Program-made: the position numbers and the translations under genes
Part shown: one piece after another, positions 1-64,000 of the stretch
Layout: each line of letters starts with the position of its first letter
Numbering within the stretch: position 1 is the stretch's first letter
Source: an uncultured Gammaproteobacteria bacterium
GTDB taxonomy: Bacteria > Patescibacteriota > Patescibacteriia > XYB2-FULL-38-15
Assembly (NCBI GenBank): GCA_965231095.1
Contig: OZ246416.1
Location: forward strand, 805,595-869,594
Length of the DNA stretch: 64,000 nt
Direction of reading: 5' to 3'
Notes under the pieces: generated by a model
Told to the model about the DNA's origin: nothing
Seen by the model: only the letters and a program-made list of their open reading frames with translations
Databases searched by the model: none

Positions 1-817
1 TTGGCAAGCAAGAAACGCGGACGTCAATTTTTCCATCTTTAACAAAAATCGTGAAACGTCCGTCTTGGGGAATATTTGTGACGTTGATTTTTAAACCGGA
101 AAGGAGTTTTATTCTGGAAATTACTTTTGACCATTGTTCTTTTGGGAGAGTAGCGGCGTCAACCAAAACGCCGTCAACGCGGAAACGAATTTTTATGTCT
201 TTTTCTTCGGCTTCAATATGGATATCGGAGGAGCGCGCCGAAATTGAAGCGGCAATAACCATGGTGACGACGTCGGTGATATTGGCTTTTTGAATTTTAT
301 CGTTTAAATCTTTGAAATTTTTTAATTCCTCGGAAAATTTCTCCAAATCCGCTTCGGAAATTTCCACGCCGCTCACGATTTTTTTAATGGTGGGCAACGA
401 GGCGTAGAGTTTGAAAGCTAAATCAAAGCTGTGCCCTGAAATCAGATAAACTTCTCCGTGGCCGTGGAATTTGTCTTCAAGAGAAAGTAAAATTTCTTTG
501 ATTTGTTCGTCGGATGGATTTACCGCGCCGATTCTGAGTTCCGTTCCGGTATTTAGAAAACAAATAATTTTTAGTTTTTCCGCGATTTCTTTGGGAAGGG
601 AAGTCAGGGTTTCCGGGCTAATGGGAAAACCCTTTAAATTAATATAGGGAAAATTTAACTCCGCCGCCCGTGATTGGGCGATTTTTTCTTTTTCTTTAAG
701 GGCGATCTCCGTCATCTTTTCTTCAAACTTTTCTTCTGCTCCATTCGCGGCAGGACTTGGCGCGCCAGAATGGTCGCCGTATTGTTTTAGGAGGTCGTCA
801 ATTGAGGGATTGGACAT
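1..817 (-). CDS. pilB: Type IV pilus assembly / type II secretion ATPase, GspE/PilB family (N-terminal ~272 aa; 3' end lies beyond the window)
   Basis: Not in the ORF track because there is no stop in the window. Minus-strand translation from ATG (complement of 815-817) reads MSNPSIDDLLKQYGDHSG... and stays open to position 1. It contains the hallmark GspE/PilB segment ...SDIHIEAEEKDIKIRFRVDGVL...ISRIKLLSGLKI...PQDGRF. Confidence 0.75.
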   Translation of the reverse strand, partial: MSNPSIDDLLKQYGDHSGAPSPAANGAEEKFEEKMTEIALKEKEKIAQSRAAELNFPYINLKGFPISPETLTSLPKEIAEKLKIICFLNTGTELRIGAVNPSDEQIKEILLSLEDKFHGHGEVYLISGHSFDLAFKLYASLPTIKKIVSGVEISEADLEKFSEELKNFKDLNDKIQKANITDVVTMVIAASISARSSDIHIEAEEKDIKIRFRVDGVLVDAATLPKEQWSKVISRIKLLSGLKINVTNIPQDGRFTIFVKDGKIDVRVSCLP

Positions 818-833
818 GGTGAAGTTATATTTT

Positions 834-1856
834 TTATTTTCCGATGCCGACAAATCTTAATAATTTGCTCCAGATTTTTTTCTTGTTTATTTCTATGAAG
901 AGAAGCGACCAGGAAGAAAATTGGAAGGTGGAGAGAATGGCGCCGGCAAAGAAGATGGCAAGGAACCAGCCGAGGGTGGCGAGAAAAGCGATGAGCCAGA
1001 AACCAATCGTGAGTTCCAAATAAGAAAAAGCGAAAAGGAGCAGGGCGACGGGGATCATGTAGAGAAGGGTGAATAAAGTTATGCCGATGCCCGCGCCGAT
1101 GGTAATCGCAAAAAGCAGAAGCGCCATTTCAATTGAAATCAGCCAGTTTTTAATAAACATTTTCCAGCTTAGCCGGATTGACTCAATAAATGATTTCCCT
1201 TCCATCACCACAAAACATGTCGCGTAAACAGCCATGAAAGAAACGAAAAGGGCGAGAGAAGTGAAAACAACAAAAGCCAAAATATAAAGGAATAAATTTA
1301 AGCCGACATTTACGTTCCCGCCGGTTAAAAAGATCATAGCGGGTACGGTGATTAAAACCAGAAGTCCAAAAGTCAAAGCTTTAGCAAGAAGATTCAGGCT
1401 AAGCACTGGCCAAAAATATTTTTTCCCGTCAGTCCAACCGTCGCGAAGGCCGGTTTTCTTTTTACTCGCGATTTTTTTTACGGAAGAAATAAGGGCGCCG
1501 CGAGAACTGACAATAACCCAAATTAAAAATGCCAGAGCGGCCAAGATTACAAAAAATAGAACCCAGAGCAAACTGACAAAAAGCGGGGAGCGGACATAAA
1601 TGTCTTCAAGTCGGGGAAAAGATAAAAATTCCGTAAACCACGCCCATTTTGAAACGAGGAGAGTCGCTTCGCCTTCGGAGACGATGCGGCCAAATCCTTT
1701 GACTAAAATTTCATAGATTCCGCCGTTTCCCGCCAAGGCCGCGAAAAGTCCGAAAACCCAAAGGAAGCGGTTTTGTTTTGTAATTTCCCAGGCCTTTTTA
1801 AAGATAGGCCGATAAACTTGACTTGGTTTTTTAAACATATTTCCCCCTGTGAACAC
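834..1856 (-). CDS. polytopic integral membrane protein, function unknown
   Basis: 340-aa ORF with at least 7 long hydrophobic segments. Same strand and tightly packed between ftsH and pilB. Confidence 0.5.
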   Translation of the reverse strand: MFTGGNMFKKPSQVYRPIFKKAWEITKQNRFLWVFGLFAALAGNGGIYEILVKGFGRIVSEGEATLLVSKWAWFTEFLSFPRLEDIYVRSPLFVSLLWVLFFVILAALAFLIWVIVSSRGALISSVKKIASKKKTGLRDGWTDGKKYFWPVLSLNLLAKALTFGLLVLITVPAMIFLTGGNVNVGLNLFLYILAFVVFTSLALFVSFMAVYATCFVVMEGKSFIESIRLSWKMFIKNWLISIEMALLLFAITIGAGIGITLFTLLYMIPVALLLFAFSYLELTIGFWLIAFLATLGWFLAIFFAGAILSTFQFSSWSLLFIEINKKKIWSKLLRFVGIGK

Positions 1857-1871
1857 TTTTAAAGGTGTTCG

Positions 1872-3683
1872 TTATTTAAATATTGCCTCAAATGCTTCTT
1901 TTTCAATGGTTTCTTTTTCCAGCAAAATTTTCACAATTTCTTCAAGTTTGTCTTTTTTCTTTCTGATAATTTCCAGAGCTGTTTTTGCGGCGTCGGATAA
2001 AAGATGGCCGATTTCTTGATCAATGGTTTCCGCCACTTTTTCGCTGTAGTCGCGTTGTTCGTGAATTTCCCGGCCGAGGAAAATCATTTCTTCTTTTTCG
2101 CCAAAAGTTCTGGCACCCAATTTTTCACTCATGCCAAATTCAGTAATAAGCCGGCGGGCAAGCCGTGTGGCCACTCGCAGATCGTTTGAGGCTCCGGTTG
2201 TCACTTCGCCAAAAATTTCTTTTTCCACGGTATGGCCGGCGAGCATTACGGCCAGGTCGTCAATAAATTCCGAGCGGCTGTGCAAATGCTTGTCTTCAAT
2301 CGGAAGTTTTAAGGTATAGCCGGCGGCGCGACCGCGGGAAATAATGGAAACTTTATGAACCGGATCGGCATGCGGCAGTTCGTGGGCGGTGAGGGCGTGG
2401 GCCGCTTCGTGGTAAGCAGTGATATTTCTTTCTTTGTCGGAAAGAATATGGCTTTTGCGCTCGGGCCCAAGCAAAACTTTTTCCACGCTTTCCCGAAGTT
2501 CGTCCATCCCGATTTGAGTTTTGTTTCTTCTGGCTGTTAAGATGGCCGCTTCGTTTAAGAGGTTTGCAAGATCAGCGCCGGAAAATCCCGGAGTTCGTTC
2601 AGCGATTTTTCTAAGGTCAACGTCTGTGGTGATTGGTTTTCCCTTGGCGTGAATTTTTAAAATTGCTTCGCGGTCGTTCATGTCCGGTTCATCCAAAATT
2701 ACTCGCCGGTCAAATCTTCCGGGACGCAAAAGCGCCGGGTCCAAGACGTCTGGTCGGTTTGTGGCCGCTAAAATTATCACGCCGGAGTTGGCTTCAAAGC
2801 CATCCATCTCCACTAAAATTTGATTTAAAGTTTGTTCGCGTTCGTCGTGGCTACCGCCCAACCCCGTGCCGCGCTGGCGGCCGACAGCGTCGAGTTCATC
2901 AATAAAAATAATGCAGGGCGCGCTTTTTTTTGCTTTTTGGAAAAGATCACGAACGCGGGCGGCGCCGACTCCGACAAACATTTCCACAAATTCCGAACCG
3001 GAAATGCTAAAAAACGGAACATTGGCTTCGCCGGCCACGGCTCTGGCAAGTAAAGTTTTTCCCGTGCCCGGAGACCCCATCAATAAAACGCCTTTGGGAA
3101 TTTTCGCTCCGAGTTGGACAAATTTTTTTGAATTTTTTAAAAACTCCACCACTTCCCAAAGTTCTTCTTTGGCTTCCTTGACTCCGGCCACGTCTTTAAA
3201 AGTGACGCGGTTTTTGGAATTTTTTGGAGCTTCTCTCGCGCCCGATTGGCCAAAACTCATGGCCTTGGTGTTCGCGCCTTGGACTTGGCGCATCATATAA
3301 TAAATCAGGGCGATGACAACCACAAGCGGAAGAAGAAAGGGGAGAAGGGCGTTTAGCCAAAAACTCCAGCCGGATTCTTCAGTCACTTCAATTGCGATAT
3401 TTTTAATTTTTTCCGGATCAGCGTGGTAATTTTGAAAAAGTTCGCCCAAGGTTTCATTTGTTTCTTTACGCAGGGTTTCAAGCGTTCCGTCAAATTTCGT
3501 GATGTTTAATTTATCTCCTTCAATCGCGATTTTCTGGATGTCGCCGGCGTTAATTTGGTCCACAAATTTTTGCAGATCAATATTTTCCACTTTTTCCGCC
3601 GAGTAATTCAGAGCGCCAAAAATTCCGCTGATGGCGAGAAAGATAATTAAAAATATAATAAAATTTTTGATGAGGTTTTTCAT
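1872..3683 (-). CDS. ftsH: ATP-dependent zinc metalloprotease FtsH
   Basis: N-terminal TM segment, AAA+ Walker A ([18 protein letters not shown]), second region of homology, and HEAAHA zinc motif. Length 603 aa. Confidence 0.95.
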
Positions 3684-3777
3684 AAAGTTGTTTTATAAAA
3701 TATAACATAATTTATAATTAATGACAAATTGTTTGTTCTGTTGTCATCCTTAATTTTAAAGCCACGAGTGGTCTTGA

Positions 3778-3826
3778 CCCGGGGATCTAGTAATCTGGAT
3801 TCCCGCTTTCGCGGGAATGACAAGCG
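3778..3826. repeat. conserved bipartite intergenic motif, copy A (cccggggatctagNaatctggatt ... ctttcgcgggaaNgacaagcg)
   Basis: Both halves recur at 17642-17712. The first half is an imperfect palindrome (GGGGATCTAG-taat-CTGGATTCCC). The second half contains the hairpin cccgc-tttc-gcggg. Confidence 0.6.
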
Positions 3827-3851
3827 TTGAGGGGGGGGGGTGATTGCGGGG

Positions 3852-3880
3852 TTGACGAGAAAATAAATATCTTGTAAATT
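3852..3880 (+). promoter_or_regulatory. candidate sigma70-type promoter (TTGACG-17-TAAATT) driving the GC-rich small-ORF cassette
   Basis: -35 TTGACG at 3852-3857, a 17-nt spacer, and -10 TAAATT at 3875-3880. About 100 nt upstream of the SD-led small ORF. Confidence 0.35.
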
Positions 3881-3983
3881 GTAAACGTTGGGTCCAACGC
3901 GGCCCACGTTCCGAGGACGGGGCATCGGCCCCAAGCACAGGCGGAGGCTTGCGCTTGCCGCCGCGCCGAGAAGGAGGTCCACG

Positions 3984-4073
3984 ATGAGAAGGAACTACCA
4001 GACCGGTCCGCCGTCGTTCGCCAAGGCGTTCGTGTTCGGCTGCGAGCTGCGGGATCGGTGCTTCCAGACCTAG
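3984..4073 (+). CDS. small hypothetical peptide (29 aa, MRRNYQTGPPSFAKAFVFGCELRDRCFQT) in a GC-rich island
   Basis: Consensus SD AAGGAGG ends 6 nt upstream of the ATG. GC-rich codons unlike the host. Embedded in a ~450-bp ~60% GC island between ftsH and rpsA. Confidence 0.3.
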   Translation: MRRNYQTGPPSFAKAFVFGCELRDRCFQT

Positions 4074-4342
4074 CTAGCGCAGGTCGGGAGCGACGTGCGA
4101 GCTAGCCAGTTCGTAGAACTCGCATTCCTTGAAGGTCAGTCTGTCAGGCTAGCAGAATGGCCAACGTTCCTTTCGCCCGAGGATGGGTGTCAGCCAAAAA
4201 CCGCCAGCGACCGGCAGTCGCGAATCAACTCCCAGGATGGGAACGACTGCCGCGGTTTTGACGCTTGTCCTCGGGCTCCTTTTTTTAATATTTTCTCAAA
4301 ATCAAAACGGACCTTTCGGCCCGTTTTTTTGTATATATTTTT

Positions 4343-5560
4343 TTATTCTTTTTTCTCTTCGGCTGGCGCTTCAACTTTTTCTGTTTCCGGTTTTGCTTCT
4401 TCCGCCGGCTTTTCTTCGGCAACTTTCTCTTCAACTTTTTCTTCCAATTTTTCCGGAGATTTTTCGCGCGCCGCGCGGAGGCTTAAACCCAGGCGATGGT
4501 CAACCGGTTCAATGGAAATAATTTTAAATTTCAGTGTGTCGCCGATTTTCGCCACTTCGTTTGGGCTCTGAATCGCTTTATTGGAAAGTTCGGAAATATG
4601 CGCCAGGCCATGAATTTCCGGATCAAGTTCCACAAATAAACCAAACGGATTTATTTTTAAAACTTTTCCTTCCACAACGTCGCCAACATTATATTTCTCG
4701 TTGATTTTTTTCCAAGGATCATCAATTAATTTTTTCATTGACAAGAAAATTTTTGATCCTTCCACGCCAATAATTTCCGCTTTTATTTCTTGGCCAGCCT
4801 TGACCACATCATCGGGATGATCAATTCTCTGCCAAGCAAGTTCGGAAATATGGACAAGTCCCTCTAGGTTATCAAATTTTACGAAGACACCGAAATCGGC
4901 TAGGGCAGAAACGGTGCCGGAAATTATATCGCCGACTTTGTAAGCGGAAATAATATTTTTCTGCTTTTCTTCCCAGGCCGCTTTTTCCGAAACAATTAAT
5001 TTTTCCTCTTCTTCGCCGACGTCAATGACTTTAACCTCAAGCGGAATTCCGACAAAAGTTTTTAGTTTTTCCAATATTTTATTTTTCTCGCCGCCCGGCA
5101 CGCGCGGATAATGTTCCGGCGCAAGTTGGGAAACCGGCAAGAAGCCAACAATTTTATTTACATTAATCATCAAGCCGCCTTTGTTCGCGTCCATCACGGT
5201 CGCGATAACAATTTCTCCGGATTTTTGAAGTTCAATAAGTTTGTCCCAGATTTTTTTATGTCCGGCAAAACGGAAAGACAATTCCATTTCCCCGCGTTCA
5301 TTTTCCATTTCCAAAACCGTGGCTTCGGTTTCGTCGCCCGGTTTTAATTCCGAATAATCGGCCGATTCATTACAGAGTTCCTGGCCGCGGACCACGCCGG
5401 TTCTAAACCCCGGAATGTCCAAAGTAACTTCGTTTTTGCTGATTGTCAAAACTGTCGCTTTAACGACATCTCCGACTTTGGGAATGGTAAAATTGCTTTC
5501 AGCCAGCAATTTTTCAAATTCTCCACTCTCGGTCTTTTTTGTTAGATTTGTTAGATCCAT
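4343..5560 (-). CDS. rpsA: 30S ribosomal protein S1 (four S1 domains)
   Basis: Repeated S1-domain signatures (GxV.G.V......GLFV.L..GIEGLVHISE). Acidic C-terminal tail. 405 aa. Confidence 0.85.
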   Translation of the reverse strand: MDLTNLTKKTESGEFEKLLAESNFTIPKVGDVVKATVLTISKNEVTLDIPGFRTGVVRGQELCNESADYSELKPGDETEATVLEMENERGEMELSFRFAGHKKIWDKLIELQKSGEIVIATVMDANKGGLMINVNKIVGFLPVSQLAPEHYPRVPGGEKNKILEKLKTFVGIPLEVKVIDVGEEEEKLIVSEKAAWEEKQKNIISAYKVGDIISGTVSALADFGVFVKFDNLEGLVHISELAWQRIDHPDDVVKAGQEIKAEIIGVEGSKIFLSMKKLIDDPWKKINEKYNVGDVVEGKVLKINPFGLFVELDPEIHGLAHISELSNKAIQSPNEVAKIGDTLKFKIISIEPVDHRLGLSLRAAREKSPEKLEEKVEEKVAEEKPAEEAKPETEKVEAPAEEKKE

Positions 5561-5697
5561 AGTTAATAATTAGTGAGATCGCCGGATGCTCCGGTGAATC
5601 CCAAAACTCCTTTCTTTAGTTAAGATGAAAGTATTGTACAACATCTTGAAATTTTTGGCAAGGGGTGATAAAATTGGATAAAGAATAAAGCGCGTGT

Positions 5698-6087
5698 ATG
5701 AATAATTTTTTGATTTTTTTAAAAAATATGAGTGGAAAAATTTTAGAAATGTTTAGAGGAAAAGATCCGTCCCGGCTCGAGGAGCAAGAAAAGGAAAAGG
5801 GGCCAACGGTGGTGGAAATTGTGCGCTACGTGGCCGGAGAGCCAGAGCCAATAATTTTTGTAAGGTGTGAGTTGGCTGGCGAAGAAGTTAGACTGACTGT
5901 AGTGGAAGACCAAAAGAGCCAAGAAGATCTCGCTGGGGCGCGAAATATTTTTAAGTCACTAGAAGAGATGGGTGTTTTTTCCGCAGTGGAGCAAAGAGAC
6001 ATCTACCCCAAAGACGGCCGGAAATTTTTGGAAGCGCTTTTACAAAATTACGACAATCCTTATTTACTAGCCAGGGTAACAAAATAA
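5698..6087 (+). CDS. hypothetical protein (129 aa), first gene of a 3-gene operon with the HipA/PI3K-like kinase
   Basis: ORF sits 11 nt upstream of the next gene. No recognised motif. Confidence 0.4.
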   Translation: MNNFLIFLKNMSGKILEMFRGKDPSRLEEQEKEKGPTVVEIVRYVAGEPEPIIFVRCELAGEEVRLTVVEDQKSQEDLAGARNIFKSLEEMGVFSAVEQRDIYPKDGRKFLEALLQNYDNPYLLARVTK

Positions 6088-6098
6088 AAAATAAATTT

Positions 6099-7394
6099 AT
6101 GAGAGGAGAACGAGCGCCAATTTTACCGCCAGTGCCGGAAGGGGTTGATTTGAGCGAAGAGAAAAAAAGAGAAGAAGAAAAGAAACTGGGGTTTGAGACA
6201 ACCCTTTTACATAACGTGGATAAAATTTTAGACAAAACTGTTTTAGATGTGAAAAGGACGAGTGGGGAAGCTCGGACGGAAAAAGAATCACGCAGGGAAA
6301 TTCCGGAGATTTTGCAGCGAGCCGACACTATAGACGCGGCTATGTTTGAGGTGAGATTGGAGGAGGCGATGAGTTTAGGGGGAGAGGAAGCAACTGATTC
6401 AACTAGGGTGGCGGGGATTCGCGGAGTTTTAAAGGAACTTAATGCTTGCCAGGAGATTAGAGAAGCAAAACCAAAAGATCCCGATCATCCTACAAAGAAT
6501 CTTGGCGACAAACTCGGTTTAACGCCAGAGCAAATAGAAGAAGGGCTAATTACTAATCGTTCGTTTATTTTGGATCTGGCTGAACGAGGGCAATCTTTGG
6601 AGACGGTTTATAAACCAAGCCGCGGCGAACCGGATTTTTTGGTGAGAGGAGGGATTGAGGAGCAGACAGGATATAGGAGAGAGTGGTTAGCTCGTAAAGT
6701 TTCCGAGGCGTTTGAATTGGGTATTGTTCCACCCACAGTTTTGAGAAAAGAAGGGGAAGGGATTGGTTCAGTGCAAAAGTGGGTTGAGGGGGCAAAAACT
6801 CCCGAGGAAGCGCCTGATCGAATAATGATGCAAGATGAATTAGTTAAATTGGCTCTTTTAGATTATTTAATTGGCAATCAGGATAGAGTGCATGGGCGCA
6901 ATCACTTGATTGGCAAAGCGGGAGAGGTTTACGCCATTGATAACAGTTTAAGTTTCAACGCCCCTCTTTATAACGAAGAGGGAGAAGAACGCGTGTCGGC
7001 TCTTCAGGTTGCCTCTCTGCCGTTGGAACAAATAAAAAATGTTGATGAGAATGTTCACACAAAAGTAGTGATGAAACACCTCCAAGTTTTTTGGAATTCG
7101 CCAGCCAGACAGAGAGTATTGAAAGAGGCGTTTAAATTCGCTTTGGGCGAAGACGCGGAAGATGTTTGGCGAGCTTTTTCATTGCGCGTCCAAGAAACTT
7201 TAGAAAAAGAAATGTTGCCGCTTGCTCATGAAGTCTCCCGTACAGAAGTTACCGCCACGCCCGAGGAATTGGCCAGAAATCCAAAAAGGTGGGGAGCTGA
7301 TTTAGTTAAAATGCAGGAAAGTCTAAGAGATGAAGCGACTGGTAAAATTTTTCGAAAAGCCAAGCTGTCCGCTGCGATTGAAGCCGCCGCTTAA
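6099..7394 (+). CDS. hypothetical protein with HipA / PI3-PI4-kinase-like atypical kinase catalytic motifs
   Basis: LLDYLIGNQDRVHGRNHLI matches the catalytic loop [LIV]IGNxDxHxxN of HipA_C and PI3/4-kinases. The downstream VYAIDNSLSF resembles the Mg-binding DFG / AYD segment. A candidate ATP-binding Lys lies in ETVYKPSRGE. The N-terminal ~150 aa are highly charged. Confidence 0.5.
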   Translation: MRGERAPILPPVPEGVDLSEEKKREEEKKLGFETTLLHNVDKILDKTVLDVKRTSGEARTEKESRREIPEILQRADTIDAAMFEVRLEEAMSLGGEEATDSTRVAGIRGVLKELNACQEIREAKPKDPDHPTKNLGDKLGLTPEQIEEGLITNRSFILDLAERGQSLETVYKPSRGEPDFLVRGGIEEQTGYRREWLARKVSEAFELGIVPPTVLRKEGEGIGSVQKWVEGAKTPEEAPDRIMMQDELVKLALLDYLIGNQDRVHGRNHLIGKAGEVYAIDNSLSFNAPLYNEEGEERVSALQVASLPLEQIKNVDENVHTKVVMKHLQVFWNSPARQRVLKEAFKFALGEDAEDVWRAFSLRVQETLEKEMLPLAHEVSRTEVTATPEELARNPKRWGADLVKMQESLRDEATGKIFRKAKLSAAIEAAA

Positions 7395-7405
7395 CAAAAT
7401 TTTTT

Positions 7406-7942
7406 ATGGCGCAAAAATTATCTGAATTTTTAAAAACTGCGAGCCGGACCTCTTATGTTAAAAGTTCGGTGAAGCAGGCTGTTTCAAAAATGGGGTTGAA
7501 TCCGGCGCGCCAAGTGAGTGAACGGCAGGCCAGAGAAGTTTTGGGTGAATTAAAAAAAGCCGGCGCGATTAAAACTTACCGCTCGTCCGAACAGATTGTC
7601 AGGGAAACGCAAAAATCATTGGCGGAAAGAAATAAACAAGACGACGCGCCAAAATTGACAGTAGAAGCTTTAAGAGAGCAGCGCAAGGCGGAAGAAGAGA
7701 AAAAAGAGAGAATGAGAAAAATGATGTCTAATATTTACGGCCAAGAACGAGCGCGCGAGGAAGAGAAAGAAAAAGGAGACGGGAAAGTAAAAAGAAATGT
7801 GGCGACTTCGGCCCTAAAACCGAAAGCCGCGCCGGGTCGGGCGGAAACAACAACCTCAATTTTGCGAAGTCAAAAAAATGCGGAGAAAAAAACCGCGCCG
7901 GAAGAAAAACCGCCGCAGGCGATTGATTTACAAATCGATTAG
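7406..7942 (+). CDS. hypothetical Lys/Glu-rich protein (178 aa), probably disordered
   Basis: 11-nt gap after the kinase-like gene. Low-complexity charged sequence. A bidirectional terminator follows at 8001-8031. Confidence 0.45.
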   Translation: MAQKLSEFLKTASRTSYVKSSVKQAVSKMGLNPARQVSERQAREVLGELKKAGAIKTYRSSEQIVRETQKSLAERNKQDDAPKLTVEALREQRKAEEEKKERMRKMMSNIYGQERAREEEKEKGDGKVKRNVATSALKPKAAPGRAETTTSILRSQKNAEKKTAPEEKPPQAIDLQID

Positions 7943-8000
7943 TTATAAAATTTTTTAAAATAAAAATTCGTCGGAAGGCGGATTTTTTTGTATATAAATA

Positions 8001-8031
8001 AAAAAACCGCGGGGTATGTAACCTCGCGGTG
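8001..8031. terminator. bidirectional rho-independent terminator
   Basis: A-tract, then hairpin accgcgggg-tatgtaac-ctcgcggt. On the minus strand it is followed by TTTTTTT. Serves the 8052-8354 minus-strand gene and the plus-strand operon ending at 7942. Confidence 0.7.
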
Positions 8032-8051
8032 CAAAAACTCTCCTTGCGCGG

Positions 8052-8354
8052 CTAGTATTCCTCGTCGTCTCCCTCTGGGACGTGCCTAGTCACAGCGTCG
8101 TCTGGCGATTGCTCTTCTTCGTCACTTTTGGACGCGGGTTTTCCGTGTCCCGGGCAGCCGCCCTTTTCGCCCGGACCTCGTTCGTCGTAGATGTCGTCTT
8201 CGTCGCCCTCCTCGCTGGCGCTGAAGCCTTCGTGCATGCCACAATAAGGATTAGTGCAGTCGTGGCTCCATGTGTGGCGGTCTTTCCAACGGTAGGTGCA
8301 GACGATTTGGCCCTTTCCACATTTCGGACAAACGGTTTTGTTCCCTTCGCTCAT
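8052..8354 (-). CDS. GC-rich small zinc-ribbon-like protein with acidic C-terminal tail (100 aa)
   Basis: SD AGGAGGG upstream of the ATG, with its own terminator. N-terminal region has CPKCG...C...C..C....C. C-terminus is DEEEQSPDDAVTRHVPEGDDEEY. GC and codon usage are unlike neighbouring genes. Confidence 0.5.
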   Translation of the reverse strand: MSEGNKTVCPKCGKGQIVCTYRWKDRHTWSHDCTNPYCGMHEGFSASEEGDEDDIYDERGPGEKGGCPGHGKPASKSDEEEQSPDDAVTRHVPEGDDEEY

Positions 8355-8515
8355 TATACCCTCCTGGCTTTTTCCGTGGTGAGTTGTTAACTGATCGGGT
8401 TTTTAAGTTTAATCAAGGATAGAAAAAATGTCAAAATGGGGTTTGCTTTTTTTATAATTTATGTTATAATCTTAAAAGACTTAAGCGCGAAATTTTTTGT
8501 TTTTAATTTGAAATT

Positions 8516-9166
8516 ATGACAATAACTTGGCTTGGACAATCTTGTTTTAAAATCCAAATTGGCGACGTGACACTCGTTACCGATCCGTATGGCGCAGAGG
8601 TTGGTTTTAAATTGCCGCGCTTGACAGCGGATATCGTAACGGTGAGCCACGACCACTTTGACCATAATAATGTTGAGGGAGTTTCCGGTCCGGAAGGCGC
8701 CGCGCCGTTTGTTATTTCCAGCGCGGGAGAGTTTGAAGTAAAAGGAGTTTTTGTTTATGGAAATTCTTTTTGGCATGATAAAGAAGAGGGAAAAGAGCGC
8801 GGGGGGAATATCGCTTATTGCATTGAGGCCGAAGGAATTTCTTTGGCACACCTCGGGGATTTGGGGCATGAATTAAATGAAGAACAAATAGAAAAACTGG
8901 ATGGGATTGATATTCTTTTTGTTCCGGTTGGAGGGAAATACACGCTCGGTGCCTCCGAGGCGGTTAAAGTTATAAACGAAATAGAGCCGCGAATTGTTAT
9001 TCCTATGCATTATAAAATTCCGGGTTTGAAAGTTGACGTTGAAGCCGTGGACAAATTTTTAAAAGAGATGGGCGCGAGTAAGGCGGAAAAATTGCCCAAA
9101 TTAAAAATTTCCAAAAAAGATTTGCCGCAAGAAGAAACAAAAGTTATTCTTTTGGAAAAAGGATAG
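8516..9166 (+). CDS. MBL-fold metal-dependent hydrolase (UPF0173-like)
   Basis: HxHxDH metal-binding motif (VSHDHFDH) and a beta-lactamase-fold sequence pattern. 216 aa. Confidence 0.8.
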   Translation: MTITWLGQSCFKIQIGDVTLVTDPYGAEVGFKLPRLTADIVTVSHDHFDHNNVEGVSGPEGAAPFVISSAGEFEVKGVFVYGNSFWHDKEEGKERGGNIAYCIEAEGISLAHLGDLGHELNEEQIEKLDGIDILFVPVGGKYTLGASEAVKVINEIEPRIVIPMHYKIPGLKVDVEAVDKFLKEMGASKAEKLPKLKISKKDLPQEETKVILLEKG

Positions 9167-9169
9167 TCT

Positions 9170-9757
9170 ATGGAAAAAGTTTTGAAAAAAAGTAAAAAAA
9201 TTGTTCGTAAAAAATCAGGGAGGAAGGAAGTGGAGATCCCCGTTTTTGTGATTAGTAAAAAAGAAAAAGCGGCAGCGAAAGCAGAAGAAAAAAAATTTGG
9301 AATTTTTAAGGATGGAGATAATTTGCCGGTTTTTAAGAATTTTTTCCCCGGGACCCCGGACGAAGAAAAAAACGGTTTAGAAGAAAAAACATATAAAAAA
9401 GAAGCCGAAGTTTTGGTTTATAAAAAAGAAAGTTTAAGAAAGAAATCGCTCTTGCCCGAATTGCCTAGAAAGATTATAATGTGGGCAAGTGTCGCGGTTT
9501 TTGCGTGCTTGATTTTTTTTATATGGTTTTCCGGTTTGAAAAATAATTTTTCCGGATGGTTTGGTTCCGCGAGTTATACCTTCGCCCGCCAGGGAGAAAT
9601 TTTAGAAGAAGTGGGTAACGGCGCGGAAGAAGTAAACAATGAAGCCGCCGTTTCGGAGGAAGCGGGACAGGAAGGCGATGGCGTGGACGGGAAAGAAATT
9701 TTGGATCAAATTAAAGAGAAAATTTTAGTTGAAGAATTGAAAAACAAATTAGAATAA
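9170..9757 (+). CDS. hypothetical membrane-anchored protein (single TM)
   Basis: Lys-rich N-terminus, one hydrophobic segment (IIMWASVAVFACLIFFIWF) and an acidic C-terminus. Confidence 0.45.
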   Translation: MEKVLKKSKKIVRKKSGRKEVEIPVFVISKKEKAAAKAEEKKFGIFKDGDNLPVFKNFFPGTPDEEKNGLEEKTYKKEAEVLVYKKESLRKKSLLPELPRKIIMWASVAVFACLIFFIWFSGLKNNFSGWFGSASYTFARQGEILEEVGNGAEEVNNEAAVSEEAGQEGDGVDGKEILDQIKEKILVEELKNKLE

Positions 9758-9763
9758 AATATC

Positions 9764-12256
9764 ATGGCCAAAGAAAAAAAGAAAATTACAGAAGAAAAAA
9801 AAGCGCTGCCGACCCTCGCTAAAGTTTTGCCTTGCAATATTGAAAAAGAAGCGCAGGAATCATATTTGGATTATGCCATGTCGGTTATTATCGCCCGCGC
9901 TCTTCCTGATGTTCGCGATGGATTAAAGCCGGTGCACCGAAGAATTTTATACGCGATGTGGGATGTGGGTTTGAAACCGGGGGCGAAATTCAGAAAATCG
10001 GCGACAGTGGTCGGTGAAGTTTTGGGTAAATATCATCCGCACGGCGACGTGGCGGTTTACGATTCTATGGTTCGCATGGCCCAAGATTTTGCCATGCGCT
10101 ACCCTTTGGTTTGGGGCCAAGGAAACTTCGGCTCAATGGATGGCGACGCTCCGGCCGCGATGCGTTATACTGAAGCGAAGCTCGCGAGGATTTCCGAAGA
10201 AATTTTATTTGATATTGAAAAAGATACTGTTAATTTTATTCCAAACTACGACGGTTCGCACAAAGAACCGCAGGTAATGCCGGCTCGGTTGCCCAATCTT
10301 CTTTTAAACGGCACGGTGGGTATCGCGGTTGGTATGGCGACAAATATTCCGCCGCATAATTTAAGCGAAATCTGCGACGGAGTTACGCATTTGATTGAAC
10401 ATCCGGATTGTGACGTTGAAGAATTGTGCGAATTTGTTAAAGGTCCGGATTTTCCGACTGGCGGCATTATATATGACGTGGCGGCGATTAAACAAACTTA
10501 CGCTACGGGCAAGGGGCCGATTGTGATGCGCGCCAAAACGGAAATTGTGGAAGACAAGGCCGGCCAGTTTAAAATAATTGTTTCCGAAGTTCCTTTTCAG
10601 GTAAACAAAGCCACCCTCCTTGAAAAAATCGCCACGCTCGTTAAAGATAAAAAGATAGAAGGGATCCGTGACCTTCGCGATGAGTCAAACAAAGAAGGCG
10701 TGCGCGTTGTTATTGAACTTAAAAAAGATTCTTATCCCAAGAAAATTCTAAACCAGCTTTTTGACATGACGCAATTGCAGGATTCTTTTCATGTAAATAT
10801 GCTGGCGTTGGTGGACGGAATCCAGCCGAAAGTTTTGAATTTAAAAATGATTTTGGAATATTATTTGGCGCACCGGAAGGAAGTAATCCGCCGCCGGACG
10901 GAATTTGAATTAAATCGCGCCAAAGACCGCGCACATATTTTGAAAGGTTTGAAAATCGCCCTTGACAATATTGATGCAGTCATTAAATTGATAAAAAAAT
11001 CAAAAGATAAGGAAGAGGCCAAGGTTAATTTGATGAAGCAGTTTAAGCTGACGGAAGTTCAGGCCGTGGCGATTTTAGAAATGAAATTGCAGCAACTCGC
11101 GAATCTTGAGAGAACAAGAATTGAACAAGAGTTGAAGGAGAAAATGGCGCTGATTAAAGAGTTGGAAGAAATTTTGGCTTCGCCCAAAAGAATTCTTGGT
11201 TTGATTAAAAAAGACATTGAAGAAATAAAAGCGAAATACGGCGACGAAAGAAAAACACAAATTGTTGCTCACGCGGTAAAAGATTTTTCCGTGGAAGATC
11301 TGATCCCGAACGAATCAACGATTATTGTGGTGACCGCCGACGGTTATATCAAACGTCTTCCTCCGGAAACTTTCCGAACGCAAAGCCGCGGCGGTAAAGG
11401 GGTAATGGGACTTACGACTAAAGAAGAGGATACGGTCGAGCACTTGATTTCTACAACTACTCATCTTGATTTATTATTTTTCACGACGCGCGGCAGAGTT
11501 TTTCAATTGAAAGCTTATGATATTCCGGCAGCTTCCCGAACTTCAAAAGGCCAGGCGCTCGTCAATTTCTTACAGCTCGCTCCGGAAGAAAAAATTTCCG
11601 CGATTCTTTCCGTTAAAGAACTTGGTGAAGCCGACTTTAAATATTTAGTGATGGTGACGCGCGCCGGGGTGATTAAAAAAGTTGATTTGAAAGATTTTGA
11701 TAATGTCCGCCGCTCGGGTTTGATTGCCATAAAATTGAAAGACGGGGATCGTCTGGAATGGGTGAAGCCGTCTTCGGGAAATGATGAAATAATTTTGATT
11801 ACGGCGGTTGGCCAAGCTATTCGTTTCAGAGAAAAAAATGTCCGGGCAATGGGGCGCGCCGCAACCGGCGTTCGCGGCATCCGTTTGAAAGGAAAAGATG
11901 AAGTGATTGGAATGGATGTGATTGATCCGGCACTTGTGACAAAAAATTTGCTTGATTTATTTGTCTTAATGGAAAACGGTTTTGGAAAAAGAACAAATCT
12001 CAAAAATTATAAAATTCAGGGACGCGGCGGTTCGGGCATTAAAACCGCGAAGACAACGCCGAAGACCGGAAAAATAATTTCAGGATTTATTACTTCAAGC
12101 AAAGATGAAAGAGATTTGATTATTATTTCCAAATATGGACAGGTAATCAGGTTGCCGTTCAAGAGCGTTTCCACTTTGGGGCGCGCGACGCAAGGCGTGC
12201 GCTTGATGAGATTTAAAGAAGCGGACGACCGAGCGGCGAGCGTGACGTTTGTATAA
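9764..12256 (+). CDS. gyrA: DNA gyrase subunit A
   Basis: [28 protein letters not shown], the catalytic Tyr region, and C-terminal beta-pinwheel repeats. 830 aa. Confidence 0.95.
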
Positions 12257-12292
12257 TTAAAAATTTTAAATCATAAATCTTAAATAAAAAAT

Positions 12293-12493
12293 ATGGCACT
12301 ACCAGGTCATAGGAGAACTAGTTCTCACAAAAGAAGAAGAGCGGCCCACTTTGCCTTGAAAAAGACAAATCTTTCCGTTTGTCCAAAATGCAAAAAACCG
12401 GTGCTGTCCCACCATCTTTGCAAATCATGCGGGACTTACGCCGGCCGCGAAGTCGTAAAAATGAGAACGCCGAAGAAGAAAAAAACAAAATAA
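12293..12493 (+). CDS. rpmF: 50S ribosomal protein L32
   Basis: MALPGHRRTSSHKRRRAAH...CPKC...HHLCKSCGTY matches L32 with its zinc ribbon. Confidence 0.8.
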   Translation: MALPGHRRTSSHKRRRAAHFALKKTNLSVCPKCKKPVLSHHLCKSCGTYAGREVVKMRTPKKKKTK

Positions 12494-12523
12494 CAATTGA
12501 GTAATTTATTGTTTTTTGAAAAT

Positions 12524-13003
12524 ATGGCAAATAGACATCTTGCCAGAACCATTGCCCTCCAAACACTTTACGAGTGGGATTTTATGGGGGAGAAGGAGGC
12601 GGCGACGCGTGTTGCCGCCAAAAAAAATCTCAAAGAGTTTGCTCCAAAATTTAATGAGAATGATTTTGTTATTGAATTGGTGGACGGCGTGGTGGAGAAT
12701 AGAAAAGAAATAGATAAGTTGATAAAAAAATACGCGCCCGAGTGGCCGATTGAAAAAATAACCTTGATTGATCGGAATGTTTTACGGCTGGGAATTTATG
12801 AATTGAAATTCGCCGAGGCAAAAGACGGGAAAACCGTGCCACCGCGCGTCGTGATCAACGAAGCGATTGAACTTGCCAAGGCTTTTGGTAGCGGTTCCTC
12901 GGGAAAATTCGTGAATGGAGTTTTGGGGGCGATTTATAAAGACGCGTTGGCGGCGGGAGAAATAAAAGAGGAGGAGGAAAAAAATAAAAAAGATAAAAAA
13001 TAA
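12524..13003 (+). CDS. nusB: transcription antitermination factor NusB
   Basis: MANRHLARTIALQTLYEWDF... is NusB-family. The track start at 12497 is a TTG; ATG at 12524 is preferred. Confidence 0.8.
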   Translation: MANRHLARTIALQTLYEWDFMGEKEAATRVAAKKNLKEFAPKFNENDFVIELVDGVVENRKEIDKLIKKYAPEWPIEKITLIDRNVLRLGIYELKFAEAKDGKTVPPRVVINEAIELAKAFGSGSSGKFVNGVLGAIYKDALAAGEIKEEEEKNKKDKK

Positions 13004-13004
13004 T

Positions 13005-13036
13005 ACATTGTTAAATTGTTACATTGTTAAATTGTC
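13005..13036. repeat. tandem 16-nt direct repeat (acattgttaaattgtt x2) upstream of rnc
   Basis: Two adjacent near-identical copies in the nusB-rnc intergenic region. Confidence 0.6.
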
Positions 13037-13079
13037 CAAAAAAGCAATTTAGCCATGTAACCATTCAGCAATTTAAGTT

Positions 13080-13775
13080 ATGAAAGACTTTTCCAAATTG
13101 GAGGAAAAGATCGGCGTGAAATTTAAAAATATAGAAATTTTGATGCAGGCGGCGGTCCATCGTTCTTACTTAAATGAAAATCCCGGATTTAAATTGGCGC
13201 ACAACGAACGGTTGGAATTTTTAGGCGATGCCGTGCTGGAACTTGTGGTGACAGAATATCTTTATCAAGGTTATCCAAACCCGGAAGGGGAGCTGACCAA
13301 CTGGCGGGCGAGTCTCGTGAACGCGAAAATGTTGTCCGAGATTGCCAAAGAAATTGGCATTGAAGAATTTCTTTATTTGAGCAAAGGAGAATCAAAAGAA
13401 GCGGCCGAGTCAAAAGCCAGGCAATATATTTTAGCCAACGCTTTCGAGGCGCTGGTTGGCGCGATTTATCTTGATCAGGGTTATATTGTTTCTCGAGATT
13501 TTCTCAAGAAATTTTTGATCATTAAACTGGCGTATATTTTGGAACACGAATTATATCTTGATCCAAAAAGCAAATTTCAAGAAATTACCCAAGAAAAATG
13601 CGGCGTGACGCCGACTTACAAAGTTTTGGAAGAAACCGGTCCGGATCACGCGAAAATTTTTAAAGTGGGAGTTTATTTGGAAAAAGAATTGGTGGCGATG
13701 GGGGAGGGGTCGAGTAAACAAGAAGCGCAGGTTGAAGCCGCGAACGCCGCCTTGAAAACAAAAAAGTGGTCATAG
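13080..13775 (+). CDS. rnc: ribonuclease III
   Basis: RNase III signature ERLEFLGDAVLELVVTEYLY plus a C-terminal dsRBD. Confidence 0.9.
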   Translation: MKDFSKLEEKIGVKFKNIEILMQAAVHRSYLNENPGFKLAHNERLEFLGDAVLELVVTEYLYQGYPNPEGELTNWRASLVNAKMLSEIAKEIGIEEFLYLSKGESKEAAESKARQYILANAFEALVGAIYLDQGYIVSRDFLKKFLIIKLAYILEHELYLDPKSKFQEITQEKCGVTPTYKVLEETGPDHAKIFKVGVYLEKELVAMGEGSSKQEAQVEAANAALKTKKWS

Positions 13776-13949
13776 CATAATGATATTGAAAATGGCGGGA
13801 TATTTTTCCCGCCGTTTGCGTCTTGAAAGTTTTTAGTATTGATGATATTCTGATAAATCGGTTATTATGCGGCCACAGGTGGCTTTAAAATTTTTGCATC
13901 GCAGAGAGCTTATCCGTATTCATTAAAAAATTGCGGGTAGTCAGAATAA

Positions 13950-14021
13950 GCCCTTGTAGCTCAATGGATAGAGTACTGGTCTTCGAAACCAGTGATCCAG
14001 GTTCGAATCCTGGCGAGGGCA
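13950..14021 (+). tRNA. tRNA-Arg (anticodon TCG)
   Basis: Cloverleaf: acceptor gcccttg/cgagggc, anticodon arm ctggt-cTTCGaa-accag, T-arm ccagg-ttcgaat-cctgg. No encoded CCA. Confidence 0.85.
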
Positions 14022-14047
14022 TTTTAGGAAAATTAAATAAAATATTT

Positions 14048-14120
14048 GCGCCCATAGCTCAATTGGCAGAGCAGATCCCTCTTAAGGATAAGGTTACAGG
14101 TTCGATTCCTGTTGGGCGCA
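14048..14120 (+). tRNA. tRNA-Lys (anticodon CTT)
   Basis: Acceptor gcgccca/tgggcgc, anticodon loop ctCTTaa, T-arm acagg-ttcgatt-cctgt. Confidence 0.85.
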
Positions 14121-14183
14121 TTTTGTTTTTGTTGACAAGGTGGAAAAGTGGTATAATGGATAAAAGTAATTAAATTAAAATCT

Positions 14184-14654
14184 ATGAAAAAAAATCACGG
14201 CTTCACCCTGATTGAATTATTAATCGTCGTCGGAATTATCGCTTTTTTGGCTTCGGCGATTTTTATCGCCGTTGATCCGGCGAAAAGATTTGCCGAGTCC
14301 CGTAACGCCCGCCGCTGGACAGATACTTCAGCGGTCTTGGAAGCAGTCCTTCAATACGCCGTGGACGAAGACGGGACATTGCCCCCGAAAATTGATGATG
14401 TCACCTCCACTGTGCAAATTTTGGGGACAAACGCGAGCGGTTGTGACGTTGGGTGTGCGGGAAAACCGTCGGCTGTAAGTTGTCTTGATTTGAGCGAGGT
14501 TTTGATTCCAAAATATTTAGGGCTTATTCCTTATGATCCGTATACCGGTTCGGCCGCGTTCACGGATTATTACGTTAACAGATCACAAACCGGACGGATT
14601 GAAGTCGGGTCATGCGATCCGGAACTTGGCGCGACGATTTTCGTCAGCCGGTAA
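14184..14654 (+). CDS. type IV pilin / pseudopilin (prepilin-type N-terminal cleavage/methylation domain)
   Basis: MKKNHGFTLIELLIVVGIIAFLASAI is the class III signal peptide with G-F-T-L-I-E motif. 156 aa. Confidence 0.75.
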   Translation: MKKNHGFTLIELLIVVGIIAFLASAIFIAVDPAKRFAESRNARRWTDTSAVLEAVLQYAVDEDGTLPPKIDDVTSTVQILGTNASGCDVGCAGKPSAVSCLDLSEVLIPKYLGLIPYDPYTGSAAFTDYYVNRSQTGRIEVGSCDPELGATIFVSR

Positions 14655-14714
14655 TAAAAAATAATTTAAAGTTTAAAATACTCCGAAAATCTCGGGGTAT
14701 TTTTGTAAAACAAA

Positions 14715-14734
14715 CCCCGCCCTTGCGGGCGGGG
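14715..14734. terminator. GC hairpin terminator (ccccgccc-ttgc-gggcgggg), T-rich on the minus side (hup)
   Basis: Perfect 8-bp GC stem. The minus strand continues with TTTGTTTT downstream of hup. Confidence 0.6.
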
Positions 14735-14762
14735 AAAGCTTCTAGAAGCGAATAGACAAAAT

Positions 14763-15038
14763 TTATCTTAAAGCATCCTTCAAAGATTTTCCTGCTTTAA
14801 ACTTCGGAACGGTCATAGCCGGGATTTGAATTTTTTCTCCCGGTTTTTTCGGGTTCACGCCCATTCTGGCCGCTCTCTTTTTTGCCGAGAAGGTGCCAAA
14901 ACCGGTCAAAGTAACTTCACCACCGGATTTTAAAGTTGAGGTGACGGTCTCCATAAAGGTTTCCATCATTTTGTCAGCAGTTGTCTTTGGAACTTCCAGG
15001 GCGACGGCGATTTTTTCAATTAATTCTGCTTTTGTCAT
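14763..15038 (-). CDS. hup: DNA-binding protein HU
   Basis: MTKAELIEKIA...GFGTF...R..R.GRNP.T is HU/IHF-family. The SD GGGGGTG sits 7 nt upstream of the ATG at 15038. The longer track ORF is read-through of the RBS. Confidence 0.85.
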   Translation of the reverse strand: MTKAELIEKIAVALEVPKTTADKMMETFMETVTSTLKSGGEVTLTGFGTFSAKKRAARMGVNPKKPGEKIQIPAMTVPKFKAGKSLKDALR

Positions 15039-15065
15039 GTCTTCACCCCCTTTCAAATAAAAAGA

Positions 15066-15863
15066 TTATATTTTAACTTCTTCTTTTATTTTTTTGATTT
15101 TTTTGGCCAATTTTGTTTTGGGATCAATTTCTAAATAAATCGCGTTCACTGTACAGATTCCTTCCTCGGGAATTTCATGAGCCTCTGAAATTTGCGTCAA
15201 GAAGGTTTTTAATATTCCTTTTTTGTCTACGCCCAAAATTGAATCTTTGGCGCCGACCATACCAACGTCTGTCACAAATCCGGTGCCGCCAGGGAGAATT
15301 TGCCAGTCATCAGTACCAACGTGAGTGTGCGTTCCCAAGACCGCGGAAACTCGCCCGTCCAAATATCGGGCCAGGCCATTTTTTTCCGAAGTGGCTTCGG
15401 CGTGGAAATCAACAATAACTGCCGAAAGATTTTCATCTCCAAATTCTTCCAGAATTTCGTCGGCTCCGCGGAACGGGCAGTCGTATTGGCTTTTCAAAAA
15501 AACTCTTCCCATCAAGTTTATCACAAGAATTTTTTTCGTGCCAATCTCAAACAATTTCGCCCCGGCCCCCGGAGCGTCAGGCGGATAATTTGCCGGACGG
15601 ATGAGCATGGAATTTTTATCTTCCAAAATTCCGATGGCTTCTTTTTTATCAAAAGCATGATCACCGGAAGTGAAGAAATCAACGCCGGCGTCCGCGAGTT
15701 CTTTTAAAGTTTTTTCCGTGATGCCCGTGCCGTGCGCGATATTTTCCACGTTGGCAATAACCAAATCAGGATCAAGTTTTTTTCGGATAGTCGGCAAAAT
15801 TTTCGCGACGGCAGTTCGTCCGATTCGGCCGGAAACATCGCCGAAGAATAATATTTTTAACAT
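15066..15863 (-). CDS. ymdB: YmdB-family metallophosphoesterase (2',3'-cyclic-nucleotide phosphodiesterase-like)
   Basis: MLKILFFGDVSGRIGR... and GDHAFD/GTHTHV metal-binding motifs. Sits immediately downstream of rny as in Firmicutes. Confidence 0.8.
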   Translation of the reverse strand: MLKILFFGDVSGRIGRTAVAKILPTIRKKLDPDLVIANVENIAHGTGITEKTLKELADAGVDFFTSGDHAFDKKEAIGILEDKNSMLIRPANYPPDAPGAGAKLFEIGTKKILVINLMGRVFLKSQYDCPFRGADEILEEFGDENLSAVIVDFHAEATSEKNGLARYLDGRVSAVLGTHTHVGTDDWQILPGGTGFVTDVGMVGAKDSILGVDKKGILKTFLTQISEAHEIPEEGICTVNAIYLEIDPKTKLAKKIKKIKEEVKI

Positions 15864-15866
15864 ATA

Positions 15867-17384
15867 TTAGCGTGCGTACTCAATAATTCTTTTTTCTCTG
15901 ATAACGTTAACTTTTATTTCACCCGGGTATTTTAATTCTTCCTCAATTTTTTTAGCAATTGCTTGAGCCAGTTTCAAGGCGGCTAAATCATCAATTTTAT
16001 CCGGCGCGACAAAAACTCTGATCTCGCGGCCGGCTTGAATGGCGTAAGCTTTTTCAATGCCGTCAAAAGAGGTCGCCACTTTTTCCAAATCTTCCAATCT
16101 TTGCAAGTAATGTTCGTAAGTGTCTTTTCTTGCTCCCGGTCTCGCGCCCGAAATTGCGTCGGCCACTTTAACGATAATGGCTTCAAGAGTTGGCGGTGCG
16201 TCTTCATGATGCGTGGCGATTGGGATAATAATTTCTTCCGGCAAGTTGAATTTTTTGGCGATGTCTTTGCCGATTTCCGGATGGGTGCCGGTCACTTCAT
16301 GGTCAACCGCCTTACCGATGTCGTGGAGCAATCCCGCTTTTTTGGCGACAGTAACATTGGCGCCAAGCTCTTCGGCCAAAAGCGCCGAGAGGTGGGCAAC
16401 TTCAACCGAGTGTTTTAAGGCATTTTGCCCATAGCTTGTGCGGTATTTTAATCTTCCTAAAACTTGAACTAATTTTGGATCAAGTCCGGCCACGCCCAGT
16501 TCGTAAACTGCTTCTTCGCCGGCTTTTTTAATATCAATCGCCAAATCTTTTTTGGCTTGTTCCACTGCTTCTTCAATTCGGCCCGGATGAATTCTTCCGT
16601 CCAAAATCAATTTTTCCAAGGCGCGTTTGGCAACGTGCCGTCTGATCGGGCTGAAGCCGGAAACAGTAATCGCTTCTGGGGTGTCATCAACAATAATTTC
16701 CGTGCCGGTAAGTTGTTCAATGGTTTTAATATTTCTTCCTTCACGTCCGATAATTCTTCCTTTCATTTCGTCCGATGGAAGAGGAACGGTTGTAGTCGTA
16801 GTTTCTGTCGCGTGCGAGGAGGCGCAACGCTCAATTGCCAAAGATAAAAGGTCCCGCGCTTTTTTGTCGAGGACCTCGCTTGATTCTCTTTCCAATTTAT
16901 TGATGCGATTAACAAGTTCCGCCTGGATTCCTTTTTCCGCTTTATCAAAAAGCAGCTGCTTGGCTTCTTCGCGATTCAGTCCGGCGATTTGTTCCAATCT
17001 CGCCAATTGATCCTCTTTTATTTTTTGAATCTCGCCTTTTACTTTTTCAATTTGGTTGGCGCGGTCGTAGAGTTTCTGTTGTTTTTCCTGGAGCTCAAGA
17101 AGTTTTTGGTCAAAAAGCGACTCGCGCTTTTCCAATCTTTTTTGCGCGGCTTGTAATTCTTGCCGGCGATCTTCTTCCTCTTTTTTTGCGTTATCAATTA
17201 CTTGGATTGCTTTGTCTCTCGCCTGAAGGAGCAATTCCCGTTGTTTGGTTCTGGTTTCCGCCAGTAATTTTTCCGCCTTTTCTTCAACTGATCCGGCCAG
17301 CCTTTTGGCCAGGAGTTTTCTTAGAAAGTAACCAGCGGCCGTTCCGGCAATCAATATAGCCGCGATCCAAAATGGATTTTGCAT
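15867..17384 (-). CDS. rny: ribonuclease Y
   Basis: N-terminal TM segment, coiled coil, KH domain (GRIIGREGRNI) and HD domain (LLHDIGKAVDHE...THHED). Confidence 0.9.
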   Translation of the reverse strand: MQNPFWIAAILIAGTAAGYFLRKLLAKRLAGSVEEKAEKLLAETRTKQRELLLQARDKAIQVIDNAKKEEEDRRQELQAAQKRLEKRESLFDQKLLELQEKQQKLYDRANQIEKVKGEIQKIKEDQLARLEQIAGLNREEAKQLLFDKAEKGIQAELVNRINKLERESSEVLDKKARDLLSLAIERCASSHATETTTTTVPLPSDEMKGRIIGREGRNIKTIEQLTGTEIIVDDTPEAITVSGFSPIRRHVAKRALEKLILDGRIHPGRIEEAVEQAKKDLAIDIKKAGEEAVYELGVAGLDPKLVQVLGRLKYRTSYGQNALKHSVEVAHLSALLAEELGANVTVAKKAGLLHDIGKAVDHEVTGTHPEIGKDIAKKFNLPEEIIIPIATHHEDAPPTLEAIIVKVADAISGARPGARKDTYEHYLQRLEDLEKVATSFDGIEKAYAIQAGREIRVFVAPDKIDDLAALKLAQAIAKKIEEELKYPGEIKVNVIREKRIIEYAR

Positions 17385-17641
17385 AAGACTTTAACAGCAA
17401 ATCACAAACCAAAGGTGAATCGTATAAAGAATTCATCTTGATTAAATTTTCGTCTTCCGAATTCAGAATAAGCTTTTTGAGATTGTTTGACATCTTAAAT
17501 ATAATCAAAATTTCCGATTGTTTCCGATGCTTATGATTTGCCTAGGTTTAAATTAAATTATACTTCGGCCAGAGCTACTCTAGCCTTAGCTTGAAGTATT
17601 TTTATCGTATCATAAAAGAGGATTTTTGGCAAGAGAGCTGG

Positions 17642-17712
17642 CCCGGGGATCTAGAAATCTGGATTTTCGCCCGCCGTGCTGACGAGGCAGGCTTTCGCGG
17701 GAAGGACAAGCG
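17642..17712. repeat. conserved bipartite intergenic motif, copy B (with a 22-nt loop insertion relative to copy A)
   Basis: cccggggatctagaaatctggatt ... ctttcgcgggaaggacaagcg, in the rny/infB divergent region. Confidence 0.6.
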
Positions 17713-17837
17713 GGGAGAAACTCGCCCCGTGCCTTTTGACTAAACATCAATCGGCGCGGGGATTTTTTTATTTAATGTTTGACAAAAACTAAAAAAAATA
17801 GTAAGTTACAAGAACCCGAGAGGGTTAACTTAATCAC

Positions 17838-19844
17838 ATGAACATTACCGAACTCGCGAGAAAAATTCAGATGACGACCCAAGAATTGAAAGACGTCTTG
17901 CCGACGCTCGGTTTTGATATTGGTCAGCGAGCAATCAAAATTGATGATCGGCTGGCGCATAAAATCATAAACAGCTGGCCGAGCCTCAAAAAAGAATTGG
18001 AAAAAAGAAAAGCAGCGGAATTGGCAAAACTCGCGCCGGAAGAAGAAATCGGCGCGGTCGCCAAAGAAAAAGTTAAAGTAAAATTGCCGCAAGTGATTAC
18101 GGTTCGCGATTTTGCCGCGAGATTGAATTTACCAGTGACGGGCGTGATTAAAGAATTAATGAAAAATGGAATTTTGGCGTCGCTTAATGAACGCATAGAT
18201 TATGAAACCGGGGCGATTGTTGCCGAAGATATGGGTTTTGAAGTGGAAAAAATTGTTGAAGATGAAACGGGCGGAGATTTTGTCGGAGATAAAGTTAAAG
18301 AATTGATGGGGCAAGACGAAAAATCAACTCTCCGAGCGCGACCGCCGGTGGTGGTCGTGATGGGTCACGTTGACCATGGAAAAACAAAATTGCTCGATGC
18401 CATCAGAAAAACTCACGTGATGGAATCGGAAGCGGGCGGCATTACTCAACACATTGGCGCCTATCAGGCGACATATAAAGATAGAGTTTTAACTTTTATT
18501 GATACGCCGGGCCACGAAGCTTTTACCGCCATGCGCAGCCGCGGCGCGAAAATCGCCGACATTGCTATTTTAGTTGTGGCCGCCGACGACGGTGTTCAGC
18601 CGCAAACTAAAGAAGCGATTAAAATTATTGAAGCGGCGAAAATTCCGTTTCTTGTGGCGATAAATAAAATTGATAAGCCGGAAGCCAACATTGAAAAAAT
18701 AAAACAAGAATTGGCGGCCTTGAATTTAATCCCGGAAGATTGGGGAGGAAAAACGATTTGCGTGCCGATTTCCGCAAAACAAATGACGGGCATTGACGGA
18801 CTTTTGGACATGGTGCTTTTGATTGCCGAGATGGAAAAAGAAAAAATTGTGGCGAACCCCGCGCGTTGCGCCCTGGGCACGGTGATTGAAGCGCACATTG
18901 ATAAGGGTGAAGGCCCGGTGGCCACGGTTTTGGTTCAGGCTGGCACGCTCGGTCGAAATGAAAATTTAACAATTGATAATGTTTTGTATGGCCGCGTTCG
19001 GGCGATGAAGAATTTTCGCGGGGAAGTGGTGGACGAGGCAAGCCCGGGAACGCCGGTAAAAATTTTGGGTTTAAAAGCCGCGCCGCAAGTCGGAGATATT
19101 TTGGAAGTTAAAAGTGATCTTGGCGCGTGTCAGAGAAAAATAAAACCGACTTATGCCCAGCGTGATCAGGTGACCGTTAAAAAATCTACCGAAGAGGAAG
19201 AAAAGAAAAAGAAAAAATTAAATATAATTTTGAAAACAGATGTTTTGGGATCGCTTGAAGCGCTTTTGGCGTCTTTTGAAAAGATGGATTATCCGACCGT
19301 GAGTTTGGAAATTGTTTCCCGCGGCCTGGGAAATATCACCGAGGCAGAAGTTTTGCAGGCCGAAGCGATCGGCGCGAAAATTTTCGGGTTTAATGTTTTG
19401 ACCGGACCGAACGTTTCCGAGTTGGCGCGCGACAAAGGCGTGGAAATAAAAATATTTAACATTATTTATAATTTGATTGATGAAGTTAATAAAGGCTTGG
19501 AGGCCTTGCTTGACGTGGAAATTATCCGGACTGAACTTGGAAAAATGAAAGTGATGGCGATTTTTCGGACGGAAGCGGCGAGCATGATTGTCGGGGGAAA
19601 AGTAGAAGAAGGGAAAATCACTTTTGACGCCAAAGCCACGAGCCCGGTTAAAGTAAAAGTTTTGCGAAAACAAGAAGAAGTCGGCGAGGGAATTCTTTTG
19701 CAACTACAATCGGCAAAATCCGAAGTTAAAGAAGTCGCGGCCGGCCAAGAATGCGGTATAAAATTTAAAGGCAAACCGGTTATTCAGGTTGGCGACATGC
19801 TGGCTTTTTATAAAGAAGAAAAGAGAATTAGAAAATTGGAATAA
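17838..19844 (+). CDS. infB: translation initiation factor IF-2
   Basis: G-domain [22 protein letters not shown] and the C-terminal IF-2 domains. 668 aa. Confidence 0.95.
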
Positions 19845-19970
19845 ATAATTTCAAGATAACAAAATAACAAGACAACAAAATAACAATTACCATTTACCAG
19901 CTGCTAATTACTTTTTGTTAATTGGTAAATAGTAACTAGTAATTAGTAATTGTTTGTTTTGCTAAAATTT

Positions 19971-20297
19971 ATGCCAGAAATTATTTTAAACGATCAAAAT
20001 TTTGAGAACGAAGTTTTAAAATCGGAAGTGCCGGTACTCGTTGATTTTTGGGCGAGTTGGTGTGGACCGTGCAAAATGATGGGGCCGATTGTGGAAGAGG
20101 TCGCGAAAGATATGGAAGGCAAGGCAGTGAAGGTTGCGAAATTAAATGTTGATGAAGCGACGGGGACGGCGGAGAAATATAATGTGATGAGCATTCCGAC
20201 TTTTAAAATTTTTAAAGGCGGGCAAGTGGTTGATGAATTTGTCGGAGTGCAAAGTAAAGAGGAGATTGTAAAGAGATTGGAAAAATTTATTGGCTAA
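19971..20297 (+). CDS. trxA: thioredoxin
   Basis: WASWCGPCK active site. The ATG at 19971 (MPEIILND) is preferred over the TTG-initiated track ORF. Confidence 0.85.
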   Translation: MPEIILNDQNFENEVLKSEVPVLVDFWASWCGPCKMMGPIVEEVAKDMEGKAVKVAKLNVDEATGTAEKYNVMSIPTFKIFKGGQVVDEFVGVQSKEEIVKRLEKFIG

Positions 20298-20302
20298 AAA
20301 AT

Positions 20303-21220
20303 ATGTATGATCTCATAATAATCGGCGGGGGGCCGGCCGGATTTACGGCGGCGATTTACGCCGCGCGCCGAGCGATGAAAACTTTGGTTTTGGCGAAAGA
20401 ATTCGGCGGACAGGCGGTTTATGCTTCCAAGGTGGAAAATTTTCCCGGCATTGATTTGATTTCGGGATATGAATTGATGGAAAAAATGAAAGCCCAGGCA
20501 GAGCGCCTTGGGGCGGAAGTAAAAAATGCCGAAGCAAATGAAATTAAAAAAGAAAATGATCTTTTTTCCCTACGCGATAAAGACGGGAATGTTTATGAGG
20601 GCAAATCTTTAATTTTATCTTTTGGCGCGGTGCCCAGAAAACTTGGATTGCCTAATGAAGATAAGTTTAAGGGAAATGGAATTTCTTATTGCGCGACTTG
20701 CGACGCGCCGTTTTTCAAAAATAAAAACGTGGCGGTGATTGGCGGAGGAAACGCCGCGCTGGACGCCGCCTTACTTTTGGCAAAATTCGCGGCGAAAGTT
20801 TTTTTGATTCACCGGCGAGACGAATTTAAGGGCGAAACGGTGCGGGTAAATGATGTTAAGAAATTATCTAACGTGGAAATTATTTTAAATTCAGAAGTTA
20901 AGGAAATAAAAGGAGAAAAAAATATAGAAGGCGTCAGGGTCGATAGAAATGATAATGGAGAATCTCGCGACTTGGAAGTCGCGGGAATTTTTGTGGAGAT
21001 CGGCCATATCGTGGAATCTGATTTTGTCGGTAAAATGGTGGCGCTTGATCCGCGAAAACAAATAATTGTGAATGATAAAAATGAAACGAATATTGCCGGA
21101 GTTTTTGCCGCCGGTGACGCGACAACTGTGCCGTATAAACAAATTATAATCGCCGCGGGAGAAGGAGCAAAAGCGGCGTTGTCAGCCTATAGTTATTTAC
21201 AAAAAATAAATAGCAAATAA
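20303..21220 (+). CDS. trxB: thioredoxin-disulfide reductase
   Basis: FAD motif IIGGGPAG, the CATC redox-active disulfide, and the NADPH motif GGGNAA. Confidence 0.9.
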   Translation: MYDLIIIGGGPAGFTAAIYAARRAMKTLVLAKEFGGQAVYASKVENFPGIDLISGYELMEKMKAQAERLGAEVKNAEANEIKKENDLFSLRDKDGNVYEGKSLILSFGAVPRKLGLPNEDKFKGNGISYCATCDAPFFKNKNVAVIGGGNAALDAALLLAKFAAKVFLIHRRDEFKGETVRVNDVKKLSNVEIILNSEVKEIKGEKNIEGVRVDRNDNGESRDLEVAGIFVEIGHIVESDFVGKMVALDPRKQIIVNDKNETNIAGVFAAGDATTVPYKQIIIAAGEGAKAALSAYSYLQKINSK

Positions 21221-21226
21221 AAAAAT

Positions 21227-22495
21227 ATGTCACCACTTCAAAATGCGCTTACCCAACTAAAAAAGGCGGCGGACTTGGTAAAATTGAGCCCGGCGGTTTT
21301 GGAAATTTTAAAAAAACCAAAAAAGATTCACCAATTTTTTATTCCGGTAAAAATGGATAACGGTGAAGTAAAAATTTTTGACGGTTATCGCGTTCAGTGG
21401 AACGACGCGCGCGGGCCGTTTAAGGGCGGGATTCGTTTTCATCCCAAAACCGACCTGAACGAAGTTGAAGCCTTGTCTTTTTGGATGACAATAAAATGCG
21501 CGGCGGTCGGGATTCCTTACGGTGGGGGAAAGGGTGGCGTGACGGTTGATCCGAAAAAATTAAGTGTGATGGAACTTGAAAGATTGACGCGCGGCTACAC
21601 CCAAGCTCTTCGAGATTATATCGGGCCGGACAAAGATATTCCCGCGCCAGATGTTTACACCACGCCGCAAATTATGGCTTGGATTATGGATGAATTTTCT
21701 AAAATCAAAGGATATAATGTTCCCGGCGTTGTGACGGGAAAACCGATCGAGCTCGGCGGTTCGGCTGGGCGCGGCACAGCCACGGCCCAGGGCGGATTTT
21801 ATGTTTTGGAAGAAATCGCCAAAAAGATGAAAATTGATCCGAAAAAAACAAAAGTTGTAGTTCAGGGATTTGGTAATGCCGGAGCGAACATGGCTGATTT
21901 ATGTTTCCACACCGGTTATAAAATTATTGGTGTTTCCGATTCGCAAACCGCGATCGTTGATAAATCCGGCAAGGGATTTGATTCGCACACCATCGCGAAA
22001 ATGAAAGAGAAAAAAGGAGTGGTTGATGTTTGTGATTGCGAGGAAATAAAATGTTCTTGTAAAAATCATACGCACGTGACAAATGAAAAGCTTTTGGAAA
22101 CGGATTGCGACATTTTAGTTTTGGCGGCTCTGGAAAATCAAATCACAGGAAAAAATGTCGGCCGCGTAAAAGCTAAAATTATTTTGGAATTGGCAAACGG
22201 CCCAACCGCCCCGGAAGCTGACGAAAAATTATTTAAAAAAGGCGTGCTTGTCGTGCCCGACGTTTTGGCGAACGCCGGCGGAGTGACGGTTTCCTATTTT
22301 GAGTGGGTGCAAAATTTGGCGAATTATTATTGGTCGGAAAAAGAAGTTTTTGAAAAATTAAAAAAAATAATGGTGGATAATTTTGACGCGGCTTGGAAAA
22401 TTAAGGAAGAAAATAAAACCGATTTTCGCACCGCGGTTTTTGCCCTAGCGCTTGGGCGGCTGGAAAAAGCGATTAAGGCGAGAGGATGGGCATAA
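21227..22495 (+). CDS. gdhA: Glu/Leu/Phe/Val-family (glutamate) dehydrogenase
   Basis: GGGKGG catalytic-Lys motif (IPYGGGKGGV) and the NAD(P) Rossmann motif GFGNAG. Confidence 0.85.
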   Translation: MSPLQNALTQLKKAADLVKLSPAVLEILKKPKKIHQFFIPVKMDNGEVKIFDGYRVQWNDARGPFKGGIRFHPKTDLNEVEALSFWMTIKCAAVGIPYGGGKGGVTVDPKKLSVMELERLTRGYTQALRDYIGPDKDIPAPDVYTTPQIMAWIMDEFSKIKGYNVPGVVTGKPIELGGSAGRGTATAQGGFYVLEEIAKKMKIDPKKTKVVVQGFGNAGANMADLCFHTGYKIIGVSDSQTAIVDKSGKGFDSHTIAKMKEKKGVVDVCDCEEIKCSCKNHTHVTNEKLLETDCDILVLAALENQITGKNVGRVKAKIILELANGPTAPEADEKLFKKGVLVVPDVLANAGGVTVSYFEWVQNLANYYWSEKEVFEKLKKIMVDNFDAAWKIKEENKTDFRTAVFALALGRLEKAIKARGWA

Positions 22496-22604
22496 AATGG
22501 AAGACAGAAGTTGGAAGTTTGAAGTTAAAAAAAAGTTCGCCGGCGAGGCGGGCTTTTTTGACTTTTTAAAATAAAAAAAGTAAAGTGAGGCGAAGGAGGA
22601 TAAG

Positions 22605-23018
22605 ATGGGAAAGAAAAAGCGGGGAAAACTGCGAGGTGATATTGTCGCTCTGCGCGCGGCCGTGGCCGGAATGAAGGGCGAAGAAGTGTGCGAGGGCGGC
22701 GGGGAGGAGTCGTATAGCGCGCTCCGGCGGGATCAGCCGGTTTGCGACTTCGGTGAGGGACGAAAGTGTGCGTGCTGCGGATGTTCATTGGCTCGGAGCA
22801 ATCCGGACGAGTTCTGCAGGCCCTGCGATCGCGCTATTGCGGAGTGGAAAAATTTTCCTTGGAACCGCGCCGAGATTGAAAAGCGAATGGCGAAACATTG
22901 CCTTTGTTTTGTCCAATCGGGGACAAAAAAGAAGAGGTCTTGTCGCGGCGTCTCAAGGATCGCTGTGAGCGGCAGTTTCCTGCGGGCGATTGGCGTAGAG
23001 AAATCGGGAGAAAAGTGA
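22605..23018 (+). CDS. GC-rich Cys-rich hypothetical protein (137 aa)
   Basis: SD GAAGGAGG sits 6 nt upstream of the ATG. Contains C-x-C...CACCGC...CRPC...HCLC (10+ Cys). GC and codon usage are foreign to the host. Follows the gdhA terminator. Confidence 0.5.
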   Translation: MGKKKRGKLRGDIVALRAAVAGMKGEEVCEGGGEESYSALRRDQPVCDFGEGRKCACCGCSLARSNPDEFCRPCDRAIAEWKNFPWNRAEIEKRMAKHCLCFVQSGTKKKRSCRGVSRIAVSGSFLRAIGVEKSGEK

Positions 23019-23195
23019 AGCGAGGAAAGAAGTAAGGCAAGGGGTTTGGTTTTGTGCCAGCCCTTTTTTATTTTGATTATTTAAAATTGTTCTTGACATT
23101 TTTAATATAAACTGTTTAAATTAGGTGTTCCGCGAATGTGCGGAAGAGGGTGTAGAATTTAGGCCCCGAGCGGGCTTCTGGGAAGGAGAACGAGG

Positions 23196-24188
23196 ATGAG
23201 GGCGCCTTCATGTGCTGGTCTTGAGGCCGGCGAGGAAGTCATTCTCTGCCGGGTGGAAGAACGGTGGGAAGTGGCTGTAGCGAGGATTCGGTTCGGCCGC
23301 GAAGCGCTCTGTCTCGCGTTGCAGAATTTCATTTTGTTTCTCGGGCACCTTTTGGAAATGTCCGGCGAGACGAGCAAGATCGACCAGATCCTGGCCGCGG
23401 TCGGGAGAGCGAAACTTCCGGAGAAGAAGGAGTTCACCGATCTCGAGGGTCAGAGCCTGCGGGTCATGGAGACCAAGTGGTCTGCTGTGGCTCAAGAAAT
23501 TCGAGCGGGTACAATGGCTCTCTTCCCGGCCTCTGAGGAATTTCTGATGTACGTCGGGAGATACCTCATTGGTCGGGCAGAATCGAAATCGTCCGAGAAG
23601 TCCTGGGCGGAGAAGCAGCAGCTGATGATGCAGGGATTCTACCGCTCTCTCATAGCGGATAACGTCCACATCGCGGCAGAGCTCCGGATCAAGGTTCCTT
23701 CTGGGACTGACGACCAGATTCGGGAGTGGTTCGCCATGGGGAAGAATCTCATCTACGAGCCCTCGGAATACGAAATTCCGGGCGCGCGTCTCATGGCCGC
23801 TCTGCCGCATCGAATGCTGGTGGACGACCCGGGTCAAATCGTCTGGGAGCCGGTTAGAGAAGGACGCTGGCTTCTGGTTGACGCCCAGGAACACTGCCCG
23901 GGTGCCGGCGATCGGTCTTACCGGGGTTACGAAATGGCTCTTGAGAGAGGCCGGCGGATCATCACTCTGCCGCAGTACGCCATCCTCTGGTACATCGGCG
24001 GACTCGGCGGGGAGATCCTGGATCCCGAGACGGACACACTGCTCGCGACTCGCTACGGCGCGGACAGCGTTCTCCACGCTTTCGGCCGGTGCGCCATGCG
24101 AGACCTCCGGTTCTCGGTCGGCGAGTGGCGACACACCACGAAGAAACATCCCAAGATGGGAGTGCGGCTAGTGGAGGTTGTCGCATGA
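23196..24188 (+). CDS. GC-rich hypothetical protein (330 aa)
   Basis: Candidate promoter (TTGACA-17-TTAAAT plus an extended -10 TGTAGAAT) and SD AAGGAGA upstream. Protein-like composition; the antisense ORF (23208-24149) is Pro/Arg/Ser junk. Strong terminator at 24201-24243. Confidence 0.5.
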   Translation: MRAPSCAGLEAGEEVILCRVEERWEVAVARIRFGREALCLALQNFILFLGHLLEMSGETSKIDQILAAVGRAKLPEKKEFTDLEGQSLRVMETKWSAVAQEIRAGTMALFPASEEFLMYVGRYLIGRAESKSSEKSWAEKQQLMMQGFYRSLIADNVHIAAELRIKVPSGTDDQIREWFAMGKNLIYEPSEYEIPGARLMAALPHRMLVDDPGQIVWEPVREGRWLLVDAQEHCPGAGDRSYRGYEMALERGRRIITLPQYAILWYIGGLGGEILDPETDTLLATRYGADSVLHAFGRCAMRDLRFSVGEWRHTTKKHPKMGVRLVEVVA

Positions 24189-24200
24189 ATGGAGGCAGTG

Positions 24201-24243
24201 CTCCGCGTTTTCGGCCTTCGGGTTGGGACGCGGAGTTTTTTTA
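24201..24243 (+). terminator. rho-independent terminator (ctccgcg...cgcggag + T8)
   Basis: 7-bp GC stem closing an inner hairpin, followed by TTTTTTTT. Confidence 0.7.
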
Positions 24244-24272
24244 TTTTGTCGGTTGTGTTAAGATATTAAAAT

Positions 24273-27200
24273 ATGGAATACAATTTTAAGAAAATAGAAA
24301 AGAAGTGGCAGGCGAAATGGGAGAAGGAAAAGATTTATGAAGTTAAAGAACCCGCCGCCGCTCGAGCTAAGGCGGGCGAAGAAAAGTTTTATTGTTTAAT
24401 TGAATTTCCTTATCCCTCGGGAGAAGGGTTGCACGTCGGCCATCCGCGAAGTTATACGGCGCTTGATATTGTCGCCAGAAAAAATCGGATGCAGGGAAAA
24501 AATGTTTTGTACCCAATCGGCTGGGATGCCTTTGGTTTGCCCACGGAAAATTATGCTATCAAAACCGGGATTCAGCCGGCAGTGGCCACGGAAAAAAATA
24601 TTAAAAATTTTACGCGCCAATTAAAGTCGCTCGGATTTTCCTTTGACTGGTCGCGGGAAATTAACACGACTGATCCAGAATATTATAAATGGACACAATG
24701 GATGTTTTTGCAATTTTTTAAACACGGTTTGGCATACAAAGATAAAATCGCTATCAATTGGTGCACAAAATGTAAAATTGGTTTAGCAAATGAAGAAGTG
24801 GTGAACGGCGTTTGCGAACGCTGCGGCGGGACGGTCGTAAAAAAGATGAAAGAGCAGTGGATGATAAAAATTACCAAATACGCCGAACGGCTGCTTTCCG
24901 GTTTGGAAAAAGTTGATTATTCTCCGCGCATTAAAGAAGGGCAGATTAATTGGATTGGAAAATCAGAAGGCGCGGAGGTAGATTTTGGAATTAAGAATTC
25001 AGAATTAAGAATTAAAGTATTCACGACCAGGCCGGACACGCTTTTTGGCGCGACGTATATGGTATTGGCGCCGGAACATAAGTTGATTGAAAATTTAAAA
25101 TTGAAAATTAAAAATTGGGGCGAAGTTGAAAAATATATTAATGATGCGAAGAAAAAATCTGATTTGGAGCGGACGGAATTACAAAAAGAAAAAACCGGTG
25201 TGGAGTTAAAAGGGATCAAGGCGGTGAATCCGGCGAACAATGAAGAAATTCCGATTTGGGCAGCGGATTATGTTTTAACCGGCTACGGCACCGGGGCGAT
25301 TATGGCTGTCCCGGCGCATGATGAACGCGATTTTGAATTTGCCAAAAAATTTGGTTTGCCGATTCGCGAAGTGGTTAAATTTAGCGGAGTCCCGGCTTCA
25401 GCCGGAGAACCCCTGTCTAAAGACAGGACTCCAGAACACGCTTTCGCGGGGGAGGGCACGACAATTAATTCAGATTTTCTTGACGGATTGCCGACGGCTG
25501 AGGCAAAAGAAAAAATTATCAAGTGGTTGGAAGAAAAACATATTGGTAAAAAGGCCGTGAATTATAAATTGCGCGATTGGGTTTTTTCGCGTCAAAGATA
25601 TTGGGGCGAGCCGATTCCCTTGGTGTATTGTGAAAATTGCGCGAAGAAAAAACAGAAAATATTATTGATTCATGGCTTGGGTGGCAATCCACAAGAAAAT
25701 TGGTTTCCGTGGTTTAAAAAACAGATGGAGGAGCGTGGTTTTGAGGTAATTATCCCAGACTTGCCGAAGCCAGAAAAGCTTTATTTAAAAGATTGGTTGA
25801 GCGAATTAGGAAAACTCGGTATAACTTCTGATGATGATTTGTTTGTTATGGGTCATAGTTTGGGTGGCCCCGCAGCGTGTCAGTTTATTTTGAAGAATAA
25901 TTTATCTGTTAAAAAATTAATTTTAGTCGCGCCGGTTGGCAAAAGTTCTGATTGGCAGCAGTTAAAGAAATATGATTTTTCCGAGGATGAAATTGCCACG
26001 ATCGCTCGGTTTGGTGGGGTTCCAATTGACTTTTCTAAATTGAAAAGTTTAGTAATGTCTTCTGTTTTATATTTTTCTAAAGACGATCCATATATTCCTT
26101 TGAATATTCAAGATGACTATAAGGAGTTAAATGGCGCGGTAAGGATTTTTGAAGATAAGAAGCATTTTGGTTCGCTGTGGGGAATTACCGAGTTACCGGA
26201 AATTTTGGAAGAATTTTTTGCGGCTGATGAGTTAAATCTCGGATGGCAGCCGGTGCCAGATAAGGATTTGCCGGTGGAATTGCCAAAAGTTAAAAAATAC
26301 GAGCCGACTGATACCGGAGAATCGCCGCTGGCCGCGATAGAAAAATGGGTGAAGACAAAATGTCCGAAGTGCGGCGGCGAGGCGCGACGGGAAACAGACA
26401 CAATGCCAAACTGGGCCGGGTCGTCGTGGTATTTTATGCGCTACGCTGATCCGAAAAATAAAAAAGAATTTGCCGGAGAGAAAAGTTTGAAATATTTTAT
26501 GCCCGTGGATTGGTACAATGGCGGAATGGAACACACGACACTGCACCTATTGTATTCCAGATTTTGGTATAAATTTTTGTATGATATTGGCGCGATTCCC
26601 AAAGAATGCGGCGATGAACCGTACAAAAAAAGAACTTCGCACGGTTTGATTCTGGGCGAGGGCGGAGAAAAAATGAGTAAGTCGCGCGGCAATGTGGTAA
26701 ATCCCGATGATGTTGTGGCGCGTTTTGGCGCCGACACGCTTCGGGTTTACGAAATGTTTATGGGTCCGTTTGAGCAGGCAATTCCATGGGATGAAAAAGG
26801 CGTGGTTGGAGTTTTTCGTTTTTTAGAGAGGATATGGCGGTTGCAAGAAAAATGCAAAATTAAAAATGCAAAATTAAAAATTACAATTAAAAATGAAAAA
26901 TTGGAGAGGTTGATACATCAGACAATAAAGAAAGTAGGAGAAGATATTGAGCAAATGAAATTTAACACAGCGGTTTCGGCCTTGATGATTTTAACAAATG
27001 AAATGGCGGCGCAAGAAGAATTACCAGTTGCCAATTACCAATTACTAATTACTCTCTTAGCCCCATTTGCCCCGCACATTGCCGAAGAACTTTGGGAAAA
27101 ACTCGGCAACAAAAAAAGTATCCATTTGGAAAAGTGGCCGGAATATGACCCGGCACTTATTGTTGAAGAAGAAATTGATTTGGTTATTCAGGTGAATGGA

Positions 27201-27839
27201 AAAGTACGTGGCACAGTAAGAGAGAGGGCTGACATAAACGAAGAAGAGGCAAAAGAAATTGCTATAAAAAAGAAGTTGGTTGAGGAAAAAAACATCAAAA
27301 AAACTTTTTTTCCAGACGATATTAGAAAAACTGGAAGTAGATTATTAAATATTGTTACCGTTGGGAGTGCCGTCTTATATAATGGTAATTTGCATCCGAT
27401 AGTTGATATTGGAGTCGACCCGGATGCTGTTGATTTCCGTTTTACCCAAGTGAAAATCTCGGCCGGATCAGTTGAGCCGCTGAATGTCGAACAGATCATT
27501 GCTATCAAAAATGGCACCGCCACCAACAGCGACGTAAAGAATATTACTCTTTATAACGACACGACTGGTGAAACTCTCGGTATGGTGGCGGCTTTGGATA
27601 GTAACGGGAGGGCTGTGTTTTCGAATATAGATTTAAAAATCCCGAAAGGTGGATATGTCGAACTCTCTATCAAAGCCGATATGAATGGCGGTTCTGGCAA
27701 AACAATCGCTTTTAATCTGCACGACGGAAATTCCTCTACCATTATGATCAAAGGTGCGACTTTTAAGTCAGTTATTATCCCGATCAGAAGTAATTTTTGT
27801 AACGCCGACGGCACTTGCCAAATCCAAAGTATTCAGTAG
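24273..27839 (+). CDS. leuS: leucyl-tRNA synthetase with an inserted serine-hydrolase (alpha/beta-hydrolase) domain and a C-terminal extension
   Basis: HIGH ([12 protein letters not shown]), CP1 editing domain ([19 protein letters not shown]) and KMSKS. An in-frame ~205-aa insert between YCENC and CPKCGG carries GHSLGG / DDPYIP / KHFGS. A further ~160 aa follows the conserved LLNIV C-terminus. Confidence 0.9.
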
Positions 27840-27867
27840 TGTGGGTCTTTGTGACATAGGGGAGGGT

Positions 27868-29373
27868 ATGTCTAAATCAAAAATATTTTTCTATTCTTGT
27901 TTATTTTTTATTGTTGGAGTTGGTCTCGCGTCTTATCTATCATTGCCGCTTTGGGCCGCGTTCGCGATTTTAGTCGCGGGATGCGGTTTTTTATTTTGGG
28001 GGTGGCCTGCCTCATCGGCGGATAGGCCCGGAAATAAAAAATTTATTGTTCTCGGCCTCGCCGGATTTTTTTTATTTTTAGGAATGCTGCGTTTTGCGGC
28101 GAGCATACCGGCGGGGGACCAAGATCAAATAAGTTTTTATAATGGGCAAGAAAAAAATTTTGTCGGAATTGTGGCGGCCGAACCGGATACGCGAGACAAT
28201 GGCGTGAAATTAAAAATTAAAAGTGAAAGGGTGGAGATTGATGGAGGTTGGCTGGCGGTTTGGGGAAATATTTTAGTCAACGCGAGATTATATCCGGCCT
28301 ATCGTTATGGTGATGAATTAGAAATAAAATGTAAATTACAAAAACCGGAACCGATTGAAGATTTCGCATATGATAAATATCTGGCCAAGGAAAATATTTA
28401 TTCATTATGTTATTGGCCGGAAATAAAATTTTTAAAAAGTGGGGAAGGAAATAAAATTGTGGCGGGCGTTTTGTGGGCCAAAGAAAAATTAGTGGCGACG
28501 GTGAACCGCATTTTACCCGAACCGCAGGCAGCGTTTTTAGGAGGATTGCTTTATGGCGCGAAGCGCGGCATTCCGGCAGACCTTACAGAAAAATTTAACA
28601 TTACCGGCACGACGCACATTGTCGCGATTTCCGGATACAACATCACAATTCTTGCGGTGTTGCTTTTACAAATTACGAAAAGTATCGGCATCGGCCGGAA
28701 AAAATCTTTTTGGATCGCGCTTTCCGGAATTTTATTTTTCGTAATTTTGACGGGAGCGGCCTCTTCGGTTGTTCGCGCGGCCGTGATGGGTTTGCTTGTA
28801 CTTGTCGCAACTCAAGTCGGCCGGACCTCAAAAATCACAAACGTGCTTTTGCTTGCCGCCGCGGTAATGCTTGTTTTTAATCCAAAAATTTTGGCGTTTG
28901 ATGTAGGTTTTCAATTATCTTTTGCTGCGACAATTGGCCTCGTTTTCCTTTCACCGATTTTTGAAAAGTATTTTGAAAAGTTGCCGTCAATTTTCGGAGT
29001 TAAGGAATCGCTCGCTACCACAATGTCCGCGATTGTTTTAACCCTGCCGTTGATTTTGTATAATTTCGGCCGCGTTTCGTTTATCGCGCCGCTCGCCAAT
29101 ATTTTAATTTTGCCGGTGATTCCGCTCGCCATGGCGCTTGGATCGCTCGCCGTGCTTGGAGGAATAATTTATCTTGGCCTTGGCCGGATTATTGGTTGGT
29201 TGGCATGGCTAGTTTTAAGTTATATAATTAAGGCAGTGGAAATTTTGGCGGCGATTCCTTGGGCTTCGGGCGAGGCAGGAAAAATACATTGGATTTTTTT
29301 GATAATATTTTATTTATTAATTGGTTGGTTCATTTGGTGGAAGATTCAAAAAAATAAAAAACTTAATGTTTAA
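27868..29373 (+). CDS. comEC: ComEC/Rec2 competence membrane channel (membrane domain only)
   Basis: Polytopic, with the ComEC competence-domain pattern. The ATG at 27868 follows SD AGGGGA. The track ORF start at 27754 overlaps the leuS 3' end. Confidence 0.75.
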   Translation: MSKSKIFFYSCLFFIVGVGLASYLSLPLWAAFAILVAGCGFLFWGWPASSADRPGNKKFIVLGLAGFFLFLGMLRFAASIPAGDQDQISFYNGQEKNFVGIVAAEPDTRDNGVKLKIKSERVEIDGGWLAVWGNILVNARLYPAYRYGDELEIKCKLQKPEPIEDFAYDKYLAKENIYSLCYWPEIKFLKSGEGNKIVAGVLWAKEKLVATVNRILPEPQAAFLGGLLYGAKRGIPADLTEKFNITGTTHIVAISGYNITILAVLLLQITKSIGIGRKKSFWIALSGILFFVILTGAASSVVRAAVMGLLVLVATQVGRTSKITNVLLLAAAVMLVFNPKILAFDVGFQLSFAATIGLVFLSPIFEKYFEKLPSIFGVKESLATTMSAIVLTLPLILYNFGRVSFIAPLANILILPVIPLAMALGSLAVLGGIIYLGLGRIIGWLAWLVLSYIIKAVEILAAIPWASGEAGKIHWIFLIIFYLLIGWFIWWKIQKNKKLNV

Positions 29374-30235
29374 TTTTAAAAATAAAAAATTGGTAACGCG
29401 GCTTGTCGGGATATTTTCCGCGATTTTAATTTTGGCCGGCGTTGCCTTTTTCCAGTCGGTTGAAGACAACGGAAAACTTGTTGTAAATTTTTTTGATGTT
29501 GGGCAGGGCGATGCGATTTTGATAAAAACTCCGGAGCAGCAAAAAATTTTGATTGACGGCGGGCCGTCGAATGTTGTGGTGCAAAAACTCGGGGAAGTTC
29601 TGCCGTTCTACGACCGAAAAATTGATCTTATAATTTTGACACATCCGCACGCCGATCATTTGGACGGATTGATTGAAGTTTTAAAAAGACATGAAGTGAA
29701 AAAAATTTTATCAACCGGCGTAACGCATACGACGCCGGATTATTTGGCGTGGCTAGAAGAAATAAAAAATCAAAATGTGCCAATGGAAATTGCGATGGCC
29801 GGACAAATTATTGATTTTGGCGGCGGAGTGAAAACGGAGATTCTGTATCCGACGGAGGATTTAGCGGGAAAGTCAGTGGAAAATTTAAATGATACTTCGA
29901 TTGTCGCGAAATTAATTTTCGGCCAAACTTCATTTCTGTTCACTGGCGACGCGGAGACAGAGGTGGAGGAAAAATTGATTAGCGGGGGAGCGAATTTAAA
30001 AGCAGATGTTTTGAAAGTCGGCCATCATGGAAGCAAAAACGCCACGAGTGATAATTTTTTAGAAAAAGTTCAGCCAAGCTTTGCCGTGGTTTCAGTTGGC
30101 GCTGACAATCAGTTTGGCCATCCGAATGCGATGACCATAAAACGTTTAGAAAATATCGGCGCGGAAATTTTTAGAACAGATGAAGAGGGGAATGTGAAAA
30201 TGGTGAGCGATGGAATGAAAATTGAGATAAAATAA
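29366..30235 (+). CDS. MBL-fold hydrolase, ComEC C-terminal beta-lactamase-like domain encoded as a separate ORF
   Basis: HPHADH motif. One TM segment, then a metallo-beta-lactamase domain. ATG at 29366 overlaps the comEC stop by 8 nt (ATGTTTAA). Confidence 0.7.
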   Translation: MFNFKNKKLVTRLVGIFSAILILAGVAFFQSVEDNGKLVVNFFDVGQGDAILIKTPEQQKILIDGGPSNVVVQKLGEVLPFYDRKIDLIILTHPHADHLDGLIEVLKRHEVKKILSTGVTHTTPDYLAWLEEIKNQNVPMEIAMAGQIIDFGGGVKTEILYPTEDLAGKSVENLNDTSIVAKLIFGQTSFLFTGDAETEVEEKLISGGANLKADVLKVGHHGSKNATSDNFLEKVQPSFAVVSVGADNQFGHPNAMTIKRLENIGAEIFRTDEEGNVKMVSDGMKIEIK

Positions 30236-30329
30236 ATTTTTAAACATTAAGAAATTATGAGGTGACTCTTGCTTTTTCTCTGGCCTTTGCTATGATATTT
30301 AAATTAATAATAAATTTTAAACAGGAAGT

Positions 30330-30935
30330 ATGGACCATCCTAAAAAAGAACGAACTTTCGTTATTATCAAACCCGACGGAATCCAGAGAACTTTAATCGG
30401 GGAAATTATTCATCGCTATGAACGGACGGGGTTGAAATTGGTGGCGCTCAAGATGGCTACTCCCGACGCAAAAACCGTGGAGAAACACTACATGGTTGAT
30501 CCGGATTGGATTAGAAAAGTTGGAGAAAAATCAATTATTTCTTATGAAAAAAAAGGGCTTGTGGCGCCGTTCAAAGATCCGGAAGAATGCGGCCGGGCGG
30601 TTTTGGGGCGGCTTAAAAAATATTTAACGACCGGGCCGGTGATCGCCATGGTTTGGCAGGGGAATAAGGCGGTGGGAATTATCAGAAAACTTACCGGTGG
30701 AACAGAGCCGTTAACTTCTGATGTCGGAACGATCCGCGGCGACCTTACGATCGATTCTTACGACATGAGTGATTTGGACGACCGGGCAATCAGAAATTTA
30801 ATTCACGCTTCAGGCAGCGTGGAAGAAGCGGAAAAAGAAATTGCCATTTGGTTTCGGGAAAATGAAATTTTTAATTATAATCTTGTGTTGGAAAAAATGT
30901 TGTACGACGTGAATATCGACGGGATAATGGAGTAG
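30330..30935 (+). CDS. ndk: nucleoside diphosphate kinase (with ~50-aa internal insertion)
   Basis: ERTFVIIKPDG, GTIRGD, NLIHASGS (the NxxHxSDS-like motif). 201 aa versus the typical ~140. Confidence 0.75.
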   Translation: MDHPKKERTFVIIKPDGIQRTLIGEIIHRYERTGLKLVALKMATPDAKTVEKHYMVDPDWIRKVGEKSIISYEKKGLVAPFKDPEECGRAVLGRLKKYLTTGPVIAMVWQGNKAVGIIRKLTGGTEPLTSDVGTIRGDLTIDSYDMSDLDDRAIRNLIHASGSVEEAEKEIAIWFRENEIFNYNLVLEKMLYDVNIDGIME

Positions 30936-30938
30936 TTT

Positions 30939-30966
30939 TTGACAGATTTTTTCTGTGCGATAAAAT
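30939..30966 (+). promoter_or_regulatory. near-consensus sigma70 promoter TTGACA-16-TAAAAT
   Basis: -35 TTGACA at 30939-30944, a 16-nt spacer, and -10 TAAAAT at 30961-30966. Drives the leader and small GC-rich ORF. Confidence 0.55.
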
Positions 30967-31187
30967 ATTGATATATGAAAATCGTTTCCCAAAATTATTT
31001 TACTTTCTGGTTTTTTACTCCGAATTGTCGGGACGGTTTTCCAATTTGCTAAAATAAATTAAATTTTCGCAAAAACCGCTCCGACAAAAATCGGAGCGGT
31101 TTAAATTTGGGCAGCTGGGGAAAGATCCAATAAATTTTTCCCGAACTGCCAAAACATCATCTTCCTTGAGGAAAGGAGAAAGAAGAG

Positions 31188-31343
31188 ATGGACGGAGATA
31201 GGGAAAATAGTGGAGACACGGGCCGTGGCGATGGCCAAGAGACTACCGCAGAAGCGGCGGCGGAGCAGAGTGCGGTGAAAAACGAACGAGAATTGCGTTC
31301 GTTCGAAGAACGCCTCGTCGGCCACGACGGCATCTACGTCTAG
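31188..31343 (+). CDS. small acidic hypothetical protein (51 aa, MDGDRENSGDTGRGDGQETTAEAAAEQSAVKNERELRSFEERLVGHDGIYV)
   Basis: SD GGAAAGGAGAAAG upstream of the ATG, GC-rich codons, and a strong terminator 50 nt downstream. Not in the ORF track (<60 aa). Confidence 0.35.
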   Translation: MDGDRENSGDTGRGDGQETTAEAAAEQSAVKNERELRSFEERLVGHDGIYV

Positions 31344-31395
31344 CGATTCGGCGTAAAAGGAGGTTACGCCGGAAAAAGGGAAAGAGCAGTTCTTC

Positions 31396-31430
31396 GGGCC
31401 TAGCGCATTTGCGTTAGGCCCGTTTTTTTT
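31396..31430 (+). terminator. rho-independent terminator (cgggcctagcgc-attt-gcgttaggcccg + T8)
   Basis: 12-bp stem with one mismatch, followed by TTTTTTTT. Confidence 0.75.
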
Positions 31431-31489
31431 GGAACAAAAGCGTAAAAAATCCGCGAAGGCGCGAAATTAGGTTGGAGCTGCGGGGATTA

Positions 31490-31518
31490 TTGCGAGTTAT
31501 CTATAATTCATTTATACT
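31490..31518 (+). promoter_or_regulatory. candidate promoter TTGCGA-17-TATACT for tRNA-Pro
   Basis: Spacing and hexamers are close to consensus. About 20 nt upstream of the tRNA's extended stem. Confidence 0.4.
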
Positions 31519-31539
31519 AAAAGAAATCGTGATTTCAGT

Positions 31540-31610
31540 CGGGGTGTAGTCTAACGGTAGGACGCACCCTTGGGGTGGGTGTAACCCGGGTTCAATTCCC
31601 GGCACCCCGA
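31540..31610 (+). tRNA. tRNA-Pro (anticodon GGG)
   Basis: Acceptor cggggtg/caccccg, anticodon arm caccc-ttGGGgt-gggtg, T-arm ccggg-ttcaatt-cccgg. Flanked by a 13-bp extension of the acceptor helix. Confidence 0.8.
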
Positions 31611-31733
31611 CTGAGATCACGATGGGGATCAAAATAATTGATTTTATGAAAATAGAAAAGAAAATTTGGCCGGAATTTTTCACGCCGGAAGAAGTAGAAA
31701 AATATGGTTGGCAGATAATTTCTTTTAAATAAT

Positions 31734-32336
31734 ATGAAAAAAATTTTTACTTATGTCGGAGTGGTGCTCGTGATTTTTGCGATTGGCATTGTTGCCGGTT
31801 GGTGGGGGACAGGGCGTATTGCCGAGCCGCGGGTGACAAGTCAGGTGATTTTATCGGCGCTGCGCGACCGAGGATTTCTCGTGACGCAGAGTTTTGTTTT
31901 TAATGAAAATATAAAAATTACGAGCGACCCGAATAGTTTTTGGCGGCAGATGCTTTGGGGGCAAGCGATAAATGCATATGGAATTGCGGAAGTGAATCTT
32001 GGGGTAGATTTAGCAAAACTTGGTGAGGACGACGTGAAAGTGGAAACGGAAAAAGTGACAGTTTCAATTCCTGCGGTAGAAATTTTTAATTCGCGAATTG
32101 TTGGAGATATAAATTTAGAAAATAAACAGGGAATTTTGAAAAGAATTTTTGAGTGGGACGACGGATATAATCAAGCCGTGGCCGAGATGATAAAACAAGC
32201 GGAAGAAAACGCCACGACTTCGGAAATGCTCGCGGCCGCAAATACTAAAGCACAAGACGAAATTAAAAGATTGGTGGAATTTATTGTTAAAGATAAAATT
32301 GTAGAAGTGATAATTCAAGAAAATAGGGAGGAATAA
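31734..32336 (+). CDS. hypothetical membrane-anchored protein (N-terminal TM, DUF4230-like architecture)
   Basis: Single N-terminal hydrophobic helix followed by a ~170-aa soluble domain. Confidence 0.45.
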   Translation: MKKIFTYVGVVLVIFAIGIVAGWWGTGRIAEPRVTSQVILSALRDRGFLVTQSFVFNENIKITSDPNSFWRQMLWGQAINAYGIAEVNLGVDLAKLGEDDVKVETEKVTVSIPAVEIFNSRIVGDINLENKQGILKRIFEWDDGYNQAVAEMIKQAEENATTSEMLAAANTKAQDEIKRLVEFIVKDKIVEVIIQENREE

Positions 32337-32354
32337 TTTGGGGGTCAGTAATTT

Positions 32355-33359
32355 ATGAAATATAAAGATATGATTTACGGGGAGGTGGAAATTTCCGAGC
32401 CGATTGTTTTAGAACTTTTAGAAAGTCCGACATTTCAGAGGTTAAAGGGGATTGACCAATTTGGGTATTTGCTTGGCTACGCGATCGTTCCGTCTGGTGG
32501 CTTTCCCGGCGGACCAGTTAGCCGTTTTGAGCATTCGGTTGGGGTATTTTTACTTCTTAGAAAATACGGTGCTTCGCCAGAAGAGCAAATCGCCGGCCTC
32601 CTGCATGACGTTTCCCACGCTGTTTTTTCCCACGGTGTCGATTATGCACTGCGCGAAGGTGAAGATGCGGCGAAACAAAGTCATCAAGATGATGTTTTCG
32701 AGGCGTTTGTAAAAAAGTCTGATCTTCCGAGTATTCTTGAAAAATTTGGTTTGGATGTTGATTATATTTTAGACGATAAAAATTTTCCTTTGAAAGAAAA
32801 AGATTCCCCGGATCTTTGCGCCGACAGAATTGATTATTTTTTTCGGGATAGCGTGGATATTGGAGTAATGGACAATAAAACAGCAGAGAATTTTTTAGAA
32901 CATTTGCGGGCGGAAAATAATGTTTGGTTTTTTGATAATTTTGAAACAGCAAAAAAGTATGTTGACTTGTTTTCCGAAATAAATAGAAAATTCTATTGTG
33001 CTTTTGACGATGGTAAAATGTTCGCGGCCGTTGGTGCTTGTTTGCGGTACGCCCTAGAAAAAGGATATTTGACCAAAGATGATCTTTTTACGACCGACGA
33101 CGAGGTAATTGCGAAAATAAAAAGTCATCTGGATGATGAAAGATTGAAATTGCTTTTTGCGCGGATGAATAACCAAATCGGGGCGGAAAATAATCCAGAT
33201 GATTTTGATCAAAGGGTTTTGTGCAAATCGCGGGCAGTTGATCCATTTTTCCGCGATGGTGAAAAATTAAAACGTGTTTCCGAAGTTGATGCGGCTTGGG
33301 CGGCGGCACTTCCCGAAGAAGTAAAACCAAAAGAATATTTTATTAAATTTGAAAAATAA
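32355..33359 (+). CDS. HD-domain metal-dependent phosphohydrolase
   Basis: H...HD motif ([30 protein letters not shown]). 334 aa. Confidence 0.75.
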
Positions 33360-33372
33360 ATTTTTAAAAATT

Positions 33373-34614
33373 ATGGCGACCATTAAATCAATCCGCGCGA
33401 GAGAAATTTTAGATTCGCGCGGCAATCCGACGATTGAAGTGGAAGTGGGCGTGGAAAATGGGAAGGGTACGGCTTCAGTTCCCTCCGGCGCGTCAACCGG
33501 AATTTATGAAGCGCTCGAACTTCGTGATGGCGATAAAAAAAGATATGGTGGAAAAGGAGTTTTAAAAGCCGTAAGAAATGTTAACGAAACCATCGCGAGT
33601 GCGGTGGTGGGGAAAAATTTAAATCAGCGACAGCTGGATGAATTTTTAATTGAACTTGATGGGACAAAAAATAAAACGCGACTCGGAGCGAATGCCATCT
33701 TGGGAGTGTCTTTGGCTTTCGCCCGGGCGGCCGCGGCGGAAAGTGGCGTGGAATTATACGAATATCTCGGGGGGTTAGTGAACAACAAAAAATTCATCTT
33801 GCCCGTGCCGATGATGAATATTGTAAACGGCGGCAAACATGCCGACAGCGGTCTTGATCCCCAAGAGTTTATGATTATGCCGATAAATTTTTCTAATTTC
33901 CATGAGCGCTTACGCGCCGGTTCGGAAATTTTTCATACCTTAAAAGATTTGTTAAAGAAAAAAGGATATGAAACCGGCGTGGGGGACGAAGGCGGGTTTG
34001 CCCCGCGGCTTCCGTCAAATGAAAAAGCATTGGATTTAATTGTGGAAGCCATAAAAAAATCCGGCTATACTGGAAAAGTAAAAATTGGCATGGACGTGGC
34101 CGCTTCGAGTTTTTATGAAAAGGGAATTTATAAATTAAAAATTTCCGGCCGAGAAAAAAAGTTGAAGAGCAAAGAATTGATGGAGTGGTATAAAAAATTA
34201 TTGGCAAAATATCCGATTGTTTCCATTGAAGATCCTTTTGCCGAAGACGATTGGGCGGCGTTTGCCGAGATGACAAAATTGGTTGGCAAAAAAGTAAAAA
34301 TTGTTGGTGATGATTTGTTGGTGACAAATATTCTACGGATAAAAATGGCGATTGATAAAAAGGCCGTCAATTCCGTGCTCATCAAATTAAATCAGATTGG
34401 CTCGCTTTCAGAAACCATTGACGCTATCCAGATGACAGCAAAACAAGGATGGTCGGCAATTGTCTCACACCGCTCCGGGGAAACAGAAGATTCATTTATT
34501 GCCGATCTCGTGGTCGGCCTTGGAGCTCCATACATCAAAACCGGCTCGCTTTCGCGGAGTGAAAGAATTTGTAAATATAACCGGTTGATGTGGATTGAGG
34601 ATAGATTGAAATAA
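33373..34614 (+). CDS. eno: enolase
   Basis: [25 protein letters not shown] and the rest of the enolase signature. ATG at 33373 is preferred to the TTG track start. Confidence 0.9.
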
Positions 34615-34640
34615 TTAGTAGCGAGTAATTGGTAATTTTC

Positions 34641-34670
34641 AAAAACTCCGCCCTAAATGGCGGAGTTTTA
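34641..34670. terminator. bidirectional terminator (actccgcc-ctaaat-ggcggagt) between eno and rpmB
   Basis: 8-bp stem with an A-tract 5' and a T-tract 3'. Confidence 0.7.
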
Positions 34671-34698
34671 ATTTATGAGATATAATTGATGAAACGGT

Positions 34699-34872
34699 TT
34701 ACTTTGTTTTGCTCATTGTCTTTAAGCAATTCGCGCAAACTTTTTTTCTTTCCCCATCAATTTTTTTGGTTTGTAAATTCAAATAGAGCCGTCTCTTGGA
34801 TTTAATGTTAGAGTGGCTTCTTGAAGCAGAACTGAGCGGACCTTTGCCGCAAACATCGCAACGTCTGGACAT
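34699..34872 (-). CDS. rpmB: 50S ribosomal protein L28
   Basis: Not in the ORF track (57 aa). Minus-strand translation is MSRRCDVCGKGPLSSASRSHSNIKSKRRLYLNLQTKKIDGERKKVCANCLKTMSKTK, matching the L28 pattern M.R.C.V.GK....G...SH.....+RR...NL. Confidence 0.7.
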   Translation of the reverse strand: MSRRCDVCGKGPLSSASRSHSNIKSKRRLYLNLQTKKIDGERKKVCANCLKTMSKTK

Positions 34873-34944
34873 ACAAGTATAAAAATGTTTAAGAGTTATT
34901 TAAGAAGATTATCAGAAAGATGTTTTATAGTCAATAGAAGAGTT

Positions 34945-35065
34945 TAAAATTTTCAATTTTCAAGGCTCAATTTTCAAGGAATTTTCAATGATTTAATTAT
35001 CAAAATTGAAAATTGAATAATTTGGTCATTGATTGAAAATTGTAAATTGATAATTGAAAATTAAA
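34945..35065. repeat. array of at least 6 copies of TTGAAAATTG / CAATTTTCAA in both orientations
   Basis: Lies in the divergent region between rpmB (-) and the M50 protease gene (+). Confidence 0.6.
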
Positions 35066-35069
35066 ATCT

Positions 35070-35717
35070 ATGCTCATAAGTTTACTTTTATCCGCCCCAA
35101 TACTTTTCTTCGCAATTTTTTTCGCGCTTGTTATTTCCATAACTTTCCACGAGTTTTGCCATGTCTTGGCGGCGCGGCTGCAGGGGGACCAGACCGGAGA
35201 GAGGATGGGGCGGCTGACCTTAAATCCTCTGGCGCACCTTGATCTTTGGGGGACCCTGGCTTTGCTTTTTGTCGGTTTTGGTTGGGGGCGCCCGGCGCCA
35301 TACAATCCGTATAATTTAAAAAATCAAAAATACGGGTCGCTACTCGTGGCTCTGGCCGGGCCGGCGTCAAATTTATTTTTGATAATTGTTTTTGGTTTAA
35401 TTTTAAAAATTGTCTACCCGATTCTTGGGCCGGTGAATTATTTGACGATTTTTTTGGCCGCGCTTGTTGGTTTCAATGGGGTTTTAATGGTATTTAACTT
35501 AATTCCCATCCCGCCGCTCGACGGTTCGCATCTTTTGCATCTTATCGTAGACCGCCGTTGGCCGAATATCAGCCAGTTTATGGATATTTATGGGCCGCAA
35601 ATTTTGCTTGGACTTGTGGTTATGAGTTGGCTTTTTAACATTCCGGTGTTTAGTTATATAATTGATCCGATTTTATCTTTGATTAACAGAATTTTTGGCA
35701 TTCCGGGAATTTTTTAG
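35070..35717 (+). CDS. M50-family (site-2 protease-like) membrane zinc metalloprotease
   Basis: HEFCH (HExxH) within TM helix 1. Polytopic. 215 aa. Confidence 0.7.
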   Translation: MLISLLLSAPILFFAIFFALVISITFHEFCHVLAARLQGDQTGERMGRLTLNPLAHLDLWGTLALLFVGFGWGRPAPYNPYNLKNQKYGSLLVALAGPASNLFLIIVFGLILKIVYPILGPVNYLTIFLAALVGFNGVLMVFNLIPIPPLDGSHLLHLIVDRRWPNISQFMDIYGPQILLGLVVMSWLFNIPVFSYIIDPILSLINRIFGIPGIF

Positions 35718-35724
35718 AAAGCCC

Positions 35725-35753
35725 TTGACGACCGTAGGGGATTTGTGTAATAT
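35725..35753 (+). promoter_or_regulatory. candidate promoter TTGACG-17-TAATAT for the str operon, followed by two leader hairpins
   Basis: Hexamers and spacing. The leader contains gagtggga...cccactc and atgacaaaa...ttttgtcat hairpins before rpsL. Confidence 0.4.
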
Positions 35754-35894
35754 TTACAGTATAAGAAAAAGATAGGTTCATCTTGAACGAGTTCCACATT
35801 ATTGAGTGGGATGTGGCTAATTTCCCACTCTGCATCAGGATGACAAAATTTTTCGATTTTTTGTCATTTTTGTTTACAAAAAAATAAATAAACT

Positions 35895-36311
35895 ATGCCT
35901 ACCATAAATCAACTCATCAAAAAAGGAAGAAAACCAAATCTTAAAAAAACTAAGACGCCGGCTCTTCAGTCGGTTTTGGATACACTTCACCGAAAAAGAA
36001 AAGAACTACAAAAAGGCGCTTCTTTCAAGCGCGGCGTTTGTCTTAAAGTAACAACCGTTACTCCTAAAAAACCAAACTCCGCGTTGCGGAAAATTTGCCG
36101 CGTCAGATTATCGAACGGTATGGAAGTCACGGCCTATATTCCGGGAGTTGGCCACAATCTGCAGGAACACTCAATTGTTTTGGTCCGCGGCGGACGTGTT
36201 AAAGATTTGCCTGGTGTTAGATATCACGTTATTCGTGGCGTTTATGATACTCAGGGGGTGGAAGGTCGAAAGAAAGGAAGATCGCTTTACGGCGCGAAAA
36301 GAGGAAAATAA
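35895..36311 (+). CDS. rpsL: 30S ribosomal protein S12
   Basis: [12 protein letters not shown]...KPNSALRK...[13 protein letters not shown]. Confidence 0.95.
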
Positions 36312-36340
36312 TTTAACTTTTTAAACCAAAATAAAATAAT

Positions 36341-36811
36341 ATGAGAGGCAAGAAAGCACCAAAGAGAAAAATTCTTCCCGATCCAAAATATAAAAGTTTG
36401 AATCTTGCGAAGTTTATTAATTATATAATGGAAAGAGGAAAAAAGACCGTAGCGCAGGGAATTGTCTACGGAGCTTTTGATATCTTGAAAGAAAAAACAA
36501 AGCAAGATCCTTTGGAAATTTTTGATCAGGCGACAAGAAACGTCACTCCGGCGCTTGAAGTTAAAAGCCGACGCGTGGGCGGCGCCAATTATCAAATTCC
36601 GATTCCGGTTCGCGGCGAACGAAAAGTCTATTTGGCATACCATTGGATTATTGACGCGGCGCGGCGCAAAAAAGGAAAACCGATGGCGGAAAAATTAGCC
36701 AATGAATTGAATGATGCCTATCAAAATCAGGGCGATGCCATAAAAAAGAAGTTGGATGTTCACCGCATGGCCGAAGCCAACCGAGCCTTTGCTCATTTCG
36801 CGAGATTTTAA
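36341..36811 (+). CDS. rpsG: 30S ribosomal protein S7
   Basis: [17 protein letters not shown]... is S7-family. Confidence 0.95.
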
Positions 36812-36826
36812 TTTTTGCAAATATTT

Positions 36827-38908
36827 ATGCCTAGACAATATACCCAAGAACAAACTCGTAATATTGGTATCATTGCCCATATTGATGCCGGAAAAACTAC
36901 TGTTTCCGAGCGCGTCTTGTATTACACCGGTAAAAAACATAAAATTGGCGAGGTGCACGAAGGCGCCGCGGAAATGGACTGGATGGAACAGGAGCGCGAA
37001 CGCGGTATTACCATCACCGCCGCGGCCACCACTTGTTTTTGGAAAGACGTACGCATCAATTTGATTGATACTCCCGGCCACATTGATTTTACTGTTGAAG
37101 TAAAAAGATCTTTGCGCGTCCTGGACGGCGCGGTTGTCATTTTTGACGGCGTGGCTGGCGTGGAACCGCAATCGGAAACTAACTGGCATTACGCCGATGG
37201 ATACAACGTCCCGCGCATGTGTTTTATAAATAAATTGGATCGCACCGGCGCGGATTTTTATAAAGACGTGGCCTCAATCCATGAACGGCTTACAAAAAAC
37301 GCCTATCCTTTGCAATTACCGATCGGCATAGAAGCAAATTTTCGCGGCATCATTGATCTTTTAACTCGAAAAACCTATATCTATCATGACGAAATGGGAA
37401 AAGATATTTCCGAAGAAGAAATTCCGGCGGACATGAAAGATAAAGCCGAAGAATATCGAGCGAAATTAATTGAAGCCATCGTGGAAAACGACGAAGCTTT
37501 GATGAACAAATATTTGGCCGGAGAAGATATCCCAGTTGCTGATTTGAAAAAAGTTTTGCGCAAGGCCGTGATCGCGAACAATATTGTTCCGATCCTTTGT
37601 GGCAGCGCCTTGAAAAATAAGGGCGTGCAGTTTATGCTTGACGCGGTGGCGGATTATTTGCCCTCGCCGCTTGACGTTCCGCCGATTGAAGCGTTTGATC
37701 CGAAAGATCCTGAGAAAAAAATTATTCGCAAACCGACTGACGATGAACCTTTTACCGCCCTGGCTTTTAAAGTTGCTTCAGATCCGTATGTTGGAAAACT
37801 TTGTTTTTTTAGAGTTTATGCCGGAACAATCAAGGCCGGATCATATGTTTTGAATGTCAGTAACGGTGATCGGGAAAGAATCGGCCGCATTGTTCGGATG
37901 CATGCCAATCACCGCGAAGACGTTGATGAAGTTTACGCCGGAGAAATCGCCGCGGCCGTTGGTTTGAAAAATACTTTTACCGGCCATACTCTGGCCGATC
38001 CGGATCACCCGGCTTTGCTTGAATCAATTGTCTTTCCGGAACCGGTTATTGATATTGCCGTTGAGCCGAAGACCAAGGCTGACCAGGAAAAAATGGGTGT
38101 TGCTCTCCAAAAATTGGCAGAAGAAGATCCGACTTTCCGCGTCAGAACCGACGAAGAAACTCTGCAGACGATTATCGCGGGCATGGGCGAATTGCATTTG
38201 GATATTATTGTTGATCGCATGAAAAGAGAGTTTAAAGTGGAAGCCAATGTGGGTAAGCCGCAAGTTGCTTATAAAGAAACTATTACAAAGTCTGCCGAAG
38301 CTGAAGGAAAATATATCAGACAGTCCGGCGGCCGCGGCCAATACGGCCACTGCTGGCTTAGAGTTGAGCCGAATGAAAAAGGAAAGGGTTTTGAATTTAT
38401 TGATGAAATTAAGGGCGGCGTGGTTCCTAAAGAATACATTGCCCCAATCGGCAAGGGCGCTAAAGAAGCCCTGGAAAAAGGAATTTTGGCCGGCTATCCC
38501 GTGATTGATGTAAAAGCTACAGTTTTTGACGGCTCATTTCATGAAGTTGACTCTTCGGAAGCAGCTTTCAAAATTGCCGGATCTTTGGCCGTTCAAGATG
38601 GCGCGAAAAAAGCAGGATTGGTTTTGCTTGAACCGATGATGAAAGTGGAAGTTTTAACCCCGGAACAATTTATGGGAGAAGTAATTGGTGATTTGAATTC
38701 CAAGCGCGGACAAATTCAAGAAATGCGCGATCGAAGCGGCATTAAAGTTATTGATGCCATGGTTCCGCTCGCGGAAATGTTTGGTTACGCCACTTCTCTT
38801 CGTTCCATGACTCAAGGCCGAGCTTCATACAATATGGAATTTGCAAATTACGCCGAGGTGCCGAGAAATGTCGCCGAAACAATTATTGGAGAAAGAGTAA
38901 AAAAATAA
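36827..38908 (+). CDS. fusA: elongation factor G
   Basis: [29 protein letters not shown] at 36827 is preferred to the TTG at 36815. Confidence 0.95.
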
Positions 38909-38912
38909 TTTT

Positions 38913-39227
38913 ATGAAAGAAATTTTTGACAGACTTTTTAGTCTGATAAAAAGGACAGGGGACAGGGTTGTTTTTTACGATTCGGCAAAAGGCGACGCTT
39001 ACGTAATGATGAAGATGGAAGATTACGAGAAAATGACGGAAAACCGGCCGACGGCTGAAGACTTGACAAATTTTCGCGCACCAGATAAAATAGAAAAAAT
39101 AAATCAGGATATTGCAATGTGGCGCGAAGAGGTAAAAGACACGGTTGATGACGTTCTTCCCGTACCCGAAGAGACCCTGGAAAAAAAAGAAGAGGAAAGC
39201 CAATTTTATTTTGAACCGGTAGAGTAG
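38913..39227 (+). CDS. hypothetical protein (104 aa) inserted between fusA and tuf; N-terminal segment resembles the Phd/YefM antitoxin fold
   Basis: RTGDRVVFYDSAKGDAYVMMKMEDYEKMTE parallels the YefM pattern PVVITR.G...VLMS.EEYE.L. Acidic C-terminal half. Confidence 0.45.
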   Translation: MKEIFDRLFSLIKRTGDRVVFYDSAKGDAYVMMKMEDYEKMTENRPTAEDLTNFRAPDKIEKINQDIAMWREEVKDTVDDVLPVPEETLEKKEEESQFYFEPVE

Positions 39228-39336
39228 TTGCCAAAAAAATAAATAAGTATTATAATTTAAAATAGTCTTAAAATTATTAATTTGCGGCTGGATAAAACCC
39301 TGAAGAAATCAGGGGTCGCGTAAGGAGTTTTAAAGT

Positions 39337-40527
39337 ATGGCAGAAAAATTTGACAGAGCAAAACCCCACGTGAATGTGGGTACAATCGGCCATGTTGACC
39401 ATGGCAAAACCACTTTGACTGCAGCTATGTTAGCAGTGCTTAGAGCACACGGCGGAGTCGCGCAGGAAAAGGGCGTTGATGATTTGGATAAAGCCCCAGA
39501 ATCAAAAGCCCGTGGTATTACCATTGCTACCGCGCACGTTGAATATGAAACCGAGAAACGTCACTACGCGCACGTTGACTGTCCAGGTCATGCCGATTAC
39601 ATTAAAAATATGATTACCGGTGCGGCCCAGATGGACGGCGCGATTTTGGTCGTTTCCGCGACTGACGGCCCAATGCCGCAGACTCGCGAGCACATCTTGT
39701 TGGCTCGCCAGGTCGGTGTTCCTTATATTGTTGTCTTTTTAAATAAAGTTGATATGGTTGAAGATAAGGAATTGATTGATTTGGTTGAAGAAGAAGTTAG
39801 AGATCTTTTGAAAAAATATGAATTTCCTGGCGACACCACTCCGATCATCCGTGGTTCTGCCTTGAAAGCCCTTCAAAATCCAAATGATGAAGAAGCTATT
39901 AAACCAATTTTGGAACTTTTGAAAAATTTAGACGAATATATTCCTGAACCTCAACGTGAAATTGATAAGCCATTTTTGATGCCGGTTGAAGACATTTTCT
40001 CGATTGAAGGTCGCGGCACAGTCGTGACCGGAAGAATTGAGAGAGGTATGGTTAAGTTAAATGATGAAATGGAGATCGTCGGCATGAAAGATACTCAGAA
40101 GACCGTAGTGACTGGCATTGAAATGTTTAACAAATCTTTGGACGAAGGGCGCGCTGGCGATAATGCCGGTATTTTGCTCCGCGGTACAAAGAAAGAAGAG
40201 GTTGAGCGCGGTCAGGTTTTGGCCAAGCCGGGTTCAGTCACACCTCACACCGAATTTGAAGCTGAAGTTATTGCCTTAACCAAAGAAGAAGGCGGTCGTC
40301 ACAAACCATTTTTCAAAGGATACAAACCGCAATTCTATATTAGAACTACGGATGTTACCGGCGAAGTGGAATTGCCCGCGGGCACAGAAATGGTTATGCC
40401 TGGCGATACGGTTAGTTTGAAAATCAAATTGATTGTGCCGGTGGCGCTTGAAGAAAAACAAAAGTTTGCTATCCGCGAAGGCGGCAAAACCGTCGGCGCC
40501 GGCGTGGTGACTAAAATTATAAAATAA
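39337..40527 (+). CDS. tuf: elongation factor Tu
   Basis: [37 protein letters not shown] is present. Confidence 0.95.
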
Positions 40528-40582
40528 TTTATCGTTCTTATCCCGCTCCCGAAAAAATCGGGGGCGGGACCCAACAAACAAA

Positions 40583-40927
40583 ATGGAAAACAAAACTCCT
40601 GAAAAAGCAGAAAAAGAAGAGGTACGAGCAAGGATCAGAATTAAGATCCGAGCCTACGATCATAAAATTATTGATCAGTCGGCAAAGACTATTATTGAAA
40701 CAGCCCTAAGATCCGGTGCTTCAATTTCCGGTCCGACACCTCTGCCAACCGAGATTAGAAAGTATACGGTCAACCGTTCAACTTTTGTCCATAAGGACGC
40801 TCGGGAACAGTACGAAATGCGGACGCACAAGAGATTGATTGATATTTTGGAGCCTACGCCGAAAACAGTTGATGCTTTAACTAACTTGGCGCTTCCGGCC
40901 GGAGTAGACGTAGAAATAAAAATGTAA
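40583..40927 (+). CDS. rpsJ: 30S ribosomal protein S10
   Basis: [16 protein letters not shown]...GPTPLPT...[26 protein letters not shown]. Confidence 0.9.
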
Positions 40928-40965
40928 GTTAATTAGTTTGGGGAGAGTAAAGAAAGATGTCCTGG

Positions 40966-41007
40966 CCCCTTTGAGAAAGAATGAAAAGTCGTTCTTTCTC
41001 AAAGGGG
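40966..41007 (+). other. perfect 16-bp hairpin (cccctttgagaaagaa / ttctttctcaaagggg, 10-nt loop) inside a 323-nt non-coding insert between rpsJ and rplC
   Basis: Direct inspection of complementarity. A weak terminator-like element (aaccg...cggtt + T6) follows about 90 nt downstream. Confidence 0.6.
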
Positions 41008-41250
41008 GCGGACAAAACCTCTACTGGCCCTTGAAACTATTTGGAAGGTTAACAATTAACCAAGAAACAACAACAACTTATAATCCGGACTTCACTAACC
41101 GGCTTTAAGTTCGGTTTTTTGTTTTATAAAGTGGAACAACGGAATTATGCCGAGTAGCGCAAATTGGCGTGGTGATAGCGTTTTGTGGCGGGGGAGCAAG
41201 AGAAGCCATTAAACGCCGTTCTGACGCCAGAGTACGCTAAAATGTATTAT

Positions 41251-41856
41251 ATGAAATTCATATTGGGTAAAAAATTGGAGATGTCACAGAAATTTAAGGA
41301 AGACGGAACGGTCATCCCCGTGACTTTGATTTCTGCCGGGCCCTGCAAGGTGACTCAAGTAAAAACCACAGAAAAGGATGGAGTAAACGCAGTGCAAATT
41401 GGGTTTGATGTTACCAAAAAATTAAACAAACCTGAAGCCGGGCATCTTAAAGATTTAGAAAGTTTTAGGCATTTAACGGAAGTTGCCGTAGAAAAACCGG
41501 CGGAGTATGCGCGCGGCCAGGAAGTTAAGGTTTCAATTTTAGCGCCGGGCGAAAAAGTTCAAGTTGTCGGTACGTCTCGCGGTATGGGTTTTGCCGGCGT
41601 GGTAAAACGCCATCATTTCCGCGGTCATCCGGCGACTCACGGACACAAAGATCAATTACGTACGTCGGGCTCAATCGGCGCGGGCGGCGTGCAAAGAGTT
41701 TTTAAAGGAATGAGAATGGCCGGGCGGATGGGTGGAGCGCGCGTGACTATTAAAAATTTGGAAGTTGTAGAAATTGATGAACAAAATAATATTTTAGCTC
41801 TTAAGGGCGCGGTTCCGGGAAAAAGGGGAGCGATAGTTTTAATCAGCCAGAAATAA
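41251..41856 (+). CDS. rplC: 50S ribosomal protein L3
   Basis: MKFILGKKLEMSQKF matches the L3 N-terminus. The GTG-initiated 22-aa extension in the track (41185) was rejected. Confidence 0.9.
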   Translation: MKFILGKKLEMSQKFKEDGTVIPVTLISAGPCKVTQVKTTEKDGVNAVQIGFDVTKKLNKPEAGHLKDLESFRHLTEVAVEKPAEYARGQEVKVSILAPGEKVQVVGTSRGMGFAGVVKRHHFRGHPATHGHKDQLRTSGSIGAGGVQRVFKGMRMAGRMGGARVTIKNLEVVEIDEQNNILALKGAVPGKRGAIVLISQK

Positions 41857-41858
41857 AT

Positions 41859-42491
41859 ATGTTGAAAGCAAAAGTTTACAATATGAGCGGTGAAGTGGTG
41901 GGCGAAGAAAAACTTGATGCCACCTTATTTGAAGTTCCCGCGAAAGAAGGATTAATCCACCAAGCCGTAGTTGCCCAGATGGCAAATCGCCGGCAAGTTT
42001 TGGCTCACACAAAAGATCGTGGCGAAGTGCGCGGCGGCGGCATTAAACCATGGAAACAAAAAGGTACCGGTCGAGCTCGTCAAGGCTCAATCCGTTCTCC
42101 TCTTTGGGTTGGCGGCGGCGTTGTTTTCGGTCCAAGAAATGACAGAAATTTTCATCAAAAAATTAATAAAAAAATGAAGAGAAAAGCCCTGCTTATGTGT
42201 TTGTCTGATCGGGCTCGAGATGAAAGAATTATTCTTCTGGATAAATTGGAATTGGAAAATTTTAAAACTAAAAAGTTCTTGGAAATTTTAAATAAATTAC
42301 CGAATAGAGAAAAAAAGACCCTGCTTGTTTTGGCTGACAATGATAAAAAAATAATTAAATCAGCGGCTAATCTGCCTTACCTAAAAACGATTGAATCGGT
42401 TAATCTCAATGTGATGGATGTATTAAATAATGAATATTTAATGCTGCCGGTCGCCACCCTTAAGGCTGTTGGGGAAAGTTTAAAGAAATAA
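41859..42491 (+). CDS. rplD: 50S ribosomal protein L4
   Basis: L4 family: ...KPWKQKGTGRARQGSIRSPLWVGGGVVFGP. Confidence 0.9.
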   Translation: MLKAKVYNMSGEVVGEEKLDATLFEVPAKEGLIHQAVVAQMANRRQVLAHTKDRGEVRGGGIKPWKQKGTGRARQGSIRSPLWVGGGVVFGPRNDRNFHQKINKKMKRKALLMCLSDRARDERIILLDKLELENFKTKKFLEILNKLPNREKKTLLVLADNDKKIIKSAANLPYLKTIESVNLNVMDVLNNEYLMLPVATLKAVGESLKK

Positions 42492-42497
42492 TCAATT

Positions 42498-42890
42498 ATG
42501 TCGATTTTTTCTAGAACAAAAAAAGAAGAACCAAAAGTTGAAAAAGAAGATAAGAAAGTTATCGTTCCAGAACCGAAAGAAAAGAAGGTGGTTAAAAAGG
42601 AAATGGGAAAAACCCTGGGCGTTCTTGTTAAACCATTGATTACGGAAAAATCATCTTTCCTTTCGCCGTACGGCCAGTATGTTTTTGAAGTTGCTACCAA
42701 AACAAATAAAATTGAAATTGCCAAAGCAATAGAACGGGCATACGGAGTAAAACCGGTTAGCGTGAATATTGTTCGGGTTAGGGGAAAGAATGTCAGATAC
42801 GGAAAAACCATGGGCGTTACGAAAAAATGGAAAAAGGCGATCGTCACCCTGAAACCGGGAGATAAAATTGAGGTTTACGAGGGAGTATAA
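42498..42890 (+). CDS. rplW: 50S ribosomal protein L23 (Lys-rich N-terminal extension)
   Basis: KPLITEKS...YVFEV...KIEIAKAIE..YGVKPVSVN. Confidence 0.85.
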   Translation: MSIFSRTKKEEPKVEKEDKKVIVPEPKEKKVVKKEMGKTLGVLVKPLITEKSSFLSPYGQYVFEVATKTNKIEIAKAIERAYGVKPVSVNIVRVRGKNVRYGKTMGVTKKWKKAIVTLKPGDKIEVYEGV

Positions 42891-42927
42891 GTAAGTTTAT
42901 AAGTTTTAAAGTTTATAAGTTTTTAAA

Positions 42928-43758
42928 ATGCCAATTAAAGTTTACAAACCAACAAGTCCTGGCCGCCGAAGATCATCGGGGGATACTTTTGAAGATATTA
43001 CAAAATTTGAACCGGAAAAATCTTTGATTTGTATTAAGAAGAAAAATTCAGGGCGCAATAATTACGGGAAAATCACGGTTCGCCACCGAGGCGGGGGAAC
43101 GAGAAGATATTTGCGCGAGATAGATTTTATTCGCGGCAAGCTTGATGTCCCGGCAAAAGTTTTAGCGATTGAATACGATCCGAACAGAACTGCCCGCATC
43201 GCCCTCCTACAGGATACCGATGGAGTAAAAAGTTATATTATCGCGCCTCTTGGCCTTGCGGTTGGTGATGAAATTATTTCTTCCAAAAATAAAATTGATG
43301 TTAAAGCGGGAAATCGCATGTCCTTGGAAAATATTCCGATCGGCACGACTGTTCATAACATTGAATTGCAGCCGGGCATGGGCGGAGTGATGGCGAGAAG
43401 CGCGGGAATGGGAGTTCAGCTTTTGGCGGTTGAGGGAGAATATGCGCAACTCAAAATGCCGTCCAAAGAAGTAAGAATTGTTAAAAAAGAATGCATGGCG
43501 ACGGTTGGAGAGGTCGGGGCGAAAGACAGGCGTTTAATCCGCTGGGGTAAAGCCGGAAGAATGAGATACCGAGGTTTTAGGCCAACTGTCCGCGGCAAAG
43601 CCATGAATCCGGTTGATCATCCGCACGGTGGCGGCGAAGGCCTTTCTCCTATTGGTCTAAAATATCCAAAAACCAAATGGGGCAAACATGCCTTGGGCGT
43701 CAAGACAAGAAAAGCGGGCAAGTGGAGTGATAAATTTATATTAAAGAGAAGGAAATAA
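42928..43758 (+). CDS. rplB: 50S ribosomal protein L2
   Basis: GGGTRR, ...[12 protein letters not shown]. Confidence 0.95.
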
Positions 43759-43764
43759 AATATT

Positions 43765-44103
43765 ATGTCACGTAGCTTAAAAAAGGGTCCGTTTGTAGAT
43801 CCGAAATTACTCGTTAAAGTTTCTAGGTTGAAGCCGAATGATAAAACTATTATCAAAACCTGGTCACGCGCTTCAACAATCACTCCGGAAATGGTTGGGT
43901 TTACGATTGGCGTGTATAACGGGAAAATGCATTTGCCAGTTTTGATTATTGAAGATATGGTTGGACATAAATTGGGTGAGTTTTCTCCCACGAGAAAATT
44001 TACGAGACATGGCGGTAAAATGCAGAAAGAATTAGAATTAAAACAGGCTGAAACAGCGAAAGCTGAATCAACTTCCGCCAAGGCCGAAGCACCTAAAAAA
44101 TAA
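43765..44103 (+). CDS. rpsS: 30S ribosomal protein S19
   Basis: [12 protein letters not shown]...[13 protein letters not shown]. Confidence 0.9.
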
Positions 44104-44122
44104 AACTGTTTTTTAACGAGGT

Positions 44123-44668
44123 ATGGAAATTAAAGCCCAAGTAAAATTTGTTAGAACATCTCCGCGAAAAACGCGGTGGGTTATTGATGCCGTTCGGGGT
44201 TTGGATGTGCAAAAAGCGATAGATCAGCTTCAATTTATGACCATGGTCGCGGCTCGCCCCGTTTTGAAACTTTTAAATTCGGGAATTGCCAACGCGGTGA
44301 ATAATTTTAAGTTAAAAAAAGAAAATTTATATATTAAATTTATTTCAGTTGATGGCGGACCGGTTTTAAAAAGATGGCGCCCGCGCGCTTTCGGCAGAGC
44401 GGCGCCCATCAGAAAAAGATCGGCACACATTAATTTGGTTTTGGGTGAAAGAGTAGAAAGTGAGCGGCCAAAAGAAGAGAAGGCAGTGATTGAAAAACCA
44501 AAAGTAGTGGAAACATTGAAAACTTTTACAAAAGAAAAATCAAAAGAAGAAGAAAAGACCGACGAGTCGAAAAAACAGGCAGATAAGAGCGCGCCGGTAA
44601 AGGGTGAGATAAAAAAGACCAGAGGTTTTTTAAAAAAGATTTTTCCGCGTAAAACGGGTTCAAAATAA
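44123..44668 (+). CDS. rplV: 50S ribosomal protein L22 (Lys/Glu-rich C-terminal extension)
   Basis: L22 core plus a ~70-aa charged tail. Confidence 0.85.
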   Translation: MEIKAQVKFVRTSPRKTRWVIDAVRGLDVQKAIDQLQFMTMVAARPVLKLLNSGIANAVNNFKLKKENLYIKFISVDGGPVLKRWRPRAFGRAAPIRKRSAHINLVLGERVESERPKEEKAVIEKPKVVETLKTFTKEKSKEEEKTDESKKQADKSAPVKGEIKKTRGFLKKIFPRKTGSK

Positions 44669-44717
44669 CAATTAACAATTAACAGTTAATGTTAGACAGT
44701 TAACTGTTTGCAAAGCA

Positions 44718-45359
44718 ATGGGACAGAAAGTGCATCCAAAAATTTTCAGAACAGGGGAAAGCCAAATTTATACTTGGAATTCAAAATGGTTTTCTAAGAA
44801 AGATTACGTCGCCAGATTGCGGCAGGATATTGATATTAGAGATTTTTTAAAAAAGATTCTGAAGGAAGCGGCCGTGGCAAAAATAGAAATTGAAAGAACC
44901 GCCAACGCCGTTACGGTCGTGATTCATTCGGCAAAGCCGGGTTTAATCATTGGCCACGCGGGAACGGGCATTGAGGATTTAAGAAAAAAAATAAAAGAAA
45001 AATTTTTGGATAAGAAAACAACGTTGAATTTGAATGTTCAAGAAGTACAAAATCCTAGCACCTCGGCAGAAGTGGTTTTGCAGACCATGATCGCGGATAT
45101 TGAAAAAAGAATTCCTTTTAGAAGAGTATTGAAGCAGTCCGTTGGAAGAGTTGAACGAGCCGGAGCTAAGGGTGTAAAAGTTGTCGCTTCGGGAAGATTG
45201 GACGGAGCGGAGATCGCGAGAGAAGAGACTCTTTCCTGGGGAAAAATTCCGCTACATACCTTGCGTGCCGATATTGATTACGCGGGCGGAGCGGCCTTTA
45301 CTATTTATGGCGCCGTGGGCATTAAGGTTTGGATTTATAAAGGAGAAGTGTTTAAATAA
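44718..45359 (+). CDS. rpsC: 30S ribosomal protein S3
   Basis: MGQKVHPKIFR..., KH domain, GRLDGAEIAR. Confidence 0.9.
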   Translation: MGQKVHPKIFRTGESQIYTWNSKWFSKKDYVARLRQDIDIRDFLKKILKEAAVAKIEIERTANAVTVVIHSAKPGLIIGHAGTGIEDLRKKIKEKFLDKKTTLNLNVQEVQNPSTSAEVVLQTMIADIEKRIPFRRVLKQSVGRVERAGAKGVKVVASGRLDGAEIAREETLSWGKIPLHTLRADIDYAGGAAFTIYGAVGIKVWIYKGEVFK

Positions 45360-45362
45360 AAT

Positions 45363-45773
45363 ATGTTGACGCCGAAAAAAGTAAAACATCGAAAAGCTTT
45401 TAAGGGAAGAAGAAGATCAAAGGGTGTTGCCAGCCGCAAGACTGAAATTAGTTTTGGAAAATTTGGTTTGAAATCGATGGGCTACGCCTGGGTCACCGCA
45501 AGACAAATTGAAGCAGTCAGACGTACTTTGATTCGCGCCCTAAAAAAAGGCGGAAAAATTTGGATTAGATTATTTCCAGATAAACCGGTCACCACAAAAG
45601 GAAACGAAATTCCGATGGGTGGCGGCAAGGGTGCGGTTGATCACTACGTTGTTCCGGTAAAACCCGGCATGGTGCTTTTTGAAATGGATGGCGTAACCTC
45701 TGACGCGGCCAAAGAAGTAATGAGATTGGCCTCGCATAAATTACCGATGAAAACTACTTTTGTTTCAAAATAA
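45363..45773 (+). CDS. rplP: 50S ribosomal protein L16
   Basis: MLTPKKVKHRKAFKGR... is L16. Confidence 0.9.
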   Translation: MLTPKKVKHRKAFKGRRRSKGVASRKTEISFGKFGLKSMGYAWVTARQIEAVRRTLIRALKKGGKIWIRLFPDKPVTTKGNEIPMGGGKGAVDHYVVPVKPGMVLFEMDGVTSDAAKEVMRLASHKLPMKTTFVSK

Positions 45774-45777
45774 TATT

Positions 45778-46008
45778 ATGAAATTTAAAGAATTAAAAAA
45801 TAAAAACGATAAGGAGCTCGGAGCCATGCTTACCAAGGCAAAGGAAGATTTGCAAGAGGTAAAATTTAAGGTGGCCGGGCAGCAATATAAAAACGTCAGG
45901 GAAATCAGAGTTCAAAAACAATTAGTTGCCCACCTCTTAACTTTACAAAAACAGAGGAAGTTGGAAGGCGTAGTTAAAAAAGAAGAACCGGCCGTTTCAA
46001 ACAAATAA
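45778..46008 (+). CDS. rpmC: 50S ribosomal protein L29
   Basis: MKFKELKNKNDKELGAMLTKAKEDLQEVKFK. ATG at 45778 is preferred to the TTG at 45760. Confidence 0.85.
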   Translation: MKFKELKNKNDKELGAMLTKAKEDLQEVKFKVAGQQYKNVREIRVQKQLVAHLLTLQKQRKLEGVVKKEEPAVSNK

Positions 46009-46021
46009 TTTTTAAAAAATT

Positions 46022-46264
46022 ATGTCAGAAGAAATAAAAAATAAAAGAAAATTTCAAGGAGTCGTGGTTTCACATAGAATGGAAAAAACCGCCGTGGTTG
46101 AAGTTCAAGAAGTTAAAGTCCATCCCAAATACGGCAAGCGCTACAAGAGAAGCCATAAATACAAAGTTCACGATGAAAAAAACGAATGTAAAATTGGAGA
46201 TAAGGTTAATTTTGAAGAATGTCGGCCGATTTCAAAAGAAAAAAGGTGGAGAATTATTAAATAG
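46022..46264 (+). CDS. rpsQ: 30S ribosomal protein S17
   Basis: KFQGVVVSHRMEKTAVVEV..VKVHPKYGKRYKRS.KY.VHDE. Confidence 0.9.
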   Translation: MSEEIKNKRKFQGVVVSHRMEKTAVVEVQEVKVHPKYGKRYKRSHKYKVHDEKNECKIGDKVNFEECRPISKEKRWRIIK

Positions 46265-46287
46265 ATAAAAGTTTAATTTGATTATAT

Positions 46288-46659
46288 ATGATTCAGCACC
46301 GCACAATGTTAACCGTCGCAGACAATACTGGAGCAAAAAAACTCCAGTGCATTAAAGTTCTGGGCGGCTACAAAAAAAGATACGCGCGAATCGCGGATAT
46401 CATTACTTGCGTGGTGAAGGAAGCCGTGCCGCACGGAATGGTTAAAAAAAGCGATGTGGTTCACGCCGTAATTATTAGAATTAGAAAAGAAACACGCCGG
46501 CCAGACGGAACCTATGTCAGATTTGATGACAATGCGGCAGTTATTATTGATAAAAAAAATAAAGAGCCCAAGGGCACGAGAATTTTTGGCCCGGTGGCGA
46601 GAGAACTCCGCGGCAAAGGTTTTATGAAAATTATTTCTTTAGCCCCCGAGGTTTTGTAA
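46288..46659 (+). CDS. rplN: 50S ribosomal protein L14
   Basis: [27 protein letters not shown]. Confidence 0.9.
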
Positions 46660-46667
46660 ATAAATAT

Positions 46668-46979
46668 ATGAAAATAAAAAAATCAGATAAAGTAAAAATT
46701 ATCGCCGGCAAAGACCGCGGAAAAGAAGGAAAGATTTTAGAAGTTTTTCCGGAAGAAAAAAGGGTTGTGGTTGAGGGCTTGAATTTGGTTGTTAAGCATG
46801 TAAGGCCTCGCCGCGGGGGAGAGAAGGGGCAGCGGATTCAATTTCCGGCGCCGCTTCGCGCTTCAAACGTGATGTTGGTTTGTAATAAATGTAATAAATT
46901 GACAAGAGTTGGATATAAAATTTTAGAAAATGGGAAAAAGGTCAGAATGTGTAAAAAATGCAAAGAAGTAATTGAATAA
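46668..46979 (+). CDS. rplX: 50S ribosomal protein L24 (with C-terminal Cys4 zinc ribbon)
   Basis: KOW motif ([22 protein letters not shown]) plus CNKCNK...CKKCKE. Confidence 0.9.
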
Positions 46980-46987
46980 TTAAAAGT

Positions 46988-47539
46988 ATGGAAAACGAAT
47001 CAAGAATCAAAACAAAATACACAAAAGAAGTCATTCCGGAAATGAAGAAACTTTTTGGTTATGAAAATAATTTAGCTGTACCAAAAATAGAAAAAATTGT
47101 GGTGGCCGCCGGGTTATCCGCCGGACTGAAAGATGCCAAGTTTTTGGAGATTGTTGAAAATACTTTAAGAAAGATAACCGGGCAAAAGCCAATTAAAACA
47201 TTGGCCAAAAAATCAATTTCTAATTTTAAGATTAGACAGGGAATGCCGGTTGGGATGGTTGTAACTTTGCGAGGAACAAGGATGTACGATTTTATTGATA
47301 AATTAATTAATGTCACTTTCCCTCGAGTCCGTGATTTTCGCGGAATTTCCCAGAAATTTTTAGATAAAGAGGGAAATTTATCAGTTGGTTTTAGGGAAGA
47401 TATCGCTTTTCCGGAAATTAAATCAGAAGAGATCGAAAAAATTCACGGCTTGCAAGTGACGATAAAAACTACCGCGCATAGCAAAGAAAAAGGATTAACT
47501 TTATTAAAATTGATGGGGTTTCCCATACAAGAAGCATAA
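46988..47539 (+). CDS. rplE: 50S ribosomal protein L5
   Basis: L5 family pattern. 183 aa. Confidence 0.9.
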   Translation: MENESRIKTKYTKEVIPEMKKLFGYENNLAVPKIEKIVVAAGLSAGLKDAKFLEIVENTLRKITGQKPIKTLAKKSISNFKIRQGMPVGMVVTLRGTRMYDFIDKLINVTFPRVRDFRGISQKFLDKEGNLSVGFREDIAFPEIKSEEIEKIHGLQVTIKTTAHSKEKGLTLLKLMGFPIQEA

Positions 47540-47547
47540 GATAAAAT

Positions 47548-47733
47548 ATGGCTACTGAAGCACAAATTTCTAAATCGCTTAAAAAACCCAAATTTAAAAC
47601 TCGCGAAGTGCGGCGATGCTGGCGTTGCGGAAGAAAGAGGGGATATATGAGAAAATTTGAGTTATGCAGAATATGTTTTAGAGAGTTTGCTAATCGAGGA
47701 GAACTTCCGGGCGTAACAAAATCTAGTTGGTAA
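47548..47733 (+). CDS. rpsN: 30S ribosomal protein S14 type Z (zinc-binding)
   Basis: [23 protein letters not shown]. 61 aa. Confidence 0.85.
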
Positions 47734-47781
47734 TGATAAGTTAATTATTTAAAAACACAAACTAAACATCGTATCAATACT

Positions 47782-48165
47782 ATGGATCCAATTTCAGACA
47801 TGCTTACCAGAATTAGAAACGCCGTTCTTGTAAAAAAAGACGCGGTGATGATTCCCTTTTCAAGGATTAAGTTTGAAATTGCTAAAATAATGGAAGCAGA
47901 AAAATTTGTTGGTGGTATAGAAGTTTTAGAAAAAGAGAGAAAATTAAAAATTACTTTGAGATATGATGGGGATGGTTCTCCGGCCGTGAGAAATTTGAAA
48001 AGAGTAAGCAAGCCGGGCAAGCGAGTTTATGCCTCCAAGATAGATTTGCCGAAAGTTTTGGGCGGGATTGGCATCGCGATAGTCTCTACCTCGCAGGGGC
48101 TTCTCACTGCCTCTGAGGCGAAAAAAAGAGGATTGGGAGGAGAAGTACTTTGTGAAATTTATTAA
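47782..48165 (+). CDS. rpsH: 30S ribosomal protein S8
   Basis: MDPISDMLTRIRNA... is S8. Confidence 0.9.
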   Translation: MDPISDMLTRIRNAVLVKKDAVMIPFSRIKFEIAKIMEAEKFVGGIEVLEKERKLKITLRYDGDGSPAVRNLKRVSKPGKRVYASKIDLPKVLGGIGIAIVSTSQGLLTASEAKKRGLGGEVLCEIY

Positions 48166-48171
48166 AAAATT

Positions 48172-48729
48172 ATGTCAAGAATAGGTAAAAAAATAATTTC
48201 CGTGCCAAAGGGAGTCGAGGTAAAAATCGACCAAGGTTTTGTTTTGGTCAAGGGGCCAAAAGGAGAATTAAAAGAAGCCGTCCACCCGCGAGTCTCAATA
48301 GTTTTGGAAAACAATGAAGTAAAAATAACCGTGAAAGATTCGGAATTAAAATCAGACAAAGCTCTTTGGGGACTTTACGGAAGCATGATAAAAAATATGA
48401 TTGCGGGCGTGACCGTCGGTTTTCTTAAAAAATTAGAAATAAATGGTGTTGGTTATAAAGCGGCCGTTGCCGGTGATAAAATTAATTTGAGTTTAGGTTT
48501 TTCCCATCCCGTTGATTTTTCTCTTCCCGAGGGTATCACGGCGGCGATTGATAAGAATGTTATTTCTGTCAGCGGCATTAATAAACGTTTGGTTGGGGAA
48601 ACGGCGGCTAGACTTCGGGCATTGAAACCCCCGGAACCGTACAAAGGAAAAGGCATAAAATATATTGATGAAGTGATCGTGAAGAAGGCCGGAAAGGCGG
48701 CTAAATCTGCCGGGGCCGGAGCAGCTTAA
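48172..48729 (+). CDS. rplF: 50S ribosomal protein L6
   Basis: MSRIGKKIISVPKGVEVKID... is L6. Confidence 0.9.
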   Translation: MSRIGKKIISVPKGVEVKIDQGFVLVKGPKGELKEAVHPRVSIVLENNEVKITVKDSELKSDKALWGLYGSMIKNMIAGVTVGFLKKLEINGVGYKAAVAGDKINLSLGFSHPVDFSLPEGITAAIDKNVISVSGINKRLVGETAARLRALKPPEPYKGKGIKYIDEVIVKKAGKAAKSAGAGAA

Positions 48730-48775
48730 AAACTAGTCCGCCAAGGGCGGAAAAATAGAATTTGAAAAAGACTTT

Positions 48776-49189
48776 ATGAAAAATTTACAGCAAATAAAAG
48801 AAGAAAAAAGAAAAAGACGCCAGGCTCGGGTCAGGGCGAAACTTTTTGGCGACGCAAAAAAGCCAAGACTTGTGGTTAGAAGAAGTGACAAGCATATAAG
48901 CGTCCAATTGATTGATGATGTGGCAGGCAAAACACTTGCCGCGGCTTCCGACTTTTCTTTGGGGAAAAAGACCGTGGGAAAAAATAAAAGAGTTGTTGTG
49001 GCCTCGCCAAAAGATCTGGGCGGGAGAACCAATAAAGCGGCGATTGCTTTTGAGGTGGGAAAAATACTTGCAGAGAAGGCTAAAAAATTGGGGATTGAAG
49101 CAGCGATTTTTGATAGAGGTGGTTTTACTTATCATGGTAGAATAAAGGCAGTAGCTGAAGGCGCAAGAGAGGGTGGAATTAAATTTTAA
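48776..49189 (+). CDS. rplR: 50S ribosomal protein L18
   Basis: [17 protein letters not shown]... is L18. Confidence 0.85.
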
Positions 49190-49202
49190 TAAAGTTTAAA
49201 AT

Positions 49203-49697
49203 ATGATGCCTAATAAAAGCGGCCAAGGAAGAAGAAGAGAAAGAGAATTTGATAAGGAAAGAGAATTTGAACAAAAAATTCTTGAAATAGCGCGCGTCAC
49301 AAGAGTGACGGCGGGCGGGAAGAGAATGAAATTTCGCGCCTGTGTTATTGTTGGTGATAAAAAGGGCCGCGTAGGGATGTCTGTGGCTAAAGGATCTGAC
49401 GTGACGGCTGCCGTGGCCAAGGCGGGAATCAAGGCCGAGAAAAATTTAGTGGCTGTACCATTAAAGAACGAAACAATTCCTTACGAAATTATAGAAAAAT
49501 TTGGTGCGGCGGTTGTTCTCTTAAAACCGGCGCCGAAAGGTACGGGCGTTAAAGCCGGCGGAGCTATGCGAAGTGTTTTTGAGTTGGCCGGAGTTCCGAA
49601 TGTCGTAGGAAAAATTTTAGGTTCAAAAAATAAAATTAATAACAGCAGAGCGACGATTAATGCTTTGGGCAAGTTGAAATTAAACTTGAGAAAGTAA
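49203..49697 (+). CDS. rpsE: 30S ribosomal protein S5
   Basis: RVTRVTAGGKRMKFRACVIVGDKKGRVGMSVAKG. Confidence 0.9.
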   Translation: MMPNKSGQGRRREREFDKEREFEQKILEIARVTRVTAGGKRMKFRACVIVGDKKGRVGMSVAKGSDVTAAVAKAGIKAEKNLVAVPLKNETIPYEIIEKFGAAVVLLKPAPKGTGVKAGGAMRSVFELAGVPNVVGKILGSKNKINNSRATINALGKLKLNLRK

Positions 49698-49701
49698 ATT
49701 T

Positions 49702-50139
49702 ATGGCCTTAACATTACATACAATCAAACCGTTTTCCGGATCAAAGAAAAAAGTTAAACGCGTGGGTAGAGGTTTGGGAAGCACGGGCACCTACAGCGGC
49801 CGGGGACAAAAAGGTCAAAAGGCGAGATCGGGCGGAAGAGGGGGCCTGAAACTTTTGGGTATGAGAAGGATTATTATGTCCACCCCGAAGTTGCGTGGTT
49901 TTAAGAGTCCTCATCCCAAAATGGTCGCGGTTAATGTCGGTGATTTGGAGAAAAAATTTAATGACGGGGAGCGCGTTACGCCGAAAACATTGTTAGAAAA
50001 GGGATTAGTTGGTAAAATGAAAGCAATGGTGAAGATTTTGGGTGAAGGAGAATTTAAAAAGAAATTAATTATAGAGGATTGCGCTGTTTCGGCGAGCGCT
50101 AAGGAAAAAATAGAAAAAGCGGGTGGAGCAGTCCGATAA
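49702..50139 (+). CDS. rplO: 50S ribosomal protein L15 (no L30 gene between S5 and L15)
   Basis: KRVGRGLGSTGTYSGRGQKGQKARSGG. Confidence 0.85.
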   Translation: MALTLHTIKPFSGSKKKVKRVGRGLGSTGTYSGRGQKGQKARSGGRGGLKLLGMRRIIMSTPKLRGFKSPHPKMVAVNVGDLEKKFNDGERVTPKTLLEKGLVGKMKAMVKILGEGEFKKKLIIEDCAVSASAKEKIEKAGGAVR

Positions 50140-50158
50140 GCCCAATAATTTTTATATT

Positions 50159-51430
50159 ATGTGGCAAAAATTTGTCCAAATTTGGAAAATTCCTGATTTA
50201 AGAAAAAATATTTTTTTTGTCCTTCTGATGTTGGGCATTTTTCGTTTAGCGGCGCATATTCCGGTTCCGGGGGTTAATCTTGAAAATTTAAAAAAATTTT
50301 TTGAATCAAATCAAATTTTGGGATTATTAAATGTTTTTTCCGGCGGGAGCATGGAAAATTTTTCTGTGGTGATGTTGGGGGTGGCTCCTTATATTACGGC
50401 CTCAATTATTTTTCAATTATTGATGATGATTATTCCGCGCCTGGAAGAAATTGGGAAAGAGGAATACGGCCGACAAAAAATAAATCAGTGGACAAGAATT
50501 TTGGCAGTGCCGCTCGCGGCCCTGCAGGCTTATAGTATGATTGCCATGCTTCGCCAATCAGCCAATCCAATTATTACAGACGTTTCTCCTTGGCGGCTTT
50601 TCAGCACAGTGATGACCATTACCGCCGGCACGATTTTTTTGATGTGGATCGGCGAATTAATTTCCGAGAAAAAAATCGGCAATGGCATTTCACTTTTGAT
50701 TTTTGCCGGGATTATTACCGGGTTACCGGCCGCCGTGCAGCAGGCTTTGGTAGTTTTTGACGCTTCCCAAGTTTTTAATTTTATAATCTTCGCGGTCATT
50801 GCCGTTATCACAATTGTCGGAGTAGTAATTATCAGTGAAGGGCAACGGCAAGTTCCGGTTTCTTACGCCAAACAAGTCCGCGGGACAAAAATATATGGCG
50901 GCGCCTCAACTCATCTTCCGCTTCGGGTCAATATGGCGGGCGTGATTCCAATTATTTTTGCCATTTCCATTATTCTTTTCCCGCCGATGATTGCCCAGTT
51001 TTTTGTGCAGGCCAAGTCGGCCTGGATTGCCGGCGCGGCGCAGTGGGTGATAGATATTTTTCGAAATCAATTGGTTTACGGTATCCTTTATTTTATTTTA
51101 GTTTTTGGTTTTACTTATTTTTACACGGCGGTTATTTTCCATCCAAAACAAATCGCGGATAATTTGCAAAAGAATGGCGGGTTTATCCCCGGTATTCGTC
51201 CGGGCGCGCCGACCGCAGAATATCTTGGCGCGACAACTTCAAGAATCATTTTGGCCGGAGCTTTGTTTCTCGCGATTATCGCGGTTTTGCCGATGATTTT
51301 ACAACAAGTCACCGGCGTCCAGGTTTTGCAATTTGGCGGAACAAGTGTTTTGATCGTCGTTTCGGTTGTACTTGAAACAATCAGACAAATTGATTCACAA
51401 CTCACGATGCGCGCGTACGACGGATTGTAA
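50159..51430 (+). CDS. secY: preprotein translocase subunit SecY
   Basis: 10-TM SecY pattern. ATG at 50159 (MWQKFVQIWKIPDLRKNIFF) is preferred to the overlapping track start. Confidence 0.9.
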   Translation: MWQKFVQIWKIPDLRKNIFFVLLMLGIFRLAAHIPVPGVNLENLKKFFESNQILGLLNVFSGGSMENFSVVMLGVAPYITASIIFQLLMMIIPRLEEIGKEEYGRQKINQWTRILAVPLAALQAYSMIAMLRQSANPIITDVSPWRLFSTVMTITAGTIFLMWIGELISEKKIGNGISLLIFAGIITGLPAAVQQALVVFDASQVFNFIIFAVIAVITIVGVVIISEGQRQVPVSYAKQVRGTKIYGGASTHLPLRVNMAGVIPIIFAISIILFPPMIAQFFVQAKSAWIAGAAQWVIDIFRNQLVYGILYFILVFGFTYFYTAVIFHPKQIADNLQKNGGFIPGIRPGAPTAEYLGATTSRIILAGALFLAIIAVLPMILQQVTGVQVLQFGGTSVLIVVSVVLETIRQIDSQLTMRAYDGL

Positions 51431-51451
51431 TCTAGAATTAAAAATTAGAAT

Positions 51452-51733
51452 ATGGGTTTTTTAGACATTCTTTTCGGCGGCGGCAAAGCCAAAAAGCAAG
51501 GAATGCTTTTTACAACTTCACTTGAAGTTGAAAAAACTCTTTTCCGCATTGGGACGTTGAATCAAGAACAGAGATCGTTCGTGAAAAGCATGATTGTAAA
51601 ATTTATTGGTTCCGGCGGAGTTACGGTCGAAGAATACAGATCGCATATTTTGCCTGAACTTTATAAAATGTCCCAAACCGGAAAAATTTCTTCAGTTGAT
51701 TACCAGAAATTAAAAAATTTAATTTATAAATAG
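51452..51733 (+). CDS. hypothetical protein (93 aa) between secY and adk
   Basis: ORF only. A terminator hairpin cccacac-aaaaa-gtgtggg follows. Confidence 0.4.
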   Translation: MGFLDILFGGGKAKKQGMLFTTSLEVEKTLFRIGTLNQEQRSFVKSMIVKFIGSGGVTVEEYRSHILPELYKMSQTGKISSVDYQKLKNLIYK

Positions 51734-51762
51734 CCCACACAAAAAGTGTGGGTTTTGCGCTT

Positions 51763-52413
51763 ATGAGGGGACCGCTAAAAATCGCCATCTTCGGGTCGCA
51801 AGGATCAGGCAAGGGTACGCAGGCGGAAATGTTAGCCAAAAAATATAATTTAGGGGTTTTTTCTACCGGGGAATTTTTTCGCCAAGAAATAAAAAAACAG
51901 ACAGAGCTCGGGAAGTTAGCCGACTCCCTGATTAATAGGGGGCAGCTTGTGCCGGACGAGATTGTTAATAAAATTATTCTTAGCGAACTTTCCATACCAA
52001 AATATCAAGGAGGGTTTATTTTAGATGGGTACCCGCGGAATAAAAATCAGATTGAATTTTTAGAAAAAAATATTGGTTTGGATTTGGCGATTTTACTTAT
52101 GATAAGCGACGAAGAAGTTCAAAAAAGATTGGCGGGCCGGAGAGTTTGCCCAGAGTGCGGGGCGATTTATAATATTTTGAATAAGCCGCCGCGTCAGGGT
52201 GAAATTTGCGATATTTGTGGGGAGCGTCTTGCGGTGCGGGATGATGACAAACCGGAATTTATCGCGAAACGGCTTCAAATTTACCATACGGAAACGGAAC
52301 CAATTATAAATTATTATGAAAAAAAAGAAAAATTAATTAAAATAAACGGAGTGGAGCCGATAAAAAAAGTTTTTGATAATATCGTAAAAGAATTGGAAAA
52401 GAAAAATTTATAA
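51763..52413 (+). CDS. adk: adenylate kinase (zinc-binding lid)
   Basis: P-loop GSQGSGKGTQ. Lid Cys4 (CPECG...CDICG). ATG at 51763 is preferred to the GTG at 51748. Confidence 0.9.
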   Translation: MRGPLKIAIFGSQGSGKGTQAEMLAKKYNLGVFSTGEFFRQEIKKQTELGKLADSLINRGQLVPDEIVNKIILSELSIPKYQGGFILDGYPRNKNQIEFLEKNIGLDLAILLMISDEEVQKRLAGRRVCPECGAIYNILNKPPRQGEICDICGERLAVRDDDKPEFIAKRLQIYHTETEPIINYYEKKEKLIKINGVEPIKKVFDNIVKELEKKNL

Positions 52414-52415
52414 AT

Positions 52416-53207
52416 ATGGAAAAAATAATTATAAAAACTCCGGAAGAAATTGAGATAATGCGCCAAGGCGGAAAAATTTTAGCCATGGTTTTAAAAGAGT
52501 TGGCAGGGGCGGCGAAGCCGGGGGTAAGCACGGCTGAACTAAACGAGCTGGCGGAAGAGCTGATCGCAAGGAATAATGCCTCGCCGGCTTTTAAAAATTA
52601 TCGGCCGAGTGCCGGCGATCTCCCATTTCCTACAACCCTATGCACATCAATTAATAGAGAAGTGGTCCATGCTCCAGCTCTTCCCGCGAGGCTTCTTCGC
52701 GAAGGAGATGTACTTTGTCTTGATTTGGGCTTGAAATATCCCGCCGGGGAAAACGGACTTTTTGTCGATGCGGCGCTTACGGTGGGTGTTGGAAAAATAA
52801 CTCCGGAAGCAAAAAGATTGATTGAAACGACAAGGCAGGCTCTTGAAGTCGGCATAAATCAAGTAAAGCCGGGCAATACAATCCGTGATATTGCGAAAGC
52901 GGTGCAGGCGCGCATTGAAGAAGCGGGATTTTCTGTGGTGCGTGATTTGGTTGGGCATGGGGTTGGCAAACGCGTTCATGAACCTCCGCGCATCCCAAAT
53001 TTTTGGGACGGAGACGAGGCGCCCGTTGAATTAAAAAAAGGAATGACGATTTGCATTGAGCCAATGGTTTGCGCCGGATCTGCCGCGGTGCGGACAAAGC
53101 GCGAGGATGGATGGACGGTGGAAACGGTTGATTGTTCTCTCGCGGCTCATTTTGAGCATACAATAGCTGTGACAAAAAACGGCTATGAAATTTTGACAAA
53201 ATTATGA
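52416..53207 (+). CDS. map: methionine aminopeptidase type I
   Basis: Pita-bread metal ligands (D..D..H..E..E pattern: CLDLG, GHGVG, ICIEPM). Confidence 0.9.
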   Translation: MEKIIIKTPEEIEIMRQGGKILAMVLKELAGAAKPGVSTAELNELAEELIARNNASPAFKNYRPSAGDLPFPTTLCTSINREVVHAPALPARLLREGDVLCLDLGLKYPAGENGLFVDAALTVGVGKITPEAKRLIETTRQALEVGINQVKPGNTIRDIAKAVQARIEEAGFSVVRDLVGHGVGKRVHEPPRIPNFWDGDEAPVELKKGMTICIEPMVCAGSAAVRTKREDGWTVETVDCSLAAHFEHTIAVTKNGYEILTKL

Positions 53208-53596
53208 ATTATTTAGGGATTGATTACGGAGAAAAAAGAGTTGGGCTTGCGACGGGCGACGATAAAATTAAAATTGCCTCGCCGTTTTTAGTTTTAGAAA
53301 ATAAGAGCCAAGATTTTTTGTTAGCTGAGATTAAAAAAATTTGTGATCAGGAAAATATCGAGAGGATTGTAGTGGGGTTGCCGCTCACGATGGTGAGCGA
53401 AACCGGTTTGCAGGCAAAAGAAGTTTTACGTTTTGTGGATTTTCTAAAAAATAATTTAGCCGCGCCGGTCGCAGTGGAAGATGAAAGATTTTCTAGTGCT
53501 ATGGTGGATAAGTTGATGGCAGAATCCGGGGTGAAAGATCGTGACGCCGTGGCGGCGATGGTAATTTTACAAAGTTTTTTTGACAGAAAAAAATGA
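53204..53596 (+). CDS. ruvX: YqgF/RuvX Holliday-junction resolvase-like pre-16S rRNA nuclease
   Basis: MNYLGIDYGEKRVGLATGD... is YqgF-family. Confidence 0.8.
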   Translation: MNYLGIDYGEKRVGLATGDDKIKIASPFLVLENKSQDFLLAEIKKICDQENIERIVVGLPLTMVSETGLQAKEVLRFVDFLKNNLAAPVAVEDERFSSAMVDKLMAESGVKDRDAVAAMVILQSFFDRKK

Positions 53597-54354
53597 CGCA
53601 TCTTGTTCGGGGCATAATTTTAAAAAAACAAGACTATCGTGAAAGCGATCGTCTTTTTGTAATTTATACAGATGAGCTCGGGAAAATTTCCGCGGTCGCG
53701 AAAGGTGTCCGCAAAATAAAAAGTAAAATGGCCGGGCACTTGGAATTATTTTCTGTTATTAATTTGATGGTTGCCCCCGGAAAAAATAATTATCAAATCG
53801 CCGGCGCCGACCGAGAAGAAAATTTCTTAAATATTAAAAGTGATTTAGGGAAAACCGTACTCGGAAGTTTTTGTCTGGAAGTTGTGGACATTTTTACTAA
53901 AACCGACCATCCGGATATAAAAATTTATGAGCTGCTTTTGGAAATTTTAAAAGTTTTTGATAATGGGAAAAATAAGAATTTTCTAAAAACATATGCCCTA
54001 TCAAAATTTTTTATTTTAAAATTATTGTCGCTTTTGGGATGGACGCCGGAACTTTACAGCTGTGTTAAATGCAAAAAGAAAATTACCCCGAGCGGAAATT
54101 TTTTTGACGCGGAGCGTGGGGGACTCACTTGCGGGCAGTGTGGCAGGGGCGAGTTGCCGATTTCTACTGCGGCGATTAAAATTTTGCGGTTTGTCTTGAA
54201 AAATGATTTTAAAAAAATATCAACGTTAAAAATTTCTAAAGTTAATATTAAAGAATCGGCGAAAACGATAGATGTTTTTACTGCGGTTCATCAAGATGGG
54301 GAATTGAAAAGTGCTATGTGGATAACCCATTTGACCCAGTCGTTAAAAATTTGA
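53593..54354 (+). CDS. recO: DNA repair protein RecO
   Basis: N-terminal OB fold and C-terminal zinc motif CVKC...CGQCG. Confidence 0.8.
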   Translation: MTHLVRGIILKKQDYRESDRLFVIYTDELGKISAVAKGVRKIKSKMAGHLELFSVINLMVAPGKNNYQIAGADREENFLNIKSDLGKTVLGSFCLEVVDIFTKTDHPDIKIYELLLEILKVFDNGKNKNFLKTYALSKFFILKLLSLLGWTPELYSCVKCKKKITPSGNFFDAERGGLTCGQCGRGELPISTAAIKILRFVLKNDFKKISTLKISKVNIKESAKTIDVFTAVHQDGELKSAMWITHLTQSLKI

Positions 54355-54383
54355 TAAACTCAATTTCAGAACGTTGAAAGGGG

Positions 54384-54417
54384 ACGGCGAAAGGAGGAAT
54401 CCTTCGCCGTTTTTTTG
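54384..54417 (+). terminator. rho-independent terminator after recO (acggcgaa...ttcgccgt + T7)
   Basis: 8-bp stem followed by TTTTTTT. Confidence 0.7.
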
Positions 54418-54446
54418 CGCCCAAGAAATTGGGAAGGAGGACAAGA

Positions 54447-55127
54447 ATGTTGCCTAGGGGTTGTCCGAGCGAAAGAGCTCTGTTTCGGCAGATGTTCGAT
54501 AAGCAGGTTGATCGGCTCGTTACAGGCGGCTGGCATACGGTGTTGGGGTGGGCAGAAAAAGATCTTCGCATCTATCTCGGCATGCTAGTTGATCCGCCGA
54601 GCGGCGTCCTCTATGAGGTCAGGGTGGAGACCCCGGACCATCTCCCACTTCTTGTAGTGATTCCGCACGCTATACTCCCGATTGAGCGCCAGATGGAGCG
54701 GCTTGTCGTGGCCAAGAAGCACGGTTACGCGAGCCTTGACTCGGAAAAACTCTGGAATCCCGAGGGAATCGGCGAGTCCAAATCGCCCTATCTAATCTGT
54801 GACGTCGATGACGGCGCAGAGAATGTGGGGCTAGCCACAGGCGAAGTTGCGGGAGGAATCAGCCGCGCTTGTCGGCAAGGACTCATTATGGAGGAGGCGA
54901 TTGCTCTCGCCCTCCATTCGCCGGAATCGCTCGTCCATCATGCTTTTGCGCTGATTGGCGTAGACTACCAGATCGCGCCTTGGTCGGGAAATGGGCCGCG
55001 CCGTCAGTGTGTTCCGGAGCTCTGGAACGGATCTGGCGGGCCGACGCAGAATTACAGTCCGCTCAATAGCAAGAGAGAAGACCGCGGCGTGCCGTCCTGC
55101 AAGAGGCGCTTGTTTTTGAACGGGTAA
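54447..55127 (+). CDS. GC-rich hypothetical protein (226 aa)
   Basis: SD GGAAGGAGG upstream of the ATG at 54447. Protein-like composition. The antisense ORF 54831-55247 is junk. Terminator at 55144-55181. Confidence 0.5.
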   Translation: MLPRGCPSERALFRQMFDKQVDRLVTGGWHTVLGWAEKDLRIYLGMLVDPPSGVLYEVRVETPDHLPLLVVIPHAILPIERQMERLVVAKKHGYASLDSEKLWNPEGIGESKSPYLICDVDDGAENVGLATGEVAGGISRACRQGLIMEEAIALALHSPESLVHHAFALIGVDYQIAPWSGNGPRRQCVPELWNGSGGPTQNYSPLNSKREDRGVPSCKRRLFLNG

Positions 55128-55143
55128 CCATAGCCCGAACGTT

Positions 55144-55181
55144 CTCGCCGACTTGATTAATTTTGAGTCGGCGATTTTTTT
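55144..55181 (+). terminator. rho-independent terminator (tcgccgact...gtcggcga + T7)
   Basis: 9-bp stem followed by TTTTTTT. Confidence 0.7.
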
Positions 55182-55365
55182 GTAAAATGTAGAAACCCCA
55201 GCACTAAAGCCCAAAGCGTGGCGGATGACAGTTCGTCTAGTCGGCACGGAAACGCCTGCGGCTCCCGTCGTACAAAAATATTATCTATTTTAAGGCTTAG
55301 TGCGGGGTTATTTGTTTGTCCTTAAATTTTTTTCGTGCACAGCACTTCAAAATTTAAACAAACAA

Positions 55366-55405
55366 ATAAAAAACGCGGCAACTTCTGTTTCCAAAAGTGC
55401 CGCGT
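55366..55405 (-). terminator. rho-independent terminator for the 55416-56660 minus-strand gene (cgcggca...tgccgcg, T-run on the minus strand)
   Basis: 7-bp GC stem. A6 on the plus strand, so T6 follows the hairpin on the minus strand. Confidence 0.65.
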
Positions 55406-55415
55406 GGGGTTTTAA

Positions 55416-56660
55416 CTAGAGCATGCCGGAGATGGTCTTCAACCGCTCCTTCAGTCTCGTGGCGTCGGGTTCGACTACCGGGCCGAATTCCTCCCGAATG
55501 GTGTCGAGAATCGCGCTTATGACGCGTTCCTTGACCGGGCGGAGGAAGCCCGTGTCGTTGATTTCTCGGTGGACTCGGAGAGAGAAGTCCGAGAGTCGCC
55601 GTAAGGTATGGCGGAAGTCAGCTTCAGTCACGGCATCCATCGCTTCAGCGAGAGCCAAGGGAAAGATGATACGAGACTCAAAGGCTCGTTGGGCTTCCTT
55701 GAGGCGGACGGCCGCGAGAATTCGGTCGATCGCCGCCAGGGCGAACTTCTTGCTTCGGGCAGATTTGGCCTTGGCGAGATCGAGTCGGATCATCTTGGCG
55801 GTTTTACGGAACGGCGTCACATCGAGATGCGGCAGGAGGCGCTGTAGAGTAAAATCAACTCGTCTCGCGAAGATGCGCCGAACTTTCGGTGAGAAGCTGA
55901 GTGAGAGTTGAAAATTCTCGGCTTGCAAGATTCTGCGGAGCGAGCCGAGGTCGTCGAAGATGTTGCCGATCGCCTGAGCAAGGATTTGTTCCAGAAGAAT
56001 CATCCTTGGGCCGATTCGGCGGATGTCGACATGCCGCCGGTCGACGCGCCGTTTGGCCGCGTCAACCCGCTTCTCGGTGGCTGGCAGATTTTGACTTCGC
56101 GTACCCGACGGATGCCGGACTTCAAGCGTAGCCGCCGCCGCGAGTTTTTTTGCGGCTTCCGCCTTGAGTTTGTCCCTCGCTCCGCCGAGCACTTGGGCGA
56201 TCTGCAAAAGATCGGCCCGGACTTTAGTCAGCTCACGGCTTGATGCGGCCTTGCCTTCCATTAGGATAGCGAGGTCGCAGCTCAGCCGATCGGAGAAATC
56301 GCTAAGCCTCTGGAGTTCGCCGGACTTTTCCTTCAGTCCGTATTTCCGGAGCGCATGGGCGGCGCGCCGTAGGGCTGCGTAGATCCCGCCCGAGACGATA
56401 TGGTACAGACGCTCCTCTCCACGTCCGCCGAAGTCGTACCAGGCCGAAACGAGCACGGTACCGGCCGGGGCCACGAGTTTTTCCTTCAAGACTTTGCCAC
56501 GACTCTTCGTACCCGCCGGGAAGGCAAGGGCCTCCTGGGTCACGAGAATTCGCTGACCGTTAAGTTCGCGAACCCTGAGGTCAACCTCTCCGAAAGCAGT
56601 CTGGGTTAGTTTTTTCAAAGTGCCCTCCTTACCCCATTTCGGGGTCTCTAACCTTACCAA
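55416..56660 (-). CDS. GC-rich hypothetical protein (414 aa), Arg/Ala/Leu-rich and predicted helical
   Basis: Coherent amino-acid composition (plus-strand overlapping ORFs are Arg/Ser junk). Own terminator. Convergent with the 54447 gene. GC ~60% versus host ~40%. Confidence 0.5.
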   Translation of the reverse strand: MVRLETPKWGKEGTLKKLTQTAFGEVDLRVRELNGQRILVTQEALAFPAGTKSRGKVLKEKLVAPAGTVLVSAWYDFGGRGEERLYHIVSGGIYAALRRAAHALRKYGLKEKSGELQRLSDFSDRLSCDLAILMEGKAASSRELTKVRADLLQIAQVLGGARDKLKAEAAKKLAAAATLEVRHPSGTRSQNLPATEKRVDAAKRRVDRRHVDIRRIGPRMILLEQILAQAIGNIFDDLGSLRRILQAENFQLSLSFSPKVRRIFARRVDFTLQRLLPHLDVTPFRKTAKMIRLDLAKAKSARSKKFALAAIDRILAAVRLKEAQRAFESRIIFPLALAEAMDAVTEADFRHTLRRLSDFSLRVHREINDTGFLRPVKERVISAILDTIREEFGPVVEPDATRLKERLKTISGML

Positions 56661-56721
56661 ATTATTATATTTTAGTCAATCTTGCCGAAAATCAAAAGAT
56701 TCTCTATAATTAAACAATTAT

Positions 56722-58014
56722 ATGCAATCCATTTTATTGAAAGATATCAGTCAATATTTGAACCAGGAAGTCGCGATCCGCGGCTGGATTTATAATTTTC
56801 GTTCCTCGGGCAGTATCTTTTTTTTGCAAGTCCGAGATGGCTCCGGCTTTGTCCAGGCGATTGTTTCTAAAAAAGAAGTGGCGCCGGAGATTTGGGAAGC
56901 GTGTGAAAAAATAACGATAGAAACTTCAGTGGAAATTTCTGGCACGGTTAGTAAACATCCGAAAAAGGAAGAATACGAATTGCAAGTAAAAAATTTAAAA
57001 ATTGTCCAGGTTGCCGAAGAATATCCAATCGGGAAAAAAGAACATGGTCCGGATTTTCTTTTGGACATCCGCCACCTCTGGCTTCGTTCGGGAAAACAAT
57101 GGGCAACGCTGCGCGTGCGAAACACGATCATCAACGCGACCTATGAATATTTTAATCAAAATGGATTTATAAAAATTGATACGCCGATTTTGACGCCGAC
57201 CGCCTGCGAGGGAACAACAACTCTTTTTGAAGTTCCGTATTTTGATTTAGGGAAAGCATATCTCGCGCAATCTGGTCAGCTTTATTTGGAAGCGGCAGTT
57301 ATGAGTTTTGGCCGGTGCTTTGATTTTGGCCCAACTTTCCGGGCGGAAAAATCAAAAACCCGCCGGCATCTCACAGAATTTTGGATGATGGATGCCGAAG
57401 CGGCGTTTACCAACCATGAAGGTAATATGAAAATTCAGGAAGAATTGATTTGCCACATCGTTACGAGAGTTTTGGAAAAAAATAAAAAAGAATTGGAAAT
57501 TTTAGAAAGAGATATTTCAAAATTGGAAAAAGTTAGGGCGCCGTTTGGGCGGATGATCTACGCCGCGGCGATTAAAAAAGTTCAAGCATTGGGTTCCGAC
57601 ATTAAAGACGGAGAAGATTTGGGGGCGGACGATGAAACTTTATTGACGCAAGATTCTGACGTGCCGATTTTTGTGGAAAAATGGCCGCGGCAGATAAAAG
57701 CATTTTATATGAAACGCGATCCGGAAAATCCGGAAGTAGTTTTGGGTTCTGACTTAATCGCGCCGGAAGGCCACGGAGAAATTATCGGTGGCTCGGAGCG
57801 CGAAGATAATTATGATTTGCTTCTCGCGCGGATGAAAGAAGAAAAAATGCCCCTTGAAGATTTTCAGTGGTATTTGGATTTGCGAAAATACGGTTCGGTG
57901 CCACACTCCGGTTTTGGCTATGGGCTGGAGAGGATTGTCGGCTGGATGTGCGGGATTCATCATATTCGTGAAACGATTCCTTTTCCAAGAATGATTAATA
58001 GATTAAGACCATAA
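56722..58014 (+). CDS. asnS: asparaginyl-tRNA synthetase
   Basis: Class IIb with OB anticodon-binding domain. Motif 2 GPTFRAEKSKTRRHLTEFWMMDAE is AsnRS-specific. Motif 3 GFGYGLERIV. Confidence 0.85.
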   Translation: MQSILLKDISQYLNQEVAIRGWIYNFRSSGSIFFLQVRDGSGFVQAIVSKKEVAPEIWEACEKITIETSVEISGTVSKHPKKEEYELQVKNLKIVQVAEEYPIGKKEHGPDFLLDIRHLWLRSGKQWATLRVRNTIINATYEYFNQNGFIKIDTPILTPTACEGTTTLFEVPYFDLGKAYLAQSGQLYLEAAVMSFGRCFDFGPTFRAEKSKTRRHLTEFWMMDAEAAFTNHEGNMKIQEELICHIVTRVLEKNKKELEILERDISKLEKVRAPFGRMIYAAAIKKVQALGSDIKDGEDLGADDETLLTQDSDVPIFVEKWPRQIKAFYMKRDPENPEVVLGSDLIAPEGHGEIIGGSEREDNYDLLLARMKEEKMPLEDFQWYLDLRKYGSVPHSGFGYGLERIVGWMCGIHHIRETIPFPRMINRLRP

Positions 58015-58022
58015 AATTATTT

Positions 58023-59414
58023 ATGACGCGTACACTTATAAAAGACACAGTTAGTAAGGTAGGGGAGGAGGTGCTCCTCAAGGGCTGGGTCCATGTCCGC
58101 CGCGACATGGGAAAAATTATTTTTATTGATTTGCGCGACGCGACCGGTTTAATCCAGGTTGTTTTTGTTTCCAAAGATAAAGAATTTATGGCGGCGGCCG
58201 ATAAACTTCGCTCGGAATTTGTCGTGGCCATTACCGGAAAAGTAAACAAGCGGCCGGAAAAAATGGTTAATCCAAATCTCGCCACTGGCACAGTTGAACT
58301 TGAAGCGAAAAATCTGGAAATATTGAATGAATCAAAAACCTTGCCTTTTGAGATTGATAAAGATACGCTGCCAATTAGCGAAGAATTGAGAATGAAATAC
58401 AGGTATCTTGATTTGCGGAGCGAGCGGATGAGGAAAAATATTTTGTTGCGCAGTCAAATGTTAAATAAAATCAAGAATTTTTTGCACGAGCGAAATTTTG
58501 TGGAAATTGAAACGCCATATATTACCAAAGGTACTCCGGAAGGCGCGCGGGAATATATGGTTCCCTCGCGAATGCATGCCGGAAAATTTTACGTTCTGCC
58601 GCAATCTCCCCAGCAGTTTAAACAGTTGTTAATGGTTGCCGGGTTTGAAAAATATTTTCAGATCGCCAGATGTTTTCGCGACGAAGATCAGCGCGGCGAC
58701 CGCCAGCCGGAATTTACCCAGCTTGATATGGAAATGTCTTTTGTTGATCAAGAGGATGTAATGAAACTTACCGAAGAATTAATGATTCATTTGGCAAAAA
58801 CCGTGGCGCCGGAGAAGAAAATTAAAAAAACTCCCTTTCCGGTTTTGACCTATGACGAGGCGATAAAAAAATATAAAACCGATAAGCCGGATTTGCGTGA
58901 GGATAAAAAAGATCCAAATGAATTAGCTTTTTGTTGGGTAGTTGATTTTCCTCTTTTTGAATGGTCAGAGACTGATAAAAAACTTGTTTCATCGCACCAT
59001 CCTTTTACCATGCCACACAAAGAAGATTTGGAAGACTTGGAAGAACATCCGCTTGATGCCCGCGCTTACGCTTATGACCTGGTGTTAAACGGCTACGAAG
59101 TGGGCGGCGGCAGTATCAGAATTCATGACAGAAATTTACAATCAAAAATTTTTCGATTGCTCGGCGTTGGTAAAGACGACGCAGAATTACGCTTTGGCCA
59201 TATGTTTGAGGCCTTTACTTATGGTGCCCCACCGCACGGGGGTATTGCACCCGGTCTTGATAGATTGGCCATGCTTTTTGCCGGCGAACCGAATATTCGC
59301 GAAGTAATGGCTTTTCCCAAAACTTCTGACGCTCGCGATTTGATGATGGGCGCTCCGTCGGAACTGCCGGAAGCGCAACTTAAGGAAGCGCATATTAAGG
59401 TGGTGGAAAAATAA
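58023..59414 (+). CDS. aspS: aspartyl-tRNA synthetase (compact form lacking the bacterial GAD insertion)
   Basis: FRDEDQRGDRQPEFTQLDMEMSF (motif 2) and GGIAPGLDRL (motif 3). 463 aa. Confidence 0.9.
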   Translation: MTRTLIKDTVSKVGEEVLLKGWVHVRRDMGKIIFIDLRDATGLIQVVFVSKDKEFMAAADKLRSEFVVAITGKVNKRPEKMVNPNLATGTVELEAKNLEILNESKTLPFEIDKDTLPISEELRMKYRYLDLRSERMRKNILLRSQMLNKIKNFLHERNFVEIETPYITKGTPEGAREYMVPSRMHAGKFYVLPQSPQQFKQLLMVAGFEKYFQIARCFRDEDQRGDRQPEFTQLDMEMSFVDQEDVMKLTEELMIHLAKTVAPEKKIKKTPFPVLTYDEAIKKYKTDKPDLREDKKDPNELAFCWVVDFPLFEWSETDKKLVSSHHPFTMPHKEDLEDLEEHPLDARAYAYDLVLNGYEVGGGSIRIHDRNLQSKIFRLLGVGKDDAELRFGHMFEAFTYGAPPHGGIAPGLDRLAMLFAGEPNIREVMAFPKTSDARDLMMGAPSELPEAQLKEAHIKVVEK

Positions 59415-59415
59415 T

Positions 59416-59868
59416 ATGAAAATAGTTGTTTGTGGCAGTATTGAGTTTACGCCAAAAATAAAAGAAGCTGCCGATACTTTGACCGGACATGGCCATAAAG
59501 TGGAAATACCAATTACCAGTCAGAGAATAATTGACGGCGAACTGACGCTTGAGGATTTTTTGCGTGAAAAGGAAATAAACGGTGACACTTCTTTTAGAAA
59601 AAATATTGAGCGAAAAATTAAAGATGATGTGATTAAGCGTTATTTTAATATAATAAAAGAATCAGACGCTATTCTAGTTTTAAATTATGAGAAAAAGGGA
59701 GTAGCCGGATATATTGGGGGAAATACTTTTTTAGAAACGGGGTTTGCCCATGTTTTGAATAAAAAAATCTTTCTTTTAAATCCGGTTCCCGAGATGGGAT
59801 ACAAAGATGAAATAGTTGCCATGCAGCCGACGGTTTTGGACGGAGATTTGAGTAAAATTAGCAATTAG
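59416..59868 (+). CDS. nucleoside 2-deoxyribosyltransferase-like protein
   Basis: MKIVVCGSIEF and NTFLETGFAHVLNKKIFLL resemble the Rossmann-like nucleoside 2-deoxyribosyltransferase / PF15891 pattern with a conserved Glu. Confidence 0.45.
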   Translation: MKIVVCGSIEFTPKIKEAADTLTGHGHKVEIPITSQRIIDGELTLEDFLREKEINGDTSFRKNIERKIKDDVIKRYFNIIKESDAILVLNYEKKGVAGYIGGNTFLETGFAHVLNKKIFLLNPVPEMGYKDEIVAMQPTVLDGDLSKISN

Positions 59869-59909
59869 CTAGATATAGAATTAAGCGGTCGAAACGGCCG
59901 CTTTTTTAA

Positions 59910-59937
59910 TTTACAAATAAGCGTTTTTTTGGTATAA
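59910..59937 (+). promoter_or_regulatory. candidate promoter TTACAA-16-TATAAT
   Basis: Perfect -10 hexamer. Follows a terminator hairpin at 59882-59906. Confidence 0.4.
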
Positions 59938-59944
59938 TTAATTT

Positions 59945-60241
59945 ATGAAATTATCCCATCTCCAAAAGTATATTTTGGGCTTGGGTTACGCAGAAAAAGA
60001 CAAATTTGGCCGCGGAAAAATTTTGCGTTTTTACGACAAACAAAAACGGCCGCCCAAGATGGAGGATAGAGTAAATATTGTCACAAGATCTTTGGAAAGA
60101 TTAATTGACAAGGGTTTTCTTGTTGGCTACGGCGTGCGGACGCCGAAGAAGTGGTTTATTAAAGAGATAAAATTGACGGCGGTCGGGAGAAAAATAGCGC
60201 GCGGTCTGCAAGGAAAACAAGCGGCGTTACCTTTTAAATAA
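59945..60241 (+). CDS. hypothetical basic protein (98 aa)
   Basis: ORF only. Basic composition hints at nucleic-acid binding. Confidence 0.4.
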   Translation: MKLSHLQKYILGLGYAEKDKFGRGKILRFYDKQKRPPKMEDRVNIVTRSLERLIDKGFLVGYGVRTPKKWFIKEIKLTAVGRKIARGLQGKQAALPFK

Positions 60242-60279
60242 AAATTTCGTATTAAATATTAAGAAATATTTTTTATAAT

Positions 60280-62643
60280 ATGGAGGCAGAAAAATTTTTT
60301 GGCACAATGGACAGCAAGGCGAAAAAAGAATTAGCGGTCATTCCGCTCGTTGATGTTGTTGTTTTTCCGAGAGTTGCCCTGACTTTAATTGTGAAAAAAG
60401 AAAAAACTTTAAAAGCGCTTGATTATGCGATGCAGCACGATCAGCTTGCGGTTTGCGCTGCCGAGAAAAAAGACGTGGGAGATAAAATTACAAAAGATGA
60501 TCTTTATGAAATTGGTACGCTTGCCAAAATCAGGGAAATTACAAAACAGCCGGACGGTTCTGTTCGGATCGTAGTTGAGGGAATGATGCGCGCGAAAATT
60601 ACGGAATTTTTATCATTTGATCCGTTTATCAGAGTTAAAGTTATTCCGGCGCCGGAACCAAAGGTTATGAAAACCGAGAAGATTGAAGCCTTGATGTACA
60701 GCTTGATTAATCAGTTTAAAGAATGTGTTTCTCTTGGCGCGACGGTTCCTTTTGATGTGTTGCTCGTAATTTTAAATATTACCGATCCGTGGGAGCTGGC
60801 GGATTTGATGACAATAAATTTAGATTTTAAAGTTGACGAGAAGCAGGCGATTCTTGAAGCTGACAATATTGAAAATAAATTGGGGAAACTAGGGGAGTCC
60901 ATCGGGCGGCAGTTGAAAGTTTTGCGCATGGCCCAAAAAATTCAGGCGGAAACGGGAAAGGAATTGGGAAAAATGGAAAAGGAAATGTTTTTGCGCGAGC
61001 AGATGAAAACGATTGAAAAAGAATTGGGTATGGCCGGCGGGCGAAGTGAAAACGAAGAACTGAAAGAAAAAATAGAAAAAGCGGGCATGGCCCCCGAGGC
61101 AAAAGAGCAGGCTCTGAAAGAATTAGCTCGCCTTGAAAAAATGCCGTCATTTAGTCCGGAAATTTCTTATATCAGAACTTACCTTGATTGGCTAATTATG
61201 TTGCCGTGGTCGAAAAAAACCGAGAGTAAAGTTGATATTAAAAAAGCAAAAAATATTTTGGATGATGATCATTATGGTTTGGATAAAGTTAAAGAAAGAG
61301 TGTTGGAATATTTGGCCGTGCAAAAATTAGTGGGAAAAATTAAAGGCCCAATTCTTTGTTTTTCTGGTCCGCCAGGCACTGGCAAAACTTCTATTGGTAA
61401 AGCCATTGCCAGGGCGCTTGGCCGAAAATTTTTTAGAATGTCGCTTGGGGGAATTCGCGACGAAGCGGAAATTCGCGGCCATCGCCGAACTTATGTTGGC
61501 GCTCTGCCGGGAAGAATTATCCAGGGAATAAATACGGCCGGGACAAAAAATCCGGTTTTTATGCTTGATGAAATTGATAAAGTTGGCGCTGATTTTCGCG
61601 GTGATCCGTCGGCCGCGTTGCTTGAGGCGCTTGATCCGGAACAAAATTATTCTTTTTCTGATCATTATCTTGAAGTGCCCTTTGATCTTTCTGATGTAAT
61701 GTTTATTACCACGGCCAATGTCTTAGACACAATTCCTCCGGCGCTTCGCGATCGCATGGAAATGATTGAATTTCCCGGCTATATTGAAGAAGAAAAATTT
61801 CACATCGCGGAAAAATTTTTATTGCCAAAGCAGTTGAAAGAAAACGGGCTTGAAGATGGCAATAGATTAATAATTACCGAGCCGGCATTAAAAATAATTA
61901 TTAGAGAATATACGCGCGAGGCGGGCGTTCGCGAACTTGAACGGAATATCGCCGCTGTTTGTCGCAAAGTGGCGCGAAAAATCGCCGAGGGCGACAGTAA
62001 AAATTATAAAATCGGAATTTGCGATCTTCATCAGTTTTTAGGTCCGGCCAAATATCACACCACCATGGCCGAGAAAAAAGACGAAGTTGGGGTGGCAACC
62101 GGGCTTGCCTGGACGCAGGCGGGCGGAGAAATACTTTTGATTGAGGCGACAAAAATGCCGGGTAAGGGGCAGCTGATTTTAACCGGACAGCTCGGCAAAG
62201 TAATGCAGGAATCAGCGCAAGCCGCCTATTCTTATGCTAGATCGCGCGCTAAATCTTTTGGCATTAAAGATAAATTTTATAAAGATTCAGACATTCATAT
62301 TCATGTTCCGTCCGGGGCGATTCCGAAAGACGGTCCCTCGGCCGGAGTGGCGATGGCCACGGCGATTATTTCCGTTCTTACCGGGCGGCCGATTAAAAAA
62401 GACGTTGGCATGACCGGAGAGGTGACGCTTCGGGGACGGGCCATGGAAATCGGCGGAGTAAAAGAAAAAGTTTTAGCGGCGCACCGAGCTGATGTTAAAA
62501 CAATTGTTTTGCCGAAAGATAATGAAAAAGATTTGGAAGAAATCCCCGCGAACGTCAGAAAAGATTTAAAATTTATTTTGGCTAAAGACGTGGATGATGT
62601 TTTGAGGGCAGCAATGGGAAAACACTTAACAATTGATAATTAA
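60280..62643 (+). CDS. lon: ATP-dependent Lon protease
   Basis: LON N domain. AAA+ region GPPGTGKTSIGKAIARAL. Protease domain PKDGPSAGVAMATAIIS with Ser-Lys dyad. Confidence 0.95.
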   Translation: MEAEKFFGTMDSKAKKELAVIPLVDVVVFPRVALTLIVKKEKTLKALDYAMQHDQLAVCAAEKKDVGDKITKDDLYEIGTLAKIREITKQPDGSVRIVVEGMMRAKITEFLSFDPFIRVKVIPAPEPKVMKTEKIEALMYSLINQFKECVSLGATVPFDVLLVILNITDPWELADLMTINLDFKVDEKQAILEADNIENKLGKLGESIGRQLKVLRMAQKIQAETGKELGKMEKEMFLREQMKTIEKELGMAGGRSENEELKEKIEKAGMAPEAKEQALKELARLEKMPSFSPEISYIRTYLDWLIMLPWSKKTESKVDIKKAKNILDDDHYGLDKVKERVLEYLAVQKLVGKIKGPILCFSGPPGTGKTSIGKAIARALGRKFFRMSLGGIRDEAEIRGHRRTYVGALPGRIIQGINTAGTKNPVFMLDEIDKVGADFRGDPSAALLEALDPEQNYSFSDHYLEVPFDLSDVMFITTANVLDTIPPALRDRMEMIEFPGYIEEEKFHIAEKFLLPKQLKENGLEDGNRLIITEPALKIIIREYTREAGVRELERNIAAVCRKVARKIAEGDSKNYKIGICDLHQFLGPAKYHTTMAEKKDEVGVATGLAWTQAGGEILLIEATKMPGKGQLILTGQLGKVMQESAQAAYSYARSRAKSFGIKDKFYKDSDIHIHVPSGAIPKDGPSAGVAMATAIISVLTGRPIKKDVGMTGEVTLRGRAMEIGGVKEKVLAAHRADVKTIVLPKDNEKDLEEIPANVRKDLKFILAKDVDDVLRAAMGKHLTIDN

Positions 62644-62667
62644 CATTTAACTATTAGCCCTTGAGTT

Positions 62668-64000
62668 ATGAAAAAAATTATTTTGGCGATTAGTTTGGCA
62701 GCATTAATTTTACCGGCCGTGGTCTCCGCCGATGGCGCGATTTTTCCGCCGCCGGATTATTGGATGCAAGAAACAGATCAAAAAGCCGTGATCTTTCATG
62801 ATAAAAATACAGAAACGATGATCCTTTCCGTTACTTTTCAAGGTGACGCGGAAAATTTCAGTTGGATTGTCCCCACGCCAACCCGCCCAGAAGTTTCAAA
62901 ATCAACCGACGAACTTTTTACTTCTTTATCCGCTCTGACTGCGCCGGAATATGATTATGGAGTTATGCCAATGTATGGTGGGGTCGCGCGAGATGCGGCC
63001 GCCCCGGAAAGCGGTGTGGCGGTTTTGGAAACAAAAAAAGTTGAATATTATGACATCACCGTTTTGGAAGCTGACGATCCGGAAGCGTTGACCAAATGGT
63101 TGAAAGAAAATGAATATCAATTTCCCGAAGAAGGAAAATATTTATTTGATGATTACATAAATAATAGATGGTATTTTACCGCCATAAAACTTGATGCCGA
63201 GTCGTTGGGCGAGGGAGTGGAAGCGCAATTAAGACAAGGCCATGCCGTGCCGCTGAAATTTGTTTTTGCTTCTTCAAAAATTGTTTTTCCTTTAAAAATT
63301 TCCGGGATTGCCGAGTATTTTAAATACCCCGGTTACGGGCCAACTCCGCTTATGATGGAAAATGGCGCGACCGGAAGCGCGGGCGTTGCCGTTGAATCGG
63401 AATCTTTTACGCCGGATATGGCTCCAATTTCTGATTACTATTATCCTTGGCAGCCGGGCGTGAATATTCTTCTTTATGTTTTTTCTGATCATAAAAAAGA
63501 TTTGCCAGGATTTACAACTAGTTACGCCGATTGGGTTAAATCAAAAGATATTGAAAAGTTGGCCGTGGAATCAGATGGTGATTATTGGGTTACGCCCGAA
63601 GCAAAAAAATATTATCTAACAAAATTGTCCCGTTATATGCAGCCGTCGGAAATGACATACGATTTATATCTTCGCGACGCTGAGGATAATGATAAAGTTG
63701 GCGTGTCGGGCGGGAATTGGAAAAATATTTTAACAAGCATTTTAGTTTTTTTAATGATGCTTAGTATTTTTATTGTGATTGGTGCTCTTTCCCCGGTTGG
63801 TTTGGTTTTTATAGTTTGTACTCTCCTGCAATTTTTTTCCAAGCATAAAGTTGTAAAAATTATTGCTTGGATTTTGCAAGGATTAACTCTTTTGATTACC
63901 ATTTCTCTCGGAGCCCTTCTTTTCTTAGGGTGGTCGGCTTATGGCGTCGGGTATTGGATGGGGTCAATTTATGATTCCAGCATGGTCGCGGCGATTACCG
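62668..64000 (+). CDS. hypothetical secreted / membrane-anchored protein (signal peptide, C-terminal TM helices; 3' end beyond window)
   Basis: Not in the ORF track (no stop in window). MKKIILAISLAALILPAVVSADG signal peptide. Open frame to the window end with hydrophobic C-terminal segments. Confidence 0.5.
   Translation, partial: MKKIILAISLAALILPAVVSADGAIFPPPDYWMQETDQKAVIFHDKNTETMILSVTFQGDAENFSWIVPTPTRPEVSKSTDELFTSLSALTAPEYDYGVMPMYGGVARDAAAPESGVAVLETKKVEYYDITVLEADDPEALTKWLKENEYQFPEEGKYLFDDYINNRWYFTAIKLDAESLGEGVEAQLRQGHAVPLKFVFASSKIVFPLKISGIAEYFKYPGYGPTPLMMENGATGSAGVAVESESFTPDMAPISDYYYPWQPGVNILLYVFSDHKKDLPGFTTSYADWVKSKDIEKLAVESDGDYWVTPEAKKYYLTKLSRYMQPSEMTYDLYLRDAEDNDKVGVSGGNWKNILTSILVFLMMLSIFIVIGALSPVGLVFIVCTLLQFFSKHKVVKIIAWILQGLTLLITISLGALLFLGWSAYGVGYWMGSIYDSSMVAAIT

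Follow-up and report, generated by a model that had tools for sequence, protein, structure and literature searches.

A 64-kb stretch of a Patescibacteria contig (hereafter the window; 43.2% GC) carries seven GC-rich genes led by Shine-Dalgarno (SD) sequences among native genes that mostly lack them. This raises the question of whether such genes are recent imports from a GC-rich donor, as the sequence-only reading had suggested, or long-standing residents. We labelled the seven units C1-C7 and compared them with 54 native genes of the same window. The host is a Falkowbacteria-like, ultra-small member of the Patescibacteria (CPR) with a genome of ~0.9 Mb; the relatives of its RecO are MAGs labelled 'Patescibacteria group' or 'Candidatus Falkowbacteria'.

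Composition and expression signals of the seven units

The native genes have a mean GC content of 42.5% (sd 2.9, maximum 49.3) and GC1/2/3 of 0.52/0.35/0.42, versus 57-62% GC, GC3 of 0.62-0.71 and an overall GC1/2/3 of 0.64/0.45/0.67 for C1-C7. The corresponding GC islands (57-61%) lie at 3795-4264, 8053-8278, 22635-23008, 23168-24199, 31199-31377, 54432-55117 and 55423-56590. An AGGAGG-type SD precedes all seven units, with anti-SD duplex energies of -9.0 to -12.9 kcal/mol; a duplex of -9 kcal/mol or stronger was found in 7/7 units versus 1/54 native genes (Fisher p = 1.8e-8). The native mean in the window is -1.7 kcal/mol, and nine of the 54 genes reach -6 kcal/mol. SDs are scarce upstream of native genes, which are mostly, but not entirely, SD-less: the earlier statement that they have no recognisable SD holds apart from a few, such as the gene at 39337, read as EF-Tu (-7.7 kcal/mol). 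Neither the window nor the fetched loci of relatives contain an rRNA gene, and the 16S 3' end is thus absent there.

Codon usage differs in the same direction, with frequencies in cassettes versus native genes of 0.46 versus 0.08 for CTC, 0.71 versus 0.15 for TTC, 0.61 versus 0.20 for ATC and 0.57 versus 0.17 for AAG. Five of six cassettes end in TAG or TGA, and 44 of 54 native genes in TAA; the amino-acid usage of the cassettes is also foreign-looking. GC content, GC3, codons and SD energies together confirmed that seven GC-rich, SD-bearing units are scattered among the native genes. The intrinsic terminators described as textbook examples were found as well, one per unit, directly 3' of the stop codon. 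The near-consensus promoters were recovered in part: a promoter-like site lies close upstream of five units (C1-C4 and C7), C5 and C6 have no convincing promoter of their own, and the -35/-10 boxes are in AT-rich, native-type DNA, the GC-rich stretch starting at the 5' UTR. Each of C1-C7 forms a separate transcription unit with a single gene, placed in an intergenic gap where one operon ends and the next begins; C3 and C4 are neighbours.

The compositional jump, taken alone, would also fit an assembly or binning chimera, in which GC-rich foreign fragments had been joined into a CPR contig. However, the same junctions were found in the Logan assemblies SRR8863431, SRR11582170 and SRR25508680, in JGI 3300032342, 3300014205 and 3300037484 and in NCBI MAGs, and the cassettes begin and end precisely between native terminators and promoters, with SDs and promoters conserved. 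Since the layout recurs in independent assemblies of different samples, chimerism, a possibility that the sequence-only reading had raised, is effectively refuted, and we give it practically no chance.

Gene content and conservation of the individual sites

C1 (3852..4283, plus strand) has a promoter-like site, TTGACG-17-TAAATT (3852-3880), a GC-rich 5' UTR (72% GC) and the SD GAAGGAGG. It had been listed as an ordinary ORF cassette, but the ORF (3984-4073; GC3 0.90) encodes only 29 aa, is closed by an in-frame TAG and is followed by ~200 nt of GC-rich DNA without clear coding periodicity, ended by a terminator hairpin (4263-4276) with a T-run. As a protein gene, C1 is the weakest of the seven. 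C2 (8001..8434, minus strand) comprises a promoter-like site, TTGACA-17-TAAACT (8434-8406), the SD CAGGAGGG, an ORF at 8354-8052 and a terminator at ~8032-8001. Its 100-aa product has a Cys-rich N-terminal segment, whose Cys pattern suggests a putative zinc ribbon, and an acidic tail; matches to zinc-finger and zinc-ribbon HMMs are sub-threshold (E 0.19-0.36).

Between gdhA and leuS, C3 (22558..23070, plus strand) has a promoter-like site, TTGACT-17-TAAAGT (22558-22586), immediately 3' of the gdhA terminator, the SD GAAGGAGG, an ORF (22605-23018) for a basic, Cys-rich protein of 137 aa, and a terminator at ~23036-23070. An orthologue with 61% identity occupies the equivalent site in the relative L015; in L012, a GC-rich DEAH helicase is found there instead. 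C4 (23093..24243, plus strand) is led by the promoter TTGACA-18-TAAATT (23093-23122), a GC-rich 5' UTR of ~70 nt with hairpins and the SD GGAAGGAG, and ends in a terminator at 24200-24243. Its ORF (23196-24188) encodes a clade-restricted orphan of 330 aa, from a family of 18 members with 47-100% identity. C4 is found in the gdhA-leuS interval in all contexts inspected (L001, L012-L015); in L012 and L015, where it occurs with or without C3, it is also GC-rich and SD-led, and its promoter and 5' UTR are conserved. Between the window and L015, dS of C4 is 0.96, versus 0.79 for GdhA, 0.93 for IF2 and 1.16 for TrxB, and dN/dS is ~0.19.

C5 (31160..31430, plus strand) lies 3' of ndk and consists of the SD AAGGAG, a small ORF (31188-31343) for an acidic protein of 51 aa and a terminator at 31395-31430, the closest promoter-like site being ~220 nt upstream. 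At the same place, relatives have GC-rich, SD-led acidic ORFs of 53-61 aa (L012 18250-18607, L015 18342-18527), which show no BLAST similarity to C5, so conservation is positional only. The DNA upstream of C5 is 76% conserved with L015. An M-[CD]-x-D-R N-terminus was made out by eye only.

The recO-asnS site contains C6 and C7. C6 (54331..55181, plus strand) has a promoter-like site inside the recO 3' end (54331-54360), followed by a hairpin at ~54376-54412, which could be the recO terminator or attenuator-like; no promoter was found between this hairpin and the SD GGAAGGAGG (54433-54441). The ORF (54447-55127) is followed by a terminator at 55145-55181. None of the proteins had been considered recognisable, but the 226-aa product of C6 matches Pfam PF18959 (DUF5701) above the cutoff (E = 8.6e-11; 42.4 bits, cutoff 27.4) over model positions 1-166 of 206, and 17 of 17 clade homologues also exceed the family threshold. 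They form a distinct, divergent DUF5701 subfamily, with 227-377 bits inside the clade and at most 130 outside. We know of no function for the DUF5701 family. C6 orthologues are present at the equivalent site in L002, L005, L007 and L008, in two allele classes discordant with the relationships of C7 (window-L002 64%, window-L005 44%). Inheritance was therefore not purely vertical: C6 underwent allele replacement.

C7 (55368..56688, minus strand) has a weak promoter-like site (56688-56661) and a leader hairpin, ACCCCGAAATGGGGT (56645-56631), directly 5' of the SD AAGGAGGG (56630-56623). Position 55416, given earlier as its start, is the stop end of the ORF (56618-55416), which begins with TTG at 56618 and encodes a clade-restricted orphan of 400 aa; the terminator is at ~55408-55368. 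In an AF2 model (pLDDT 86.6) with an N-terminal beta domain and a helical bundle, no known fold was recognised. The C7 family comprises 21 members with 53-100% identity, and the TTG start and GGAGG are retained in 7/7 sequences examined. C7 lies between recO and asnS in all four relatives with both flanks read (L002, L005, L006 and L008), and in L002, L005, L007 and L008 it shares this site with C6, both still GC-rich and SD-led, as is C7 in L006. Between the window and L005, dS of C7 is 1.06, versus 1.03 for AsnS and 1.07 for AspS, and pairwise identities of C7 track those of RuvX, two genes away (Spearman 0.8).

Age, inheritance and origin

Since orthologues occupy the same sites and their dS values equal those of flanking housekeeping genes, at least five units predate the sampled clade. 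The comparison of loci showed that C3, C4, C6, C7 and the C5 position were already in place in the ancestor shared by the sampled relatives, and that C3-C7 have since been inherited mostly vertically, under purifying selection (dN/dS ~0.15-0.19). Of the 13 orthologue leaders examined, none has lost the GGAGG core. Relatives also hold other GC-rich, SD-led genes at these sites (pyrB, RNase J-like, DEAH helicase and purF-like), which marks the sites as gene-turnover hot spots.

A recent horizontal transfer from an SD-using donor of high GC would account for the foreign composition and the codon, stop-codon and amino-acid usage, as well as for the turnover of the sites among relatives. For C3-C7, five of the seven, the same-site orthologues with dS equal to the flanks contradict it; C1 and C2 may still be recent arrivals. 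Conservation at the same positions in related genomes, which the sequence-only reading had itself named as speaking against its interpretation, was largely found for C3-C7. The proposed donor did not appear either: in a set of 5.8 billion proteins clustered at 90%, each family has only 17-21 members and no close homologue outside the clade, and the closest DUF5701 relatives outside the clade are on contigs with 40-47% GC. No integrase or transposase was seen in the gene tables inspected, and no direct, inverted or att-like repeats were found at the cassette borders. Insertion at a tRNA gene was not seen, C5 merely lying ~200 nt upstream of tRNA-Pro(GGG). Among the marks of a recent genomic island, atypical composition was found, and mobility hallmarks, a matching donor and, for C3-C7, same-site absence were not. 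We regard recent acquisition as highly unlikely. A family of dispersed genes, also proposed, found no support, as the seven proteins are not mutual paralogues.

The same hot spots might instead be re-seeded again and again from a GC-rich source not yet sampled, for example a mobile element, a virus or the episymbionts' host organism. The variable site content among relatives and the incongruence of C6 alleles with C7 are in line with this, and a native gene, Map, also has two allele classes, indicating that exchange is frequent. On the other hand, all homologues whose context was examined lie on AT-rich Patescibacteria contigs, the cassette proteins have no match in viral, phage or plasmid collections, and C7 distances follow those of adjoining core genes; re-seeding therefore seems very unlikely. 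PADLOC-DB models (anti-phage defence, toxin-antitoxin) gave no match at E <= 0.1 for C2-C7.

We consider it fairly probable that C1-C7 are resident accessory genes of ancient lateral entry with a selected SD. From their foreign base composition, codons and stop codons, we infer that the genes were acquired laterally, at a time before the radiation of the clade. The presence of the SD in every orthologue across dS of at least 1 argues that it would have been kept by selection, assuming that an anti-SD is available. The interpretation given in the sequence-only reading was partly upheld: the genes are accessory and lineage-restricted, of foreign composition, and form separate units in gaps of housekeeping synteny, but recent import, a high-GC donor and a dispersed family were not borne out.

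GC excess, initiation modes and known systems

The GC3 excess of 0.25-0.30 may be actively held or may reflect a donor GC3 of 0.8-0.9 that is slowly decaying. Amelioration of acquired genes with atypical composition is a framework reportedly introduced by Lawrence and Ochman in 1997. A scenario in which genes imported long ago from a very GC-rich donor simply ameliorate slowly under the host's AT-biased mutation, with no maintaining force, agrees with native third-position distances (p = 0.37-0.48), from which a one-rate model requires an ancestral GC3 of just 0.80-0.89. It also agrees with raw polarised counts, in which S-to-W changes exceed W-to-S for C4 and, on the window branch, for C7, and with cassette GC3 following each host's native GC3 at a constant offset. 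The depth estimates conflict, however: with NG86 dS of 1.4 to >2 (L002, L006), the required ancestral GC3 would exceed 1. Moreover, several unrelated genes would all have to have entered at the base of the sampled clade, and the offset is alike in all lineages despite their different depths. We judge decay without a maintaining force somewhat unlikely. Parsimony gave an equilibrium GC3 of 0.68 versus 0.42, which is not valid evidence, because in simulation the method returned present-day GC3 even under decay. If the excess is held, the forces may be biased gene conversion or selection acting on the composition of the transcript or the DNA.

Leaders (-30 to +30) of the GC-rich units have a mean MFE of -12.4 kcal/mol, versus -4.6 kcal/mol for native genes, SD and leader structure being linked by a correlation over seven genes. 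Strongly folded GC-rich leaders would be unable to use the A/U-rich, unstructured, SD-independent initiation of most native genes, so that SD-dependent and SD-independent initiation would coexist in one cell. A stronger proposal is that the clade stably keeps two gene 'dialects', an AT-rich, mostly SD-less core and a GC-rich, structured, SD-led set, with composition and SD of the second actively maintained by selection as a separate translation or stability regime for those mRNAs. We hold this to be quite unlikely; by extension, the second set could be a switchable regulon, for example for host attachment or dormancy.

Atypical composition is routinely taken as recent transfer or MAG contamination. 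Here, a clade whose housekeeping genes diverge by dS of at least 1 shares the same foreign-looking genes at corresponding sites, so that composition-based calls of HGT or contamination would assign these genes a wrong age or discard them in error. Provided that the GC excess and the SD are actively maintained, the units offer a natural system for the coexistence of both initiation types in a minimal genome, and for the forces holding gene-specific composition against a genome-wide mutational bias. The three clade-specific families defined here, C4, C7 and the DUF5701 subfamily, all under purifying selection, are candidates for functions in the CPR lifestyle.

Genomic islands have been reported from Patescibacteria MAGs (PMC12455944). 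Like acquired islets or ORFan genes, C1-C7 have foreign GC, codon and amino-acid usage, encode lineage-restricted proteins and lie between conserved operons, at sites whose content varies among relatives. Unlike them, they have no integrase, transposase, flanking repeats, obvious tRNA targeting or identifiable donor, are single-gene units with their own SD and terminator, and have same-site orthologues that retain the GC3 excess at dS of at least 1. They resemble integron cassettes and hot-spot islands in being small, self-contained and exchangeable, and in occupying fixed positions between conserved genes. Integron cassettes are typically promoterless, whereas C1-C4 and C7 have a promoter-like site; the units share no attC-like site at their borders, no integrase was seen, and they are spread over >50 kb rather than arrayed. 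In Bacteroidota, initiation is mostly SD-independent, with a minority of SD-led genes. Here, too, most native genes have A/T-rich, SD-less leaders and a small strong-SD set is conserved across relatives, but the taxon is Patescibacteria, and its SD-led set consists mainly of GC-rich accessory genes instead of autoregulated ribosomal genes.

Composition and expression signals of the seven units

A 400-nt sliding GC profile of the window showed seven peaks of 55-63% GC over a background of ~42%, in agreement with the seven GC-rich cassettes proposed by the sequence-only reading. We numbered these units in window order: C1 (3852-4283, plus strand), C2 (8001-8434, minus), C3 (22558-23070, plus), C4 (23093-24243, plus), C5 (31160-31430, plus), C6 (54331-55181, plus) and C7 (55368-56688, minus). 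With a 120-nt smoother, the corresponding islands, each of 57-61% GC, extend over 3795-4264, 8053-8278, 22635-23008, 23168-24199, 31199-31377, 54432-55117 and 55423-56590. The cassette ORFs have 57-62% GC, compared with a mean of 42.5% for the native genes (sd 2.9, maximum 49.3, n=54 in the window). All three codon positions are raised (GC1/2/3 of 0.64/0.45/0.67 in cassettes versus 0.52/0.35/0.42 in native genes), and the encoded proteins use more Arg and less Lys, Ile and Asn. The preference for GC-ending codons claimed earlier was confirmed, with a GC3 of 0.62-0.71 against the native 0.42 and with marked differences for CTC (0.46 in cassettes versus 0.08 in native genes), TTC (0.71 versus 0.15), ATC (0.61 versus 0.20), TAC (0.81 versus 0.33) and AAG (0.57 versus 0.17). 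Five of six cassettes end in TAG or TGA, and 44 of 54 native genes in TAA. An Rfam scan returned three tRNAs only, with no credible match in C1 or in the repeat at 17.6 kb. These tRNAs, tRNA-Pro(GGG) (31540-31611, ~200 nt downstream of C5), tRNA-Arg(TCG) and tRNA-Lys(CTT) (both within 13950-14121), read G/C-ending codons that are far commoner in cassettes than in native genes.

An AGGAGG-type Shine-Dalgarno sequence (SD) leads all seven units, with duplex energies of -9.0 to -12.9 kcal/mol, whereas the native mean is -1.7 kcal/mol and -9 is attained by 1 of 54 native genes (Fisher p = 1.8e-8). The SD contrast described earlier therefore stands for the cassettes, but the native genes are not wholly SD-less, an example being the gene at 39337, read as EF-Tu. 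Each unit is closed by a hairpin followed by a T-run, as the proposal of own intrinsic terminators had it. The near-consensus promoters were borne out in part: promoter-like boxes exist, but they lie in AT-rich, native-type DNA, the GC-rich stretch beginning with the 5' UTR. No promoter separates C6 from the recO terminator hairpin that precedes it, and the nearest promoter-like site of C5 is ~220 nt upstream. Two kinds of gene coexist in this window: SD-led, GC-rich units that are separately terminated, and AT-rich native genes, most of which lack an SD.

Each of the 13 orthologue leaders that we inspected retains the GGAGG core, over divergences of dS 1 or more, and we infer that the cassette SD is functional and selected. 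Position 55416 had been taken for the start of C7; it is instead one end of a minus-strand coding sequence (55416-56618) that begins with TTG, as do all 7 C7 genes examined. Immediately 5' of the C7 SD is a short hairpin (56631-56645, minus strand), whose position is conserved in the leaders of four related loci (L005, L007, L017 and L018). Its variants among relatives, ACCCCGAAATGGGGT, CCCCTAAAGGGG and TCTGAAAAGCAGA, appear to differ compensatorily, and it may serve as an mRNA-stabilising or standby element. The region from -30 to +30 folds with a mean of -12.4 kcal/mol in cassettes versus -4.6 in native genes; such structured leaders would be unable to present an open A/U-rich stretch of the kind that native genes seem to depend on. 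The gene for S1 is at 4343-5560. Upon shuffling of synonymous codons, the z-scores of mRNA structure overlapped (-0.4 to -3.5 for cassettes versus +0.5 to -2.5 for native genes), giving no clear sign of structure in excess of that due to composition. Translational selection was considered as a source of the codon bias and found no support: the genes for ribosomal proteins and elongation factors show no shift towards cassette codons (CTC 0.04, TTC 0.12), so cassette usage is not an exaggerated form of theirs.

Conservation and turnover at the cassette sites

A scan with RecO (one genome per GTDB species) identified four close relatives, whose RecO is 75-82% identical; they are all metagenome-assembled genomes under the name 'Patescibacteria group bacterium' or 'Candidatus Falkowbacteria bacterium'. 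We compared the window with related loci from independent assemblies (numbered with L), which cover the sites of C3-C7. Among 5.8 billion proteins, the C7 family comprises 21 members (90% clustering) that are 53-100% identical. Its orthologues occupy the same place downstream of recO in six loci (L002, L005, L006, L007, L008 and L016), with asnS next wherever the far flank was read (L002, L005, L006 and L008), and C6 adjoins C7 in L002, L005, L007 and L008. The C4 family (18 members, 47-100% identity) lies between gdhA and leuS in all contexts inspected (L001 and L012-L015), its promoter and 5' UTR being 78-83% conserved. Upstream of C4, a C3 orthologue is found in L015 and a GC-rich DEAH helicase instead in L012; the gdhA-C3-C4-leuS layout is exactly repeated in the independent Logan assembly SRR8863431. 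In the position of C5, after ndk, relatives have GC-rich, SD-led acidic ORFs of 53-61 aa; BLAST finds no similarity between these and C5, so the link is positional, and the DNA upstream of C5 is 76% conserved with L015. In every relative the cassette genes have 55-62% GC, a GC3 of 0.59-0.76 and the GGAGG core, next to SD-less neighbours of 33-46% GC.

The synonymous divergence of C7 and C4 matches that of the flanking native genes. Between the window and L005, dS is 1.06 for C7, 1.03 for AsnS and 1.07 for AspS; between the window and L015, it is 0.96 for C4, 0.79 for GdhA, 0.93 for IF2 and 1.16 for TrxB. Pairwise identities of C7 also track those of RuvX, encoded two genes away (Spearman 0.8). 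Although dN of the cassette genes is 3-4 times that of housekeeping genes, dN/dS is only about 0.15-0.19, indicating that purifying selection acts on them and that they are real genes. A recent date for the acquisition that the sequence-only reading proposed from composition does not agree with the presence of C3, C4, the C5 position, C6 and C7 at the same sites in relatives, nor with the dS of C7 and C4. At least five of the seven units are not recent arrivals, and their presence at the compared intergenic sites is much of what that reading had itself named as evidence against acquisition.

The cassette sites are also hot spots for gene turnover. In L009, the place between recO and asnS is taken by a GC-rich, SD-led pyrB (10852-11847, identified via PDB homologues); in L010, by pyrB and an RNase J-like protein (7912-10614); and in L006, by C7 together with these two enzymes (the enzymes at 2877-5384). 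The GC-rich, SD-led genes at such sites encode recognisable enzymes, namely PyrB aspartate carbamoyltransferase, an RNase J-like metallo-beta-lactamase, a DEAH/HrpA-like helicase (L012 7526-9796) and a purF-like amidotransferase (L015 3242-4441, between rny and infB), so that orphan proteins are not the only members of the GC-rich class. C6 falls into two allele classes that are discordant with C7 (64% identity between the window and L002, 44% between the window and L005, 84% between L005 and L007). The native map gene (52416-53207) likewise forms two classes in comparison with L002-L010, with 87-90% and 65-68% identity to the window, while AsnS of these relatives is about 90% identical throughout; this suggests that recombination has replaced alleles of a core gene without shifting its GC. 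The allele classes of C6 and Map together indicate exchange among lineages on top of vertical descent.

Several other features were observed at these loci. The 475-aa 'gene' called at L012 1090-2517 (minus strand) is of low complexity and has no SD; it resembles an antisense ORF called spuriously in GC-rich DNA, and the real gene is probably on the other strand. The leucyl-tRNA synthetase encoded by leuS is unusually long (1188-1292 aa; window 24273-27839, L012 11077-14955, L015 11171-14800); according to precomputed Pfam matches, it contains an inserted alpha/beta-hydrolase region (Abhydrolase_1 / Ser_hydrolase) and, in relatives, also a NUDIX domain. Between the terminators of C6 and C7 is a GC-balanced insert of ~115 nt (55194-55309, plus strand) with a multibranch fold closed by a 15-bp stem (MFE -44.6 kcal/mol, z = -2.8). 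It is absent from relatives, in whose ~100-nt spacer the two terminators alone are conserved. The window has two copies of a dispersed palindromic repeat, CCCGGGGATCTAGWAATCTGGATT...CTTTCGCGGGAAKGACAAGCG (3778-3830 and 17642-17720; 0 expected by chance), one just upstream of the C1 promoter and the other in the rny-infB gap, where relatives have GC-rich genes. It has no Rfam match, and its frame translations WIPAFAGMT and DSRFRGNDK resemble spurious 'hypothetical proteins'.

Origin of the units and of their GC excess

No direct or inverted repeats were found at the unit borders, no integrase or transposase in any neighbourhood table, and no C7 or C4 homologues in viral contigs, phage genomes or plasmids; PHROGs, PADLOC and NCBIfam returned nothing for the cassette proteins. 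The seven proteins are mutually unrelated, which speaks against the dispersed family of accessory genes suggested earlier. Together, the repeat, integrase, viral/plasmid and paralogy results speak against a mobile element, a phage remnant and a paralogous family. The high-GC donor that had been postulated is not visible either. A profile of the C6 clade retrieved 577 DUF5701 proteins from 1.84 billion representatives, with the clade members, at 227-377 bits, set widely apart from the next matches (at most 130 bits). The two nearest placeable outgroups are on contigs of 41% and 47% GC, one of the DUF5701 outgroups lying within a SIR2/PIN/OLD defence neighbourhood, and for C4 and C7 no relatives were detected beyond the clade.

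Whether the GC excess is actively maintained or slowly decaying is close to an even choice. Under one-rate decay, native third-position distances of 0.37-0.48 require an ancestral GC3 of no more than 0.80-0.89, but NG86 dS of 1.4 to >2 for the deeper relatives would require a value above 1, in conflict with that result. Polarised parsimony (W-to-S/S-to-W changes at third positions) gave an 'equilibrium' GC3 of 0.68 for cassettes versus 0.42 for native genes; this estimate was discarded because in simulations the estimator returns the present GC3 even under pure decay. The near-identical strain pairs L005/L008 and L007/L016 differ by 3-4 SNPs in the islands, too few for polarising.

Encoded proteins and comparison with known systems

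The sequence-only reading recognised none of the proteins. C6 is in fact DUF5701 (Pfam); for the others the statement held, since Pfam, PHROGs, PADLOC and NCBIfam were negative or below threshold and PDB sequence profiles were empty. C1 (region 3984-4283) contains only a 29-aa ORF with a GC3 of 0.90, ended by an in-frame TAG, past which the frame stays open for ~69 more codons, with ~200 nt there showing no coding periodicity. Possible readings are a gene that has decayed, a small peptide whose 3' UTR is structured, and readthrough. C2 has an acidic tail and a Cys-rich N-terminal segment, which its Cys pattern suggests to be a putative zinc ribbon. C3 is a Cys-rich, basic protein and C5 a short acidic peptide. 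The AF2 model of C7 is confident (pLDDT 86.6) and combines a beta domain at the N-terminus with a long helical bundle; Foldseek matched it to nothing in PDB or BFVD at E < 0.1. The model of C4 (pLDDT 60.8), poor in the conserved C-terminal half, was too poor for a structure search.

Among known kinds, laterally acquired islets or ORFan genes come closest. Genomic islands have been reported in Patescibacteria (PMC12455944); the searchable literature contains general surveys of HGT and islands in this group, and we did not find the present pattern described there. Unlike acquired islets and ORFans, the cassettes have no mobility hallmarks and are single-gene units that each carry a terminator and in most cases a promoter of their own. 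They also persist at the same sites across the clade, with a composition that is still foreign and an SD that is conserved although most genes of the genome lack one.

Follow-up and report, generated by a model that had tools for sequence, protein, structure and literature searches.

A PI4KII-like kinase gene and a small neighbouring gene exchanged as a cassette at a fixed chromosomal site: a possible effector–immunity pair

Introduction

What is the role of an atypical kinase gene that is kept, together with two smaller genes, among the housekeeping genes of a bacterial chromosome? The locus that raises this question lies in the window, by which we mean the whole 64-kb stretch of DNA that was analysed. 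The source of the window is a candidate-phyla, Falkowbacteria-like bacterium. The three genes, here named A, K and C, are co-directional and are the exact + strand trio in the open reading frame (ORF) list:

5698–6087, + strand: gene A, 129 aa (ORF list)
6099–7394, + strand: gene K, 431 aa (ORF list)
7406–7942, + strand: gene C, 178 aa (ORF list)
5646–5674, + strand: sigma-70-like promoter candidate in the S1/A intergenic region, by consensus only (TTGAAA-17-TAAAAT with an upstream TG)
7962–7987, + strand: terminator-like hairpin and T-run 3' of C, by pattern match only

The A/K spacer (6088–6098) and the K/C spacer (7395–7405) are both 11 nt long. The initial annotation had described three tightly coupled ORFs, which stands, with gaps of 11 to 12 nt, which was slightly off. 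The unit is sited between an rpsA-like S1 gene, which is the upstream neighbour of A and is divergently transcribed, and a gene for a metallo-beta-lactamase-fold protein, near gyrA. The promoter candidate falls within a segment that is replaced between relatives (see below), and both the promoter and the terminator signals are weak evidence, because the count of such sites is not above that in shuffled sequence. The surroundings are housekeeping genes, with no mobile-element genes seen at the locus and no phage genes flanking it in the ORF list, and none of the three genes is duplicated within the 64-kb window.

K has a PI3/PI4-kinase-like core

K comprises a three-helix N-terminal extension (residues ∼19–122), a PI3/PI4-kinase-like catalytic core (∼130–300) and a C-terminal helical bundle (∼307–370). 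Three motifs of the core and a short C-terminal tail are of particular relevance:

6606–6629, + strand: VYKPSRGE (K residues 170–177), with the ATP-binding Lys172 (6612–6614) and Glu177; aligns with AVFKPKNEEP of PI4K2A
6855–6911, + strand: catalytic loop LLDYLIGNQDRVHGRNHLI (K residues 253–271), with Asp262 (6882–6884) and Asn268 (6900–6902)
6927–6956, + strand: VYAIDNSLSF (K residues 277–286), with the metal-binding Asp281 (6939–6941), the DFG equivalent; aligns with AAIDNGLAF of PI4K2A
7383–7391, + strand: -AAA C-terminal tail of K; conserved, as each of the clade's three deep allele classes ends in -AAA or -EAA

Searching the PDB with the K family profile identified PI4K2A (E = 1.5e-10) and PI4K2B (E = 3e-8), with all three motifs in register and LLDYLIGNQDRVHGRNHLI of K aligned with LDYIIRNTDRGNDNWLI of PI4K2A. 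Foldseek returned 4hne as the best match (E = 3e-7), and after the type II PI 4-kinases (PI4KII) the structural neighbours of K are the protein or glycan kinases Fam20, CtkA, HipT and actin-fragmin kinase. Lys172, Asn268 and Asp281 are invariant among 60 relatives, while Glu177 and Asp262 are nearly invariant. The proposal in the initial annotation of an atypical kinase with a PI3/PI4-kinase-like fold is borne out by the profiles, Foldseek and the motif alignment, as are the roles it assigned to the motifs, with a Lys that binds ATP, a catalytic loop and an Asp that binds Mg. Judged by these residues, K is best explained as an intact, catalytically competent ATP-dependent phosphotransferase. 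The -AAA tail might serve as a degron or docking peptide.

Family models place K close to, and outside, the named families. K matches NCBIfam TIGR03843 with an E-value of 6e-18 and 65.1 bits, below the curated cutoff of 172.4 bits, and Pfam PF00454 (PI3_PI4_kinase) with 16.5 bits, below the gathering cutoff of 27.1; the Pfam model is matched by 44 of the 60 relatives, and many of them, phage versions included, pass the cutoff. By these sequence scores K is a relative, not a member, of SCO1664/TIGR03843. In structure and sequence it is closest to the type II PI 4-kinases of eukaryotes and, among bacterial proteins, to the uncharacterised SCO1664/TIGR03843 family, not to HipA. The PI4KII-like/SCO1664 kinase superfamily comprises 5058 representative clusters at E ≤ 1e-3 and roughly 1650 at E ≤ 1e-10, and no experimental study of it was found in the literature searched. 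A word-index homologue search with the 60-sequence kinase alignment retrieved 14 proteins, and little was gained from it.

A is a small protein linked to K

A is a small acidic α/β protein of 129 aa, with a folded core at residues ∼38–129 and an AF2 model with a pLDDT of 82 (core >90). Its start is uncertain, and may be at 5698, at an ATG at 5728, or at 5749, the last being implied by the 112-aa product given for A in the GenBank source record (P0171). The A of the window is the founding member of a family of 27 proteins, all unannotated, which has the conserved motif FPKDGxxFLxxLxxxYxxxYLxA and the invariant residues Gly92, Gly107, Phe110 and Tyr122, with no invariant Ser or Thr. Pfam, NCBIfam and PDB sequences gave no significant match to A or C. 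We ruled out A as a DUF3090 homologue at the sequence-profile level (hhalign probability 0.2%), and we detected no sequence relation of A to HipA; the resemblance of A to HipS is a weak fold echo only.

Members of the A family adjoin a K-like kinase at every locus examined for them, in the order A-K or K-A. The order A-K is found in the window and at loci L001, L002, L003, L004, L008, L012/13 and L014, and the order K-A at L005, L015/16 and L017/18, where the neighbourhoods are unrelated to that of the window; the distant K-A pairs lie near housekeeping genes (RNase Y, ClpP, trigger factor, guanylate kinase and dUTPase). A scan of metagenomes turned up only two loci, and one of genomes turned up four, the source genome not among them. 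In all eight related contigs the A-K pair occupies the same chromosomal site, as A-K-C or as A-K, so the check on co-occurrence supports the triad as a conserved unit. The identity matrices of A and of K display the same three allele classes, and no A-K fusion was found among 194 proteins, including 150 listed kinase representatives. We propose that A is the cognate partner of K and binds or inhibits it.

PADLOC 2.0 gave only sub-threshold matches, of catalytic-loop length, to the candidate family PDC-M03A (E = 0.005–0.012), and comparison of A, K, C and D with known defence systems and phage families gave nothing meaningful. The fixed, vertically inherited site and the lack of a defence model match argue against a classical mobile toxin–antitoxin (TA) module. 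The patchy mobile distribution that is typical of TA and defence modules is not seen here, and it is the alleles alone that are exchanged.

A and K are replaced as a cassette

The exchange of alleles is most evident in a comparison of the window with L004, a Ca. Falkowbacteria MAG:

5560–7400, no strand: A+K cassette replaced relative to L004, from the DNA identity profile

The proteins encoded around the cassette are 90% (FtsH), 91% (S1), 93% (GyrA) and 87% (LacB) identical between the window and L004, and C is 80% identical, whereas A is 43% and K 38% identical. Close relatives follow this pattern, with flanking proteins 85–93% identical versus 38–43% for A and K. DNA identity to L004 is 83–91% in S1, 40–49% from ∼5560 to ∼7400, and 70–81% inside C, with sharp breakpoints. 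Synonymous divergence in the flanks (dS 0.8–1.4) is below saturation, whereas A and K, with pS of 0.73–0.80, are saturated, and are the only genes to be so. Given such close flanks, the low identity and saturated synonymous sites of A and K indicate that A+K is a swapped allelic cassette. Accelerated protein evolution was rejected as the sole cause of the divergence, because A and K have reached saturation at synonymous positions as well, and the flanks have not. Within allele classes, dN/dS is 0.09–0.18 for K and 0.13–0.30 for A, and all three genes, A, K and C, are under purifying selection.

C is a basic protein with a conserved C-terminus

C was initially annotated as a K/E-rich, disordered protein. 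Its composition agrees with the first of these terms (26% K+E, 38% charged residues, pI 9.9, GRAVY −1.15), and disorder is plausible from the sequence. The protein is basic and of low complexity, is restricted to this clade and absent outside it, and has no family or PDB match that we could find. One element of C is conserved:

7907–7939, + strand: C-terminal peptide of C, KPPQAIDLQID (consensus P-x-A-[IV]-D-L-x-I-D-COOH)

This peptide is the sole block common to all six homologues of C, even the L012 version, which cannot be aligned elsewhere. C also contains a conserved ETTTS segment. Alleles of C swap independently of A+K, and C therefore probably touches features of K that are conserved and do not differ between alleles. 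C may be an accessory component, acting as a substrate, an adaptor or a regulator.

Phage relatives of K are joined to head proteins

In one phage protein (L031), Phage_portal (8.8e-60), Phage_Mu_F (2.4e-20) and PI3_PI4_kinase domains occur together, and further kinase fusions are to Mu_F (L033), Phage_min_cap2 (L034) and Phage_portal_3 (L042), while at L020 a portal gene is directly followed by the gene for a 984-aa kinase protein. An A-like ORF lies directly 3' of the kinase ORF at L020, L023/24, L042 and L051, and further downstream at L022; of the remaining phage kinase ORFs, about half have an ORF of 60–130 aa after them. At L023/24, the kinase and neighbouring virion-type ORFs have a common N-terminal leader, and the A-like ORF is without it. 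An A homologue is undetectable by HMM in ∼28 of 33 phage K-like loci. When the HMM of the A family was extended iteratively to the other small ORFs downstream of phage kinases, it did not converge on new members at a conservative database size, so the A-like YLxA..V endings of these ORFs remain a visual impression.

In phages, muf genes follow portal genes and carry C-terminal toxins, after which comes a small immunity ORF (PMC5576092). The A-like ORFs that directly follow the phage kinases lie in this immunity-gene position. The K of the window has no MuF or portal domain and no phage gene context, and its small neighbouring ORF (A, 11 nt away) is present but upstream of K.

A proposed effector kinase with a cognate inhibitor

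We consider that the locus encodes an effector kinase (K), a cognate inhibitor (A) and a basic accessory protein (C), and assign this reading a probability of about 0.5. Its starting points have direct support, namely the fold and intact catalytic residues of K, its conserved linkage to A, the architectures seen in phages, the replacement of the cassette and the signs of purifying selection. K would be the effector or toxin, while A would have an antitoxin or immunity role, binding K and most likely keeping it inactive; we infer that K is toxic or acts as an effector, that its substrate is a protein and not a lipid, and that C has a role. Tailed phages use the same unit of a kinase and a small protein, with the kinase behind portal and/or MuF domains, an architecture described for MuF polymorphic toxins and phage effector fusions, and the A-like gene 3' of it. 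The form found in the CPR lineage is chromosomal, single-copy and, on this reading, antitoxin-first (A, an 11-nt spacer, K) at a fixed site, and is held under purifying selection, yet with deeply divergent allele classes and A+K exchanged by recombination. Several findings count against this reading: the fixed site in all eight related contigs, the absence of an HTH autoregulator, the lack of an A-K fusion and of more than sub-threshold PADLOC matches, the ∼28 of 33 phage loci with no A homologue detected by HMM, and the lipid kinases nearest to K in structure.

A broader proposal, which we make tentatively, is that A and K found an undescribed effector–immunity family, in which a PI4KII-like weapon and its inhibitor A are common to virion-delivered phage portal/MuF proteins and the chromosomes of ultra-small CPR bacteria. 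The fixed CPR locus would be kept as deeply divergent, recombining cassettes, and might serve in kin discrimination, in abortive infection or in manipulating a host cell. The initial suggestion of a kinase-based TA, defence or effector module thus gains circumstantial support from the phage MuF/portal context and from the allelic exchange of A+K.

Alternative readings of the locus

K may instead be a cytoplasmic signalling kinase of the CPR lineage, with A as an activating or targeting subunit or a substrate, C as a physiological substrate or scaffold, and the pair captured by phages to reprogramme the host. The vertical, fixed position between S1/FtsH and GyrA, purifying selection on the three genes, the single copy in the window and the lack of a defence or TA model match are all consistent with such a role, as are the distant K-A pairs that also lie among housekeeping genes; an acidic K (pI 5.2) and a basic C (pI 9.9) would suit an enzyme–substrate or enzyme–adaptor pair. 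We nevertheless regard it as less likely than the effector reading, since 38–43% identity with saturated synonymous sites would be unexpected for a housekeeping pair with flanks at 85–93%, and C is missing outside the clade. In addition, the lack of an invariant Ser or Thr in A argues against A as a Ser/Thr substrate, and the phage A-like ORF is in the immunity position, without the leader of the kinase and its neighbours.

Among proteins of solved structure, K comes closest to lipid kinases, and it is conceivable that its substrate is not a protein: K would then phosphorylate a phosphoinositide-like lipid, as type II PI 4-kinases do, or an inositol or sugar metabolite, as the mshC-linked SCO1664 proteins may, and A would present the substrate or act as a regulatory subunit. 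Type II PI 4-kinases are the best structural and sequence matches of K, and the residues that follow its metal-binding Asp can be aligned with AIDNGLAFP of PI4KII. SCO1664, which of the named bacterial families lies nearest to K, is invariably linked to mshC, a gene for the inositol-containing thiol mycothiol (PMC4255298). We find this reading improbable on several counts. K is acidic, its longest hydrophobic run is four residues, and it has no hydrophobic or amphipathic membrane-binding segment. The Cys-rich CCPCC palmitoylation insert is a defining feature of PI4KII; K has a single Cys, and a motif of this type is therefore absent. No lipid or inositol metabolism genes were found near A-K-C in the window, and the SCO1664 operon partners DUF3090 and His_Phos_1 are absent, A showing no relation to DUF3090 by hhalign. 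The structural neighbours that follow PI4KII are protein or glycan kinases, and the phage portal/MuF cargo context better suits protein or nucleic-acid targets.

It is very improbable that A and K are a diverged, split HipA (HipS-like and HipT-like) that phosphorylates an aminoacyl-tRNA synthetase and arrests translation, with C in place of HipB: a gene for a ∼100-aa protein tightly spaced before an atypical kinase gene in a three-gene operon does recall hipS-hipT of hipBST (PMC6581861), and two phage relatives have sub-threshold HipA_2 matches, but A is unrelated to HipA in sequence, the gene order differs and an HTH protein is absent. The HipA label of the initial annotation was not upheld, as K has no HipA_C match at E ≤ 1 and only two of the 60 relatives match weakly, while hhalign of the K family with E. 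coli HipA was confined to 28 columns of the catalytic loop (probability 27.6%), LLDYLIGNQDRVHGRNHLI being the sole stretch of K that can be aligned. HipA membership was rejected with the profile search, the relatives, hhalign and the structural neighbours all against it. That the layout is unlike HipBA and HipBST had been recognised from the outset, and this is confirmed: the third gene is downstream and not HipB-like, family searches found no HTH or other DNA-binding autoregulator in A or C, and the upstream neighbour is the divergent S1 gene.

Comparison with known systems

New here are the A family, the phage K cargo with an A-like ORF, and the A+K cassette swap. K is a prokaryotic relative of the type II PI 4-kinase fold, and is perhaps a lead to the function of SCO1664. 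The small partner, and the loading of phage versions onto head proteins (the position of an injected effector or toxin), make this kinase superfamily testable. If the toxin–immunity reading is true, the kinases would be a new enzymatic class for MuF/polyvalent phage weaponry, kinase-based toxin systems would extend beyond HipA, and the core genes of streamlined CPR genomes would be seen to harbour a polymorphic conflict locus.

Compared with PI4K2A and PI4K2B (PDB IDs: 4hnd, 4pla and 4wtv), K has neither the Cys-rich palmitoylation insert nor the membrane-binding surface; it is acidic, and has a bacterial-type three-helix N-terminal extension, a C-terminal helical bundle and a dedicated small partner. 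SCO1664 is an uncharacterised actinobacterial signature protein linked to mshC (PMC4255298). It has the same core motifs as K and is likewise encoded right after a small-to-medium partner gene, but these are minimal proteins of 250–290 aa, compared with 431 aa for K, and their operon (His_Phos_1 - DUF3090 - kinase - mshC), found at L006, L007 and L011, is absent from the window. Fam20 and the Golgi casein kinases, CtkA of H. pylori, CotH and actin-fragmin kinase score below PI4KII against K; these atypical protein or glycan kinases, which are secreted or belong to the spore coat, carry other accessory domains and have no A-like partner.

HipT and HipA belong to the same broad fold neighbourhood as K, and a comparable neutralisation logic is proposed for A-K. 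The differences are that K lacks a HipA_C domain, that there is no HipB-type HTH and that an unrelated third gene lies downstream; moreover, HipBA and HipBST are patchy in distribution, whereas the A-K-C locus is fixed and vertically inherited.

The MuF toxins and polyvalent effectors are similar in that relatives of K are the C-terminal cargo of portal, MuF and minor-capsid fusions, with relatives of A directly downstream, as MuF immunity genes are (PMC5576092). They differ in that A precedes K in the window, whereas their toxin gene precedes the immunity gene, and that the K of the window is not in a prophage. The kinases of polyvalent proteins are of a C-lobe-less Ser/Thr/Tyr type or a zeta-toxin type, both different from K, and the survey of MuF toxins does not use the word ‘kinase’ in its main text. 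Cassette-like diversification, as seen in A and K, is also typical of polymorphic toxin loci (PMC5512222).

The operon and its neighbourhood

The three co-directional genes described in the initial annotation, here called A, K and C, are present in the window, which belongs to a contig of 886 kb, in the following setting.

1872-3683, minus strand: ftsH, upstream neighbour
4343-5560, minus strand: S1-domain (rpsA-like) gene, S1, upstream neighbour, divergent from A
5646-5674: promoter-like site 5' of A (pattern match only)
5698-6087, plus strand: A, 129-aa ORF
6099-7394, plus strand: K, 431-aa ORF
7406-7942, plus strand: C, 178-aa ORF
7962-7987: terminator-like hairpin 3' of C (pattern match only)
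8052-8354, minus strand: small Cys-rich acidic ORF downstream of C
8516-9166: metallo-beta-lactamase-fold gene, LacB, downstream of C
9170-9757, plus strand: 195-aa ORF between LacB and gyrA
9764-12256: gyrA, downstream of C

The A-K and K-C spacers are 11 nt each, and C is rich in charged residues (38%) with a pI of 9.9. The interval between C and LacB is a variable islet, in which the 100-aa ORF at 8052-8354 combines a Cys-rich, zinc-ribbon-like N-terminus (CPKC...C...C..PYC) with a strongly acidic tail. The close relative L004 lacks this ORF (an alignment indel), while L012 has a 59%-identical stretch; the other small genes found there in L001 and L012 include tandem or fused paralogues of ~75-97 aa. 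The 195-aa ORF, with one hydrophobic segment, is a second fast-diverging gene of the neighbourhood, with 46% identity to its L003/L004 counterparts versus 85-93% for its neighbours (pS 0.70, dN/dS ~0.2). Elsewhere, 23196-24188 and 54429-55127 have ~51% G+C each, against a window average of ~43%, and may be foreign DNA; both carry an ORF without assigned function, and the former also a long antisense ORF.

K is a kinase nearest to type II PI 4-kinase

The motifs on which K was initially called 'HipA / PI3-PI4-kinase-like' lie at residues 170-177, 253-271 and 277-286. Searched alone against Pfam, K gave sub-threshold matches to PI3_PI4_kinase (E 0.0086) and Fam20C (E 0.057) and no match to HipA_C, while its match to the actinobacterial SCO1664 family (NCBIfam TIGR03843) was clear but sub-cutoff (E 6e-18; 65 bits versus a cutoff of 172). 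An exhaustive profile search recovered relatives in 5058 representative clusters at E<=1e-3; with thresholds of 1e-10 and 1e-30 the number drops to 1652 and 62. Among the 60 best relatives, 44 matched PF00454, three Fam20C and two HipA_C; no substitutions occur at K172, R216, N268, D281 and F345, and E177 and D262 are nearly invariant.

Against PDB sequences, the K-family profile matched PI4K2A best (E 1.5e-10), followed by PI4K2B (3e-8), PI4KIII-beta (1e-5), Vps34 (8e-4) and Fam20 (1e-3), with no HipA among the best 60 matches listed. The alignment pairs YKP...E, VPPT, GIGSVQxW, the catalytic loop and AIDNG with the corresponding PI4K2A segments. Structural neighbours scored as follows: PI4KII-alpha 18.8, Fam20 13.5-14.3, CtkA 12.6, Legionella HipT 11.9, actin-fragmin kinase 11.6, PI3K-alpha 11.1, E. 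coli HipT 10.9 and HipA 10.8. An hhalign comparison of the K family with E. coli K-12 HipA aligned 28 columns of the catalytic loop only, at a probability of 27.6%. From these profile, PDB and hhalign comparisons, K is a kinase nearest to type II PI 4-kinase and not HipA; the motif assignment, borne out by residue invariance and the PI4K2A alignment, and the PI3/PI4 half of the label hold, and the HipA half is rejected.

K ends in -AAA or -EAA in the window (7383-7391) and in every one of L001-L004, L008, L012 and L014, across allele classes only 34-46% identical, and the ending is missing from more distant relatives. It may serve as a docking tail or a degron-like C-terminus.

A and K form a conserved unit

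The triad is conserved in related genomes. A-K-C occurs in the same order within the S1...LacB...GyrA neighbourhood in contigs L001, L002, L003 and L004; L004, a Candidatus Falkowbacteria MAG, is the nearest of the named relatives. A-K is present in L008 and L014, both of which stop after K, and in L012/13, where a C-like gene retains only the C-terminal peptide of C. A profile search with A found at least 27 proteins, none annotated, a lower bound because word-index searching of proteins has low sensitivity for this family. Every homologue with an examined contig adjoins a K-like kinase. The distant ones have K-A order in unrelated neighbourhoods: a 592-aa kinase in L005, DUF192 followed by a 275-aa kinase and an 84-aa A in L015/16, and a 559-aa kinase followed by a 129-aa A in L017/18. 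A-K is thus an ancient unit.

DUF192 lies directly 5' of the K-A pair in one bacterial lineage (L015:2727-4255, L016:229-1859), and a 1295-aa protein of phage origin (L036:594-4481) fuses it to a K-like domain. Both arrangements suggest a functional link of DUF192 to this kinase family.

Allelic replacement of A and K

Between the window and L004, amino-acid identity is 90% for FtsH, 91% for S1, 93% for GyrA, 87% for LacB and 80% for C, with only 43% for A and 38% for K. DNA identity is 83-91% in S1, 40-49% from ~5560 to ~7400, and 70-81% within C. Since synonymous sites in A and K are saturated (pS 0.73-0.80) whereas flanking dS is 0.8-1.4, fast protein evolution alone is ruled out, and A and K have been replaced as one cassette by a deeply diverged allele. 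The same three classes emerge for both genes (window/L001/L008; L002; L003/L004/L012/L014). C sorts differently: the window's C is 80-84% identical to those of L003/L004 and 43% identical to that of L001, although the K of L001 is 78% identical to the window's, so the exchange of C has been independent. All three genes are under purifying selection within classes, with dN/dS of 0.09-0.18 (K), 0.13-0.30 (A) and 0.11-0.13 (C).

In the third class (L003:2928-4244, L004:5752-7068, L012:5420-6682, L014:5408-6715), the catalytic loop GNQDRxHGRN becomes AQ(A/T)DG(K/R)PAN, with the Lys, Asp, Asn and Asp retained, which would reflect either changed loop chemistry or relaxed catalysis. An insert of ~30 residues precedes the loop.

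Relatives in phages and actinobacteria

A phage portal gene directly precedes the gene for P0167, a distant 984-aa K relative, after which comes an 88-aa A-like ORF. IMG/VR scans yielded 35 loci with K-like domains, mostly within proteins of 400-2167 aa. By Pfam, the kinase is joined to Phage_portal and Phage_Mu_F in one protein of L031, Phage_Mu_F in L033, Phage_min_cap2 in L034, Phage_portal_3 in L042, a metallopeptidase in L028 and DUF192 in L036; L041 and L046 combine NUDIX with three kinase-like stretches. HMM-supported A homologues lie directly 3' of the kinase ORF in L023/24, L042, L051 and L020, and 600 nt 3' in L022. Of the other phage kinase ORFs, roughly half have a 60-130-aa ORF next downstream, several ending in an A-like YLxA..V that lacks statistical support.

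The N-terminal leader EGGxGSGNWGHKGRPGxxGGS is shared by the kinase of L023/24 and three or four ORFs next to it, and is absent from the A-like ORF. These four or five consecutive ORFs, the kinase included, open with a common stretch of ~45 residues that ends in this sequence (L023:3667-7139, L024:2579-7317), and a 929-aa protein of L022 has two ESDHPRxDxGxF repeats; leader and repeats resemble targeting or processing signals that virion cargo proteins have in common.

Giant proteins (P0021, 3184 aa; P0035, 2892 aa; P0163, 6164 aa) contain up to four K-like stretches. A recurrent architecture in the multi-kinase set (these three, P0166/L021:1531-5106, L041 and L046) is an N-terminal NUDIX domain, then two or three PI3_PI4-kinase-like stretches, with a 61-71-aa ORF next.

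Actinobacterial relatives lie in a conserved His_Phos_1 - DUF3090 - SCO1664 kinase operon (L006:4530-8181, L007:3053-5617, L011:3776-5867), whose genes overlap at stop/start codons; mshC follows in L006 and L007, not in L011. No function for this operon was found in the literature searched (PMC4255298).

A model for A, K and C

The best-supported model, to which we assign a probability of about 0.5, is an effector kinase K with a cognate small inhibitor A. A would co-evolve with K, capture or sharing would account for the unit in both the head-cargo proteins of phages and CPR chromosomes, and C would be a clade-specific accessory, exchangeable independently. Inhibition rather than activation is argued indirectly, because A-like ORFs hold the immunity position in phages and lack the leader, A and K co-diversify into allele classes, and the order is antitoxin-first with tight spacing. 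Against a conventional toxin-antitoxin or defence island, A-K is always present at a fixed housekeeping locus in the related contigs, the operon has no HTH component, and its proteins match no defence models.

A regulatory two-subunit kinase made of K and A is a less probable alternative, favoured by the fixed locus. That K is a lipid or inositol kinase, for all its likeness to PI4K2A, we consider improbable. A true split HipA is very improbable, with sequence similarity of K to HipA confined to the catalytic loop.

The layout of the phage K relatives is one described in the literature: muf genes lie 3' of portal genes, encode C-terminal toxin domains and have a small immunity ORF after them (PMC5576092). 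Kinases go unmentioned in the main text of the MuF toxin survey, and those listed among polyvalent proteins belong to types other than K.

What the first reader, a model, noticed from the sequence alone, without database searches (positions are those of the whole stretch)
25650..26266. Serine-hydrolase (YdeN/RBBP9-type alpha/beta-hydrolase) domain inserted in-frame into LeuRS
About 205 aa sit between the zinc-knuckle cysteines YCENC and CPKCGG of LeuRS. In E. coli this region is a ~50-aa linker. The insert has the hallmarks of the PF06821 serine-hydrolase family: LLIHGLGG, the nucleophile elbow GHSLGG, acid DDPYIP and His KKHFGS. The flanking LeuRS sequence is continuous and the CP1 editing domain is present. 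An esterase fold inside an aminoacyl-tRNA synthetase suggests an extra deacylase or proofreading activity, or a moonlighting function. It is not an intein: it lacks the Cys/Ser-His-Asn splice signatures.
Basis: partly seen in the sequence, partly recalled or inferred. Interest (0 to 1): 0.7.

Follow-up and report, generated by a model that had tools for sequence, protein, structure and literature searches.

The report
Esterase domain nested inside leucyl-tRNA synthetase
A complete, apparently active small serine esterase is built into a zinc-binding loop of the enzyme that loads leucine onto tRNA, and relatives of this esterase are repeatedly found inside or right next to that same gene in ultra-small bacteria, which points to an undescribed helper activity of the synthetase.

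Summary
The 1188-aa ORF at 24273-27839 (+) is a complete bacterial LeuRS. A 199-aa YdeN/RBBP9-type serine hydrolase (PF06821) sits at aa 458-656 (nt 25644-26240). It lies between the two Cys pairs of the ZN-2 zinc knuckle and displaces no LeuRS residue.

The insert folds confidently on its own (pLDDT 92.8). Its best structural matches are YdeN and RBBP9. The Ser529-Asp605-His631 triad is kept in nearly all LeuRS-embedded homologues. An independent assembly is 100% identical, so this is not a misassembly.

The feature is not unique. Dozens of Patescibacteria LeuRS carry this domain at three different sites, often together with NUDIX, ITPase or PD-(D/E)XK domains. Insert types are swapped independently of the LeuRS core.

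Stand-alone members of the same hydrolase clade lie directly beside leuS in four diverse genomes, which indicates a specific LeuRS link. The CP1 editing site is intact, so the domain is an addition and not a replacement.

The likeliest function is hydrolysis of an aminoacyl ester or amide made or bound by LeuRS. This is inferred, not shown. A weakening fact is that the same family is also nested in UvrB of DPANN archaea. I found no publication on this architecture.

The parts
24273..27839 (+). leuS ORF, 1188 aa including the stop: complete bacterial-type LeuRS with a nested hydrolase and a C-terminal extension.
   Evidence: NCBIfam TIGR00396 leuS_bact scores 989.9 bits against a cut-off of 548.4, in two stretches. 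Pfam finds tRNA-synt_1, tRNA-synt_1_2 and Anticodon_1. The full-length AF2 model has pLDDT 82 and matches LeuRS structures with TMt 0.78-0.85.
24432..24443 (+). HIGH-type signature HVGH (aa 54-57).
   Evidence: Read directly from the sequence. H54, G56 and H57 are invariant in the 58-sequence alignment.
24762..24824 (+). ZN-1 zinc knuckle, with Cys164, Cys167, Cys181 and Cys184.
   Evidence: Read directly from the sequence. C164 and C181 are invariant; C167 and C184 are at least 90% conserved.
24948..25532 (+). CP1 editing domain (aa 226-420). The T-rich motif TTRPDT (251-256) and the HDERD motif (349-353) are intact.
   Evidence: PF13603 at E = 5.6e-65 covering profile 2-185/185. T251, T252, R253, T256, H349, D350, R352 and D353 are invariant.
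25629..25640 (+). First Cys pair of the ZN-2 knuckle (C453, C456), which corresponds to Thermus C439/C442.
   Evidence: Alignment to 1H3N. Both Cys are invariant. The ZN-2 Cys pairs are essential for aminoacylation in another bacterial-type LeuRS (PMC4005665).
25644..26240 (+). Nested YdeN/RBBP9-type serine hydrolase domain (aa 458-656), including the short linkers AKKKQK at the N-terminal end and AADELNL at the C-terminal end.
   Evidence: PF06821 at E = 2.3e-14. Boundaries come from the 1H3N alignment. AF2 of the insert alone gives pLDDT 92.8 and pTM 0.90. Foldseek top hits are 1UXO, 7OEX and 2QS9.
25671..25676 (+). His467-Gly468 (HG motif, the usual oxyanion-hole element of alpha/beta hydrolases).
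   Evidence: H and G are each conserved in 70/74 embedded copies and in 138/142 and 128/142 free copies. The oxyanion-hole role is inferred from general knowledge of the fold.
25857..25859 (+). Codon of the predicted nucleophile Ser529, in the GHSLGG elbow.
   Evidence: Ser is present in 74/74 embedded and 142/142 free homologues. It is invariant in alignment A1.
26085..26087 (+). Codon of the predicted acid Asp605.
   Evidence: Asp is present in 68/74 embedded and 141/142 free homologues. It is invariant in A1.
26163..26165 (+). Codon of the predicted base His631.
   Evidence: His is present in 74/74 embedded and 140/142 free homologues. It is invariant in A1.
26241..26372 (+). Native remainder of ZN-2 (G657 to C700), with the second Cys pair C697/C700, which corresponds to Thermus C484/C487.
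   Evidence: Alignment to 1H3N. G657, C697 and C700 are invariant.
26670..26684 (+). KMSKS loop (aa 800-804). The leucine-specific domain that precedes it in Thermus (Tt 580-636) is absent.
   Evidence: Sequence. The alignment jumps from query 795/Tt 579 to query 800/Tt 637.
26901..27221 (+). Anticodon-binding domain (aa 877-983).
   Evidence: PF08264 at E = 1.9e-23.
27363..27836 (+). C-terminal 158-aa extension beyond the normal LeuRS end. It is beta-rich and of unknown nature.
   Evidence: No Pfam or PHROG hit. The AF2 model shows beta strands with pLDDT mostly 32-75. It is shared only with P0025, at 77% identity.

Best explanation
The segment encodes a self-folding, catalytically competent serine hydrolase of the YdeN/RBBP9 family (PF06821). 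It is nested between the two Cys pairs of the ZN-2 zinc knuckle of a LeuRS that is otherwise complete and keeps its editing domain.

The hydrolase belongs to a clade that is tied specifically to leuS in Patescibacteria. Members of that clade are nested in LeuRS at three different surface sites or are encoded as a separate gene directly beside leuS.

Proposed mechanism:
1. Ser529 is activated by His631 and Asp605.
2. The HG motif and the elbow backbone form the oxyanion hole.
3. Ser529 attacks the carbonyl of an amino acid that carries a free alpha-amine and is bound in ester or amide linkage.
4. The likeliest substrates are the aminoacyl ester at the 3' end of a (mis)charged tRNALeu, or an aminoacyl-nucleoside/nucleotide by-product made at the synthetase. 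Hydrolysis releases the amino acid.

On this view the domain is an accessory clearance activity that works beside the intact CP1 editing site and does not replace it.

Shown: domain identity, exact insertion site, fold, triad conservation, intact LeuRS, recurrent genetic linkage to leuS.
Inferred: that the domain is active, the substrate class, and action in cis.
For: Identity and fold:
- PF06821 at 54 bits against a gathering score of 22.
- Profile hits to YdeN and RBBP9.
- AF2 pLDDT 92.8.
- Foldseek 1UXO TM 0.80/0.86 and 7OEX/2QS9 TM about 0.76/0.82.

Constraint on the insert:
- The triad is kept in 74/74, 68/74 and 74/74 embedded copies.
- Within one insert type, the insert is as conserved as the LeuRS core. 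Query versus P0026 gives 85% for the insert and 82% for the core; P0025 versus P0033 gives 96% and 88%.

Host intact:
- TIGR00396 scores above its cut-off.
- HIGH and KMSKS are present.
- CP1 and both zinc knuckles are invariant.
- The full-length model matches LeuRS structures.

Linkage to leuS:
- The hydrolase is nested at site A (ZN-2), at site B (a loop inside CP1) and at site C (the start of CP1) in different LeuRS proteins. Some proteins carry two copies.
- Most embedded copies fall in one neighbour-joining clade in which sites A, B and C are mixed.
- Four stand-alone members of that clade lie directly beside leuS on the same strand. The genomes have GC 27-51% and LeuRS 41-59% identical to the query. 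The loci are L082 (downstream, 7-nt gap), L091 (upstream, 40 nt; 48% identical to this insert), L093 (downstream, 1 nt) and L096 (upstream, 78 nt).
- That is 4 of 8 informative contexts. About 0.2% would be expected for a random gene.

Chemistry of the family:
- RBBP9 forms acyl-enzyme adducts with single Leu/Ile, Met, Phe, Tyr and Trp residues. It needs a free alpha-amine, and its authors state it may cleave amide, ester or thioester bonds (PMC8866121).
- RBBP9 is reported to activate valacyclovir, an aminoacyl ester of a nucleoside analogue (Shenoy 2020, cited in PMC7730578).
- YdeN has no hydrophobic lid, which suggests soluble ester substrates. The YdeN homologue ML-005 is a short-chain esterase (PMC6119806).
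Against: - No activity or geometry was tested. The tools return no coordinates or PAE, so I cannot say whether Ser529 can reach the tRNA 3' end.
- The linker at 650-653 has low confidence, which fits a loosely tethered domain.
- CP1 editing residues are intact in LeuRS with and without the insert, so no obvious editing gap needs filling.
- Embedded domains are as acidic as free ones (median net charge -5 against -6, p = 0.19; the query is -8). There is no sign of an RNA-binding surface.
- The cap region shows no residues conserved across insert types (consensus). The RBBP9 residue that binds the alpha-amine (Glu108) could not be aligned reliably.
- Insert identity is uncoupled from LeuRS core identity (Spearman 0.13 over 820 pairs). 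This argues against a co-evolved interface.
- The same family is nested in UvrB of DPANN archaea (about 11 clusters). It is also fused to NUDIX, Ham1, inositol monophosphatase and methyltransferase domains, so it is a promiscuous partner.
- A PD-(D/E)XK nuclease domain is also nested in some of these LeuRS, and it has no obvious link to aminoacyl chemistry.
- The four leuS-adjacent genes could descend from nested copies by local rearrangement. They may therefore not be four independent events.
Confidence: 0.45

Rival explanations
1. Autonomous hosted enzyme. The hydrolase is an ordinary housekeeping esterase or aminopeptidase that has nothing to do with tRNA charging. It sits in a permissive surface loop of an essential, constitutively expressed protein, and in these tiny genomes LeuRS merely provides expression and a scaffold.
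For: - The family is also nested in UvrB of DPANN archaea and fused to several unrelated enzymes.
- LeuRS in this lineage also hosts NUDIX, Ham1 and PD-(D/E)XK domains, and small low-complexity inserts occur at the same ZN-2 loop.
- Insert and host identities are uncoupled.
- There is no shared cap signature and no basic surface.
- CP1 is intact.
- Aminoacyl-tRNA synthetases are reported as generally preferred hosts for domain insertion (PMC13114784).
Against: - Four diverse genomes keep a stand-alone homologue directly beside leuS, in both gene orders.
- The domain entered LeuRS at three sites, all on the CP1/ZN-2 side of the enzyme. The other insert I saw in the C-terminal half, the roughly 165-aa insert of P0031, was not identified.
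- Ten other large proteins in this window have ordinary architectures.
- Among the long proteins in the best 150 representative hits, all but one are LeuRS.
Confidence: 0.25
2. Immunity module. The hydrolase, and the NUDIX and ITPase domains in relatives, destroys natural LeuRS inhibitors that mimic leucyl-adenylate or aminoacyl-nucleotides. It does this at the target itself, by cleaving the aminoacyl-nucleotide bond.
For: - Different insert types are swapped among LeuRS with 80-91% identical cores, as expected under an arms race.
- Several classes of small-molecule hydrolases are nested in the same target enzyme.
- RBBP9-type enzymes cleave aminoacyl esters and amides that have a free amine.
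- LeuRS is a known target of aminoacyl-adenylate mimics such as TM84 from agrocin 84 (PDB 3ZGZ title; discussion in PMC13454842).
- NCBIfam has a model for an IleRS with an added N-acetyltransferase domain (NF040702). This shows that other synthetases carry added enzyme domains. The name is only a lead, because I did not examine that family.
Against: - There is no direct evidence.
- No inhibitor is known for these organisms.
- The PD-(D/E)XK nuclease and UvrB cases do not fit.
- PADLOC was not run.
- The swapping can be explained by recombination between conserved leuS flanks.
Confidence: 0.12
3. Mobile cassette. The hydrolase gene is cargo of, or is itself, a selfish element that targets the leuS locus. 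It lands inside leuS or beside it and persists because in-frame insertion in tolerant loops is harmless.
For: - The gene occurs in many positions in and around one gene (three nested sites, upstream and downstream).
- Host and insert phylogenies are incongruent, with about 12 embedded/free changes on the neighbour-joining tree.
- A faint Y1 transposase hit lies next to the hydrolase in L082.
Against: - No target-site duplications or terminal repeats flank the insert.
- No recombinase or homing endonuclease is present in this locus.
- The catalytic triad is strictly kept, so the enzyme activity itself is under selection.
- The left linker AKKKQK is shared across insert types. This points to replacement by homologous recombination and not to fresh insertions.
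Confidence: 0.1
4. Artefact or dead relic. The insert is an assembly chimera, or a decaying non-functional remnant.
For: The GC content of the insert is slightly lower (0.36-0.40) than that of the flanks (0.40-0.47).
Against: - A Logan assembly of run SRR8863431 is 100% identical over 15,246 bases that span both junctions.
- More than 40 homologous LeuRS have the same junctions.
- The reading frame is continuous.
- The fold is confident, and the triad is conserved.
Confidence: 0.02

Closest known systems
YdeN (B. subtilis, PDB 1UXO) and RBBP9 (human, PDB 2QS9/7OEX): Pfam PF06821 Ser_hydrolase, COG3545
   Same: - Same family by profile score and same fold by structure comparison.
- Same Ser-Asp-His triad and HG motif.
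- Same size, about 190 aa, with no large lid.
- RBBP9 cleaves single hydrophobic amino acids that carry a free amine from amides or esters.
   Different: - Those proteins are free-standing. This copy is nested inside another enzyme.
- Sequence identity is only 23-25%.
- The cap region is longer here.
- The substrate-binding residues of RBBP9 could not be matched.
CP1 editing domain of LeuRS (PF13603)
   Same: It is also a hydrolytic domain inserted into the Rossmann fold of the same enzyme. Its job is to cleave aminoacyl esters of tRNALeu. That is the activity proposed here.
   Different: - The fold and the catalytic chemistry are unrelated. CP1 has no Ser-His-Asp triad.
- CP1 is universal in LeuRS, whereas this insert is lineage-specific and interchangeable.
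- CP1 is intact here, so the new domain is additional.
Free-standing or appended trans-editing factors of other synthetases (YbaK/ProXp, AlaX, D-aminoacyl-tRNA deacylase). This comparison is from my own knowledge and was not tested here.
   Same: They are small hydrolases that clear aminoacyl-tRNA. They occur either fused to a synthetase or as separate genes. The same dual state is seen here, nested and leuS-adjacent.
   Different: The folds are different. None of these factors is an alpha/beta hydrolase. No Pfam model of those families hits this protein.
UvrB with a nested Ser_hydrolase domain in DPANN archaea (P0233 and about 10 related clusters)
   Same: The same hydrolase family is nested in-frame in a large housekeeping enzyme of an ultra-small organism.
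   Different: - The host enzyme and the domain of life are different.
- That insert belongs to another branch of the hydrolase tree.
- There, the insert co-varies with its host: 62-68% identity over the full length.
IleRS with an added N-acetyltransferase domain (NCBIfam NF040702). I know this only from the model's name.
   Same: It is a bacterial class Ia synthetase that carries an extra small-molecule-modifying enzyme domain.
   Different: The added domain and the synthetase are different. I did not examine that family.

Membership tests
Pfam PF06821 Ser_hydrolase (YdeN/RBBP9 family) | Scores above the family's curated gathering threshold over most of the profile. | tested here: met
   54.1 bits against 22, profile positions 1-167 of 172, E = 2.3e-14.
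Pfam PF06821 Ser_hydrolase (YdeN/RBBP9 family) | Compact alpha/beta-hydrolase fold of about 190 aa whose closest structures are YdeN and RBBP9. | tested here: met
   The AF2 model has pLDDT 92.8. Foldseek ranks 1UXO first (TM 0.80/0.86), followed by 7OEX, 2QS9 and 9FCR.
Pfam PF06821 Ser_hydrolase (YdeN/RBBP9 family) | Catalytic triad: Ser in a GxSxG elbow, plus Asp and His. | tested here: met
   Ser529 (in GHSLGG), Asp605 and His631 are present. They are invariant in A1 and conserved in embedded copies.
Pfam PF06821 Ser_hydrolase (YdeN/RBBP9 family) | Measured serine hydrolase activity. | not testable with these tools
   This needs purified protein and an S529A control.
RBBP9-type aminoacyl hydrolase (substrate class) | A residue that anchors the free alpha-amine (Glu108 in RBBP9) and a hydrophobic cage (Tyr99, Leu103, Phe140, Leu141). 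| tested here: inconclusive
   The cap region aligns poorly and contains indels. It has no consensus across insert types.
Bacterial leucine-tRNA ligase (NCBIfam TIGR00396) | Scores above the curated cut-off. | tested here: met
   989.9 bits against 548.4, in two stretches split by the insert.
Bacterial leucine-tRNA ligase (NCBIfam TIGR00396) | Class I signatures HIGH and KMSKS. | tested here: met
   HVGH at aa 54-57 and KMSKS at aa 800-804. Both are invariant in A2.
Bacterial leucine-tRNA ligase (NCBIfam TIGR00396) | CP1 editing domain with the T-rich motif and the conserved Asp. | tested here: met
   PF13603 at E = 5.6e-65. TTRPDT and HDERD are invariant. The equivalence to E. coli T252/D345 is from my own knowledge.
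Bacterial leucine-tRNA ligase (NCBIfam TIGR00396) | ZN-2 domain with two Cys pairs (specific to bacterial and mitochondrial LeuRS). | tested here: met
   C453/C456 and C697/C700 align to Thermus C439/C442 and C484/C487 and are invariant. The description of the domain is taken from PMC4005665.
Bacterial leucine-tRNA ligase (NCBIfam TIGR00396) | Leucine-specific domain before KMSKS. It is typical of the family but not universal. | tested here: not met
   The alignment skips Thermus residues 580-636. Related Patescibacteria LeuRS of about 800 aa lack it too.
Intein | Hint/intein splicing domain, with a nucleophile at the first residue, His-Asn at the end, and Cys/Ser/Thr as the next host residue. 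| tested here: not met
   No intein profile hits the protein. The insert starts with AKKKQK and ends with ELNL, followed by Gly657. For comparison, genuine inteins were detected by the same library in some UvrB proteins.
Known aminoacyl-tRNA editing or deacylase domain families other than CP1 (YbaK, AlaX/tRNA_SAD, DTD) | A profile match of the insert to one of those families. | tested here: not met
   Only alpha/beta-hydrolase families hit the insert. The NCBIfam hits are weak alpha/beta-hydrolase matches far below their cut-offs.

The most novel reading that the evidence does not exclude
Patescibacteria LeuRS carries a lineage-specific, exchangeable set of accessory hydrolases: an alpha/beta serine hydrolase, a NUDIX domain and an ITPase. 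In this reading the alpha/beta-hydrolase is a new, third structural class of enzyme acting on aminoacyl-tRNA or aminoacyl-nucleotides. It would act either as a new kind of editing or clearance domain, or as built-in immunity against inhibitors that mimic aminoacyl-adenylate. It exists both nested in LeuRS and as a leuS-operon partner.
Probability: 0.3. Interest if true: 0.85.

Novelty: new variant of a known kind. Interest (0 to 1): 0.62.

Why it matters
Synthetases are known to gain hydrolytic domains that protect the accuracy of translation, but all known ones belong to a few dedicated folds. Here an alpha/beta-hydrolase is genetically wedded to LeuRS. It is nested at three sites, encoded beside leuS in other genomes, and travels with NUDIX and ITPase domains. 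If it acts on LeuRS products or ligands, it would be a new route to quality control or inhibitor resistance.

The organisms concerned have minimal genomes and make up a large part of bacterial diversity. The finding also gives a concrete, cheap experiment, because the protein is a single polypeptide with a clear catalytic serine to mutate.

If the domain turns out to be autonomous, the case still documents an unusual habit of ultra-small bacteria and archaea: packing small enzymes inside essential proteins (LeuRS in one group, UvrB in the other). It also shows CP1 acting as a host domain, contrary to a recent survey (PMC13114784).

Tried and rejected
1. The word-index homologue search with the insert alone returned only stand-alone proteins of about 190 aa. 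It missed every LeuRS-embedded copy, including the self protein. The full-length query and the exhaustive representative search were needed.
2. The genome-contig scan suggested giant LeuRS genes of 4-5 kb. tblastn showed these spans are neighbouring paralogous class I synthetase genes and not giant LeuRS. I dropped that line.
3. I looked for target-site duplications or terminal repeats at the insert borders. Only short chance repeats were found.
4. I tested whether embedded copies are more basic, as a tRNA-binding surface would be. There is no difference from free copies.
5. I looked for residues specific to the LeuRS-linked clade. Only a few positions on the helix after the nucleophile differ: Ala535 is gained and the Arg at position 537 is lost. 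This is too little to infer a substrate.
6. I asked whether inteins share the hydrolase site in UvrB. They do not; the intein sits in the P-loop region.
7. NCBIfam typing of the NUDIX inserts gave only weak sub-threshold similarity to RNA pyrophosphohydrolase models. No subfamily was assigned.
8. The geometry of the hydrolase relative to the tRNA path could not be assessed, because the structure tool returns no coordinates or PAE.
9. Eight literature searches found no paper that describes a hydrolase-bearing LeuRS.
10. The high-GC island upstream of leuS had no Pfam, PHROG or plasmid match.
Full report
**Observation**

The region lies in one long ORF, 24273-27839 on the + strand, 1188 aa.
- YCENC at aa 452-456
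- LLIHGLGG at 464-471
- GHSLGG at 527-532
- DDPYIP at 604-609
- KKHFGS at 629-634
- CPKCGG at 697-702

The gathering score is 22, and nearly the whole profile is covered. Weaker hits go to general alpha/beta-hydrolase families.

**Exact anatomy**

A phmmer alignment to Thermus thermophilus LeuRS (1H3N) pairs query 2-457 with Tt 3-443 and query 657-795 with Tt 443-579. The foreign segment is therefore aa 458-656 (nt 25644-26240, 199 aa). It is inserted without loss of any LeuRS residue.

The insertion point is immediately after the first Cys pair of the ZN-2 knuckle (C453/C456 = Tt C439/C442) and before the conserved Gly-Trp. The second pair (C697/C700 = Tt C484/C487) follows 41 native residues later.

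ZN-2 is a domain specific to bacterial and mitochondrial LeuRS. Its Cys pairs are required for aminoacylation in another LeuRS (PMC4005665).

**The host is a complete LeuRS**
- It scores 989.9 bits on TIGR00396 against a cut-off of 548.4.
- It has HVGH and KMSKS.
- It has a full CP1 editing domain, PF13603 at E = 5.6e-65.
- In a 58-sequence alignment of relatives with and without the insert, the CP1 motifs TTRPDT and HDERD and all ZN-1/ZN-2 cysteines are invariant or nearly so.
- The full-length AF2 model (pLDDT 82) matches bacterial LeuRS structures with TM 0.78-0.85 relative to the target.
- The leucine-specific domain is absent.
- A 158-aa beta-rich tail of unknown nature is appended.

**Is the insert a working enzyme?**

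Modelled alone with 23 stand-alone homologues, it folds with pLDDT 92.8 and pTM 0.90 as an alternating beta/alpha domain. Its best structural matches are B. subtilis YdeN (1UXO, TM 0.80/0.86) and human RBBP9 (7OEX, 2QS9, TM about 0.76/0.82). These score well ahead of other alpha/beta hydrolases. A profile search of PDB sequences agrees, with YdeN at E = 2.5e-39 and RBBP9 at E = 5e-27.

In 74 LeuRS-embedded and 142 free homologues, the nucleophile Ser is present in 74/74 and 142/142. The His is present in 74/74 and 140/142, and the Asp in 68/74 and 141/142. Within one insert type, the insert is as conserved as the LeuRS core: 85% against 82% for the query and P0026, and 96% against 88% for P0025 and P0033. 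These are the marks of a domain under purifying selection for catalysis.

**Not an artefact**

The identical protein is on an 886-kb NCBI contig. It is also in a separate Logan assembly of run SRR8863431. That contig is 100% identical to the window over 15,246 bases covering both junctions. More than 40 related LeuRS share the same junctions: C-x-x-C, then A-K-K-K-Q-K, the hydrolase, and then G-W. No intein profile matches, and no flanking repeats are present.

**Distribution and behaviour**

The closest LeuRS relatives are all from Patescibacteria. Source names include Falkowbacteria, Magasanikbacteria and Kerfeldbacteria, and the closest GTDB locus is a Falkowbacteria MAG at 79% identity.

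Many of these LeuRS carry PF06821. The domain occurs at three places:
- Site A: ZN-2, as in this window.
- Site B: a loop inside CP1, around query residues 368-390.
- Site C: the start of CP1, around query residues 243-247.

Some proteins have two copies. Sites B and C also host NUDIX, Ham1/ITPase or PD-(D/E)XK domains.

Among 41 site-A proteins, insert identity is almost unrelated to core identity (Spearman 0.13 over 820 pairs). In a clade whose cores are 80-91% identical, there are at least four insert types that are only 27-34% identical to each other. The shared left linker and the highly conserved flanks suggest replacement by homologous recombination.

On a neighbour-joining tree, most embedded copies form one large clade in which sites A, B and C are mixed. 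A second group of site-A copies lies among free proteins. About 12 embedded/free changes are needed to explain the tree. This tree is rough at about 30% identity.

**Link to leuS**

I looked up the genomic context of stand-alone homologues. Four that fall inside the LeuRS-associated clade are encoded directly beside leuS on the same strand:
- P0006, downstream, 7-nt gap (L082)
- P0146, upstream, 40-nt gap (L091); it is the closest free relative of this insert at 48% identity
- P0148, downstream, 1-nt gap (L093)
- P0163, upstream, 78-nt gap (L096)

These are verified by tblastn. The contigs differ widely, with GC 27-51% and LeuRS 41-59% identical to the query. One contig reads UGA at conserved Gly positions.

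Four other homologues are not next to leuS, and three contigs were too short to tell. Four of eight is far above the roughly 0.2% expected for a random gene. The four may share ancestry with nested copies, so they may not be independent.

In 80 LeuRS loci from species-representative genomes, only five carry the hydrolase. All five are Patescibacteria, and in all five the domain is nested.

**Counter-evidence on specificity**
- The family is also nested in UvrB of DPANN archaea, about 11 clusters, between the UvrB interaction domain and the C-terminal helicase domain.
- It is fused to NUDIX, Ham1, inositol monophosphatase and methyltransferase domains.
- In Firmicutes contigs it is followed directly by a NUDIX gene. 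So the pairing of hydrolase with NUDIX recurs as neighbours, as a fusion, and as co-residents of LeuRS.
- Ten other large proteins in this window are canonical.

**What the family does**

YdeN has a full triad and no hydrophobic lid, which suggests soluble esters or thioesters. A distant homologue, ML-005, is a short-chain esterase (PMC6119806).

RBBP9 traps single Leu/Ile, Met, Phe, Tyr or Trp residues on its catalytic position and requires a free alpha-amine. It acts as an aminopeptidase, and its authors note that amide, ester or thioester bonds could be the target (PMC8866121). It is also reported to activate valacyclovir, a valyl ester of a nucleoside analogue (cited in PMC7730578).

An aminoacyl-tRNA is an amino acid with a free amine esterified to adenosine, so the chemistry fits.

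**Mechanism and rivals**

My best reading is that this is an active accessory hydrolase functionally tied to LeuRS. It would clear an aminoacyl ester or amide made or bound by the enzyme, beside the intact CP1 site (confidence 0.45). As separate estimates:
- about 0.95 for identity
- about 0.75 for a specific leuS link
- about 0.4 for the substrate class

Points against this reading:
- CP1 is intact.
- Embedded copies are acidic like free ones.
- The cap region is not conserved across types.
- There is no co-evolution with the host.
- The UvrB case exists.
- I could not obtain geometry, because no coordinates are returned.

Rivals:
- an autonomous enzyme merely hosted in a tolerant loop (0.25)
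- an immunity module against aminoacyl-adenylate mimics (0.12)
- a leuS-targeted mobile cassette (0.10)
- an artefact or dead relic (0.02)

**Comparison and novelty**

The domain is a member of PF06821 by every testable criterion, and the host is a member of bacterial LeuRS. It may work like an editing domain, but it belongs to none of the known editing families.

Databases already label some of these proteins as 'leucyl-tRNA synthetase/predicted alpha/beta hydrolase family esterase'. Eight literature searches found no paper describing it.

A recent survey states that CP1 never acts as a host domain (PMC13114784). These LeuRS contradict that.

I rate it a new variant of a known kind: a synthetase with an added hydrolytic module of a new fold, at a new site, and with unusual modular exchange.

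Noticed in passing
window 22600-24200: There is a high-GC island (0.52-0.64, against about 0.40 around it) directly upstream of leuS. It holds two ORFs: 22605-23018 (137 aa, Cys-rich) and 23196-24188 (330 aa). Neither has a Pfam, PHROG or plasmid match. The island is also present in the independent Logan assembly, so it is probably foreign DNA and not a chimera.
   Followed up: partly
window 27363-27836: LeuRS carries a 158-aa beta-rich C-terminal extension beyond its normal end. It has no family match and low model confidence. It is shared only with P0025, at 77% identity.
   Followed up: partly
window 26655-26684: The leucine-specific domain that precedes KMSKS in Thermus and E. coli LeuRS is absent.
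   Followed up: no
P0025, P0040, P0061, P0065, P0144 (related LeuRS): Related LeuRS carry a NUDIX domain inside a CP1 loop. They also carry Ham1/ITPase or PD-(D/E)XK (PF13366) domains at the start of CP1, often together with the hydrolase. CP1 therefore acts as a host domain, contrary to the 'never a host' statement in PMC13114784.
   Followed up: partly
P0233, P0292-P0294, P0296, P0297, P0300-P0302, P0311, P0315: UvrB proteins named as archaeal (Pacearchaeota, Nanoarchaeota) carry the same hydrolase family nested between the UvrB interaction domain and the C-terminal helicase domain. Some UvrB also carry an intein, but at a different site, the P-loop.
   Followed up: partly
L082:3282-6567: This is a leuS-hydrolase gene pair in a 27% GC contig. 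In-frame TGA codons fall at conserved Gly positions (GHSL*G, NM*HF), which suggests a lineage where UGA codes for Gly. The gene caller had read them as Trp. A faint Y1 transposase hit lies just downstream.
   Followed up: partly
L088-L090:6001-7080; P0198; P0226: In Firmicutes contigs a stand-alone Ser_hydrolase gene is followed directly by a NUDIX gene. NUDIX-hydrolase and Ham1-hydrolase fusion proteins also exist. The hydrolase and these nucleotide pyrophosphatases seem to travel together outside LeuRS as well.
   Followed up: no
P0150, P0154: These are short ORFs that look like pieces of LeuRS keeping mainly the hydrolase. P0154 joins the first roughly 24 LeuRS residues to the start of CP1 and the hydrolase. 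P0150 has a hydrolase, a CP1 with degenerate editing motifs, and a NUDIX domain. They may be fragments, pseudogenes or free-standing derivatives.
   Followed up: no
window 27754-30235: ComEC appears as two overlapping ORFs: the Competence/DUF4131 part at 27754-29373 and the metallo-beta-lactamase part at 29321-30235.
   Followed up: no
window 56722-59414: Two class IIb aminoacyl-tRNA synthetase genes (OB fold plus tRNA-synt_2) lie in tandem.
   Followed up: no
L061:3001-6137: The closest named relative is a Candidatus Falkowbacteria MAG, 79% identical and carrying the same insert type. Its leuS is split between two reading frames near nt 3837-3936, which is either a frameshift or an assembly error.
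   Followed up: no
The word-index protein search with the 205-aa insert alone returned none of the LeuRS-embedded copies, not even the identical source protein. A 'no fused homologues' result from that tool would have been misleading.
   Followed up: yes
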